The notes beneath the pieces are model-generated. The model was not told the origin of the DNA. It did no database searches and saw nothing but the letters and a program-made list of their open reading frames with translations. 64,000 nucleotides of DNA, from contig NC_042997.1 in the NCBI RefSeq assembly GCF_006345805.1, positions 130,572,001 to 130,636,000 on the forward strand, written 5' to 3'. Positions 1 to 64,000 of this stretch are shown here, piece after piece (the first letter of the stretch is position 1; each line of letters begins with the position of its first letter). This stretch comes from Octopus sinensis. Its lineage: Eukaryota. Position numbers and translations under genes: made by a program.

Positions 1-21
1 TTTGCCCTTGTTTATAAGTTG

Positions 22-54
<33 letters not shown>

Positions 55-894
55 GACAATGCTCATTATTTGGAAATTCTAGATTGATATCCAATTTAGC
101 TAGCCCTCAGCTGTGTTGAGAGAGTATTGAATGCCTTCAAATTCATATTACTACAAAGATAATGTCATGTCACTCATTATTCTATGGTGAGTAGAAGCTA
201 AGACTAAGACATCTCCAAGTTTAGTCAGCTTTGTCGGGTACCATAACTTAGTGGTATGACCTTCGACCGTTGGGCCTCACAGAGGCAATGACGAAAGACC
301 AAAACTGCTGGAGATACGCTGTGACTGCAAAGACCCGACAAATGAAGTGAGTTCATGGCTCACTGGATGGCCTGCTGTGCTTACCTTGGATCGTAGGGCA
401 ACCTGCTGTGCTTGAGGAGACCTATTGAGTCAGGTATATCAACATCAACATCAAAATAAAAATCAAATGGAAATTGTAGTTGTGATACCCATGCTGGTGG
501 CACATAAAAAGCACCATCCGAACATAGCCGATGCCAGTGCTGCCTTGACTGGCGTCTGTGCCAGTGGCATGTAAAAAGCACAAAGTGATCATGGCCATTG
601 CAAGCCTCCTCTGACCCCTGTTCCAGTGGCACGTGAAAAGCACCCACTACACCTACAGAGTGGTTGGTGTTAGGAAGGGCATCAAGCTGTAGAAACACTG
701 CCAGATCAGACTGGAGTCTGGTGCAGCCTCCTGGCTTCCCAGACTCCGGTCAAACCGCCCAACCCATGTTAGCATGGAAAACGGACGTTACACGATGATG
801 ATTATGAGGATGATGATGATGAGGATGATGATGATGATCTACATCATGTTAAATGTAGGATAATACAATAAGATATATTTGCTTTTGTTTCTAG

Positions 895-1125
895 GTACAT
901 GTGTTCCACTAACCAACCACAATCTCAATCAGGGTTACAAATGCATCTGTCCACAGCGCATCAATGGTTCTGTTGTAGATTTGGATGACAACTGTGCTTT
1001 ACAAAATCCATGTGATTCCTATCCATGTCAAAATAAGGGTATATGTCTAAGTTCTAAAGAGGATGGATTCAAATGCGAATGTGCTGATTATTTTAAGGGA
1101 AAATATTGTCAGAAGCTCACACCAG
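895..1125 (+). CDS. Gene 1 exon: C-terminal half EGF plus full EGF ([36 protein letters not shown])
   Basis: tttctag acceptor, gtaaga donor, phase 1-1, six-Cys EGF pattern. Confidence 0.92.
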
Positions 1126-1923
1126 GTAAGATGTGTTAAAAATAAATGTGTTACATTGAAGTATGTGTATATGCATATATGTATGTATGCGTGTGTGTGT
1201 GTGCATGTGTGTGTGTATCTGTATGTCTGTTTATTTGTTTTTCAGCCTGTCATTTTTGTATTTGGTTTGTAAGATTCTTGATGTGAACCTGTGTATTGAG
1301 TCAAAGATTTTTCTTATCTTGGTGGGAGGTGGGAGGGTCATTATGCCAATAATAAACACACGTACTGGCTCTATTTCACTTCTTTTATTATTATTAATCC
1401 ATTGGTTAACTATTTAATCAATTGTTTGATGAATATGGAGTAGGGATGGTAGGTCATTGGCAAAGTTACAAATGGCAACAAATGGACTTTGACAAACCTA
1501 ACTGAATGATTCACTAAAGAATTTATTGAACAGTTGATTAGTTAATTAATTAAATAGCAAACCAATTAACTAATAATAATAAAAGAAGTGAAATAGAACC
1601 AGTATGTGTTTATCATTGGCATAATGACCCTCCAGAAATACAACAGAATATATAAATATTCTGCTGTATTTCAGACGATTATGGTTCCTTGTTAGTGTAT
1701 TTGTTTTCATTCATGTGTGTTAATTACAGCATTAGAGCAGTTTAGTTCTTATTTCTAGCAAAGTAGGTGTTTCCTAACATCCTGGTTGCATTTAGTGACA
1801 TTTGGTGAAACATAGAAATCTGTTGTTCATATTTTTTTTTATATGTATATATGGTGCAGCCCCTCAGCTTACCAGCTCTGGTCAAACCAGCCAACTCATA
1901 CCAGTATGGCCAATGGACGTTAA

Positions 1924-1967
<44 letters not shown>

Positions 1968-4900
1968 ATATACATCTGTGTGTTCAGCATTGTTGATTTT
2001 GATGTTCTTCCTTCCATTATAGTCTTTCAATGTTCTTCCATTCTAACCCTTAGACACAGTCCAGTTTACCTTATTCTTTTACTTGTTTCAGTCATTTGAC
2101 TGTGGTCATGCTGGAGCACCGCCTTTAGTCAAACAAATCGACCCCAGGACTTATTCTTTGTAAGCCTAGTACTTATTCTATCGGTCTCTTTTGCCGAACT
2201 GCTAAGTTACGGGGGGCATAAAAACACCAGCATCGGTTGTCAAGCAATGTTGGGAGGACAAACACAGACACAGAAACATATACACATACGTACATATATG
2301 CATAAATACATATATACGACGGGCTTCTTTCAGTTTCCTTCTACCAAATTCACTCACAAGGCTTTGGTCGGCCCGAGGCTATAGTAGAAGACACTTGTCC
2401 AAGCTGCCACGCAGTGGGACTGAACCCAGAACCATGTGGTTGGTAAGCAAGCTACTTACCGTGCAGCCACTCCTACACCTATAAAAGAAAGGCAAAATCA
2501 AGCTCGGTGGAATTTGAACTCAGAACGAAAAGGCAGACGAAATACCAATAAACATTTTGCCCAGCATGCTAACGCTTTTGCCAACTCGCTGCGTCTGAAA
2601 ATACAGGAAATGGTATACATGCTGTTCTTTAGTCCATACCATTCTTGAGTAGGTTTTACTCCAGTAGGGAAAATGGGAAGTGCATTTGTGCTCCAGAGCA
2701 TTATTCTGATTTTGTACATTCTGTAAATGTTTTCTGTCAAATATTTAATGTTAGGGTCACAATAGATCTTGATTTTATTTCTAATTTAAGTTTGAAACTG
2801 GATCCGGGTCGTTTATGATGGCATCTTTTATTTTTTACTTGTTTCATCTATTGGAGTGTGGCCATGCTGGAGCACCACCTTATAAGGCTTTGTTAAACAA
2901 ATCAACACCAGGACACCAAGCCACAGGGATGCAAACAGACTAACATTGGTTATCAAGCAGTCATAGGACAAATACAAAATATACATTTGTGTGTGTGTGT
3001 ATACATATATCCATATGTATATATATGCATATGTATATTCATATATGTATGTGTATATACATGTATGCATATATATGTGTGTCCAGGTGTGCATGCTATA
3101 TGTGTATGCATATATGTATATATGTGTGTATATATATGTATATATATAGAAAAATAAATAAACGGAGTTAAACGCAGGTGTTATTCAAATCTTTTTACAT
3201 CTGACATATGTTTCGAAGGAAACATTGGTATTATTCCAGGAGGAATAAAATGGTGTAAAACAATGCAATCTTCTCATCAGGGAAAGAAAGAAACTGAATG
3301 CATCAATAAGACATTTTAACAGGATGTGATGACTGAGTACATGATAAAGGGAACTGTGGAGGCGCAATGGCCCAGTGGTTAGGGCAGCGGACTCGCGGTC
3401 GGAGGATCGCGGTTTCGATTCCCAGACCGGGCATTGTGAGTGTTTATTGAGCGAAAACACCTAAAGCTCCACGAGGCTCCGGCAGGGGGTGGTGGTGAAC
3501 CCTGCTGTACTCTTTCACCACAACTTTCTCTCGCTCTTTCTTCCTGTTTCTCTTGTACCTGTATTTCAAAGGGCCAGCCTTGTCACATTCTGTGTGTCAC
3601 GCTGAATCTTCCTGAGAACTACGTTATGGGTGCACGTGTCTGTGGAGTGCTCAGCCACTTGCACGTTAATTTCACGAGCAAGCTGTTCCGTTGATCGTAT
3701 CAGCTGGGATCCTCATCGTCGCAACCGACGGAGTGCTCCTCCTCCTCCTCCTCCAAAGGGAACGGTAGCAAATTTTTTTAAAAACCGTTAGTAGATACAA
3801 TGTCAAGGTGGTTTATAGAAAGAGAAGAAGGAGAAAGAAAGAAATTAGCAGCAAACTAATAGTGGAGAGATATAGAGTGATAGGTGAATTAGAATAAAGC
3901 TTAAAAGGATGGAAGTAGATATATTTAGCGGAAGTGAAAAGTAAGAAAACAGTCAAAGGTTGAATTTTATAGAATGGTATCGCTTATATCTCTCCGCTAT
4001 TAGTTTTCTGCTAATTGTTTTACACCATTTTATTCCTTCTGGAATAATAACAATGTTTTGTTTGAAACATATGTCGGAAGTAAAAAGATTTGAATAACAC
4101 CTGTGTTTAACTCCATCTATTTATTTCTCTATGTGATACAAAAGCATTTCACCTAAACCTGGAGTTTCTACGTTTATAAGTAGGCTGTTACATCCTTGGT
4201 ACTTGTGTGAATTTTCGCTACCCTGGTAACTATTTATTTATTTTTTCCATGTTATTTGTAAACACTGAAAAAACACACTTGCATTTATATATGTATAGAT
4301 ATATATATGTGTACACACGCACAAACACACACACACACGCACATACACACGTATAAGGGATTGCCACATAATTTGTACCAAAGTCATTCATAAGGTGAAG
4401 ATAGCATGCGTTAGCACTGAACTTGAAATCATGTGGTTGCAAACCAATTTCCTTAACCACACAGCCATGCCTGCTCCTATGCATATTTATTTCTCAAGAA
4501 CATAGATTTATATTTCGTTTTTGGATTTGGTTTGCAAGATTCTTTATATGAGTTCTTGTGTTGAAGCATATTCTGTTGTGTCTGGGGAGAGTCATTTTCT
4601 TTTTGTGCCTTATAATGTAACACACTCACCAGTAAAATTTCCACTTATTTCTTATTTTTATTTTCCTAAAATTTTTGTTGTGTCAAGACTATTGAAAAGG
4701 TTGCAAGACGCAACGAAGATTTTAGTAAAATAAAAATAAGAAATAAGTGGAAATCTTACCGGTGGGTGTGTTACATTATAAGGCACAAAAAGAAAATGAC
4801 TCTCCCCAGACACAACAGAATAGATTTATATTCTTACTTGAATTCATTAGTACGGATTAATTTGCAATTTGCCTACAAATTACAGTAGAGTTAGCTACTT

Positions 4901-5265
4901 GGAAGCATTAGTTTCCATTCTCAGAAACATAAAATATAATATTTTTCTTAATGTTTCTATTTTGCAGAATCTCTAAAATGTGATGATAATATGATATGTC
5001 ACAACTCTGGTACCTGTGTTAGACGCAATATGACTGCATATGACTGTAAATGTACTTTTAGGTACACAGGAAAATTATGTGAAACTCGTAAAAAACAAGG
5101 TAAGCACTGTCAAATACTTTGAACAAAAATTATATAGGCATAGCTGTGTGGTTCTGGGTTCAGTTCCACTGCATGATACCTTGGGTAAGTGTCCTCTGCT
5201 ATAGCCTTAGGCTGACCAAAGCTTTGTGAGTGGATTTGGTAGATGGAAACTGAAAGAAGCCTGTC

Positions 5266-5298
<33 letters not shown>

Positions 5299-5369
5299 TA
5301 TATATAAGTCTAAGATCAATATTTAAAAATCGATCTTATCAAGTATGTATATATATATATGTGTGTATG

Positions 5370-5401
<32 letters not shown>

Positions 5402-5812
5402 AAACTGTATATGTTTGTGTTTGTTCCCCCACCACCATTGCTTGACAACCGATGTTGGTGTGTTTGCGTCCCCGTAACTTAGCAGTTCAGCAAAAGAGAC
5501 TGATAGAATAAGTAGTAGGCTTACAAAGAATAAGTCCTACGGTCGATTTGTTTGAATAAAGGTGGTGATCCAGCATGGCTGCAGTCTAATGATTGAAACA
5601 AATGAAAGAATAAATGAGATCAATAAAACTATATACCTGTAATATCACCAGATTGATTCAATCAATTCAATAGGCTTTTCTATAAATTTGACTCTACGTT
5701 CAGTATTGAGACACCCTATTTATAAATATTCCAGTGTTATTCTTAAAACAGCCATAAAATAATAACATGTATTTAATACATATGCATGTACATGTGTGTG
5801 TGATGTAAGTAT

Positions 5813-5854
<42 letters not shown>

Positions 5855-5882
5855 CATATACATATACATATATATATATATA

Positions 5883-5937
<55 letters not shown>

Positions 5938-5955
5938 TATATATATATATATATC

Positions 5956-5989
<34 letters not shown>

Positions 5990-6003
5990 TAATATATATA
6001 TAT

Positions 6004-6084
<81 letters not shown>

Positions 6085-6166
6085 TATATATATATATAAT
6101 ATATATAATATATATATAATATATATATAATATATTATATATATATATATATATATACATATATAC

Positions 6167-6212
<46 letters not shown>

Positions 6213-6764
6213 TATATATTATATATATATATATAGTTAATCCAAACATGAAAACACAAAGAGAAAATACAACAATACGAGGACGTAGAACAAATATAGT
6301 ATTTTTGGACGGTCAGGAAGGAAGGGAAGAAGGAGGGTTTAACGTTTCAAGTGGAGCTCTTCGTCAGAAACATAGGAAAAGGAAAGATCCAGAGAAGGGA
6401 AGACAGAGGAAAAAAAATCGCCAACGGTACACACGCAGTCACGGTTGAGTTGCTGTGTACATGTATATATATATCTATATATACATATACATACATACAT
6501 ATATATATAGGGAGAATTCACAAAAAAACAAAAGACGAAGACAGGTGGTGTAGACAACAATCAAATGTATTAGTTTAACACTCAGGAAGTGAAAAAGTCT
6601 TTGATGTTTTGAGTCTACACTCTTCCACAGAAAGGAACACAGGAAGAAACAAAGAGACAAAATAAAGAATGTGTAGTGGCTACCGATCTATCATGGTGAA
6701 TGCCGGACAGAAGGGTCACACAGGAGAGCTAGGGAGAAGGGGAGATAATAAAGTAGTAGTGATC

Positions 6765-6798
<34 letters not shown>

Positions 6799-9700
6799 GC
6801 AGCTTTAACCTTTTCTATCCAAAAGGGTTTACATCCCACCTGTTTGCATGCTATTATTTATAGTTTCATGTGTGCTTCAAGATTTACTATCCCCAAAAAG
6901 AGAGTTGCTGGTGTTCGTGACTATGTGGTTGAGTTGCTGTGTTGGTTGAACTGTCTGTGCACATGCCCAAGTGTGTGCATCTATTCATATAAGAAACTCA
7001 GATGGAGAATTTTTGGAACGTCTCACAAATCTTAACTGTGCCACTGATCAATCAGATTTGAAGAATGAATGGATAAATGCATGTATGTATGTATGTATCT
7101 TGTATGTATGTTTGTATGTATGTATGTTTGTATGTATGTTTGTATGTATGTATGTATGTATGTATGTATGTATGTATGTATGTATGTCCTGCAGAGTGTC
7201 CGACAATCACTCTCCTCACAAAGCAAGCTTGATGGGGTTGCCATGTCAAAGGGCAGAAGAGCTCAAGAGTAGTCAACAGCCATCCAACAATATGTGTACA
7301 TGTGTATGTATGCATGTATGTATGCACATGGACGTGGAAATACCTGGGTTGGTGTCTAGGTTTGCGGTTGGCTCACTGGGAGTGGGAGGCCCTCTGTTGT
7401 TGTCACACTATCCCTCTAGGAGAGAAAACCTGCAACACTGACAATATTTGTTGATGCAGACTAGTTCTTCTTTTTGAGTTTATGTTGTCCATGTTCAGGC
7501 GCAGGAGTGGCTGTGTGGTAAGTAGCTTGCTTACGAATGACATAGTTCCAGGTTCAATTCCACTATGTGACACCTTGGGCAAATGTCTTCTGCTATAGCC
7601 TCGGGCCGACCAAAGCCTTGTGAGTGGATTTGGTAGACAGAAACTGAAACAAGCCCATTGTATATATGTATATGTATATATATGTGTGTGTCTGTGTTTG
7701 TCTCTCCAACATCACTTGACAACCGATGGTGGTGTGTTTACATCCCTGTAACTTAGCGGTTCGGCAAAAGAGACCGATACAATAAGTACTAGGCTTACAA
7801 AGAATAAGTCCTGGGGTCGATTTGCTCAACTAAAGACGGTGCTCTAGCATGGCCACAGTCAAATGACTGAAATAAGTAAAAGAGCAAAGAGCAAGGGTGT
7901 GATTGGATTGTGGAAATCACTTAAAAACAAATAAGACCTATCACAAAAGTGGCTGGTTGTAGCCTTTGTATGTGTGGGACTTTTGATCAGGCAACAACAA
8001 TACTTGAACACAAGTTTGTCACCATCATGTATGTATAGAACTGAAGGACTAGCTTCCTATATTTGCATTGATTTGTTATTGTACAATTGTACTGTGCAAT
8101 GTTTAGCATGCATCGTGCCAGTGGCACATAAAAGGCACCATTCAAGTGTGGTCGTTACCAGCGTCACCTTACTGGCACTCGAGCCCCGTGCTAGTAGGGT
8201 GCTAAGAGCACCATCCGAGTGTGATCGTTGCCAGAGCAGCTAACTGGCTTCCGTGCCGGTGAAACGTTAAAAGGCACCATTCGAGCGTGATCATTCCCAG
8301 CATCGCCTTACTGGCTCCTGTGCCAGTGGAATGTGTAAAAAGTTTCGAGCAAGGTCATTGCTAGTACCACCTGACTGGACCCCATGGTGGTGGCACATAA
8401 AAGCACCCACTACACTCTCGGAGTGGTTGGCGTTAGGAAGGGCATCCAGCTGTAGAAACTCTGCCAGATCAAGATTGGAGCCTGGTGCAGCCATCTGGTT
8501 TCACCAGTCCTCAGTCAAATCATCCAACCCATGCTAGCACGGAAAATGGACGTTAAAACGATGATAATGGTGGTGGTGATGATGATAGGTGCAGGCATGT
8601 AAAATAATTTATTATACACTAAAATTACTATTTTATGATGAAGGCTGTGAAATGGCCATAACCTTACAGATATTAAGTGGTTAAATAAATATATTCTCCT
8701 TTCATACCACCTGATTTTTTTGGTTTATGTATGCATAAATGTATATATATTATTATTTTATGTTTCAGCCTTAAGGCTAAAACCATTTATTGTAAATTTG
8801 AAGTTAATTGGGATTTTACAATTTTGACCCTTCACTAAATATTGAGTATCCCATCAGCAATTGTTACACTGTTATTCTTAAACACACTTTAAAATAGTAT
8901 CCTCAATTTAACATTTATATAAATGCTTTATATTGCAGTAAAGAAATCCTATGATGTTACTGTTGAGGTCCAATATCCTTTCTCAAACTCCAGGTCCGAA
9001 GAATTTTCAGCTGAATTTGAAAAGGAGGTAAACTTTGTGCTTTAATTTTTGTATCTGTCTTGTCTCTCTGCCTTATTTAATTTTTATACTAATTTTCTGT
9101 GCCACTCAATATTGTATATTTATTTAATGATTTATTCGTCTTTACTTTAGCAAGTGCATGCTGTCACCGTTTCATTGAGGTTTAATAATAAGAGTTATCT
9201 CCCATACTTGCTAGCTTAAAATAATAATGGTAATGAACTTATTGCATACAGTATCCATGTGCACTACAACTCATCAGAAAAAATAGCCAGAAGTGCATGA
9301 CCAGTACATTGAATAATACATGAACAGTACATAGAATAATGCACAGGCTGTTAACAGTGAATGAGTCTAGCGTCAACCAATAAGGTCTTTGTCAGCCACT
9401 CTCCAGCTATCTGTTATGGTTATAGTACATCCACAATAAGGCGGCGAGCTGGCAGAAACGTTAGCACGTCGGGCGAAATGCTTAGTGGTATTTCGTCTGA
9501 CGTTACATTCTGAGTTCAAATTCCGCCGAGGTCGACTTTACCTTTCATCCTTTCGGGGTCGATAAATAAAGTACCAGTTTCTCACTGGGGTCGATGTAAT
9601 CGACTTAATCCGTTTGTCTGTCCTTGTTTGTCCCCTCTATGTTTAGCCCCTTGTGGATAGTAAAGAAATATATAGTACATCCACACTTAGAGTTTGCATC

Positions 9701-12700
9701 ACTTGTATGGAACCCCTATCTTGCTCAGAATATCAATCTTCTGGATACTTGCCATCAGGCATCTACCATATTCTGAACGTCTTGCTTTCCTGGGCATGGA
9801 CAAATTAATGCTCTGACATCTGGCTACTGACTTGGTAAACACCCACAAGATAATCTACCATCTTTCCCACAACAATCATGGACACCCTTTTAAATTCCAT
9901 ATGTCTACAAACAACTCTCTATCTCTCTCCCCCCCCTCCATCCCTTTTTGCAATCACACAAGCTGTTTAACTGAATCACTAATAAGGGACAAAACCTGAT
10001 ATTACTCTGTCTTTATTTTCTTGGGACTGTTGCACTCCATACAAACTTGTAACAATGAGATGGGTGATGAAGTGAAAACGACTGACTGCTCTTCTCACTC
10101 ATCCAAAATAATTTATTTCTTATTGTGACTCTAATTTGTTTCCGTACATCCAATTTTCTTCACTGTACAAAAAGGTGACAATATTTCTCAAATGTTAAAG
10201 ATGTTTTGAATGCAAAATATGGAAATCAAAGTCAATTGATTGTTATATGTCATTTTACTCACTATTTTTTCAGCTAAAATCATTATACGAGAAAGTTATG
10301 AAAAATGTCCAGATAAAAGTGAATATTAAAAAGCTGAAGTATGTCATATTTTTTTATATTCTAAAAAATATATTTTGGGAGAAATATAAATATTTCTTTA
10401 TAGGTAACTCATTAATTAAATTAATAGTGACTGGCATCCGTGCTAGCGGGGTGCAAAGAGCACCATACGAGTGTGATCGTTGACAGAGGGGCTAACCGAC
10501 TTCCGTGCCAGTGGCACATAAAAGGCACCATTTGAGTGTGATCGTTACCAGCGTCGCCTTACTGGCACTTGTGCCCTGCTAGTAGGGTGCCAAGAGCACC
10601 ATCCGAGCATGATCATTGCCAGAGCGGCTTTCTGGCTTCTGTGTCGGTGGCATGTAAAAGGCACCATTCGAGTGTGATAGTTACCAGCATCGCCTTACTG
10701 GCACCTGTGCCAGTGGCATGTATAAAAAGATTTGAGTAAGGTCGTTGCCAGTACCACCAGACTGGCCCCCATGCTGGTGGCACGTGAAAAGCATCCACTA
10801 CACTCTCGGAGTGGTTGGCGTTAGGAAGGGCATCCAGCTGTAGAAACACTGCCGGCGTAACTTCGGTATAAGTACCGGAAGTACCGGATACATTTCAAGA
10901 AAGTGTTTTTTTTTTATATATATATGGGGGGTTAGGGTTAGAGGTGGGAGAAAAGGGTTTCTGTTATCTTCAGAAAAGTAAACAAAATCACTTCCGGTAC
11001 TTATACCGAAGGATCGCCACACTGCCAGATCAAGATTGGAGCCTGGTGCAGCCATCTGGTTCACCAGCCCTCAGTCAAATTCGTCCAACCCATGCTAGCA
11101 TGGAAAGCGGACATTAAACGATGATGATTATTATATTTGATTATAGAATCACATGCAAGAAACATATTTTCCCTAACAATAATTTACTCTTTACATATCA
11201 AAAGTTTATATTCTCACACCCCATACATTATGATTTTCTTTTCAGGCCTGGCTTTTCTTTTAATGATACTGTGGTTCAATTCAGAATGATTCTCATTGAA
11301 TATATAAACTCTGATGACCGTGAATCAGTTACAAGTGAATATCCAGTAAAACGAGTCATTGAAGATGCTTTGTTTCAAAACACACTCGGTGAATTTAAGG
11401 CATCTCACCGGCAGTTCCAATTTAAAGGTAATATTTGAAGATTTTTACTTTTTACAACATGGACTTTGAGCATATTTTTTGTCCAATAAATGTTTCATCA
11501 GATTATAGTGTTAGAATTGACTGTCTTCTCATTGTTCTGCATGACTCTTGTATTACTGACTTTATAGCTATTCATTTGCTTTGTGTTTCTTGCAACTTGT
11601 GTACTGAATAATAACTGTGAGTAAATCTAGTTAATATATGAATTAATAGGAAGTTAATGTCATTTAGCTTACGTTTAGACACAGGTTCAAGTCTCATCTT
11701 TGAAAAGCATAAAAGCTGATAATTATAGGAATGATGCCAAATGGTTTGGTAAATGCTGTATATGACAGTTTGGTAAATGTTGTAGACTGTAGTTTGGTAA
11801 ATCTATTTCTTTACTGCCCACAAGGAGCTACACAAGGAGGGGACAAACAAGGATAGACAAATGGATTAAGTCAATTATATTGACCCCAGTGCATAACTGG
11901 TACTTATTTAATTGACCCTGAAAGGATGAAAGGCAAAGTTGACCTCGGTGGAATTTGAACTCGGAAGGTAGTGGCAGACGAAATACCGTTAAGCATTTCA
12001 CCTGGCGTGCTAACGTTTCTGCCAGCTCGCCGCCTACGCAAAATAACTGACCTTCAGAGTTAGAGAATTCTCATAAATCGAGTATTTTAGCCCTTCACTT
12101 TATGATACTCAAATGGTTAGGCTATATTCAAATCAGGATTCCTTTGTGCTGTGGTAATGTTTTATCAAAGGAGTCTGCTTGTAGAGCTATAGAGACTCTC
12201 TTTTGTTTGTTGCTCCACGTACATTCCATGTGCATCATCTCAACTGCACATGAGTAAAAAGTGATCATTCTTTGTACTAAAACTCAGTGTAATATCAGTG
12301 TCAGTGTTCAGCTCTGTCTATCTGTCTTCAGCAGCAATAAATAATATTTATTTTTCTGGATTCGCAATAATATATATATACATATATTTCCTTCAGGGTA
12401 AACCGGTAGGCAAGGGCCATGAAACTAGTCACATTAGTTAACTTATGTGAGCCAAATTCTGTCTCGTCCCAGTGTAGAAGGGCTTCTCTATGTATTGATT
12501 TGCTTGGGAGAATCTTGTGTCATGTTCATTCAATTCAGCTGCAGCTTCAAAAAGGACCGATCCTGCGGCAAATCTTTCTGTTGGTAGTTCTCTGTGCATG
12601 CGCATGAGGGAATTTCCGGCGGCCTACCGGAAGTAATCCAACTCTTACAACACACATTGTTTTTTTCTCATTGATACCTAACTGATTCAGAAGATCATAC

Positions 12701-15700
12701 TCTGATATAAAGAGCAACCCTTGGACGCATACCACTAGTGTGTCTTACAACATGCCTTGAAACATTCAGCATGTTTTAAGACATAAGTCACTCCAATATA
12801 TTTCTCTTTTATCTTCATGCACCATTCCTCCATCTTGAACTTGAAAGTTGTTCAGTTAGTTCACTTCTGAAAATCAGGTGGGTGACTATATAACACTTTG
12901 TTAGAGTGGCTTAGTGGTCAGGGCATTTGGCTCACGATGGTAAGGTCGTGAGCTCAATTCCCAGCAACGTGTTGTGTTCTTGGGCAAGACACTTTATTTC
13001 ATGTTGCTGCAGTCCACTCAGCTGGCAAAAATGAGTTGTACCTGTATTTCAAAGGGCCGGCCTTGTCACACTCTGTATCATGCTGAATCTCCCTGAGAAC
13101 TACATTAGGGGTACATGTGTCTGTGGATTGCTTAGTCACTTGCACATTAATTTCATGAGCAAGCTGTTCCATTGATCGTATCAGCTGGGACCCTTGTCGT
13201 CGTAACCGACGGAGTGCTCCATGTCAGAGTACTTTCTAGTAGACTACCTGTAAGTATGTGTTTAACCCAGGCAAGTGTATGAAGCTGTTTATCAGCAGTC
13301 ATATACATTGTTGCAGAATGGTTGACATATCAGTAAACCTAGTTTGAGGATAAAATATTTAAATTATGCCTCCCTGCTGATGATGATTGTGCATGCGCAT
13401 AAGGGGCTTCCACCAGATCTCCGGAAAGCTCTAATTCTATGCGCATGCATGGGTGAATGTTCCACAATGGCGTCTAGAACCAGGCTTCACTACACATGAG
13501 TTTCAAGGAAAAGAATCAAAAATTATTTAAAATTGCATTGGAAATATGTGACTGCAGGCTGGGGAGATGTGTTGAATCACAAGTCTGAACAGGAATAAAA
13601 CTGATGTTCTAGAACAGTGGTCAGCAATTGTTAGATGATTGAAGTGCTCTTTGTATTCTTTTCAAAAATTTTATCCAGTTAAAGGAATTTAGAGTCATTG
13701 AGTAGTTGCTAGCTTTTAGACAATATTTTGTGTTATGATTTGTTAGAACTTTTGCTTACATATACATTGCTAGTGATGGAAAAGGTGGGGGATATATGGG
13801 GATATTGTTATATGTAGAATGTGTAACAAGGATGAAGGTCTCTGGAACACTTGAGAGGTGCCGGTTTTATCTTGTTACATTAAATTGTTTGTCGAATAGA
13901 AAACCAAGACTTCGAATATCTTTAGCAGCAATAAATAATATTTATTTTTCTGGATTCGCAATAATATATATACATATATTTCCTTCAAACCGGTAGGCGA
14001 GGGCCATGAAACTAGTCACATTAGTTAACTTATGTGAGCCAAATGCTGTCTCGTTCCAGTGTAGAAGGGCTTCTCTACGTATTGATTTGCTTGGGCGAAC
14101 TTTGTGTCATGTCCATTCAATTCGGCTGCAGCTTCGAAAGGGACTGATCCTGTGGGAAATCTTTCTGTTGGTAGTTCTCTGCGCATGCGCATGAGGAAAT
14201 TTCCGGCGGCCTACCGGAAGTAATCCAACTCTGCGCATGCATGCTGAAGACTTCCAAAATGGCGTCACTACAAATGTGATATAACATATATACAGGCCAT
14301 TGGCAAATGATAAAAAAAAGACCAAACAAATCAAAAGTGCATCATTACTAAAAGAAGTTGTTGATCCCTGTGCTAGAACAGCATATCAATCTTTATAACA
14401 CCATGTCATTAAATAGTGTCTATAATATTGATTTCTAATTTAGGCACAAGGCCAGTAATTTTGAGGAAGAGGGTAAGTTAATTGCATCAACTCTAGTGTT
14501 CAACTGGTACTTATTTTTGTATCCTCCTCAAAAGGATGAAAGGCAAAGTCGACCTCGGTGGAATTTGAACTCAGAACATGAAGAGGGAGAAAGTGACACT
14601 ATGCATTTTGCCTGTAATGCTAACAATTCTGTCAGCTCATCACTAACAGTGTCTATAATATTACAAATGAGACTGATTGGAGAGTTGGGAGAATCGCTAG
14701 CATGCTAGGCAAAATGCTTAGCGGTATTTCATCGTATTGGCGGCGAGCTGGCAGAAACGTTTGCACGCCAGGTGAAATGCGTAGCCGTATTTCGTCTGCC
14801 GTTACATTCTGAGTTCAAATTCCGCCGAGGTCGACTTTGCCTTTCATCCTTTCGGGGTCGATTAAATAAGTACCAGTTACGCACTGGGGTCGATATAATC
14901 GACTTAATCCATTTGTCTGTCTTCGTTTGTCCTTTCTGTGTTTAGCCCTTTGTGGTTAGTAAAGAAATAGGTATTTCATCTGTCTTTATTCCCTGGGTTC
15001 AAATTCTGCCGAGGTTAACTTTGCCTTTCATCCTTTTGGGGTCAATAAAATAAGGACCAGTTGAGAACTGGGGTCAATATAACTGACTTTCTTGCCCCTG
15101 AATTTGCTGGGCTTTTGCCAAAATTTGAAACAAATATTACAAATGAGACAAAGAGACAGAAAATCATACCAGAGCTTTTTAATGCTGTTTATAATATTCC
15201 ATATCATAGATAATATTGGGTCATCATTTATGGATAATTTTGAACCTTTAATAATATGTTTGTCCAAATGTTTTTAGTTACGTTTGTTTTTATATTATAG
15301 TTGCATGTAGTAGAAATTCAAGTTTTCTTTTTTTAATGCCTGTATGTGGTTGCATGTGTAAGTGTGTATAATAGTTGATCATCAATAAGTTATATTTTAG
15401 TAAGAGCTTGTTCTAGTTTTAACGTTCATTGCTTTGATAACAAATTCAAACTAGTTTATAATTCAGAAATACTGAATTTTGGTGGGTAAAAATATTAAAA
15501 AAAAAAGAAAGAACTATGACACAAAATAAATTAGTTAAGATTCTGTATTGGTTCAAATCTACGACAGATGTACCTCCTTGATGCTGCTTGATCCACATCA
15601 AGTGAAATAGATTTAGAGAGGAAATATGCTAAGAGGAAATATGCCTCTCATCAGGCAGTTTAAAAAAAAAATCTTTTCATAAACCCAACTCATGACACCA

Positions 15701-18700
15701 CCAATTGTTAAGGTTTTCCATAATCCATCACAGCATAAAGGAAGGAAAAAGTAAACAAAATATGTTTTAGTCAAATGAAAGAGTAAAACATGGAGATGGT
15801 TCAAAGTAGGAAGGGTGGGGTGCTCTTAAGAATAGAAGATTCCGTAATTAAAATGGCTTTAGAAACCTACCTGATTTATGTGTGTATATGTGGTGGTAGT
15901 TTTAGAAGTGACTGCAATACTCAGTAGCTGACAGGATCAGGGAAAATAATAGCTTATATGATGTGTTTGTAGCGTGTTAGTAAGTCTTTGTCACTAAAGA
16001 TAGATCCCGAGTGAAATAGGAAAAAGGAGATGACTGATGAATTCAGTGTGTCTATGAATGAGGAAGGCTCAATAGATTAAATTAGATTAATTAGATCAAT
16101 TAAATTAGAGGTAAATGTGAAGCTTTTAATACATGATGATGCTGAATACTATATCATGGTAGAAGAGTTGACTAAGAATCTTGAACTCATAGAAGAATCA
16201 GAGGACAAAGACAACAGGAAGAATTACTGTAAGTCTGTCCAAATCTTAACAACATAGTAGAACAGTCAAGCCATTCATGCTAATGTTGTTGATGGTGGTG
16301 CTCTGATTAAGCACAACCTATGATTGAATGTTTTCCATCTGTGACCATCCCATCTTTTACTCAGAATTAGTGTAGATTAGATTACATTATCCTGTTTTTG
16401 TTTTCTCGAAATGGTTGGATGTAATGAGGGAGATTTGGCTGCTATGGTGTATGGTGGTGATGGTAATCATGTTACTGATAATAGGATAGAATGAGATGAC
16501 TGGGTGTGGCTATTTGGACACGGGTGATTTGGCATGGCTGACAAGATATTCAATCTGTTTTGGCAACTGTACATTTTGGCACTGGAGGCAAACACACATG
16601 TGCAAAGAAATATACTCATCACTCTCTGTCTGTCTGTCAGTCTGTCTCTTATACACACACACACACACACACATGTGAGAGTGAGAGACAATATAATTTA
16701 TTAATAATTGAACCTGATCAACATCAATATTCTCGCTAATCATCGTATACATATATGAAGTGCAGCAGAAAGTTAAATGAAGTTTAATAGTTTTGATAAC
16801 TAGAATAAAAAATAAATTTTTACAGTGCCCAAAAGGTCCTAGAGAACAAAGCATTTGATGACAAATAAGTCAATGTCAAATCAGCCGTGCCAAAACAGCT
16901 GTGGCAAAATATCTGATACCCGTAATAGGAATGGTAACTTAAAAAAGAACCGTTTTAATGAATCTTGTTTATACAAAGAAATGTTTGTTCAATTAGGTAG
17001 AATATTTCAGAATTATTTAGAGTACATATGTCTCATCTGATAAATATTGGAAATTTCTTATTTTAAGTATTTCTTATTTTAACCACTGATAACCCCCTCT
17101 CAAGAACTGAATTCTCAACTCACATGCAGTTCTAGATATTATTCTTATAGATTTCTTTCTGATCCTTATTTTTTATTCCCCTAGAGGTCACAGATAGAAT
17201 GGTACGTAGTAGTACTGTGTTCTATGTTCTACTGGCTATATTTATTGTGGCCATTGTTGCTGTTGGAGTCTGGATTTACTTCAGAAAGTTTCGGCGCAGG
17301 GAATCACCGTGAGTTGGCAGCAATTTATTTTGGCTTTTTTTTTCTGCTATATTACTAATAGATTCGAGTTTAGCTTTACCATCATCATCATCATCATCAT
17401 CATCATTAGTAAACTAGACATTAGTATGGCTTCATCTCAGAGGTCAAGCTATACTAACGATAATTTAACCCAATCAGTTAGCTAACAGACTCCTGGATGA
17501 GAGATATCAGTGTGGCCTTATTAGTGACATAGTGGTCAGTTGATTAAGAGAGAAGCCTGTTGATATAGTTGATCCTGGGGGAGGTTTAGGGACATTGTTG
17601 TTGCCTGAGTAAGAGTGTGTCAGTTATATGGTAGTCACATGACTAAGAAAGGGGTCAGTTACACAGTGGTGTCTTGAGTAAAAGTAGGGTGGAAAGTGAT
17701 GAGATATTCATCTGAAATAGAAATATCCAAGTTGAATAGAAAGAGTCACACTTATCCTAAATTAGTGTTTTTCAGAAGAGAATCAGAGGATTGAACCCTC
17801 TATGTCACCTGCTCTGATAGATCAGGGAATCCTACACAACTTTTACTGCAAACAACAACTCTATCATCATCATCATCATCATTGTTATTATCAACATTAG
17901 CATTCTCTTCCTGTTCCTGCTCTACCATCATTGTCATTCTCTTTACCATCATTCTCATCACCATCAACATGCTCATTCTAAACATCCTCTTCCCCACCTC
18001 TACCACCACCACCACCACCACCACCACCACCAAAACCACCACCACCACCACCACAACCACCACCAAAACCACCACCTACACCAAAACCACCACCACCAAA
18101 ACCACCAGCACCACTAAAACCACCACCACTGCCGCTGCTGCCGCCACCACCACCACCACCACCATGCTCATCTTCATCTTAAACCATCAGTTGCTTTATA
18201 CATTAACTCTAAATTCAGTACACAAGAGAAAATACAGAATAAGATTCTATATATTCTAGAATAACTGATATTTTGATAAGGAAATCATATGATAATGTGC
18301 TGCATTAAAATACTGTATATTTGCATTGAGGCTATTTGAATGCACGTGTGTGTGTGCATGTGTGTGCATGTCTGTATTTGACCAGCTTTTTTAATGATAC
18401 TCTATAATTCCTTGCAGAACTCTAAACTCTGAACATAATGACTGGAATACAATACAACAAACAACTAATCCTGCTTACAGTCCAACACTTATCCGAAGAC
18501 CTCCTCCACCCATTCCAATTGAAGGTAGGAACTTTTCTAATTTCTTGTTCAATCCATGATAAAGATCATAATTTAACGTCTGTTTTCTTTGCTGGCATGG
18601 GTTAGATGGTTTGACAGGAGCTAGCAAGCTGAAGGCCTGCACCAGGCTCCAGTCATGTTTTGATATGGTGTCTATGCCAACCACATTACAGAGTATACTG

Positions 18701-21617
18701 GGTACTTTCTACATGACGCTGGCATGGGTGCCTTCATACACGGTGTCAGCATGGGTACTTTTTTATGTGGGTTCTATACAGTTGCTTTTCCATGTGGCTC
18801 CAGCGTGGGTGTCCTGAACACAACACTGGCATGATGCCAGCACAGGTGCATTTTACATGGCACCAGCATGGGTGCTTTTTACATGGTGTCAAAACAGGTG
18901 CTTTTTATATGGCACCAATACTTGTGGGATGTGGATGCACATGGCTTAGTGGTTAGGGTGTTGGATTCATGATCGTAAGATTGTGGTTTTGATTCCTGGA
19001 CTGGGTATGCATTGTGTTCTTGTGTAAAACACTTCATTTCACATTGCTCCAGTCCACTCACCTGGCAAAAATGAGTAATCCTGCAATGGACTGGCGTCCT
19101 GTCCAGGTGTGGAATATATTCACCATGAAACCAGGAAACTGGCCCTTATGAGTCAGCAAGACTCAAGAAGGTAACTTTACCTGTACTTTAATCCCTATGA
19201 GATCACTAAGTGGCTTGCAAGACAAGGACATCTCAGCTGAAGAAGGGAGAGAAACTGAGAGAAGTGGCCATGTGTCAGGTGAAAAGTTGGAATATGACAG
19301 AGGTTCAGGGATAGTTGTCTTTCAACTGAAGAGATTAAGAGATTAAGTAGCTATGATTAATGTAAGGCACAGAACTGTATCTATTTTAGTGGTTAGGGTT
19401 TTTGGACACACAATCTTAAGGTACTGATTTTGATTCCTAGACTAGGTGGCATACTGTTCTTGAGCAAAACACTTCATTTTATGTTGCTCCAGGTCACTCA
19501 GCAGAAAATGAGTACCAGTAATAGCTGGAAGTTAACCCTGCAATGGACTGGTATCTCCATTCAGGAGAGAGTACTGTACTCTTGGTTGTTCATATGCCAT
19601 ACAAACAGGGATAAACTGTAACCGAAAGAGTCTGTAGGATTGTAGCAAACTTAAGACCTAAGTTTCTATGGCTTTTGGTTTTGTCTGATGTACAATAGAT
19701 GCCAGGAATGTGTCTCTTCATGATTATATATCTAATCTGAAATCTCGATTCACAGTTTTATTCTTTGTCATGCTATTGTTGTTTGATTCCAGGTCAACTT
19801 AGTCCAGCAGAAGTATGATTAAAGGTATCTTAGCCTTGGCCATTGCGTTTTCATTAGGATATAATGTATTTAGAACTGCATTAGCTAACGTGTCTCATTT
19901 TAAAGAAAATAATGTATGATCAGGGGAATATTTCATGTTATTTCTGTCTGAGTGATTATATAGAGGTTCAGAGATATTAATTGTTAATACAGATAGTCTG
20001 AAGATGATACTGTTTATTAGTACAGACAGGTACTATTTGTTGACTGATGAATGTACTGTTTGATACCTCAGACAGATCAAGGTACTGTTTGTTAATACAC
20101 ATAAACTGTTGTACTATTTTATTTTATACATGTAAACTGAGATAAGCTATTTGTTAAGATAGACATGCATAATTACTAAACGGTGCACTAGTGATGGATC
20201 TGTCTTAGCATGCGGCTGGCAGTGAGTACATGATATTGACAAAGTCCAATGCAGTAAAAATATACATATAATGAAATTATTGTATACAGTGCTCAGGTGC
20301 ACCACAATTTGTCAAAAGTGCGTATAAAGCATATGCAGTAGTGTACAAATGTCTGGGAAATGAACAGTGTATGAGTCAGATACATGCTTACGTGTGTATG
20401 GAGGGGAGAAAACCAGGTGTAGTGTTGGCAAATCTCAGGAAGCATGGAAGTTTTGAAGGATGGAGTGCTCCGACAACTAACACCTGATGCCGGCAGTTTG
20501 TTCCATATGTCAGCAACTCTTAGCGTGAAAAAATGTTTCCGAAAGTCATGGGAGCTGTGCTGTTTTCTGACTTTGTAAATATGTCCACGGGTGTTAGACA
20601 GGTGGAGTTTGAAAAGGTGCTCAGAGTTATTGTTTGTAAGATGGTTAATAATTTTATGGGTGTCTGCCAAGTCAGCTGCCAGATGTCAGAGTTTCAATGT
20701 ATCCATGCCCAGGGAAGTAAGGCGTTCAGAATATGGCAAATGTCTGATGGAGGGTATTCTCTTGGTTGCACGTCGCTGAACAGCTTCCAGACGATTAATA
20801 TCCTGGGCAAGATAGGGGTTCCAGACCGGTGATGCAAATTCCAGGTGAGGTTTTAACTGCTGTTGTTAAATGACTTTGGTCTGCTGCTCTTTCAGTTTTG
20901 TGTTCTTAAAGAAAAGGATTTAAAAAATGTTTTTTCTGTTTGATTCAAAAATTGTTTTCCAAAGTTTTTCTCAAACATCTTATGCCATCCTTTGTCTTTC
21001 TCTACTTTTTCTCAGACAATCATTATGCAGAACTTTCAGATGTGGTACCAAATTACATGAAACATTCTCCAAAAGCAGCAAACTGTGAGAAATTTGAATA
21101 CCCCTTAGAAATCAAAATATTTGAGGATGATCCACCTAGTTCCATTGGCAAAATCAGTCCCCTTACCAAAAATTGGTCATGGATTAATGAAGAACCTGAA
21201 AAGGAGAGTAAAGATACACCTCAATTTAAGCTCCAAGATGGTGTCTCTAACAGAGCTTATGATGCTGGTGATTATATGGTGCCTGTCAGCGAACGGTCTG
21301 GAGAATCAACGGCAGATGAAAAAGAAGATGATGATACAGAAGTTCATTATGAGTATGAGAGCCAGCCACAATATCTTGAACTTGACGACTCTGGTAACAA
21401 ATCAAAAGTTCCAGCTGAATTAAAGCCGACACTTCCTAAATTAGATGATGACTTGCCTCCACCATCACCACCTGCTCTACCACCTCCACCCCCACATGAA
21501 CTCAGACCCCTTCAACCCTCCCCTGTAGCACGACCAAGAGGGAGGCCAGCAGCTCAAAGTGCAATGTTATCACAAAGAAAACTTCCACCTTTGCCAACAC
21601 GACGTAAACGCCATTGA
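895..21617 (+). CDS. Gene 1 (5'-partial): EGF-repeat/SEA-domain single-pass membrane protein; join(895..1125,4968..5099,8939..9027,10274..10338,11246..11427,17185..17308,18418..18524,21016..21617), ~510 aa visible
   Basis: All 8 exons have AG/GT boundaries. Phases chain 1-1-1-0-2-1-2-1 into one open frame ending at TGA 21615-21617. The translation shows EGF cysteine spacing, a SEA-like segment, a 24-aa hydrophobic helix followed by RKFRRR, and a long low-complexity tail. The N-terminus lies upstream of the window. Confidence 0.88.
3355..3754 (+). mobile_element. tRNA-derived SINE (family with GGCGCAATGGCCCAGTGG head); related copies at ~12900-13220, 18940-19170, 29480-29715(-), 34430-34870(-), 54170-54350(-), 60405-60660
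   Basis: A box TGGCCCAGTGG, B box GTTTCGATTCC, (CTC)n tail, 9-bp TSD aaagggaac at 3346-3354 and 3755-3763. Confidence 0.85.
4968..5099 (+). CDS. Gene 1 exon: EGF ([36 protein letters not shown])
   Basis: ttttgcag acceptor, gtaagc donor, phase 1-1; not in the ORF track. Confidence 0.92.
5800..6235. repeat. long imperfect (TA)n microsatellite (others ~21660-22040, 23615-23710, 24810-24890, 25880-25945)
   Basis: Direct reading. Confidence 0.95.
6337..6371 (-). ncRNA. candidate minimal hammerhead ribozyme, canonical core
   Basis: GTTT-CTGACGA-A-GAG-ctcca-CTT-GAA-ACGT-T-AAAC. Confidence 0.55.
7497..7891 (+). mobile_element. tRNA-derived SINE with internal (TA/TG)n (GGCGCAGGAGTGGCTGTGTGG head); copies at ~2070-2480(-), 5135-5620, 28331-29020, 41370-41795, 44938-45275, 48090-48260(-), 55850-56240
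   Basis: Repeated ~400-bp sequence with A/B-box-like head, central microsatellite and (GTAAAAGA)n-like tail. Confidence 0.85.
8939..9027 (+). CDS. Gene 1 exon: SEA-like domain start ([30 protein letters not shown])
   Basis: tattgcag acceptor, gtaaac donor, phase 1-0; S..F...FE..L pattern typical of SEA helix 1. Confidence 0.82.
9436..9670 (+). mobile_element. ~235-bp SINE-like element (AAGGCGGCGAGCTGGCAGAA head); copies at ~11805-12036(-), 14738-14970, 32770-33110(-), 33716-34245, 53050-53290(-), 60730-61170, 63322-63730
   Basis: 15-bp TSD tatagtacatccaca at 9421-9435 and 9671-9685; B-box-like GAGTTCAAATTC; many near-identical copies. Confidence 0.85.
10274..10338 (+). CDS. Gene 1 exon: SEA-like middle ([22 protein letters not shown])
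   Basis: ttttttcag acceptor, gtatgt donor, phase 0-2. Confidence 0.8.
10430..11125 (+). mobile_element. 5'-truncated RTE LINE 3' UTR with internal ~65-bp minisatellite and (GAT)n tail; similar copies at ~240-840, 8107-8585, 31270-31640, 32010-32245(-), 35780-36190(-), 37410-37930(-), 54520-54960(-), 58170-58405
   Basis: Same terminal sequence (TTAGGAAGGGCATCCAGCTGTAGAA...CATGCTAGCATGGAAAGCGGACGTTAAACGATGAT) as follows the RTE ORF2 stop at 56255-56720. Confidence 0.7.
10854..11018. mobile_element. hAT-like MITE (165 bp)
   Basis: 29-bp TIRs GGCG(TAA/ATC)CTTCGGTATAAGTACCGGAAGT; 8-bp TSD acactgcc at 10846-10853 and 11019-11026. Confidence 0.85.
11246..11427 (+). CDS. Gene 1 exon: SEA-like C-terminal part ([16 protein letters not shown]...[14 protein letters not shown])
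   Basis: ttttcag acceptor, gtaata donor, phase 2-1. Confidence 0.82.
13924..14264 (+). promoter_or_regulatory. duplicated intronic segment ending in an NRF1/ETS/YY1-like motif cassette (other copies 12330-12645 and ~13389-13475)
   Basis: TGCGCATGCGCA 14180-14191, CCGGAAGT 14214-14221, TGCGCATGCATG 14232-14243, CAAAATGGCG 14255-14264; function not shown. Confidence 0.4.
17185..17308 (+). CDS. Gene 1 exon: transmembrane helix ([24 protein letters not shown]) plus stop-transfer RKFRRR
   Basis: ttcccctag acceptor, gtgagt donor, phase 1-2. Confidence 0.9.
18418..18524 (+). CDS. Gene 1 exon: juxtamembrane cytoplasmic segment with NPAY and RRPPPPIP
   Basis: ccttgcag acceptor, gtagga donor, phase 2-1. 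Confidence 0.85.
20290..20885 (-). mobile_element. CR1/L2-type LINE ORF2 3' remnant (related fragment at ~9710-9875 +)
   Basis: [37 protein letters not shown] and [22 protein letters not shown] motifs, frameshifted. Confidence 0.85.
21016..21617 (+). CDS. Gene 1 terminal exon: acidic, Tyr- and Pro-rich cytoplasmic tail ending [13 protein letters not shown]
   Basis: tttttctcag acceptor, phase 1; matches ORF 20940..21617; AATAAA at 21673-21678. Confidence 0.9.
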
Positions 21618-21850
21618 TCTATTTGGCTGCTTATTGACATCAAAAATAATTATGCACACACACATATATATAAATAAATATATATGTATATATATATGTG
21701 TGTGTGCATGTATATATGTATATATATGTATGTATATATGTATATATATGTATGTATATATGTATATGTAAATATATATGTATGTATATGTATATGTAAA
21801 TATATATGTATGTATATGTATATATGTATATATATGTATGTATATATATC

Positions 21851-21910
<60 letters not shown>

Positions 21911-21912
21911 AT

Positions 21913-21950
<38 letters not shown>

Positions 21951-21992
21951 GATGTATGTATATATACAGATGTATGTATATATATATATATC

Positions 21993-22044
<52 letters not shown>

Positions 22045-22516
22045 ATAAGATGAAAGAATAGAGAGGTTAATTAATAAGTTATTATTTATTAATTCAAAGA
22101 TTGATAAACATCCCTTACACCTGTTTCAATTCCAGACCTTCAGAAAATTAACTGAATTAAAAATTATTTGAAAATCGAATCTCTTCAGAGGTCGACTTTC
22201 AAATAATTTTTAATTTAATTAATTAATTTTCTGAAGGTCTTGAATTGAAACAGCTGTAAGAGATGTTTGTCAATTTTTATTAATAAATTAATAAAAAATA
22301 ATAAACAATTAATAGATAATGATTTATTAATTACCTCCCTATTTCATCAGCTTATTATTATAATAAATAAATATATATAAACTACGGTTTATATAGTTAC
22401 CTTGCTGTTGAGTATTAAATGTAATGTTGAATATTCTTTGTATAGGTAACTAACCAGCACTTGCTTAGGATTTTGCTATTCCTGAATGAGGATTGTAACC
22501 TTTAATTGTGCTTATG

Positions 22517-22557
<41 letters not shown>

Positions 22558-23643
22558 GTCTGTGTGCATGTGTGTGTGTGTGTTTACAATAACAAAGGAT
22601 AAAATTTTAAAAAAAAATTTGTCAGTGGCCCGCATATAAAGGTGAAATTATATATATAATTATAATTAAGGGCATAGAAAGAAATTTATCTAGATTATAT
22701 GGTGAAAATAGATGCTAAATCATATCTCCACTTAAAAAGTCACAAATTTACATATGTGCTGAAATCGAAGCAACAAGCTAACAGAAGTTAATAACCATAT
22801 AGATAGCCTTGGATTAGCTAATTTTTGGATTTGCCCAATGATATTCCTTCTTCAGCAGGACACACATACAGGAAATAAATGAGATATTTAGCATCTATTT
22901 TCAGCCTATTGGGTAGAAAAATTGTTTTTCTATGCCCTTACTTATAATTATATATATATGTGTGTATATTATATACATGTATGTATGTGTATATATGTAT
23001 ATAATTGAAGAAATTGGAGTTAACAAGAAGGGGTACTGTTGGATATTTATTTTTTAATCACTACAATTGTTTCAATGCAGTGTAGTTCTCCAGGTGTGCA
23101 GGTACTTGATTATGCAATTATTTCCCTGCATTATGAGATCTAGTTGTGTTTCCTCAGGCAATATGTAAATCCCGCTGCATCTACACATTCAAAGCAGTCC
23201 GCCAATGGCCCTTCAGCAACAAAACATCCTGATAAGCTAAGTGATAAGCTATGGATGTTCTTGAAGCTGAGGATTTTAAACTTATGGAGACAATATTTAC
23301 ATATTGCCTGAGGAAACACAACTAGATCTCATAATGCAGAGAAAGAGTTGCATAATGAAGTACCTGCATACCTGGAGAACTACATTGCTCAAAACAATTG
23401 TAGTAATTAAAAATAAATGTCCAACCTTACTCCTTGTTGACTCTAATTTCTTCAGTTACCTATTCACACACAACAGATGTCCAAAAGCAAACCTGGAAGT
23501 ATATATAATGCACAGGATAAATAAATTAAAGGTTACACAGGATAGCACAAGATAAATCTGAAGGTGGACAAGCTCTATACTGTACTCTACTCAGTTCTTT
23601 ACAGAACATACTGTTTTATATATATATATATTATATATATATA

Positions 23644-23694
<51 letters not shown>

Positions 23695-24809
23695 GTATAC
23701 ATATATATATAAATGCTGCATATATTATGAAAGAGAACTTCATCCTAACCACAACAATAATGTACCACAAATGATCAACTGTAAAATTACTGACTTCTTT
23801 GTTTACATATTCCAGAGGTTTTCTCTAGAAATGTATTTACATTAAAAAAAAAAAAGAAAAGAAAAAAAAGCAATATTTGGCAATAATATTGTCCATAATA
23901 TAAACTTAACTATAATATTTGAACATAATATAAATAACTCATTTTAAATGTTTTAAAATATATATAAAGTGTAACATAAGTTTGTGAAATGAAACCTGTA
24001 TGTGTAAGAGGAGTGGAAGACAGAGACTGTGTCATAAATATATATGGTTATCTATGTACATTTACAAATACATACACACACACATATACATATACATTCA
24101 TACATTAAACAACATACAAGATAAATTCTTGATTGCTTGAAATTATCTCCAGTTCCAAAGAGGGCAAACCAATTACTTAGTGGCAATTGGAACCAACTCC
24201 AATTGAGAAGGGGAAATAATCTCGAGAATGAAAAATTCTCCACAACTGATATACTATTTATGAAAAGACAATCTGATTGTCTTAAGTGAAGATGGTAGCT
24301 GTGGACACATATTTCTGACTCAAAAGATATCCCCAGTACACCTTTATCTCTCTCTGTTATTCAAATGTGTGCCATTTTTTACTTATTTATGCAAATTACT
24401 TAGGCCATAAATGTGTCCTACTTTTTTGTATGTGTGTGAAGTAAAAATAAGGTAGGACAATTGCTGTGCTGATGATGCCTATTGAGGCAGAAACACTCAC
24501 ATAGCTATCCTTTGTCTCAGTTATCTTATCCTTAATAGCATGTCTGTTGTGGAGAACTTTCGATTCTTGAGATTATCTGCTCTTCTTGTTTGGAGATTTG
24601 GAGTTGCTATCAGCTGCCAATAAGTGATCTGTCTATTTTCTCTGAAAGCTGAGATAATTTCAATAAATCAACAATTTATCTTGAATACTTTTTTTTTATA
24701 TATGTATAACCTTCATCTTTGTTGATTAATGAGAGAGAAAAATATAAATACATCCACGCTCACATGCGCATGATATAAATATTATATGCATACATTATAC
24801 ACACACACA

Positions 24810-24902
<93 letters not shown>

Positions 24903-25609
24903 GGCATCCTTTATGTCTCAGGAGACAATGGAGTTGTGCATAAAATAATCTAATCCGGCTTTTACATTTGATGTTCTAATACATCTCCTGCTGTGGGTAT
25001 GTAGTCGTATCCTGGACAAACACACCCTCTGGCAGGTGCCACAAATGTAGCGAAGACTTTGCCTGGCTGGTTGTAATGTCATAGTTTCTTGTTGACATCT
25101 TTTCTTGTCTTTCCATTTATATATATATATATTCTCACACATCTACCTTACTACAAATATTTGATCTGCACACCCCCATCTACTCCTAAAACCACGCTGC
25201 TCCTCCCTTAGTACACTGTCATATATATATATATGGTTGGCCTGGGGCTATAGTAAAAGGCACTTGTCCAAGGTACCACTCTGCAGGACTGAACCCAAAA
25301 CCACATGAAACAGGATGATTATTTCCCTCCCAGTGGTATTACAATATTCTGGACATTATCCCTAAATCCCCACAGTATACATGCTTATATATATGTACAT
25401 ATTGATGTGTAGTTGAGAATTCTTCCCAACCACGTGATTTCAGTTTCAGTCCCAATGTCTAGTATCTTGAGCAAGTCTTTTCTACTACAGCCCTAGGCTA
25501 ACCAAATCCACTTGTGAGTAGATTTGGTTGGTGGAAACTGAAAGAAACCTATTTTATGTGTGTGTGTGTGGTGTGTGTGTGTGTGTGTGCATGTTTGTAT
25601 GTATGTATG

Positions 25610-25648
<39 letters not shown>

Positions 25649-25889
25649 ATGTATGTATGTATGTATGTATGTATGGTGTGTGTATTTAAAAATTGATATA
25701 CTGCAAGTGGTAATTTTATTGTCATTTCTCTTGTCAACAAATTGCCCAGTAGCTTCATGCCTATGAAGATATCCCTTGCAAGTCAAGGTTTATGATAGGA
25801 AGGGTGTGTGGCTGTAAAATAGTACCTTGATAATATAGTCATCTAACTCATGCTAGGAGGGGAAAATGAACGTAAAAATTATATAATAT

Positions 25890-25948
<59 letters not shown>

Positions 25949-28496
25949 CATCGATGAGATCCAGAGATTCTTAGTATAGAAGACACTTAGTAGCACTCAA
26001 AAATTCAAACTTAGACTCCAATGTCTTTACAGGGGACCAATTCCATATCTGCTCTATTGAGCAGATATAGAGGCAGTTACATGGATAAACAAATTAGGTA
26101 TATTAAATATAATATAAAATATCTATATATGTATAAATGCAAAATGAGAGAAAGCAAAAAGTGGAGAGTTCAAGACGATGAATATTTAAGTATAAATATA
26201 TAGATATTTGTATTAATAGATCCAACTCACACAGAGTGCAAATGACAGAGAAAATTAAAGGAGTGGAAGAAAGGTGTTATAAGTCCAACAACTGTTTCTG
26301 GGGGCTCAGAGATCCATGATAATGTTGATAGATGTACTTTGTCATAATATGCAGCCATAATGGAGGCAAAAAAACATTGGTTAAGATGAGCCTTCCTATC
26401 AGGGTAGATAAGATCTTACATTTCAGACCTTAATGCAGAGAAGTTCAAAGATGGAACTACGTCTGCTAACATTATTATGGATCACCAAACACCCAAAAAC
26501 AGCTGTTGGACTTTCTTCCACCCCTTTAATTTTCTGTCATTTGCACTCTGTGTAAGTTGGATCTGTAAATATAGATATCTCTATATTTATACATAAATAT
26601 TCATCATCTGAAAGTCTCCACCTTTTGCTTTCTCTTGTTTTGGATGTGTACATATAAACATGTTTTGCATTTTGTACCCAAACTATTGTATTATATTTCA
26701 TATATCTAATTTGTTTATCTGCATATTTGCCTATATATATATATATGTAATATGCATATATATACATGCACTCATGCAAACATATACTCATGCGCAAGTA
26801 CATATAGATGTTTTGTACTTTTCAACAAAATGCTGTTTTAACTTTGTAAAGGATGTTATTCTATGATTTTTGGATCCCATATTGTATAATGATATTCCTG
26901 TGTGAACATTTTATTCGTTAAACAAAAAATACGTGTGGATATTTTTGATACACTTTGTCTATGTATATATGTACCATATATGCTCGAAAATGTTGCTTTG
27001 GCAAATGTATAATTAGAAATGTTATATTTTGGTATATTTCTTAGTTAAGTAAGAAACAAGTGCTTTCAAATCTGATCTGTCATATTGTCACAGAGTTACT
27101 GAATATAGTTTTAGATAAGTCTATTTGTTTGTACTATTACTAAAATTGATAGAAACATGTAAATACCTGTAATGAAACATATATCTGCAATAGTGGGTGT
27201 TGAGCTCCTAATTACAATCAAGGTATTGGTCTATTTAGGTTAGAATATTTTAATCTCTACAGTTAGTCATGCCAAATATGGAGTGTAAATATTAACTTAG
27301 CTGAAGTTGAGATAAACCACTTGAAGAAATTAAAGGCTCACTGTGTTAAAGTTATAAACAACTTTGAAATGTTTAATGTGTTGAGATATTGATAATATAA
27401 TCCTTATAAAGAGGTCCTTAATATATGTCTCCGCATCTGTTGTATCAAATAGGGTATCTGGTAGGTCTTCGGTTCAGTTATATAAAATTAGACTAGCTAT
27501 TATAGAAATATAAATATCATTGAATTTGTGCATGATGTTTAGTTTGGGATGTTTCTCCTATTTCATATTACATAGGGCCATGGTTAACTGTTGATATCAG
27601 TCCTACAAAAATAAACATATATTTGAAATATAATTGTTGTTGATAATCTTTAATGTTGAACTGAAGAAATATTTGATGCAATTCTACTGCTTATCAAATT
27701 CTGCAATTTTCCTTTGTTTATTTTTTCCCTTCTTTTTTCTTCTTTTTTTTTGTATTTTTGTATTTGACTTGCTGGATCTGGAGGCCTTTTCATGTTCTTC
27801 AGAACTGGTGAGATTGATGCTGTTAAGGATCTGCTAAAACTGAGTCAAGCCAATACCAGTAGGAGAATCAAAGGCAAGAGCAGGAAAGATATTCCAAAGG
27901 ACCAACATTCTAAGAAAAAGGAACTGAGATTTAATAGTTGTTGTAGGTTCAAAGGGTTGAACACAGGTGATGATAGGAGAGGCAAGTGAGTTGGAAATGC
28001 CTTGCTGAATGTGACATGAATTCTGCCACCTCCAAGGAACGGAGGTCTAAGTAGCAATAAAATAGTGGACTGTGGATTGGAGCATGTCTGTGAATGACTT
28101 TATTCTGTGTCTATGAAATATAAAATGAATACCATATTTTCCAGCAAAGACATTTTAAAGGTAATGACAGAATCAGTCAAAACTGAATTTCTGTCTCATT
28201 CATCTTCAATTTGTATTTTCTCTCAGTTCCTCATCCTTCAGATTTTAATCATCTCATCCTTACACTTCAAATACCTTGTTACCTTTTGTTATGTGTCTGC
28301 TACCTATTAAAAATAAATTTTTAACTTTTTAGGCACAGGAGTGGCTGTGTGGTAAGTAGCTTGCTTACCAAGAACACGGTTCCAGGTTCAGTCCCACTGC
28401 GTGGCACCTTGGGCAAGTGTCTTCTACTATAGCCTTGGGCCGACCAAAGCCTTGTGAATGGATTTGGTAGACAGAAACTGAAAGAAGCCTGTTGTA

Positions 28497-28528
<32 letters not shown>

Positions 28529-28780
28529 CTTTATTTAAAGCAGCAGAAAATTCGACAAAACCTGTTATTCTGAGTTTCACGTTCCTGTTCGTCGCACAGT
28601 TTTTGCTAGAATAGAACCAATCTATTCTAGCAAAAACTCTCCGACGAACGGGAACGTGAAACTCAGAGTAACAGGTTTTGTTGAATTTTCTGCTGCTTTA
28701 AATAAAGCATATTACTGTACCACTGGTATTTGAGTACTCTTTTTTCCACCTTGTTTCACATTAATGTGTTTACTCCGGTA
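28529..28780 (+). mobile_element. palindromic element (arms 28529-28612 and 28622-28707) plus one-sided tail, inserted in the (TA)n of a SINE
   Basis: Near-perfect ~85-bp inverted arms with a hammerhead-like motif in each. Confidence 0.8.
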
Positions 28781-30206
28781 TATACATATATATGTATATG
28801 TATGTATATGTTTGTGTGTTTGTGTTTGTCCCCTCAACATTGCTTAACAACCGATGGTGGTGTGTTTACGTCCCCATAGCTTTGCGGTTTGGCAAAAGAG
28901 ACCAATAGAATTAAGTACTAGGCTTACAAAGAATAAGTCCTGGGGTTGATTTGCTCAACTAAAGGTGGTGCTCTAGCATGGCTACAGTCAAATGAATGAA
29001 ACAAGTAAAAGAATAAAAGAGTAATAGATGCAGGCATGGATATAGGGTTAAGAAGCTCACTTTCTAACTATGTGGTTTCAGGTTCAATCCCTCTGTGTGG
29101 CACGTTATATATGTGTATGCATGTGTGTGTGTGTGTTTACCCCACTAACCTCTTCTGCTTGGCAACTGGTGTTGGTTTGTTTATGTCCATATTGTTTATT
29201 GCATCAGCAAAAGAGACCTACAGAACAAGTACCAGCCTTAAAAAAACAACAAAAAATCCCTAAGTACTGGGGTTGATTTGGTTAACTGTAACACTTCAAG
29301 GTGATGCCTCCATATAGCCACAGTCAAATGACTTAAACAAGTAAAAAATAAGAGGCTAGAAAAACATGTTTTGAGAGAAAATAAACCTTAAGAAACCAGG
29401 GAAACAAGGAAATGTATTTAGTTATAGAAAATGTCACCCAGATGTCATAGACAATGTATAAATAAATGTGCCTTTTTAAAGCCTAGCCAGGCTCATGGGT
29501 CCGGTTTCCCGGATTCTATGGCGCATGTGTTCCCCAGCTGGATGGGATGCCAGTCCATCGCAGCGTTACTCATTTTTGCCAGCTGAGTGGACTGGAGCAA
29601 CGTGAAATGAAGTGTTTTGCTCAAGAACACAACGCGTCACCCAGTCCAGGAATCGAAACCACAACCTTACAATCATGATGCTGACACCCTAACCATTAAG
29701 CCGCGCACCTCCATTACAGACAGTGTAATAATTATAATTTGTAAGATTACTTTGAAATCTTTCACTTAACTTATTTAGATCATCATTCTGTTGGCAGCAT
29801 CTTTAAATGACATTAATTTATGAACAAAGCGACCGACTCTTTAGAGATTGGTTTCAAATTTTGGCACAAAGCCAGCAATTTTTGGGAAGGAGTAAGTCAT
29901 TTACACCAACCCCAGTGCCCCTGAAAGGATGAAAGGCAAAGTCAACCTTGGCAGAATTTGAACTAAGAATATAAAGATGGATGAAATGTTGACAAGCATT
30001 TTGTCTGGTGTGCTAACCATTCTGCCAGCTCTCTGCCTTTATCTCTTTTGAGATTAATAGAAATGAACAATGTAGAAGCAATACTGAATGGATTATTTCA
30101 ACAGTTTATTGTTTGTACATACCGTCAGGCTATAAAAAACAAATTAGACAAAATACAAAATGGCTGAAAGAGCAACTTTTAAAGTCAGCCTTTACACTGA
30201 CTGTTA

Positions 30207-30312
30207 TTAAAATACAAAAGCTATCCAATTAGTTGTTATCATTAAGATAAGAAGTAGAAGAGACATTTTCACATTTGGTCCAGTTGCCACCCGGCAATGT
30301 AAAAGATGTAAC
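30207..30312 (-). CDS. Gene 2 terminal exon (LHLLHCRVATGPNVKMSLLLLILMITTNWIAFVF*), GPI-signal-like
   Basis: tttatttcag acceptor in the required phase 2; supplies a terminal Cys-Arg and a hydrophobic tail with no cytoplasmic residues; AATAAA on the - strand at 30105-30110. Confidence 0.8.
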
Positions 30313-32683
30313 CTGAAATAAAAAGAGTATTTTTGAAATAGTTATGTCACTTCTGAAGTTTTATGGAATATTGTGTTGTGTCAAAAGTTTTAAACAATAT
30401 GCTGGTATCGTATTTGCTTTATTCATCAAGTTTCATCAAAAGCAGTCTAGTGTAGCGGCACAAGCAGTCAGCACCATATTGGATGAGATCTCACAGCAGC
30501 CATTGCCATCTCTGAGACTGGAGCGAGACCTCACCTGCATCCATTTGCCATGTGCGAGATCACAACGAGGCTTGCGATGGCAAACTGTATATAAGGGCAA
30601 AACAGAAACAGATTGATTTTCTCTCTCTCTGCTTCTACGCAGTGGCGCTTGCTAAGCACACTTCACTGGCTGTGCTTGTCTGCATGTTGTACCTCCAGAG
30701 GCAATGTGCCTGCACTAATGGAGATACAACACCACACACACAGCTCGAAATGGTTGCTGAGAGTAACGCACTTCACCTGTTCTGTGAAACTTGTAAATAA
30801 ACCAGTTGTAAATCACATTTGTCGGAACCTGAACTACACAAAGAACAAGATATAATGGGAGAAGGCAATATTCTCCTGATATCGTAAACCTTGCCTTCCA
30901 TTATACTAGCATTCAAAGTAGAGGCCACCATGTTGCACCATCTGAAGTCGCCTTTCTATCAGTTCTTTAATTCTATGTTCATACCAGTTCTTGTTCTTTG
31001 AGGTGAAGAACTCCTTCACTGAAGCTTCCACTCTCTCTTTGTTGATGAAGTGTTGTGATTGCAGGAAGTGAACCATGAATCAGAACTTTAAATGCTAGGC
31101 TGCTTGTGTTGTGGCTTGATGAATGAAAGAAATAAGTTACCAAGATATTGCAAAACTTTTGACTCAACACAGTATTAAAAGAGCAGTTTACATGCATTTA
31201 ATTTGCATCTCCAAACGAGTCATCATCATATCAATTAGCATCCATATTCGTGCATCCATGGCACATTAAAAATACCAGTCGAGCGTGATCGTTACCTGCA
31301 TCACCTTACTAGTACCTGTGCTGGTGGCACATGAAAAACATTTGAGCAAGGTCGTTGCCAGTGCCTCTGGACTGGCTCCTGTGCTGGTGGCACATAAAAA
31401 GCAGCACTTGAGTGTGGCTGTTGCCAGTACCGCCTGACTGGCCCTCGTGCCAGTGGCATGTAAAAGCACCCACTACACTCTCAGAGTGGTTGGGATTAAG
31501 GAAGGGCATCCAGCTGTAGAAACTCTGCCAGATCAGATTGGAGCCTGGTGCAACCATCTGGTTCGCCAGTCCTCAGTCAAATCGTTCAACCTATGCTAGC
31601 ATGGAAAGCAGACGTTAAGCGACGACGATGATGATGATGATTCCATGCTGGCATGGGCTGGATGGTTTGACAGGGTTTGATAGGTCAGGGGACTGCATCA
31701 AGCTCCAATGTTTGATTTGGTATTGTTTCTATGGTTTCTAAGCCCTTCCTAGCTCCAACCACTTTAGAGAGGGTACAGAGTGTTAATTGTTTTTTTGCTA
31801 CTGCCACTAATGAGGTCACCTAGCAGCTTGCAAAACATGACCTCATGATTGGGCAGAAGGATGTGGTATAAAGGGAAAAGGCTTATGTCAGATGTTGACG
31901 AGCAAGAATATGGTAGATGAAGAGAAACAAATGTCTTGCTGTATAAAAACTTAAATCAATATAATTTTTGTTAGTAACCCAAAAGTTAACCAATCTCATC
32001 ATCATCATCATCATCATCATTATCATCGTTTAACGTCCGTTTTCCATGCTAGCATGGGTTGGACGGTTCAACCCGGGGTTTGGGAAGCCAGGAGGCTGCA
32101 CCAGGCTCTAGTTTGATCTGGCAGTGTTTCTACAGCTGGATGCCCTTCCTAATGTCAACCACTCCATGAGTGTAGTGGGTGCTTTTTACATGCCACCGGC
32201 ACAGGTGCCAGGGGAGCATGGCAACAGCCACAATCGGTTGGTGCTGTGACATCATAATATTGTTTATTTACTGTAACCGATATCAGGTTCAGTTCTCATC
32301 CCCACTTGTGTTTATTTTAATTATCCAGGCTATAGACTGTTCTTGGGAACCCCTGTGTACCAAATCAGTCAAAGAATTCAGGCAAAGGGAAAGTTCCAAG
32401 ATCCGAACATGCAAGTAGAGTTTAAAACTATGAGAACTGTGAAAGTAAACCTAGAAGATACACAAACCCTGGTTAATAAAGAAGAATGCAAAATTCTAGT
32501 GCCCTCGGGAAATTGGCCTTGCTTAGTATGCAGAAAAGGTGTCTGTCGGACCCTTAAAGTATGCATCCAGTGTAAAGTATGTATACATCTTTGATGGCAA
32601 GTCTGCTCAATCTGACCAAAGGGTAAACAACCACCACCACTGCCGCCGCCGCCGTCACCACCACCACCGCCACCACCACCATC

Positions 32684-32714
<31 letters not shown>

Positions 32715-35502
32715 AAACAGCAACAGCAGCAGCAACAATAATCCTTTCTACTGTAAACACAAGGCCTGAAATTTTGGGGGAGGGCCTAGTTGACTACATC
32801 AACCCCCAGTACTCAACTGGTACTTAATTTATCGATCCCGAAAGGATGAAAGGCAAAGTTGATCTCAGTGGAATTTGAACTTGGAAGATAGCAACAGACG
32901 AAATACCTATTTCATTACAACCCACAAGGGGCTAAACACAGAGAGGACAAACGGATTAAGTCGATTATATCGACCCCAGTGCATAACTGGTACATATTTA
33001 ATCGACCCCGGAAGGATGAAAGGCAAAGTCGACCTCGGCGGAATTTGAACTCAGAACATAGCGGTAAACAGAATACCGCTAAGCATTTCGCCTGGTGTGC
33101 TAACAATTCAGTCAGTTTGCAGCCATAACAACAATAACAATAATAACTACAACAATAGCAGGACTTATCAATGTCTGTGCAACCAACAGTTTGCATACAT
33201 TGATTCACAACTAACTCGTTAGAATCATCAACATAAATGCCAAGTATTTATTTAATTTACAACTTACCTGTTGGGTTCACCTTGCATTTTCTTTGACCAT
33301 TCCAGCTCCAGACTGACCCCTTCAAACCAAGTTTGTGCATCTTCAAAAGGATATTCATAACCTTGTTTACACTTACAGGCATAATTACCCAGACCAAAAC
33401 CAAAACCTGTCAGTGGGGAACACTGTAAAGAAAAGAATTGTAAAAAGTTTTCTTCTAACGAGAGCCAAAAGTTGGTGCTTGCCATCAGACATAACATACA
33501 AACAGTGTGTGCATGCGCGTGTGTATGTGTGTGTGTGTGTCTGTGTGTGTGTGTGTCTGTGTGTGTATGTGTGTGTGTGGAAGGGTGAGTACAGAATATT
33601 TTGCTGTCATTCTTTTGTCCTCGATCATCCCTGATTGCACAAACCTATGATCAAGGCCATGAGAATCCAGTCAGATATATAATGGCAGATGGTGGTGATA
33701 TATAATATAATATCCAAGGCGGCGAGCTGGCAGAACCGTTAGCACGCCGGGCGAAATGCGTAGCCATATTTCGTCTGCCATTACGTTCTGAGTTCAAATT
33801 TTGCCAAGGTCGACTTTGCCTTTCATCCTTTCGGGGTCGATAAATTAAGTACCAGTTACGCACTGGGATCGATAAATTAAGTACCAGTTACGCACTGGGG
33901 TCGATGTAATCGACTTAATCCGTTTGTCTGTCCTTGTTTGTCCCCTCTATGTTTAGCCCCTTGTGGGTAATAAAGAAACAGATATATAATATCCAGTCAG
34001 ATATATAATAACAGATGGTGGTGAGCTGGCAGAAATGTTAGCACGCCGGGCGAAATGCTTAGCGGTATTTTGTCTGCCGTTACATTCTGAGTTCACATTC
34101 TGCCAAGATCAACTTTACCTTTCATCCTTTCGGGGTCGATTAAATAAGTACCAGTTACGCACTGGGGTCGATGTAATTGACTTAATCTGTTTGTCTGTCC
34201 TTGTTTGTCCCCTCTATGTTTAGCCCCCTGTCAGCAATAAAGAAATATATATAATAGCAGACTCTCATAGTTCAAGAAAGACAGTTCTGCAGTTTCTTGC
34301 TGAACAACCTGTACAAATGATTCGTTTATAGTGATCAAATGTAAGTGTTGTTCATTAGTTCACTCCCTCCAAGAAATTGATGTTACCTGGGCAGGTGTAT
34401 GGTGTTCCACTCAATATTTGTTGGCGTGATCACAGAGCAGGGCAAGATGATGTGTTTTGTTAAAGAACACAATGTACCACCTGGTCCAAGAATTGAAACT
34501 ATGACCTTCTGATTGTGAGTGCAACATCCTAGGCCATATTCTCTCACCTGGCACTTCGTCACTTACAATGACAAGGGTTCCAGTTGATCCGATCAATGGA
34601 ACAGCCTGTTCATGAAATTAGCATGCAAGTGGCTGAGCACTCCACAGACACATGTATCCTCAACATAGTTCTCAGGGAGATTCAGCATGACACAGAATGT
34701 GACAAGGCTGGCCCTTTCAAATTCAGGTACAACTCATTTTTGCCAGCTGAGTGAACTGGAGTAACGTGGAAAAAAGTGTCTTGATCAAGGACACAGTGTG
34801 TTGCCAGGAATCGAACTTGTGACCTTATGATTGTGAGCCAAATACCATAACCACTAATCTAGGCACCTTCACTTTGCTGTCACCACACATACATGCACAC
34901 ACACTCACGTGGACATAGTTTAGGGCCTTGAATTACTAGAAATGAACAGGAGTTATAAAACTAAAGTGAATTAAGTGTTGTAATAGATTTTAAAAAAAAA
35001 CATTTTTTTCTTATTTTTACCATAAAACATTCAAATCTACAAAACTGTAAAATATACAAATTATATTTAGAAGCTTTACCTTTGTAGATGGTGGACATAA
35101 AGCAGTGTTTTTAAAAGCATTAGCAATGTAGAATGGTTGGTGGCACTGATTAATATCTAAGAACTTCAGGTCTATGTCAATCAAAACAATACCTCTAGAA
35201 ATAAAGGAAAAATTAAATAAGATCTGACCAGCACATAAAGCTGTAAATAACATAAAATTATACCAAGCGGATTAACTCTCTGAGTTTAATAGAGTACTTT
35301 ATGATAGAGTATCTGTGGCACTTTCTACTATATAACATAGGGACCCCAAAATGTGGATAGTATCACATTAGACTGTTTTAATCTTTCTCTTTCTACAGTT
35401 TTTCTCTTTCTTATTTGTAGTCTACAAAAAACACTTGACAATGCTCCATATCTAAAAAGAGAAACTTCACTAAACCTTCATTAAATGAACAATCACTCTC
35501 TT

Positions 35503-35534
<32 letters not shown>

Positions 35535-38500
35535 AGAATTTTTTGTGTAATAAGATAAAAAACCAAGGCTGTATAGATATTAGAGCATTTATAGATAGTA
35601 AGGTCTTACGCGAAAAATTCTTATATACACACGTTGACATAGAACCAATGTTGAACCATTTATTTGCAATATTACCGAATCTGGAACTTAAATATGGTCT
35701 GTTTATAGCACTTATTCAGCATTACTTGACACCTTTGGGTCTCAATGACACCATTATCTCTTATATATATATATATCATCATCATCATCATCATCATTTA
35801 GCGTCCGCTTTCCATGCTAGCATGGGTTGGACGGTTCAACTGGGGTCTGTGAAGCCAGAAGGCTGCATCAGGCCCAGTCTGATCTGGCAGTGTTTCTACG
35901 GCTGGATGCCCTTCCTAATGCCAACCACTCCGTGAGTATAGTGGGTGCTTTTTACGTGCCACCCGCACAGGTGCCAGACGGAGCTGGCAAATGGCCACGG
36001 ACGGATGGTGCTTTTTAAGTGCCACCAGCACAGGGCCAGGCGAGGCTGACAACGGCCACGAATGGATGGTGCTTTTTACGTGCCACCGGCACGAGGCCAG
36101 TCTGGGCAGCGCTGGCAGCGACCATATTCGGATGGTTCTCAGCTGCAATTTCCATTGATCGATTTCGATTCTGATCCTCACTTGCCTCAACAGGTCTTCA
36201 CAAGTAGAGTTTTGTGTCCCAATCTAGATGCTAAATTCATTGTACTCATTGCTGCCTCTTACAAGGAGGTGCTGAAAAGTTCCTGGTTTGGGGTGCAAGA
36301 AAATAAGGAGGATCAGTTAATTATAATTTTATTCTACATATTCCACTCTCAGATTCACATACTTTTATTGCAATGGTCCTCCAGTTTTTCTAATCCCTGT
36401 AAAAGAATTCGGAAGGTTGGGCCTACAACCAGACCTTTTGGAATACTCTTAAAGCCAGGAACTTTTCAGCACCCCATTATACATTGCCAACTGTACCTCT
36501 TTTTATGGGTTGATGGCTTATATAGTACCTTCCTTGTCAGGGATCATCAGATCAGATCAGAGTGAAGGCCCCTGTCAAAAGCATTTCCAGGTTAACAAAT
36601 GCTAAGTAAAGGGATTCATTCCTTGCTAAGCACACCTGTACTTTTCCTGTACTTACTTCACTATGAATATGGCATCAGTGGTACCTCTTCCTACCACAAA
36701 GCCAAACTACATCTCATTCAGGTCAAACCTATTCCCAATCAATTTTGTTACAATGGTTCCATCTTTTACTCTCTGCTAAGTTCCCCTTCTTTTCTCCAAC
36801 ATTTCCTTATTGTTATTTTTACATCTTGAAACTCTTTCTGTTGCTGATTACTTAGCTCTGTAGTATGAAAGTAACCTGCTGACAGTCACACAGACTGAGG
36901 CAAGTAGAGTTATAGCTCTTGTTAGGAACCCAGTAAAACAGTCGTACTAGAATGTTATACACTTTTCACAGTAAGAATTGTTAAAACGTATCAAATAACT
37001 CTAAACATTTTTGTTATTCAGAATATCAGGATTATAGAGGCAAGTAGGGAAATGGCAAAGTTCTTTGAGCTAGGACAAAATACTTTGTGGTATTTGTTCC
37101 TGTTCACTATATTCAGAGTTCAAATCCTGCCAAGCTTATCTTTGCCTGTCAACCTTCTGGTGTCGATCACATAAAAGTGCCTTGCCATGGATGTGGATTA
37201 GTAAAATAGAATATTGACAAAATGCCTTGTGGTAATAGTTCTGGTGGATCTCTATGTTCTGAGTTCTTGGTTGGTAGACTTAATCTTTTGCTCAGCTTAA
37301 AACCACCACCTCACATGCAGTGTACTATTAGAAGAGTTTACTTTGTGGCAAGCATTTGGACAAGATTTCTGGTTTGAGGAAAACTTCCACCAGAGGTCAT
37401 CATCATATCATCATCATCATTTAACGTCCACTTTCCATGCTGGCATGGGTTAGACGATTTGACTGGAACTGGTGAGCCTGAGAGCTGCACCAGGTTCCAG
37501 TCTGATTTGGTATGGTTTCTACTGCTGGATGCCCTTCTTAATGCCAGCCACTCTAAGAGTATAATGATTGCTTTTTACATGCTGCCAGCATTGGTACTAT
37601 TTACATGATGCTGGCAACAGCCACAACTACAATTTCATAGGTGCCAGCAGGGTGCTATTTACATGACACCAGCAATAGCCATAACTATGCTTTCACGAGT
37701 ACCATTTACATGGCACTGGTAACAGCCATAACTATGACTAGAATTTCACTTGGTTTGACAAGTCTTCTCAGCACTGCCTTACCAAAGGCTTCAGTTAATT
37801 GTCATTGCCTCCATGAGGCCCAACATTCGAAAGATCATGCTACCAGCAACGGCCATGATTACGATTTCATGGGTACCATTTATGTGACACAGGCAATAGA
37901 CACAACTATGATTTCACTTGGCTTGATGAGTTTCCTCAAGCACAAAATAAAGGGTCACAAATGTTGCCCTTCCCTATTCATGAAATTGTACAAGAACAAA
38001 GAAAAAGGACCTGGAAATAAGAATTTATAAATCTGAAAAAATAATAAATAAACTGTTAACTTACGTAAACTTTACAGAGGAGAGATATATATTCCGACTA
38101 AAAAATGGAACACTATAAGTGATGACCCATTTGTCAATTCTTCCATCACAACGATAAGTTGGTCCACTCCATCGACCAGACTTAAAAGTAGGTGCTTTGT
38201 AAACCAAATCACTGTATTTGAAGTGGCTTTGATATGTTCCATTGATATTAGATCGCACAAATGCTTTAATATGGAATTCTTTCAATTCACTTATATTTGA
38301 TCTAAAACGTTCTTTTGCTGTTTTGAACCCTGGTGTATTCAAATAACTCTCTTTCAATCCTGCAGCATCTATTGCCCAAAAACCTTGATCGTTTCTATAA
38401 GCCCAAGGTCCAAAGAGGGCCTTTTCTGTTCCATCAGCTCCAATAAACTGGTAGCTGTCAAAAAGTACAGCAGAAGAAAGTATTTTGTGGTCTGACATCA

Positions 38501-39879
38501 CGTTAGCTAAAACCTCAGCAAATATGTGATCTTCTTGAAGTTGTTGTCCTCCATCCAGTATTCCAAAATGTACATTATACTCATTGTTTTGTAAAAAACT
38601 GCTCAGAAAATGCGCCAGACGTAGAGCTGTTCTGGCCTGAGATTCAAACTGTTTTTCAGCTCCATATATTACTGACCCAGACAATGACAAGCTTGATGGA
38701 GGTTGTTTATGACAGTTTATGTTATTTATAACACCCATTTTTTTCATAAGAGTTTTTATCTTAGCAGCATTACTTTTATCATAAGCATTTCGACGATGGC
38801 GTGAAGTGCTACGTCTGATATTTCTTTTCGTATTTAATGTACTCTGCTGTTGCCTGTACATTGTTGTATTGTAATGTTTTCCCAGATGTACTTTGCGATC
38901 TGAAATACAAAATGTCAATGATAAAGTTAGCATTCTATATACTATTTGCATTTGGTGGGAATGTGAAAGCGTTGAAGATGTATGGTTATTAAGGAATTTC
39001 AATTCTAGCTCACATACATCCATTACCAATGTCAACTAGATTACACACTGAGATGTGGTGCAACCACTTCCAAATAGAAGATGGCTGAAACCCCAAGACA
39101 TCTTTTACTGAGAGTCAGCCACTTGCATCCAGGCTTGTTTGGATATCATTCTTATTCTGCAAGACTGTCTTTAAATGTGACATGCAGGCCACTGATACCA
39201 ACTTATCAAGTTGGAAAGCCTTGACAGCAGATCACATCAGGGAACGACACATTGGGTTGTGAAATCTTATTATCAAGAATTACAGGTGATCATGGTGGCA
39301 GAACCTTTGTTTATAGGCCTGTTTAGAGTTACAGCAAGACCTATGACCTATGACTTTGGTCTTGGTCTGCAAAGGATTAAACTGGGACCACCACTACCAA
39401 CAACAACAACAACAATAATTCTTTTAGAGACTCAACTCAGAGAACCTGTCATGCTGGTGAAGCTCCCTATTATCATTGAATGGTACAGTAGCACTTCAGC
39501 AGACCAAAATATCACAGGCATTAACCATTCCCATGTAATTCTGTTATTAATTTATACTATATTTTATACTATATTATTTTATACTAGCTTAAAAGCCGCA
39601 CTTTGTGTGGACTTTTGAGCTAGCTCCCGTGGAGATCTAATTGGGCCTGTGGCCCTAAACTAAAGAGAGCTAAATAGCATGACTATAATACAGTTCTATA
39701 TTTAAGAGATGAGGAATTATGTACATTATTTACAATTGATGGATATTTGTCCTCATCTTGTTTGTTGTTACCAGAACATTTCTGTTGATATACCCTCCAA
39801 CCTTCATCAGGTGTCTTGGGGAAATTTCGAACCTGGGTTCTCATTCCTAAGGTATTTTACGATGTTATTATAATTATCA

Positions 39880-39931
<52 letters not shown>

Positions 39932-40065
39932 CATTATTATCATTATCATTATTATTATTATTCAGGTCACTGCCTGGAATCGAACTCGGAATCTTGGGTT
40001 AAGAGTGTGGGCTACTAACCCCAAGATTCCAAGTTCGATTCCAGGCAGTGACCTGAATAATAATA

Positions 40066-40117
<52 letters not shown>

Positions 40118-40854
40118 CAACAACAACATCGAAAAGTGCCTTAGGAATGAGAACCCAGGTTCGAAATTTCCCCAAGACACCTGATGAAGGTTGGAGGGTA
40201 TATCAGCCGAAATGTTGTATTAACAAAAACATGATGAGGACAAATATCCATCAATTGTAAATAATGTAAATAATGAGCATGACTATAAGATGTCTATAAT
40301 GACAATATGAGAATTAATTCTGTAAAGCAATCATTCTATTGCTCCAGTCCCAAGTTGAATTCCAACTGTTGGTCAATTTGTCTCAAAGTTCTTATCTTGA
40401 CATAAAATTAATGAAGCAGATGTCATTTATCTCCCCCTTGATCTCTGCTGTCATCTGACAAAGGCCAACCAAGATGGTGGGAATTAGCCAAGATTTATCT
40501 GCTAGAAATAGCACCCCAAATGTTTTAAATCATATTCCAATGCTTGATGTTCAAGAACCAAATGGAGGGCATATTTTCAATCTTGGGATAACTCTGACCC
40601 CAAAAAGGTATATATCCATGTAGAGCAAATGTAGACTGACATACAGGGGTCCCAGATGGACAGACAGAAGTTCACTTTCATTTTTATAGATGATGTTGTC
40701 TGTGAACCATAATGTCAGTGGTTATAAGGTTCCAAGAGGCCTGCATTTCTCATGGCAAGAGTGACAAAGAAGTATCTCGGCAAGTTGGGAAGAATACTGC
40801 AAAGTATTTTTGCTAAATGCACTGGTTTATCAGTAACTGTATAACTTTCCCCCG

Positions 40855-40935
<81 letters not shown>

Positions 40936-43192
40936 CCACATACCCCCTCCCCCCACACACACATTCACAGATACTCACATGTGCACTCACACATACATAT
41001 TCTTTTCTACTCTAGGCACAAGGCCTGAAATTTTGGGGGAGGGGAGGTAGTTGATTAGATTGACCCCAGTATGCAACTAGTCCTTAATTTATCAACCCTG
41101 AAAGGATGAAAGGCAAAGTCGACCTCGGTGGACTCACACATACATATTACTTACGTTGAATGGGAGTGCATGTGAAACCATACTCGTATTCCTCTTGAGT
41201 AGCTTGTTCTATTAGTGATCCTTGGAATGGTGGTTTAATTTGGGATGGGTATTTATAGCCTTGTTTGCAGACACATTTGTAACCTCCTCGTTTAAAGCCA
41301 TAACCAGATACATGCTTGCACTGAAAAATTAAAATAACATCTTTTAGATATTAGGATATACACATATGTAGGCGTAAGAGTGGCTGTGTGGTAAGTAGCT
41401 TGTTTACGAACCACATGGTTCCGGGTTCAGTCCCACTGCATGGCACCTTGGGCAAGTGTCTTCTACTATAGCCTTGGGCCGACCAAAGCCTTGTGAGTGG
41501 ATTTGGTAGACGGAAACTGAAAGAAGCCTGTCATATATATGTGTATATATGTATATTTGTATGTGTGTGTATATGTTTGTGTGTCTGTGTTTGTCCCCCC
41601 AACATCGCTTGACAACTGATGCTGGTGTGTTTACGTCCCCCGTAACTTAGTGGTTCATCAAAAGAGACCTATAGAATAAGTACTAGGCTTACAAAGAATA
41701 AGTCCTGAGATCGATTTGCTTGACTAAAGGTGGTGCTCCAGCATGGCCGCAGTCAAATGACTGAAACAAATAAATGAGAGAGAGTAAAAGAGTACAAGTA
41801 GACTTACCATATTTGATGGCCTATAAGATGCATGAGTGCATAGGACACACCCTAGCCTAGGCTATACTTTTGTAAAATAAATTACCACCAAAATAATGTT
41901 TAATTCCTCCACTTACCTGTATAAATTTATGTTATTACCAGTAATTATAAGCAATTTATTGCAGCCAGATTCAATATAAACATCCCATAGGCGATTGTTC
42001 ACCAATAGATGGCAGCACATGTTTTGTAAACATACATATTGTTTTGAGTGAGTTTTGAACCAACATTATGTGCATTGGATGCAGGGTTTCCTTAAAGTCA
42101 CTTTTGGGTAAAAAAAAAAGCTGTGTCTTATAGGCCTTCAAATACAGTATGTTTGATATTCCTTAGAATATATTTGTTATTATTAAGGCAGTATTTCATC
42201 TGTCACTATGTTCTGAGTTCAAATTCTTCCGAGGTTGACTCTGCCTTTCATCCTTTTGGAGTCGATAAATTAAGTACCAGTTGTGTACTGGGTCAATCTA
42301 ATTGACTGGCCCCTTACCCCAAAATTTCAGGCCTTGGGCCTATACAATTTTATATTTAAGAGATGAAGAATTATGTACATTATATACATTATTTACATTT
42401 GACGGATATTTGTCCTCATCTTGCTTGTTGTTATCAGAACGTTTCGGCTGATATACCCTTCAGCCTTCATTGGGTGTCATGGGGGAAATTTTGAACCTGG
42501 GTTCTCATTCCTAAGGTATTTTTCGATGTTGTTGTTGTTGTTGTTGCTGTTCTTCTTCTTCTTCTTCTTCTTCTTCTTCTTCTTCTTCTTCTTCTTCTTC
42601 TTCTTCTTTTTCTCCTTCTCCTTCTCCTTCTTCCCCTTCTCCTTCTTCTCCTTCTCCTCCTCCTCCTCCTCATTATTATTCAGGTCACTGCCTGAAATTG
42701 AACTCGGAATCTTTGGGTTAGTAGCCTGCACTCTTAACCACTATGCCATATGCCTCTAGTAGAAAGGATTATTATTATTATTGAGTGAGAGAGTAGTGCA
42801 TGCCATCAAAGTGACACTGGGGTAAAATATACGAAGCCCAGTATACCCATCATGACTACCCGTCTGATAAGGGTACACCAGGCACATGCATCACAACCAT
42901 ATGTGCGTGATATGGTGATCTCTAATGAAGATAAACAGCACATGACCTTGCAGGTGGGGCCCAGTTAGAATTTTCTTCTGGTCGAGTAACCCATCCCACT
43001 CAAAAGGTCCTTGAATAAGAGTTATTTAAGGATGTTAAATGAAACACCCATGTTTCCAGAGGTGAATTATTTAAACCCCAAATAATCCCTCTCAACACAT
43101 GGCTATGATGCTCCCCACTACTTCTGCTCGTGATCAGAGATGCACATATCATCAGCCACTAAGGGACATGCTCAACTGGTTAAGGTCAAACA

Positions 43193-43252
<60 letters not shown>

Positions 43253-45104
43253 GGTGGTGAGCTGGCAGAATCATTATCATGCTGGGCGAAATGTTTAGCT
43301 GTATTTCGTCTGCCACTGTGTTCTGAGATCAAATTCCTCCAAGGTCGACTTTGCCTTTCATCCTTTCAGGGTTGATAAATTGAGTACCAGTGAAACACTG
43401 GGGTTGATGAAATCAACTATCTCCTCCCCCAGTTATTAATCCTTGTGCCTATAGTAGAAAGTATTATTATTATTAAGGTGGTGAGGGGGGCAAAATGCTT
43501 AGCAGCATTTCATTTGTCTTTATGTTTTGAGTTCAAATTCTGCTGAGGTCAACTTTACCTTTCATCCTTTCGGGGTCCATAAATTAAGTATTAGGTCATC
43601 AAGTATGAAATTTGTAGAAAAGTAAAGAAAGTTTGCTAATATTTTATAAATACAAGGAATGGTTTTATTCCTCAAAGTATGCACCCATATTGTCAATATG
43701 CTTTTGCCATTTTAGCAGTCGCTTGTCCAGCCTGGAACTGTAAAAGCCTGGCAAGTAAAATCTTGGAAAGCCTATTTTACAGCATCGTCGGAATTAAATC
43801 TTTTTTCTATCAAAAAGTTATTTAAATTCTGGAAGAAGTGGTAGTCAGTGGAAGCAAGATGAGGTAGTATAGTGGATGACAGAGAATTTCCAACTCAAAC
43901 TTCTGTAGTTTCGCCAATGTCATTTTTGCGATGTGTGGTCTGGCATTGTCTTGCAATAAAATAGGAGTGGATCTGTTAACTAATTTAGGCTGTTTTTTGT
44001 AAGTTTTTGCATCATTTGGTCCAGTTGGCTGCAGTATACTTTGGCTGTGATTGATGAGCCATGATTAACGAAATCATAATGGACCACACCTGTGCCAAAC
44101 CACCAAACACACACCATCAGTTTCTTTTGATGAATTTTGCTATTTGTACTGTGTTTTGGTGGCTCGTCTTTGTCCAACCATTATGCTGAACATTTACGGT
44201 TGTTGTATTGGAAACATTTCTCGTCACATGTTACAATTTGATTCAAAGATGATTAATTTTTGTGATGAGAAAGTAGCATAATGCAGGCTTCCAAACGTTG
44301 CTGTTTCTGATTTTCATTGAGTTCATGTGGAACCCACTTATCCAAATTTTTCACTTTACCGATTTGAACTAGGTAAGTGAATATTGTAAGTGAGGGCATC
44401 CAGCTGTAGAGAATCTACTACAACAAATTCTATCTCACCCATGCAAATATGGAAAAGTGAACATTAAATTTTGATGATGATGACAACACTGATGATGATG
44501 ATGACATTTTTGGAGATGGGAATATTGGTACACTCTAGTAGTGGTGTGAACCAAAGGTACAGTAATGTAACGTGGGTATGGCAGTCTAAGATAAACGTGA
44601 TATATAACAGTTCTCCCAGTATAATTATACCTTTGTTGTTGGTTTACATCTGTCAATTCCAGCAAGATAATTTGGTAAAGGATTTCCAATGCTTATAGGA
44701 CAGGCATTAAAATCAATTTTTCGAAAGTATGTATCCATGGTAACCAATGCCACTATTCTATAAAAAATAAAATAAAAACAATAAAAATATACTCACATAC
44801 ACAATCAAAAACAAAACGAAGTAAAATGGCATATATTTGTAATTGTAAAATTTCAGCTGCTTCACAGAATGACAAAAAATATAGGAAATACTAAGAAAGA
44901 AAAAAGGTTCAATTTGTTGAAAAACATTTGAACACATAGATGCAGGAATGGCTGTGTGGTAGGTAGCTTGCTTACCAACCACATGATTCTGGGTTCAGTC
45001 CCATTGGGTGGCACCTTGGGCAAGTGTCTTCTACTATAACCTTGGGCTGACCAAAGCCTTGTGAGTGGATCTGGTAGACAGAAACTGAAAGAAGCCCATT
45101 GAAC

Positions 45105-45169
<65 letters not shown>

Positions 45170-47969
45170 TCTCCCAAACATCGCTTGACAACCGATGGGG
45201 GTCGATTTACTTGACTAAAGGAAGTGCTCCATCATGGCCACAGCCAAATGACTGAAACAAGTAAAAAAAATAAAAGGATATATCCAATAATTCTAAAACA
45301 GAAAAAAAAATACTTCTAGCTGTTCAGAGATGTAATTTTATGATTAAAATGAAATTCTAGATTTAAATTTTTTGAACATATTCTTTATGATTCATAAAGT
45401 AAGAGCAGTTTTTGATGCCTCACTGAAATAATTAAATTTAGAAGTAGCAATGTGTGTGTGTGTGTGTGCACTTTTAACTGCTAGTGGTCAAACCAAAGTT
45501 ATTGCTCAATCAAGCATTGAAGGAGTCTGACCTAGAAACAATAACTTCTTTCTGTCAATCTCTTTAAATATAATCACACTCATACACACACATGCACACA
45601 CATACACAAACAAATATACATTTATACATACATACATTTTCAGGAGTGTTCTATTGTTTCCCTTTTCTCTGTCTTTGTTCCAAAAGCAGACTTTTTAATT
45701 GAATTAATTGGTGTCTCTAAGGTGGCAAAATCTATAGTTATTATTTACCATAAAAGAGAATCCATTATATTTTGTAAGAAGTCAAGATACCTTTTTATAT
45801 TGAAACAGAGCATCTTCATGTCTGATTGCTGGGATGTGGTGAGGGGCACTCCTGTATTGAGTGCTACATACTCTTTGTGTTAGGGGTCCCCAATATCTAG
45901 AGGGGTCCAGGGCAATTGCCCCTATTCACCACTCTATACATCCAACCTTATATATATATATATATATATTATGGAGATGTACTTGCATAGCAAGTGACCT
46001 GATCAGAGTTTGAGTGCTGAAACAAAAACAATTGCAATGCAGAAGGTGTTTATAACCATTTAAAAACAATAAAAAACTGTTAGATTCACTTCAACATTCA
46101 AATTTAATTTGTCAAAATATTTTTGTTGCTTTGAGATCGCAACCTGTTCACTGACAAAATTCTGTGCTGAATCTCTGAATTTTGTCAGTGAACAGGTTTC
46201 GGTCTCGAAGCGATGAAAATATTTTGACTAAATTTAAATGTTGAAGTGAATTTAACAATTTTTGTATGTTTTTAAATGGCTTATAAACACCTTCCATGCT
46301 GCAACAATATATATATATATAATATATATATATATATATACCTTATATACCTGTATATATATATATATCTATATATGCATATATGCACATGCACATATGT
46401 GTAAAGGACATTACCAGTGGTGCAAATAGCATGAAATAAGTAAACAAATAAGTATGCAAACAAGAAAAAAACAGAACAAGTAAACACAGAGAAAGGACCC
46501 TTCATCAGGTGTCGGCTGTCTATCTACTCCTTATTTCGAGCATTCAATGACAATATGAGTCTTCAAAGACAGTTGCTCCCATAAATTCTAAAATAAAATT
46601 TAGGATTTATTGAGGGTCAAAGTTGGGAACAAAAACATGACAGTGGAGACATACAAGGAAACCAAACAAAGACAAACATGGAGGGTTGTTAGACCAGAAT
46701 GAGAGGAAAATATTGTACGCTGGGAAAAACATTTTTTGAAAAGAGAAGAGATAGAAGTATATATATATTCTACACAAGAAAACTTTTTTTGTGTGCACTG
46801 CCAATTGAGAAGCACTAAATTTTATCGTTAGAGGTATGAAACTGAACAGTATCATCGGTTGATAACTGATGAAGAAATTATGGACCTTCTGTTTGTCTCT
46901 CATTTGTTTTTACATTCAGTATACGTTGCATCATTTGTTTATGCATTTTTTCATTCATCATGCAACACACACCAAATTTGTATTAACAAGTAAGTTTTTT
47001 ATATACCCATGTGATTCTCTCTCTCTCTCTTTTACCCTCATTCTTTCCCCTTTTCTTTCCTTCATCCTGTCACTCCTATTCTAGCCTTTCAACTTACTCC
47101 TTTTCTTTCTCTCCCTCTTGTATTCCTAGCATTCTTCCTTCCCCTTTTTTCTCTGTCACTCCCTCTTCCTGCTGTCTTTCTACTCTGCCTGCTGCTGTCA
47201 TGTGACCAGTGACCAGTTCCCCTTTTTCTTCCTTTCTTAGACTGGTTCCTTAGCTGACCATTTGCAAAGTCAGTCTCCTTCATTCTTTCCCATTTTCTTT
47301 CTCTCACCCTCTCACTTCTATTCTATTTTAGAGTCAGGTTTTGTCTGCTATTTCCAGCGTGGCAGTATCTCTTGGCTACCCTAAATTATAATCTTAATAA
47401 TAATTATTATCTTTGAAGGTTTTTATTCCCATGCTGGCCACTTGATAAGATCGATATTTAAATTAACGATCTTATCCTTATTTATATAAATTTTAAATTT
47501 ATTTCGTCATTGTATTTACTGCGGTGATATTTTAACCATATCGCACGAGGAGTTATAAGGCGGGCAATTTAAACTGGTTGTGTTGCATATGTGCATATAT
47601 ATGTATGTATACGTTCGTATATGTAAGTATTCGTATGTTATATGTATATATATATATATATGTGTATTTATGTTTCTTTCTGCGTATATTCTACTGAAGA
47701 GGCAAAGCATTTCTTATGCAAAGCCAGAAATCTGGGATCTTGAATTATCCAGTAATTTTTTGCTAATTTATTTTGTCTTTTTGTCTTCTCTCCTGGTGCT
47801 GCATGAACATTTAATGTGGTTTTAGAGTCAGGTTTTGGCTGCTATTTCTAGCGTGGCGCTATCTCTTAGATACCTTGAATCATAATTTTAATAATAATTA
47901 TTACCTTTGAAGGTTTTTATTCCCATGCTGACCATTTGATAAGATCGATATTTAAATTAATGATCTTAT

Positions 47970-48009
<40 letters not shown>

Positions 48010-48054
48010 TTATATAATGTGTGTGTGTGTATGTATATATATATATATATGTAT

Positions 48055-48090
<36 letters not shown>

Positions 48091-50589
48091 GCATGATAGA
48101 CCTCCACATAGTTTACATCTACTAAATTCATTCACAAGGTGTTGATTAGTACAGGGCTATAGTATAAGACACTTGCCCAAGGTGTCACACAGTAGGACTG
48201 AACCCAAAACTGTGTAGTTGAAAAGCAAGCTTCTTAACCATACAACCACGCTGCACCTATAAAAAATATAAATTGAATATAAGAAGCAGAATATAAATAC
48301 TGTATTAAACAACCGAAACTTTTATGAAAATATTTAACCTTCTGTTTTACCTTGGTCTCCTCATATGTGTATAACGTAAATATCTTGGCATGAAATCAAT
48401 CACAGGTGAGACAGCAGAGACTATCCATTCATTTGACTTTCCACAGTCAAAATATGGTTGAGTAAACCTCACAGGAAGTATTTCATCCATGAAATGCTGA
48501 CCAGGAACACTTGGTCCAAAGAAACCTGAAATATTAAAATCTTCACTGTCGAACTGTCCTGGTCTGCTTGAATATTTTATACCCACAGTATATTTATATT
48601 TTATCAAAGAATCTTTTTCATTACGCACATCTGGCATATTCCATAAAGAGTACCAAATATTTGTTTTACTCCTTCTACTTGTATAATTGAAGAGACCTAG
48701 AAAAAAAAGAAAAAAAAGACAATAAATTACATTGTAAAAAGTCAATGAAAGAAATATTAAACTTACAAAACTATTAATATCATTGTCATTTGCCAAGGTT
48801 GACTTTGCCTATCATTTTTGCAGGGTTGATAAAGTAGTTACCAGTTGAGGACTAGGGTTGATATAAAAGAAATAGCAATCTGGAAAGGACCAGGCCTGAA
48901 TGAAGTACAAGGTTGCATAACTGGATGACTGCCTGCAGGTAGGTCATGTTCTTGCCTGGATGACAAGTGGGTGAATGTTACTATGCTTCAAGGATCCCTT
49001 GAAAGGGAACTTGGCATTAAATTTTTGACCTGTTACTTGTTTACCACTTATATGGAAGCTTATGACTGGTGTTTTGGCAGAAGAGTTATACAGCCATCTG
49101 GAAAGTAATGATCTACTTCCAGAAGAATGGAAAAGATGCAGGAAACAATGTAGGGCAACAAAATATCACTTATTAGCTGATAAAATGATAATTAGAAATT
49201 GTAGACACAGATTGACAGGACTGAGTATAGCATGGCCGGATTACAAAAAAGCATATGACATGGTACCACATAGTTGGATATGTAAAACAAAGAGCATATT
49301 TGGAATAACAAAAAACATGGAGAAAATGCTTAATGAAAGTATGAAATATTGGAATATTGAACTAATCAGGAAAAAACAAAGACTCAGAGAAGTGAATATC
49401 AGACATGAAATATTCCGAGGTAATAGCTTATCTCCATTACTATTCATATTGGCTATGATACTGTGCACTATTTGGGAAAAGGAAATGGTCAGATACTGTG
49501 CACTATTTGGGAAAAGGAAATGGTCAGATAAATCATCTCCTTTTCATGGAGATGATATAAAGGTTTGTGCGTAAAATGAGAAAAGCTTGAAAGTCTTGTA
49601 TATACTATCTGGGTTTTTTCAAATGATGTAGGTATGGAATTTGGGGTAGAAAAGTGTGATATTTTGAAAATGAAACAAGGAAGATTTAAAAGAAGCCAGG
49701 GAAGTGAAATGCCAAATGAGCAAACAGTGAGAGTGGTCAAGGACAGTGGTTTAAGTATTTGGGAATACTGGAAGCAGATGAGATAAAAAATGAAGAAATG
49801 AAACAAATTGCCAGTAGGGAGAACATAAGGGGAGTCAGAAAATGATTGCAGTCAAAGCTGGATTCTGAAAATCTTATTGAAGCAATTCAATAAATTCAAG
49901 AGCAGTATCCTTAATCAGATATGGTGTTGGAATTATAGTCTGGACCAAAAATGATATAAAGAAACTTGACAGGAAAACTAGAAAGTTGTTGACAATGTAT
50001 AGAGCCTACAATCTGAAAGTTGATATCAACCAGTTGTACAGAGTGGAAGAGGCTTCCTAGCAATAGAAGAATGTGTACAGATGGAGAGAAAAAGCCCAGT
50101 AGAGGGCACAGAAAACCTACTAAGGACAGTGAATAAAGAACAGGTGATCAAATGTATAATGGGAGTAAAAGACAAGAATGAAATACAAGGAGAGCATGTC
50201 AGACAGATTAAAGGGGAACCTTTGCATGGTCAATTTTGGATGGCCACTGAAGATGTATGTGGAACAAAATCCTGGGCTTGGTTTAAAAAGGGGCAATTAA
50301 AAAAAAAGAAATAGAGAGCTTAATTGTAACAGCCCAGGATCAAGCAATAAAAACAAACCACTTGAGAAAAAATACATATGGAGAGAATGTGTCAGAAAAA
50401 TGGAGAGCCTGTGAAACTTAGAATGAGTCAGTGGCACACATTGGGGAAGAATGCACCAAGTTGGCGCAGGAAGAGTATAAGAAATGGACACATGACCAGT
50501 TTGTAAAAGTTTTATACTGGAAACTTTGCCAGAAATGGGGATTTGAAGTTGGAAAGACATGGTACAATCACTGAGTTGAAATAATAATG

Positions 50590-50640
<51 letters not shown>

Positions 50641-51639
50641 GTATAAATATATATATGCATATATATATATATATGTATAAATATATATATGCATATACTT
50701 AACTGGTACATCACACGTATTGAGAAGAGCATTGTCGATGTGAGAACTGTTGCTGCTCATGTATTTTAATTTAACTTAAAAAAAAAAATTTAAAAAAATG
50801 AACGAACTATTGAGTTTGGTTTAATGGCCTACCAATGTATACTATGAGTTTCTTTGCCCTAGGAGTCGGGAAGACACTCGGCAAGAAATGGAAGCAAATT
50901 TGAAAGAAGAAAAAAAGAGTAATAATAATAATAATAACGGTTTCAAATTTTGCCATGAGGCAGCCATCTTGGGAGAAGGGATAAATTGATTACATCGCCC
51001 CAGTGTTTCACTGGTACTTAATTTATCGAGCCCGAAAGGATGAAAGACAAAATTAACCTTGGTGGAATTTGAACTCAGAACGTAAAGACGGCTGAAATGC
51101 CACTATGCATTTTACCCAGCATGCTAATGAATCCGCCAGCATGCCACCTTAGTAATAATAACAATAATAATAATAAAAATAATAATAATAATAATAACCA
51201 ATCGATATAAACGTATCTGTCAAGACCTACCAAAAACTGAGTAAATATAAAGATCTTGAAATAGAAATCAGCAAAATGTGGAACCTGAAGACTAAAACAA
51301 TACCTGTTGTCATAGGTGCCCTGGGAATGATAGCAAAAGGGGCTGATTGCTACCTAACTCAAGTACCAGGAAACCCCAAAATGGCAGAAATTCAAAAGAT
51401 AGTGCTCATAGGAACTGCTCATATCCTACGCAAAATACTTTCTATGTAATCTCAAGTTTGCACCATCATAATTTTCTTATGGTTTTTTTAAACATTCACT
51501 AGTACAACACTAAGTACAAAACCAAATATATGGTACCCTAGGCATAACACCAACATGAACTTCCAACTTGTTGTCTCTTGATGTCTCTGGGTGAAACTTG
51601 GAGCCAACTTGTAGAAATGTAAAGCAAAAATCAAACATA

Positions 51640-51718
<79 letters not shown>

Positions 51719-52393
51719 TATAATAATAAAAATAACAGCACTAGTCATTGTAGGAGAAAAAAATGCTTTATGTTTACCTGTTCCCATGTCAACAACTTTT
51801 GTGGATCTCATTGTTGGTTCACGCAAAAAATTTTCTGAATCTCTTGTATCATCGTATCTCCAGGCTGATGGTGCAAACAAAGGTAGAGTTTTATTAAAAG
51901 CTAAGAACCTCAACCAGTTTGGATAATGACAGTTGTTATCAAAAAATATGGAACTTCCATTGACAAGGTTAGGGTGAGAGTTAACATTAGCTGTGACACT
52001 CATATAAAGATACAACCATCCAGGTAGATTAAGAAAATCCTTCGATTGATTAAACCTTTGCAGCATGAAACTGTGAAAGTAGGCTCTATTTAATGCTAAA
52101 TTGTGGAGATGAACTAATCCAGTTCTGTTGCGATAGAAAACTTTGCTCAAGAGTTGGTTGTATCGTGGTATCTGTGAAACAGTGTCTGGAGATAGGAGAA
52201 GATCAGATTTCAGTTTCGAATGGCAGTTCTTTTCAGTGATACTTTTCATATAGCTATCAAGGTGATCAAACTTGTCTTTTTTCTGCCAGTCCCATAGTGA
52301 GCTCTGACTAAGTCTTATCATTCCTACGATGAGAAGCAAACTGTACAGGGTCAGAGGAGATGCTGAGCCAAAGAACTTATATCTTATCGACAT
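30207..52393 (-). CDS. Gene 2: 821-aa secreted/GPI-anchored protein with two tandem GPR158/GPR179-like ectodomains (Cache-like plus Cys-rich EGF-like), no 7TM; complement(join(30207..30312,33268..33422,35080..35194,38065..38899,41155..41320,44631..44757,48351..48696,51778..52393))
   Basis: Exon lengths 616+346+127+166+835+115+155+106 = 2466 nt give 822 codons. All introns are GT-AG with matching phases. Motifs PYFDCG..W, W..P.YRCDG...W.ITYSVPFF, DINQC and G.GF..G.Y.C.CK.GY.YP resemble GPR158-family ectodomains (recognised from memory, no search run). There is an N-terminal signal peptide and a C-terminal hydrophobic tail. Confidence 0.88.
30885..31130 (-). mobile_element. mariner transposase C-terminal remnant
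   Basis: FLQSQHFINKERVEASVKEFFTSKNKNWYEHRIKELIERRLQMVQHGGLYFEC* resembles the Mos1-type C-terminus. Confidence 0.7.
33268..33422 (-). CDS. Gene 2 exon 7 (CSPLTGFGFGLGNYACKCKQGYEYPFEDAQTWFEG...EPNR)
   Basis: ctttacag acceptor, gtaagt donor, phase 0-2. Confidence 0.92.
35080..35194 (-). CDS. Gene 2 exon 6 (GIVLIDIDLKFLDINQCHQPFYIANAFKNTALCPPSTK)
   Basis: tttctag acceptor, gtaaag donor, phase 2-0. Confidence 0.92.
36262..36479. mobile_element. mariner-type MITE
   Basis: TIR-like ends GGTGCTGAAAAGTTCCTGG and CCAGGAACTTTTCAGCACC, TA flanks. Confidence 0.7.
38065..38899 (-). CDS. Gene 2 exon 5: basic linker with RHRR plus most of repeat 2
   Basis: gtatttcag acceptor, gtaagt donor, phase 1-2; matches ORF 38061..39035. 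Confidence 0.92.
39584..40693 (-). mobile_element. non-autonomous Helitron, interrupted by the foldback element at 39689-40275
   Basis: - strand 5' TC(ATC)TATAAAAATGAAAGTG..CTGTCTGTCC; 3' hairpin CCACAC-AAA-GTGCGG then CTAG followed by T. Confidence 0.62.
39689..40275. mobile_element. foldback (head-to-head) copy of a tRNA-headed, hammerhead-tailed SINE
   Basis: Inverted arms 39722-39999 and ~40017-40268; 13-bp TSD agcatgactataa at 39676-39688 and 40276-40288. Confidence 0.85.
41155..41320 (-). CDS. Gene 2 exon 4 (CKHVSGYGFKRGGYKCVCKQGYKYP...EQATQEEYEYGFTCTPIQ)
   Basis: tttttcag acceptor, gtaagt donor, phase 0-1; not in the ORF track. Confidence 0.92.
42341..42755 (-). mobile_element. full-length single copy of the same tRNA-headed, hammerhead-tailed SINE
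   Basis: Head GGCATATGGCATAGTGGTTAAGAGTGCAGGCTACTAACCCAAAGATTCCGAGTTCAATT, then (GAA)n/(AAC)n, then the same 3' tail as 39689-39850. Confidence 0.8.
43585..44370 (-). mobile_element. degenerate mariner (DD34D) element
   Basis: DKDEPPKH...KKLMVCVWW..GVVHYDF...ITAKVYCSQL and downstream LLLQDNARPH-like motif. Confidence 0.85.
44631..44757 (-). CDS. Gene 2 exon 3 (IVALVTMDTYFRKIDFNACPISIGNPLPNYLAGIDRCKPTTK)
   Basis: tttttttatag acceptor, gtataa donor, phase 2-0; not in the ORF track. Confidence 0.88.
47688..47745 (+). ncRNA. candidate type I hammerhead ribozyme, canonical CUGAAGA core
   Basis: ATTCTA-CTGAAGA-GGC(aaaGCATttcttATGCaaa)GCC-a-GAA-ATC-tgg-GAT-C-TTGAAT; one stem I mismatch, one extra A before GAAA. 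Confidence 0.5.
48351..48696 (-). CDS. Gene 2 exon 2 (GLFNYTS...TQPYFDCGKSNEWIVSAVSP...RRPR)
   Basis: ttttctag acceptor, gtaaaa donor, phase 1-2. Confidence 0.92.
48880..50578 (+). mobile_element. R4/Dong-like (RLE) non-LTR retrotransposon, degenerate RT and CCHC region
   Basis: PVTCLPLIWKLMTG, DYKKAYDMVPHSWI, SLSPLLF and C..C....ESVAHI...C motifs with stops and frameshifts; ends in (AAT)n. Confidence 0.85.
51199..51640 (+). mobile_element. R4/Dong-like 3' fragment (RLE C-terminus plus 3' UTR) inside (AAT)n
   Basis: KLSKYKDLEIEISKMWNLKTKTIPVVIGALG...ILRKILSM*, flanked on both sides by (AAT)n. Confidence 0.85.
51778..52393 (-). CDS. Gene 2 coding exon 1: signal peptide plus start of repeat 1
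   Basis: ATG at 52393, MSIRYKFFGSASPLTLYSLLLIVGMIRLSQS; donor gtaaac after DMGTG, phase 1. The rest of ORF 51488..52393 is intronic (ATT)n readthrough. Confidence 0.9.
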
Positions 52394-54479
52394 ATTTCAA
52401 GCAAAATACTCAGCACTTCTGTAGCTCGTGAACATCTGCAAAAGACAAGTGTTAGTATGTAGGCAAAATGATTTTCTTTCTTGCTAGAGCTGGAAATGGG
52501 AAGACTAACTGTTATTTAAGAACAAAATAATGTTAATTCTAATCCAAGCTGAGTTAAGTAAATATCAAAATTAATCACAGAACCTACACTAAACCTTCAT
52601 CATTAATACAAAATATATGAAACCATTTATCACTAATTAATGGCTTCATATTATTTGAACTGAAAAGACTGATTGTTAAAAAGAAAAAAAAACCCACACT
52701 ATAGTCATTATTTGTGAGTAAGTGTGATTTTGTTGCATGTACCATACTTTTGGTAATTACTTCAGGTGCCTATGTAGTTATAAGCAAACACAGGCACCAT
52801 TTCAGATACCTCATCCCTGACCCAACAAAACATGAAGGAAGTGACAGCTGAGAGAGAAAGAGGGCTACACCAGCATTGGGTTAGTACTCATTCTCAACTG
52901 ACTGCTCTGGAGCAACATGAAATGAAGTACTTTGCTCAAGAATATAACACACTGCCCAGTTCAGGAACTGAACTCATTACATTATGATTCTGAGCCTAGT
53001 GGTTAAGGTGTTGGACTCATGCCTTCACAACAAATTATAAATCTTTTATATTATATATATTTCTTTATTGCCCACAAGGGGCTAAACATAGAGGGGACAA
53101 ACAAGGACAGACAAATGGATTAAGTCGATTACATCGACCCCAGTGTGTAACTTGTACTTAATTTATTGACCCCGAAAGGATGAAAGGCAAAGTCAACCTC
53201 GGCGGAATTTGAACTCAGAACGTAATGGCAGACGAAATACGGCTACACATTTTGCCCGGCGTGCTAACGTTTCTGCCAGCTCGCCGCCAATCTTTTATAT
53301 TATACAGAAGCTCAGCTTGTGATTTCATACCCACCTGCACATGCTTCTGGCACTAAACATTTCCATTTCTATTATTATAATTTATCTGAAGATTAATTAT
53401 TTGGGATTGGCCAACATTCTATCCCAAGGTATAGTTATCTCTCATTCATATTGAAACCATATTATCCTCCAATACTTATGAAAGGATTAACTAAATTCCT
53501 TAGATGGAAGTAAGAGTAGAAGGATTAATAATATTGATTTCAAATTTTGGCACAACACCAGCAATTTTGGGGGAGGGGATAAGTCGATTACATCAACACC
53601 AGTATTCAACTGGTATTATCAACTTGACTGCCAGATCAGACTGGGCCTGATGCAGCCTTCTGGCTTCACAGACTCCAGTTGAACCGTCCAACCCATGCTA
53701 GCATGAAAAGCGGACGCTAAACGATGATGATGATGAGGATGAAAGGATGAAAGGTAAAGTTGGCCTTGGTGGCATTTGAACTCAGAATGTATAGACAGAC
53801 GAAATGCAGCGAAGTGTGTGAATAATTCTGCCAGATTGCTAAAAAAAAAAAGTAAAGTTACTTTTGTGTCTTTAATATTCTTTGATATTCTCTTTGTAAC
53901 TTTAATATTCTCCCAAAGAGCCTGAGGGACCTACACAAAGTGAATGTAGGTGCTTTCAAATCAAAACTGGATCTCTTCCTGTCAAGAGTCCCAGATGAAC
54001 CTACCTCGCGGCAGGAGGTACAAATGAGGGTAGCAACATCAAACTTCCTTGTTCACGAAATGCCACATAACAGAGGAGGCTCTCAATAACAACAGTGTAG
54101 CAAAATGGCTGTGCCACAGCATGGCCACAGCTTTGGACTGAAACTGATAAAACAATTTGTGAGTCATGTGAACTCATAAGGGTTGGTTTCTTGGTTTCCA
54201 TGGTGTACAAATTCTCCACCTGGATGGGATACCAGTCCTTTAGAGCATTACTCACCTTTGCCAGCTGAGTGGACTGAAATGAAGTGTTTTGCTTAAGAGC
54301 ACAACACATCACCTGGTCCGGGAATTGAAACCACAATCTTATTGTCTTGAGTCCTGCCCTAGAAGGATTAATAATATTAACTCCATACATCTGAGCTTTC
54401 TTTTCCTAACAGATAGGCACAGGAGTGGCTGTGTGGTAAATAGTTTACTTACCAATATATATATATATATCATCGTCAT

Positions 54480-54520
<41 letters not shown>

Positions 54521-55388
54521 TCATCATCATCATCATTGCTTAATTAACATCAGCTTTCCATGGACGGTTTGATTGAGGACTGGCAAGCCAGAAGGCTGCG
54601 CCAAGCTCCAATCTGATCTGGCAAGGTCTCTACAGCTGGATGCTCTTCCTAATGCCAACCAAAAGTGTAGTGGGTGCTTTTTATGTGCCACTGGCATGGG
54701 AGCTAGTCAGATGGCATTCGCAGTGACCATGCTTGAATGGTGCTTTTTACATACCACTGGCATGGAACCAGTCAGGCGGCACTGGCATCAACCATGTACA
54801 TATAGTGCATTTTACATGCCACTGGCATGGGAGCCAGTCTGGTAGAACTGGCATCGACCACACTCAAATGGTGCTTTTTACATGCCAACAGCATGGGTGC
54901 CAGTCAGACAGAACAGGCATCGGCCAATACTGACATTGGCCAATACTGGCATCGCCCATGCATATATATATATGGAAAAAAAGTCAAGGTAGAAAATGCT
55001 AAATTAATATAAAAAACATTTCAGTAACGGTTTCAGTCATTGAGACTTTTTCACCTGTAAGTATGGAAGACAATTAAATTTTGGAAAAATTAAATGAAAG
55101 TTTTTTAAAAGAATATTTGCATAGTATTCAAATACAAGGGGCATTTTCCTTGTTTCTGCCTGTCTCTGTCTCTCTTGTTTACTCTTGTGGGTTCGAAGTC
55201 ATTGTATTTGAATACTATGCAAATATTCTTTTAAAAAACTTTTCTTTTAACTTTTCCAAAATTTAATTGTTTTCCATACTAACAGTTGAAAATTATTTTA
55301 GCATTTTTCACCTTGACTTTTTTCCATATTTATCAACTCAAGTGTTCCTTTTCAACCTTCTACATATATATATGAGAGAGAGATAGGT

Positions 55389-55575
<187 letters not shown>

Positions 55576-56254
55576 GAGGAAGATAAGTTGATGTTAAGAA
55601 GGACAACTAGCTGTAGAAACCATGCCAAAGTAGAGAGCAGGGTTTAATACAATCTTCTGACTTGCCAGTTCCTGTGAAATTGTCCAACCCATGCCAACAT
55701 GGAAAACATGTTAAATGATAGTGATGAAGATTGTGAGGATGATGATGATGATGATAAGACAGACAGACAAACAGATAAATCACAAAGTAATTCATTTGTG
55801 AAGTACCACTTTGTAATTTTCCTGAACAATGTTGGCAATGCAAATATTCCTCAGAAGCTTGCTTCCCAACCACATGGTTCTGGATTCAGTCCCACTGCAT
55901 AACACCTTGTGCCAATGTCTTCTACAATAGCCTTGGGCCAACCAAAGCCATGTGAGTAGCTTTGTTGGAAGGAAACTGAAAGAAGCATATCATATATATA
56001 CGTACCAATGTGTGTGTGTGTGTGCATTTGTGTTTTTGTGTGTGTGTTTGTCCCCCACTGCTGTTTGACAACAGGCGTTGGTGTATTTACATCCCTGTAA
56101 CTTAGTGGTTCAGCAAAAAGAACCGATAGAATAAGTACCAGGCTTTAAAAATTAACTACTGGACTTGATTCATTCAACTAAAAATTTTTCAAGGTTGTGC
56201 TCCAGCATGGCTGCAGTCTGATTACTGAATCAAGTAAATGATAAAAGATAAATG

Positions 56255-57960
56255 ATATATATCATCATCATCATCATCACCATCATCATAATCATCATCA
56301 CCACCACCACCACCACCACCACCATCATCATCATCTAACATCTGCTGTCCATGTTGGCAAGGATTGCACGGTTTGACCAGGGCTGGTAAGTTGAGGAGCT
56401 GATGGCTTCTATGGCCCTTCCTAATGTTAACTACCCCAAGAGCATAACGTTTGCTTTGATGTGCTACTGGCCTGGGTTCTGCCATGATAATGATTTCACT
56501 TGGCTTGATGGGTCTTCTATTCAAGCACGACATATTGCTGAGGGTCTCAGTCATTTGTCATTGCCTTCATGAGGCCTAACATTTAAAGGGTGCTTTTTAT
56601 GTGCCACTTGCATGGGTGCTAGTTACATGACCCTAACATCGGCCACATTGCTTCCATGAGGACCAATGCTTGAAAGTTGCTTTTTATGTGACACTGGCCT
56701 CAGCAACAACTATGATTTTACTTGGCTTGACGGGTCTTCTCAAGTACAGCATATTGCCAAACGACTTGGTCACAAGTCATTGTATCCATGAGGTTCAGCA
56801 TCTGAAGATCATTCTTCACCACCTCATTCCATGTCTTCTTGTGTGTGTGTGCTTTTGTGTCTTTGTGTGTGTTTGTCCCCCACTGCTGTTTGACAACAGG
56901 TGTTGGTGTATTTACAACCCTGTAACTTAGTGGTTCAGCAAAAAGAACCGATAGAATAAGTACCTGGCTTAAAAATACAACTACTGGACTTGTTTCATTC
57001 AACTAAAAACTTCCACAGGTTCCCTCTTCTACAGGTCCCCTCCACAGCTAGAGATCGATGCTTCTTTACACAGCTGTCCTCATCCATATGACCATACCTG
57101 TACAGTCATCATGCATCACATGACCGTACCAGTGCAGTTGTCATGCATCACATGACCATACGAGTGCAGTTATCTCTCTTGCACACTACATTTGATGCTT
57201 CTTATGCCCAACTTTTTGCTGAAAATGCTTACATCTTGTCATACAGGTACACTGACATTTCACATCCAGTGAAGCATGCTAGCTTCATTTCTTACAAGCC
57301 TACACATGTCCTTAGCAGTCACAGTCCATGTTTCACTGCTGTGTAACATAGCTGTTTGCCCATAGGCGTCATACAGCCTACCTTTCACTCTGAGGAAGAG
57401 GCCTTTTGTTGCCAACAGAAGTAAGAGCTCTCTGAACCTTGACCAGCCTATTCCTATTCTTACAGCTACACTCTCAGAGCATCCACCTTTGCTTCTGACT
57501 CGGTCACCTAGATAACAGAAGCTATCTCCTCTCTTGAGCTTATCCCACTGGTGTTTGATGGAGTCAATTTTCTGTACATTTTTAGTGTTTACTGTACCAG
57601 TACACCTTCTACACACAAAAACTATTTTCTCAGTTAACCTTCCTCTGATATTGCTACACCTCTTGTGTGTCCACCGCTTGCACTGGGTACATCTTATAGA
57701 ATTTCTACCTACACTTTTCCTACATATCAAGCAGAGCCATCTACCTGAAGGCATTTGTGATTGCCTGCTTTCCTACTTACTAAGACTTTGGTTTTTGCTA
57801 TATATATATTGCTCCTAATAAATCTCTGAGCGAGGTATAAACAGTAGCTGCACAACATCGTGAAGTATATTTGCCACTTAAAGTGGCAAATATACTTCAC
57901 TATATTGCTCCTGTTTTTATGATACAAACTTCCTATTAAATATATTCCAACAAAATTTCA
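56255..57960 (-). mobile_element. RTE-clade LINE 3' portion with Cys-rich insert (other fragments ~32340-32580 +)
   Basis: C..CRK.VG.NSI.C..C..W.HKRC, FCYLGD, KGRLY...MLHSSETW, KTWNEVVKNDL motifs; 3' UTR ends in (GAT)n. Confidence 0.88.
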
Positions 57961-58721
57961 TGTTAATTTATGCTTCAAACACCAGCTTAATAATGACAAA
58001 GTTGTTTTACTAAACACTTCATTATTTTCGAAATTAATTGAAATGAACACAATGAATTTCATTAGAAATGTGGTAACAAAAAGGTTAGCAAGGACATTGT
58101 TTGATTTGATATATTTTAGTGATTCACCATGTAATTTTCTTGAGTTATATGCAGGATTTCTTATTTTGTTACTTAAGGTGGCACGTAAAAAGCACCAACC
58201 GATTGTGACTGTTGCCAGCCTGCTCTGGCCCCTGTGCCGCTGGCACGTAAAAAGCACCCACTACACTCACGGAGTGGTTGGTGTTAGGAAGGGCATCCAG
58301 CTGTAGAAACACTGCTAGATCAGATTCAAGCCTGGTGCAGCATCCTGGCTTCCCAGACCCCGGTTGAACCAGCATGGAAAACGGGCATTAAATGATGATG
58401 ATGAAGAGAATAGAACTGATCTTAATACAATTGAGTCAATTTTAATTATATCAAAAAATCAACAAAATCATTAAAATTTTAGTTTCCAAATGGCAATTTA
58501 TGATTTGGAGTTTTGCAGTGATAAGACCAACATCATCATCAAATTCTAATTAATATTTCAAGCATCTTATTCCTTTTGTTATTACATTTCTGTTGAAATA
58601 TATTATATATGTTTCAATTAATTTCGAAAATAATAAAGAATTTAGAATGATAGCTTTGCCAACCCAGGTTAACCCTGTTGAAATTTTGAAGATAATTATA
58701 TAAATAAGGATAACAAACATA

Positions 58722-58822
58722 TAGAAGTATCTGGTTAACATATGGAAGTATCCAGTTAACTTATGGAAGTATCCGGTTAACATATGGAAGTATCCGGTTA
58801 ACATAGGGAAGTATCTGGTTAA
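58722..58822 (+). repeat. 21-bp minisatellite (GAAGTATCCGGTTAACATATG) x~5
   Basis: Five adjacent near-identical units. Confidence 0.9.
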
Positions 58823-59153
58823 CCCAAATACAATGGTTAAATAAATACAAGCACTATTTTGCATCTAGTTAACCTTTATTGCAGTAAATGAACCAAATAC
58901 AACTGTCCTCAAATGAGGACTGCGGGTTAATATGGATTAACGCAAAATTTTGATAGGTTTTAATTTTTATGTCTTTAAAACAGGAAGTTTATATTATTGA
59001 ACTGAGGGTTAACCTAAGACAAGTTGATATCAAAAGGGAATTGATAAAAAAAAATGCATTTTCTAAATAATATTTTAAGAAATAAAAAAAATTAAATTCA
59101 TAATAATTCTATCATTAAGACTGTGATTTAACCTACAATACTATACAAGAACA

Positions 59154-59527
59154 TCTCTCTCTATATAAACGGCAGTTTGTCTCTGTGTGTTTCTGTGTGT
59201 CTGTTAGCTTGTACCCTCACCCTGACCACGGCTTTCAACCGATTCTGATGAAACTTAACACACACATAGCCCAATGTCATAATTCAAAACTAACGCAGAG
59301 AAAATTTTGAAAAGTTCCCCCAGTTCTGAAAAAAATCGATAAATTCGACATGGGGTCGAGAATCAGAAACACAAACCACAGACTGTCTAGGGGACGCAAC
59401 TCAACCGTTTTAACTCTCAAAAAAAATTTACCATAATTTTTTTTCCATTTTTTTGGCTATAACTCTCTAAAAATGCTTTATAGTTATTTCCCTTACAAAC
59501 CCGAGCAACGCCGGGCGATACTGCTAG
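59154..59527 (+). mobile_element. non-autonomous Helitron (374 bp)
   Basis: A|TC start, subterminal hairpin CCCG-agcaacgc-CGGG (59500-59515), CTAG|T end. Confidence 0.85.
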
Positions 59528-60259
59528 TCTTTTACTATATCTTTTACTTGTTACAGTTATTGGATTGCAGTCATGCTGGGGCACCACATTGGAAAACTAC
59601 TGGCAGCAGTGGAATTCGAATCAACACCTCCGATAGACTGATACCTTAATCAGCACCTTAGATTTCTTGACCCCACTACTATTTGCTATCAAGAATGTTT
59701 GAAACGATAACCTGGAAATGAATTGTAGTTCAAGGAACTTACCTCATTTCACTGTTGAATAGCAAATTCTTTGGTAAAATCCGATATTCTTTAACACATT
59801 CTCTAATAGCATTCATGCCATATAGTTTGATGATTAAATTGTGCAAAATATTTCAGATAGCAACAAACAGGTAAATCAAATGATAGAAGCTTACACCTGA
59901 TACATTCATGAAATGCATATTTCAGAATTTTACATTAAATTTCATTGCGACAGAACACTGCGTTTAGCTATTTCCTTTCACACAATGGAACCACCTGAAT
60001 GACTATAGTATTTGTGTCTTTCCTTCTCACTCTGTGTCATCCCCCTCAACTCCACCAAGACTTCCTCTACAGATTACAATCGTCTTTTCCTTAAACTCTT
60101 GAGTTAATCCATGTATTGTCTAAGTGTAGAAATTGTTCTGCCTCTGGATGTCACGTACTGGGTGTGTACACAATGTGAACAGTCTAGGTTAACCATTGTT
60201 ATGAGATATTGATATGTGTAGTTGTTTGCTGTTTGCACAGACTCATGTTTACATGACAG

Positions 60260-60323
<64 letters not shown>

Positions 60324-61192
60324 TACATGTGTGTGTGTATGGATTTATACACAGACACATGCACTTATGTTTTCAATTATCACCAGTAATAACAACAAAT
60401 AGTAAAGGCGCTTGGCCTAGTGGTTAGTCTGTTGCACTCACAATCACTAGATCGTGGGTTCAATTCCCAGACTCGGCAGCATGTTGTGTTCTTGAGCAAA
60501 ACACTTCATTTCACTTTGCTTCAGTCCACTTTTGATCAAAGAAGAGTGTTGGTCTGCTCACCTAGCCAGTGGGATGGCATTGTTTGATGGCTAAAACAAT
60601 GCTAAGCACATTGTGATTAGTGATGTGTAACAGCATCTAATAGCCTGGTCGGTCACATAATCATGTGAATAACAAGAAATATAACAGATTTTTAAGTCAG
60701 GTAAACATAGCTGATGGTTGAAACTAACCTAGCGTGCTGGGCGAAATGCTGAGCGGTATTTCGTCTGCTGTTATGTTCTGAGTTCAAATTCCACTGAGGT
60801 TGACTTTACTTTTCAACCTTTTGGGATCGATAAATTAAGTACCAGTTACGCACTGGGGTTGATATAATTGACTTAATCCGTGTGTCTGTCCTTGTTTGTC
60901 TCCTCTATGTTTAGCCCCTTGTGAGTAATAAAGAAACAGATTAAAGGCGGCGAGCTGGCAGAAACGTTAGCACACCGGGTGAAATGCATAGCCGTATTTC
61001 GTCTGTTGTTACATTCTGAGTTCAAATTCCGCCGAGGTTGACTTTGCTTTTCATCCTTTCGGGGTCGATAAATTAAGTACCAGTTATGCACTGGGGTCGA
61101 TATAATCGACTTAATCCGTGTGTCTGTCCTTGTTTGTCTACACTATGTTTAGCCCCTTGTGAACAATAAAAAAATAACAATATTAATGTATT

Positions 61193-61514
61193 AGGGAGAT
61201 GTACTTGCATAGCGAGTGACTTGATCTGAGATCTTGTGCTGGAACAAAAACAATTGCAGCGTGGAAGGTGTTTATAAGCCATTTAAGAAACACATAAAAC
61301 CGTTAGATTCACTTCAACATTTAAATTTAATTTGTCAAAATATTTTCGTCGCTTTGAGACCGCGACCTGTTCACTGACAAAACGTCGTGCTGCACGACGT
61401 TTTGTCAGCGAACAGGTCGCGGTCTCAATATTTTGACAAATTAAATTTAAATGTTGAAGTAAATCTAACGGCTTTGTGTGTTTCTTAAATGGCTAATAAA
61501 CACCTTCCACGCTG
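61193..61514 (-). mobile_element. palindromic non-autonomous element with hammerhead-like motif (second copy ~45970-46297)
   Basis: Arms centred on ~61390, one-sided ~60-bp tail, TSD caatatt(a/g)atgtatt at 61178-61192 and 61515-61529. Confidence 0.85.
61331..61381 (-). ncRNA. candidate minimal type I hammerhead ribozyme, G3:C8 core variant
   Basis: TTTGTCA-GTGAACA-G-GTCGC-ggtctcaaa-GCGAC-GAA-AATATT-T-TGACAAA: all three stems pair; activity untested. Confidence 0.6.
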
Positions 61515-62369
61515 CAATATTGATGTATTTCCACTATAAGTCAACACTTTCTATTGGAAGATATATAAAGGAAGCTACAACTTCACTGAGAATGTTTTTC
61601 TCTACACTGTATATCATTTTGACCTGGCTATTTATAATGCTTGTTAGATGACTACAAGAAAAAAAAGTATACTTTTCTGTCATGTGACCAAGAAACTTTC
61701 TCCTCTTCTAAAGTTGTTGATGAGTTTTTTTTTATTTCTTTAACAAAAGGATTTCTTCCAACTTTATGGAATACTTCTACTTATTATTCTTCAACTAGAT
61801 GATTCTGTAAATAGCACTACCACCAATAAAACTATCATAATTGCAATTCATTTTGCTTCCAGCTCCACACAACACACAAACAGCAAAACATCTTTTGAAC
61901 TCCCCTTTTTATTGCAAAGTAATAAGGTTAACAATTCTGACATGTCCTTTCCCTTATCCTCACCCAATATTCTTCAGAACTATTTATTATCCTCATGAAA
62001 CTCTGAAATATTTAATCTCCTGGGATCCTACTGCATCAGAGTATCTCTTACTCTTGATAATCTCATCGAAAACAATGGTGCTGCTCCTGATTTAGCAAAG
62101 CCCTCAAACTTATCTGACTTATTAATTCCTTCGTTAACTTCCTTACCAATCATCTCTTAATAGGAAGGTTTCTTGTAGAATCAGTCAGTTACATCAAGCA
62201 TCAATAACACTCTCTCTTCCCATATTTTATTAACCAGGGTCTCAAGTTTATTTCTCATAATTTACTTCTGTACATTAATAGCATTCTCACTTCTACTTCT
62301 AACAACTCACACTCCTATGAAGATAACAAGCTTTCATTTATTATTTTCCCACATAGTCATTATCCTTAA

Positions 62370-62720
62370 ATCCTTAAAAATGTTTCAGCCCAAAAGCTGC
62401 GGCCATGCTGGGGCACCACCGTTGAATGAGCTACACTAGTATGTGAATCCACCTTTGATACGTGGCACTTGATCAACAAGGGAGTTCGATGCCGCTGCCT
62501 GCGTCTGTGTTTCCTGCCGAGAGGTAGGTTCATCTGGAACCCCTGACAAGAAGAGATCCAGTTTAGTTTCAAAGAAACCCAAGAGATCCATATACAATCT
62601 CGACATTTCATGGAAGACCAACACTGCTTCTATGAACAGTGATCTTGAAAGCATTCTCCAATAGAGTTACGACAATCTTGCCTTCTTTAGCAGCACTAAA
62701 GCTCTAACTGTAAACATATC
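62370..62720 (-). mobile_element. CR1-type LINE 3' end (second copy ~53905-54150 +)
   Basis: F.TKLDLFL..VPDEPT...AA.SNSL..Q motif in both copies. Confidence 0.75.
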
Positions 62721-64000
62721 AAGGAACTCAACCATCTCTAGTCATGTACAACACAACTAAAATCTTGAGAATTTATACAAATGCCAAGTTCCACAGAATC
62801 TAATGATTTTTAATAGTGACTTCACGTACATAACATTGCCAACATTTAAATGCTACAGACTAGGTAACCTCTTCCAAACTATAATTTAGTTTGATTAATA
62901 TAATCATGTGAATGACCAACATGATAACGAGGCTCACATATATGGAATTTTGCAGTTGCTGCTTCAACACAGAAGTATTTTAGACTGTATTAAAAATAGG
63001 CCATTAAGCTGAATAGGGAAAATTTGCAGACAAACCACAATCACTAATCTACAGACATTCTGTTTCTATTTCCTGTTTACTCTCTCATTACTATAATGCC
63101 TTCCACTCCTATAAACTATAAAACTTGCTCACTATTTTCCCCACCCCCCACTTAATATTCCTTCAGCCTTACCCCTGCCAAACACAACATGAGACACTTT
63201 GGTTATTTAACCCTATTGTGTCCATATTTCTGTTGAAATAAACAGTCTTTGTTTCAATAAATTATTAAAATAATAAAGAATTTATTAAAATAACTGTCAT
63301 TTATAAGCTTGTTTGGAACATAAGGCGGCGAGCTAGCAGACACACTAGCGCATCGGGCGAAATGCTTAGCAGTATTTCATCTGTCGTTACGTTCAGAGTT
63401 CAAATTGTGGTCGACTTTGCCTTTCATCCTTTCGGGGTCAATAAATAAAGTACCAGTTTCGCACTGAGGTTGATGTAATCAACTTAATCCGTTTGTCTGT
63501 CCTTGTTTGTCCCCTCTGTGTTTAGCCCTTTGTGAGTAGTAAAGAAAGAGGTATTTCGTCTGCTGCTATGTTCTGAGTTCAAATTCCGCAGAGGTCAACT
63601 TTGCCTTTCATCCTTTCAGGGTCGATAAATAAAGTACCAGTTTCGCACTGGGGTCGATATAATCAACTTAATCCCTTTGTCTGTCCTTGTTTGTCCCCTC
63701 TATGTTTAGCCCCTTGTGGGCAATAAAGAAATATATAAGTTTGCTTGGAACATAAATTATCATGCAATTCTGATGGAAAATTTTAAGATCATTTTAAAAC
63801 AAAGAGTTTGTATCATGGAACCAGGTATGGTTTCTGGCAAGTTGATATCAATAGAATTAAACTTGTCACTGCATATTTTACCTAATAAGCAACAACCTAC
63901 AAAAATTTAATGTTACATAATCATATCAACTCCACTGGTCTAGGAAGATCTGTGAAAGTCACATAATATGACTTCCACTAGAAAGTATTTCAGTGGCTGA

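What the first reader, a model, noticed from the sequence alone, without database searches (positions are those of the whole stretch)
30207..52393. 7TM-less, tandem GPR158/179-ectodomain protein with a GPI-like tail
Seen: a complete 821-aa frame with signal peptide, two homologous modules (each ending D.N.C...C...C..G.GF..G.Y.C.CK.GY.YP) and a terminal exon CRVATGPNVKMSLLLLILMITTNWIAFVF* with no cytoplasmic residues. Established: GPR158, GPR179 and Drosophila Smog are class C-related GPCRs with one Cache-like plus EGF-like ectodomain before a 7TM, and GPR158 is reported to bind glycine through its Cache domain. Inference: a receptor-less, doubled sensor acting as decoy, ligand sink, co-receptor or trans-synaptic adhesion molecule. 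Similar uncharacterised invertebrate proteins may already be in databases; I know of no functional description.
Basis: partly seen in the sequence, partly recalled or inferred. Interest (0 to 1): 0.8.

Follow-up and report, generated by a model that had tools for sequence, protein, structure and literature searches.

The report
Receptor-less double GPR158-type sensor protein
This octopus gene really encodes a membrane-tethered protein made of two copies of the sensor head of the brain glycine receptor GPR158 with no receptor body, and it belongs to an unstudied family found across molluscs, worms and insects, including fruit flies.

Summary
An 8-exon, all GT-AG gene on the minus strand (52393 to 30207) encodes 821 aa. 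It is identical to Octopus sinensis XP_029641233.1, an "uncharacterized protein".

- **Fold:** both halves match the GPR158/179 ectodomain by Pfam (PF22572 twice). By predicted fold, the best PDB match for both is GPR179; GPR158 also matches module 2, followed by bacterial dCache sensors.
- **No 7TM:** none appears in the roughly 230 complete tandem relatives, in scallop transcripts, or in open frames across the 30 kb downstream.
- **Tail:** the C-terminus (conserved Cys-Arg, small residues, spacer, about 15 hydrophobic residues, then the end) is shaped like a GPI signal across the family.
the family spans protostomes and is very conserved in insects (louse vs fly 73%). Spiralian members, this one included, carry a conserved furin-type site (RHRR, residues 452-455) between the modules.

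Most likely it is a cleaved, GPI-anchored, two-module binding subunit that needs a transmembrane partner. In layout it resembles calcium-channel alpha2delta, but it is not a member of that family. Function, ligand, GPI anchoring and cleavage are all untested. I found no literature on the family. I rate it a new variant of a known kind, of moderate interest.

The parts
51778..52393 (-). Exon 1 (616 nt). Holds the ATG at 52393, the signal peptide (residues 1-31, window 52301-52393), and module 1's N-terminal helices and first part of its Cache-like domain.
   Evidence: tblastn 100% identity plus GT donor; translation; hydrophobic residues 8-26; conserved sequons N89, N145, N167.
48351..48696 (-). 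Exon 2 (346 nt). Rest of the module 1 Cache-like core, up to ...THMRRP/R.
   Evidence: AF2 strands.
44631..44757 (-). Exon 3 (127 nt). Last Cache strand and the start of the EGF-like region of module 1 (IVALVTMDTYFRKIDFNAC...TTK).
   Evidence: It is followed by a phase-0 intron directly before Cys364.
41155..41320 (-). Exon 4 (166 nt). EGF-like Cys-rich end of module 1 (CKHVSGYGFKRGGYKCVCKQGYKYP...FTCTPIQ).
   Evidence: weak Pfam EGF_CA match.
38065..38899 (-). Exon 5 (835 nt). Basic inter-module linker, then module 2's N-terminal helices and Cache-like core.
   Evidence: the linker has 12 K/R against 1 D/E in 46 aa; AF2 pLDDT 90.9.
38790..38801 (-). Predicted furin/proprotein-convertase site RHRR (residues 452-455), with cleavage after R455.
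   Evidence: translation. R-x-[KR]-R occurs at this position in 57/59 spiralian relatives against 2/130 ecdysozoan ones; the background is 0.008 per 60 aa.
35080..35194 (-). Exon 6 (115 nt). Last Cache strand and the start of the EGF-like region of module 2 (GIVLIDIDLKFLDINQC...STK).
   Evidence: It is followed by a phase-0 intron directly before Cys736, the exact counterpart of intron 3.
33268..33422 (-). Exon 7 (155 nt). EGF-like Cys-rich end of module 2 (CSPLTGFGFGLGNYACKCKQGYEYP...GEPN).
   Evidence: aligns to GPR158 residues 264-361 and GPR179 residues 228-323.
30207..30312 (-). Exon 8 (106 nt including the stop). Holds the last conserved Cys793-Arg794 and the GPI-signal-like tail (ATGPNVKMSLLLLILMITTNWIAFVF, window 30210-30287). 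No cytoplasmic residues follow.
   Evidence: family-wide tail statistics.
30105..30110 (-). Candidate poly(A) signal AATAAA, 96 nt after the stop codon.
   Evidence: This is weak evidence: in this AT-rich DNA one such hexamer is expected per roughly 1 kb.

Best explanation
**What it is (shown).** This is a genuine, conserved protein-coding gene, O. sinensis LOC115216171. The product enters the secretory pathway. It consists of two GPR158/GPR179-type ectodomain modules, each with N-terminal helices, a Cache/PAS-like sensor and an EGF-like cysteine knot. There are 8 conserved cysteines per module. There is no 7TM domain and no cytoplasmic part.

**Predicted processing (inferred).**
1. The signal peptide is removed after Ser31.
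2. The last 25 or so residues are exchanged for a GPI lipid anchor near Ala796, three residues after the last structural cysteine. Module 2 would then sit on the membrane as it does on TM1 in the receptors.
3. A furin-type convertase cuts the basic linker after Arg455.
4. Module 1 stays bound without a covalent link to the GPI-anchored module 2. The pair would imitate the side-by-side ectodomain homodimer of GPR158/179.

**Predicted role (inferred).** Having nothing inside the cell, it cannot signal alone. I commit to this: it is the ligand- or matrix-binding subunit of a complex with a separate transmembrane partner, working as a co-receptor or auxiliary subunit. Calcium-channel alpha2delta also combines Cache domains, cleavage and a GPI anchor. 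The ligand may be a small amino-acid-like molecule in a Cache pocket, heparan-sulfate proteoglycans, or both. It is not known.
For: **Gene model:** exact, identical to RefSeq.

**Modules:**
- Pfam PF22572 matches twice, E = 6e-42, and MCP-like PDC matches module 2, E = 2e-7.
- By sequence, GPR179 and GPR158 are the only PDB relatives (E = 1e-10; with the family profile, 5e-19).
- AF2 module 1 (pLDDT 84.6) has GPR179 as its best PDB fold match, E = 3e-9, followed by bacterial dCache sensors.
- AF2 module 2 (pLDDT 90.9) matches GPR179 at 9.5e-14 and GPR158 at 9.6e-9, followed by dCache sensors.

**No 7TM:**
- Of the 229 relatives that pass the filter, seven are 7TM receptors with long N-termini, so about 222 are true tandem proteins. 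Of the 229, 213 end within 45 aa of the last conserved Cys.
- The scallop orthologue is an uninterrupted 820-aa CDS in two independent Logan run assemblies of about 3 kb.
- Isoform X2 keeps the same C-terminus.
- No Pfam family, and so no 7tm_3, matches the minus-strand open frames of at least 45 codons in the 30 kb downstream.

**GPI-like tail:** the family shows a conserved C-R-x-(A/S)-G-(A/S), about 11 residues to the hydrophobic core, a core of median 15 aa (IQR 13-17, short for a TM helix), and a median of 3 residues after it.

**Furin site:**

**Secretory features:** 9 sequons, three of them at invariant positions.

**Constraint along the whole length:** both modules are equally conserved while the linker and tail are not. 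Louse and fly orthologues are 73% identical. This fits a protein with several fixed interaction surfaces.

**Precedents in the literature:**
- GPR158 ectodomains dimerise through their PAS/Cache helices (PMC8611064).
- GPR158 binds HSPGs and glycine extracellularly (bioRxiv 10.1101/2024.05.08.592949).
- alpha2delta is extracellular, membrane-associated and cleaved (PMC5092059).
Against: - No dedicated GPI predictor was available, and no experiment exists.
- Some arthropod tails end in R-R-H, which could act as a stop-transfer signal for a very short TM anchor.
- The furin motif is absent from ecdysozoan orthologues, so cleavage cannot be essential to the family's core function.
- The pseudo-dimer idea is pure inference. 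No full-length model or coordinates were available.
- No partner, ligand or expression data exist.
- No spliced transcript of the octopus gene itself was retrieved.
- Only the last 100 or so residues of each module align by sequence to vertebrate GPR158, so ligand specificity cannot be transferred.
Confidence: 0.5

Rival explanations
1. Cell-adhesion or matrix-organiser reading. The protein acts in trans by binding heparan-sulfate proteoglycans or matrix proteins on the facing cell, as GPR158 does with glypican-4 and GPR179 with pikachurin-dystroglycan. No small-molecule sensing would be involved.
For: - The known extracellular partners of GPR158/179 are HSPGs and pikachurin (PMC6203450).
- 8d1b, the GPR179-pikachurin complex, is among the best fold matches.
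- The linker is strongly basic, with 12 K/R against 1 D/E, and could bind heparan sulfate.
- GPI-anchored adhesion molecules are common (own knowledge).
Against: - The basic linker is not conserved in arthropods.
- Invariant polar and aromatic residues inside the module 2 Cache core are shared with the 7TM relatives (F581, P583, D596, W662). This looks more like a conserved pocket or core than a surface patch.
- Nothing here tests binding.
Confidence: 0.22
2. Decoy or ligand sink. The tethered or shed ectodomain competes with the true 7TM receptors (the CG31760 / mGlyR-like genes of the same genome) for their ligand.
For: - Module 2 aligns along its full length to the ectodomains of the 7TM relatives at 142-163 bits and shares many invariant residues with them.
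- Furin cleavage and GPI anchoring both allow release from the membrane.
Against: - Conservation is very high along the whole 800 aa in insects (73% louse vs fly).
- Module 1 is as conserved as module 2 even though most of it does not align to the receptors. Both are more than a simple decoy would need.
- The family-specific invariants E547, R512 and R634 differ from the receptors.
Confidence: 0.12
3. Same protein, but the C-terminal hydrophobic stretch is kept as a single-pass transmembrane anchor with essentially no cytoplasmic tail. It would not be replaced by GPI.
For: - In P0001 the hydrophobic window scores 2.17 over 19 residues.
- Several relatives end in basic residues (RRH, RR) after the hydrophobic core.
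- No GPI predictor was run.
Against: - The uncharged core is short (median 15 aa, IQR 13-17) and interrupted by T-T-N in octopus.
- A conserved triplet of small residues sits 8-11 residues upstream of it.
- A median of only 3 residues follows it.
- The tail sequence is poorly conserved (0.32), as expected for a removed signal.
Confidence: 0.13
4. Annotation artefact. Either two neighbouring single-module genes have been fused in the model, or a real 7TM receptor's distal exons were missed, or the locus is a pseudogene.
For: - No spliced octopus transcript was retrieved here.
- A Logan contig reads from exon 1 into intron 1 (P0251).
Against: - The same two-module, 7TM-less layout is found in more than 200 proteins from four or more phyla, including uninterrupted scallop contigs assembled from public sequencing runs.
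- Module 2 has no signal peptide, and module 1 has no stop codon or hydrophobic tail.
- All junctions are in frame and canonical.
- The ORF is intact and 91% and 72% identical to those of other octopods.
- No Pfam family matches the open frames downstream.
Confidence: 0.03

Closest known systems
GPR158 (mGlyR) and GPR179, with their invertebrate relatives (Drosophila CG31760-type, 'metabotropic glycine receptor-like')
   Same: - Same Pfam ectodomain family, PF22572.
- They are the only sequence relatives in the PDB.
- They are the best fold matches for both modules.
- Same order of parts: helices, then a Cache/PAS core, then an EGF-like Cys-rich region.
- The motifs W-x-x-P-Y-F-D-C, D-I-N/D-Q-C and G-x-Y-x-C-x-C are shared.
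   Different: - The ectodomain is present twice in tandem.
- The chain stops right after the Cys that precedes the receptors' second Cys-rich 'D loop'.
- There is no 7TM and no cytoplasmic region of the kind that engages RGS7 in GPR158. A GPI-type signal takes their place.
- The N-terminal two thirds of module 1 does not align to the receptors.
- Glycine binding is untested.
Unnamed protostome family 'GPR158/179 extracellular domain-containing protein' (for example D. simulans GD20036 / XP_002102680.1, Pediculus P0090, Argopecten XP_069112096.1, Capitella CAPTEDRAFT_161811)
   Same: - Same length (about 790-900 aa, up to about 1000 in some spiralians).
- Same two modules, the same 8+8 cysteines and the same C-R-x-small tail.
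- The window gene is a member of this family.
   Different: - Spiralian members, this one included, have a longer basic linker with a furin-type site. Arthropod members do not.
- No member has a published function that I could find.
Voltage-gated calcium-channel alpha2delta subunits and Cachd1
   Same: The likeness is in how they work. These are extracellular Cache-domain glycoproteins without signalling domains of their own.
- alpha2delta is membrane-associated through a GPI-type signal and is cut into two chains (PMC5092059, PMC6249638).
- Its Cache domain binds amino acids and gabapentinoids (PMC8915833, listed; own knowledge).
- It acts as an auxiliary subunit of a transmembrane partner.
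   Different: - Not homologous beyond the generic Cache fold; Foldseek gives E of about 0.4.
- No VWA/MIDAS domain was found.
- alpha2delta chains are disulfide-linked and cut by ADAM17 (PMC9016415). Here a furin motif is present, and each module has an even set of 8 conserved cysteines.
Bacterial dCache sensor domains of chemoreceptors and histidine kinases (3lic, TlpQ 6fu4, McpU 6f9g, PctD 7prq)
   Same: These are the next-best fold matches after GPR179/158 for both modules, with E from 1e-8 to 1e-4. Pfam MCP-like_PDC_1 matches module 2.
   Different: They are periplasmic domains held between two TM helices of a signalling protein, with no EGF-like region. Sequence identity is 8-18%.

Membership tests
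GPR158/GPR179 class C-related GPCRs | GPR158_179_EC ectodomain signature (Pfam PF22572) | tested here: met
   Two matches, whole-protein E = 6.2e-42, 142.6 bits against a cut-off of 28.1. PDB sequence matches go only to GPR179 and GPR158.
GPR158/GPR179 class C-related GPCRs | Cache/PAS-like fold preceded by N-terminal helices | tested here: met
   AF2 models have pLDDT 84.6 and 90.9. The best Foldseek PDB matches are GPR179 (3e-9 and 9.5e-14) and GPR158 (9.6e-9). TM-scores are modest at 0.38-0.59.
GPR158/GPR179 class C-related GPCRs | Class C seven-transmembrane domain | tested here: not met
   Only two hydrophobic segments exist, one at each end. Pfam finds no 7tm family in the protein or in the open frames downstream. 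Relatives lack it too.
GPR158/GPR179 class C-related GPCRs | Cytoplasmic C-terminus that engages RGS7-Gbeta5 | tested here: not met
   The chain ends with the hydrophobic segment...NWIAFVF*.
GPR158/GPR179 class C-related GPCRs | [quoted passage not shown] | not testable with these tools
   The paper that defines the pocket is not held. The other papers read give no residues, and one states that no glycine-bound structure exists.
Protostome tandem GPR158/179-ectodomain family (unnamed) | Two modules in one chain with 8+8 conserved cysteines and a Cys-Arg-x-small-residue C-terminus followed by a short hydrophobic tail | tested here: met
   Aligns end to end with 51 members (35-72% identity). All 16 conserved Cys are present, and the tail pattern is shared by 213/229.
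GPI-anchored proteins | N-terminal signal peptide plus a C-terminal signal: small omega and omega+2 residues, a polar spacer, a hydrophobic end and no cytoplasmic domain | tested here: inconclusive
   My own heuristics fit. A796-T-G could be omega to omega+2, PNVKMS the spacer, followed by a 17-residue hydrophobic end. The family-wide core has a median of 15 aa. No NetGPI or PredGPI was available, and there is no biochemical test.
Proprotein-convertase (furin) substrates | Exposed R-x-[K/R]-R motif in a secretory protein, cleaved in vivo | tested here: inconclusive
   The motif RHRR at 452-455 lies in a poorly conserved basic linker. It is positionally conserved in 57/59 spiralian relatives. 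Cleavage itself was not tested.
Calcium-channel alpha2delta / Cachd1 | VWA domain with MIDAS plus dCache_1 domains | tested here: not met
   No VWA match in Pfam. alpha2delta chains appear only at Foldseek E of about 0.4. The resemblance is in layout only.

The most novel reading that the evidence does not exclude
The family is a so far unrecognised class of extracellular small-molecule sensors. Each member would be a single-chain (in Spiralia, furin-split) pseudo-dimer of mGlyR-type Cache domains, lipid-anchored to the cell surface. It would confer amino-acid or metabolite sensitivity on a separate ion channel or receptor, much as alpha2delta modulates CaV channels. It would be conserved from flatworms to flies and octopus, and absent from vertebrates.
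Probability: 0.15. Interest if true: 0.8.

Novelty: new variant of a known kind. Interest (0 to 1): 0.55.

Why it matters
GPR158/mGlyR and GPR179 are of medical interest in depression and night blindness. How their Cache ectodomain senses ligands is still unresolved, and no glycine-bound structure exists (PMC12834959).

A natural, receptor-free, doubled version of that ectodomain would be useful in three ways.
1. It would be a soluble-friendly scaffold for studying ligand binding by this fold.
2. Its Drosophila orthologue offers a genetically tractable entry point.
3. It hints that protostomes use this sensor head in a second way, uncoupled from the 7TM.

For genome annotation, many members are mislabelled. 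Names found here include 'G-protein coupled receptor 158' and 'Fras1 related extracellular matrix protein'. The family deserves its own name.

Tried and rejected
- **Motif search:** a regex for D.N.C...C...C within single reading frames found nothing, because the motif spans introns. tblastn with P0001 solved this.
- **Anchor regex:** my first regex for the start of module 2 matched no spiralian sequence. I replaced it with HMM-based positioning.
- **Glycine pocket:** the defining paper is not held. Three other papers give no residues. The family profile aligns only to GPR158 residues 261-361. From memory, E271 and D307 of GPR158 belong to the pocket. They would correspond to R668 (Asp in most relatives) and D703 here. 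This is a lead only, not a test.
- **D. melanogaster gene name and literature:** none found. Only the D. simulans, D. yakuba and similar orthologues were listed.
- **Octopus transcript:** only the genomic locus was returned.
- **7TM exons downstream:** no Pfam match in any minus-strand open frame of at least 45 codons between 1 and 30207. Shorter exons, or exons beyond the window, are not excluded.
- **Fused-genes artefact:** rejected.
- **alpha2delta membership:** rejected.

Full report

Yes. tblastn of the best database match (P0001) against the window gives eight collinear minus-strand blocks, 94.8-100% identical as raw hits. An exhaustive search of splice-site combinations returns a single solution, and its spliced translation equals P0001 exactly. 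In that solution every intron starts with GT and ends with AG behind a pyrimidine tract. The exons are 52393-51778, 48696-48351, 44757-44631, 41320-41155, 38899-38065, 35194-35080, 33422-33268 and 30312-30207. Together they make 2466 nt, or 821 codons plus a stop.

P0001 is XP_029641233.1, 'uncharacterized protein LOC115216171 isoform X1' of Octopus sinensis. The locus is on chromosome record CM016859.1 at about 130.6 Mb.

The quoted motifs and the terminal peptide are all present. The N-terminus is signal-peptide-like: MSIRYKFFGSASPLTLYSLLLIVGMIRLSQS|S. Orthologues are 91% identical in O. bimaculoides and 72% in Argonauta, so the frame is under constraint.

**2. What are the two modules?**

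Pfam finds GPR158_179_EC (PF22572) twice (E = 6e-42). It also finds the first PDC domain of MCP-like sensors on module 2 (E = 2e-7) and weak EGF signals on module 1. The two halves match each other at E = 3e-16 over their last 124 or so residues.

By sequence, the only meaningful PDB relatives are GPR179 and GPR158. The E-values are 1e-10 and 3e-9, improving to 5e-19 with a 52-sequence family profile. The alignment covers only about 100 residues: the last Cache strands and the EGF-like region.

I therefore predicted each module separately with a 52-sequence alignment.
- Module 1 (residues 30-420) gave pLDDT 84.6 and pTM 0.84.
- Module 2 (residues 470-795) gave pLDDT 90.9 and pTM 0.86.

Foldseek against the PDB ranks GPR179 first for both, at 3e-9 and 9.5e-14. 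GPR158 follows for module 2 at 9.6e-9. After these come bacterial double-Cache sensor domains: the 3lic histidine kinase, TlpQ, McpU and PctD. TM-scores are only 0.38-0.59, because the modules carry extra loops.

Each module has eight conserved cysteines at equivalent places: 57/481, 290/669, 340/714, 358/730, 364/736, 379/751, 381/753 and 414/793.

The gene structure mirrors the duplication. Introns 3 and 6 are both phase 0 and lie directly before Cys364 and Cys736. Introns 2 and 5 are both phase 2 and lie within two codons of each other in the module alignment.

**3. Relation to the true receptors.**

A profile search of 1.84 billion representative proteins found 1631 relatives. Long proteins with six or seven predicted TM segments match only profile positions of about 440-800, which is module 2. 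Their source names are 'probable G-protein coupled receptor CG31760', 'metabotropic glycine receptor-like' and 'GPR158'. They include a hemichordate and a crinoid.

Module-specific HMMs confirm the asymmetry.
- Module 2 aligns along its whole length to these ectodomains, at 142-163 bits.
- Module 1 aligns only with its last 150 or so residues, at 78-105 bits.

Of 62 positions that are at least 90% conserved in module 2, 29 are shared with the receptors. They include F581, P583, D596, W662 and the Cys framework. Others, such as R512, E547 and R634, are specific to the tandem family.

In the receptors, the Cys equivalent to C793 is followed by a second Cys-rich stretch and then TM1. In the tandem family the chain ends there.

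**4. Is it really 7TM-less?**

- None of the 117 relatives from the first search has more than a terminal hydrophobic segment at each end.
- 229 sequences have a module 2 match that reaches the last conserved Cys and starts beyond residue 300. Of these, 213 end within 45 residues. The other 16 are five truncated models, four with non-standard tails, and seven 7TM receptors with long N-termini that passed the filter.
- The scallop orthologue P0010 (Argopecten irradians) is an uninterrupted 820-aa CDS with flanks on both sides, in contigs of about 3 kb assembled from two different public sequencing runs. These are most simply spliced transcripts. Many other relatives likewise sit on contigs of about 3 kb.
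- The second annotated octopus isoform differs only at the N-terminus.
- In the window, no minus-strand open frame of at least 45 codons in the 30 kb downstream matches any Pfam family.
- An AATAAA lies 96 nt after the stop codon, which is weak support.

I could not retrieve a spliced octopus transcript. That direct test remains open.

**5. The tail.**

Across the family the C-terminus reads ...R-[YF]-D-x-L-K-C-R-x-(A/S)-G-(A/S). A short polar spacer follows, then an uncharged hydrophobic core of median 15 residues (IQR 13-17), and then a median of 3 further residues. The sequence of the tail is poorly conserved (0.32 against about 0.6 for the modules), but its shape is kept.

This is the standard layout of a GPI-attachment signal. 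The core is short for a membrane-spanning helix. In the octopus protein, A796-T-G could serve as omega to omega+2, PNVKMS as the spacer and LLLLILMITTNWIAFVF as the hydrophobic end.

These are my own heuristics. No dedicated predictor was available, so I rate GPI anchoring as likely, at about 0.7, but not shown.

**6.

The linker between the modules is strongly basic, with 12 K/R against 1 D/E. It contains RHRR at residues 452-455 (window 38790-38801).

In 57 of 59 named spiralian relatives (molluscs, annelids, flatworms, rotifers), an R-x-[KR]-R motif lies a median of 26 residues before the first conserved Cys of module 2. Only 2 of 130 ecdysozoan relatives have one there. The motif occurs at 0.008 per 60 residues inside the modules. 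Several spiralian proteins have a second site at the start of the linker.

This is the consensus for furin-type convertases, a fact I take from general knowledge. In Spiralia, then, the precursor is probably cut into a free module 1 and a tethered module 2.

Each module has an even set of 8 conserved cysteines. The octopus protein has one extra, non-conserved Cys155. A conserved inter-chain disulfide is therefore unlikely, and any association would be non-covalent.

**7. Distribution.**

The family is present in molluscs, annelids, flatworms, rotifers, tardigrades, a nematomorph, chelicerates, myriapods, crustaceans and insects. The octopus genome has at least two further paralogues, P0005 and P0049.

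Insect orthologues are remarkably conserved. The Pediculus protein is 66-78% identical to its relatives across insect orders and 73% identical to the Drosophila protein.

A Drosophila orthologue exists: 807 aa, D. simulans GD20036 and counterparts in a dozen species. I could not determine the D. melanogaster gene symbol.

I saw no deuterostome or cnidarian tandem member among the full-length matches. Only the best 150 of 1631 matches were visible, though, so absence is not proven.

**8. How it most likely works.**

*Shown:* the architecture, the fold relationship, the lack of a 7TM and of cytoplasmic residues, the conserved tail shape and the conserved dibasic site.

*Inferred:* signal-peptide removal, GPI attachment, furin cleavage and association of the two modules. 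The last is suggested by the GPR158 ectodomain homodimer, which packs through helices alpha4 and alpha5 and buries 1806 square angstroms (PMC8611064). A linker of 45-200 residues could easily allow the same packing within one chain.

With nothing inside the cell, the protein must act by binding. Both modules are equally and strongly conserved along their whole length. That argues for several fixed interfaces. I therefore favour a stable subunit of a complex, a co-receptor or auxiliary subunit of a transmembrane partner, over a simple decoy.

The nearest working analogy is alpha2delta. It too is an extracellular, Cache-containing, cleaved, membrane-associated auxiliary subunit whose Cache domain binds amino acids (PMC5092059, PMC6249638 and PMC8915833). 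It is not a relative: there is no VWA domain, and Foldseek gives E of about 0.4.

A trans-acting HSPG or matrix-binding role, as documented for GPR158 and GPR179, is the main rival. It is not excluded.

**9. Novelty and verdict.**

The protein is already in RefSeq and UniProt with the domain annotated, so the sequence is not new. I found no publication describing the tandem, 7TM-less, GPI-type architecture or any function for the family. I class it as a new variant of a known kind.

The finding matters more for the breadth and conservation of the family than as an octopus peculiarity. Interest: 0.55.

Noticed in passing
window 43780-44414 (minus), inside intron 3: Remnant of a mariner/Tc1-type transposase, broken by stops and frameshifts. 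Pfam Transposase_1 matches at E = 3e-22.
   Followed up: partly
window 49062-49574 (+), inside intron 1: A 170-aa open frame with a weak reverse-transcriptase match (RVT_1, E = 2e-4, below the Pfam cut-off). Probably a LINE fragment.
   Followed up: partly
window 57263-57772 (minus), about 5 kb upstream of the gene: A 170-aa open frame with a PHD-finger match (E = 1e-6). This looks like the zinc-finger and RT-tail region of a retroelement rather than a host gene.
   Followed up: partly
window 20910-21614 (+): The longest open frame outside the gene, at 235 aa. It has an acidic middle and a proline-rich, basic end (…[23 protein letters not shown]…RRKRH) and matches no Pfam family. It may be an exon of a neighbouring gene that converges on this one.
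   Followed up: partly
window-wide, for example 2152-2470, 7507-7806, 28341-28523, 41380-41700, 44949-45210, 55853-56145; and 9437-9670, 11803-12034, 14738-14977, 32900-33250, 34026-34213, 53058-53289, 60946-61124: Two families of interspersed SINE-like repeats of about 200-320 bp. They have 13 and 23 further copies at 73-92% identity, and several lie in the gene's introns next to exons 4 and 7.
   Followed up: partly
window 39816-40184, 42421-42759, 43140-43316, 50568-50760, 51560-51740: Long trinucleotide and homopolymer-like microsatellites, which read as poly-I, poly-N, poly-L, poly-K or poly-E in the ORF lists. One begins roughly 40 nt downstream of the exon 1 donor site.
   Followed up: no
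P0247 / P0249 (isoform X2 of this gene; O. vulgaris CAI9715912.1): The annotated 627-aa isoform starts at Met195, inside the module 1 Cache domain, and has no signal peptide. It is either an annotation artefact or an alternative-promoter product that could not be secreted.
   Followed up: no
P0291 (874 aa, MetaClust only): A relative with about five predicted TM segments that carries one full module plus a second copy of the Cache-end/EGF-like part (residues 35-340 and 388-528). It may be an intermediate between the receptor and the tandem layouts. Its organism is unknown.
   Followed up: partly
Relatives: Many family members carry misleading source names for proteins that have no 7TM. Examples are 'G-protein coupled receptor 158', 'Putative g-protein coupled receptor' and 'Fras1 related extracellular matrix protein'. 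Some are fused in gene models to unrelated genes, such as 'Adrenodoxin, mitochondrial'.
   Followed up: no
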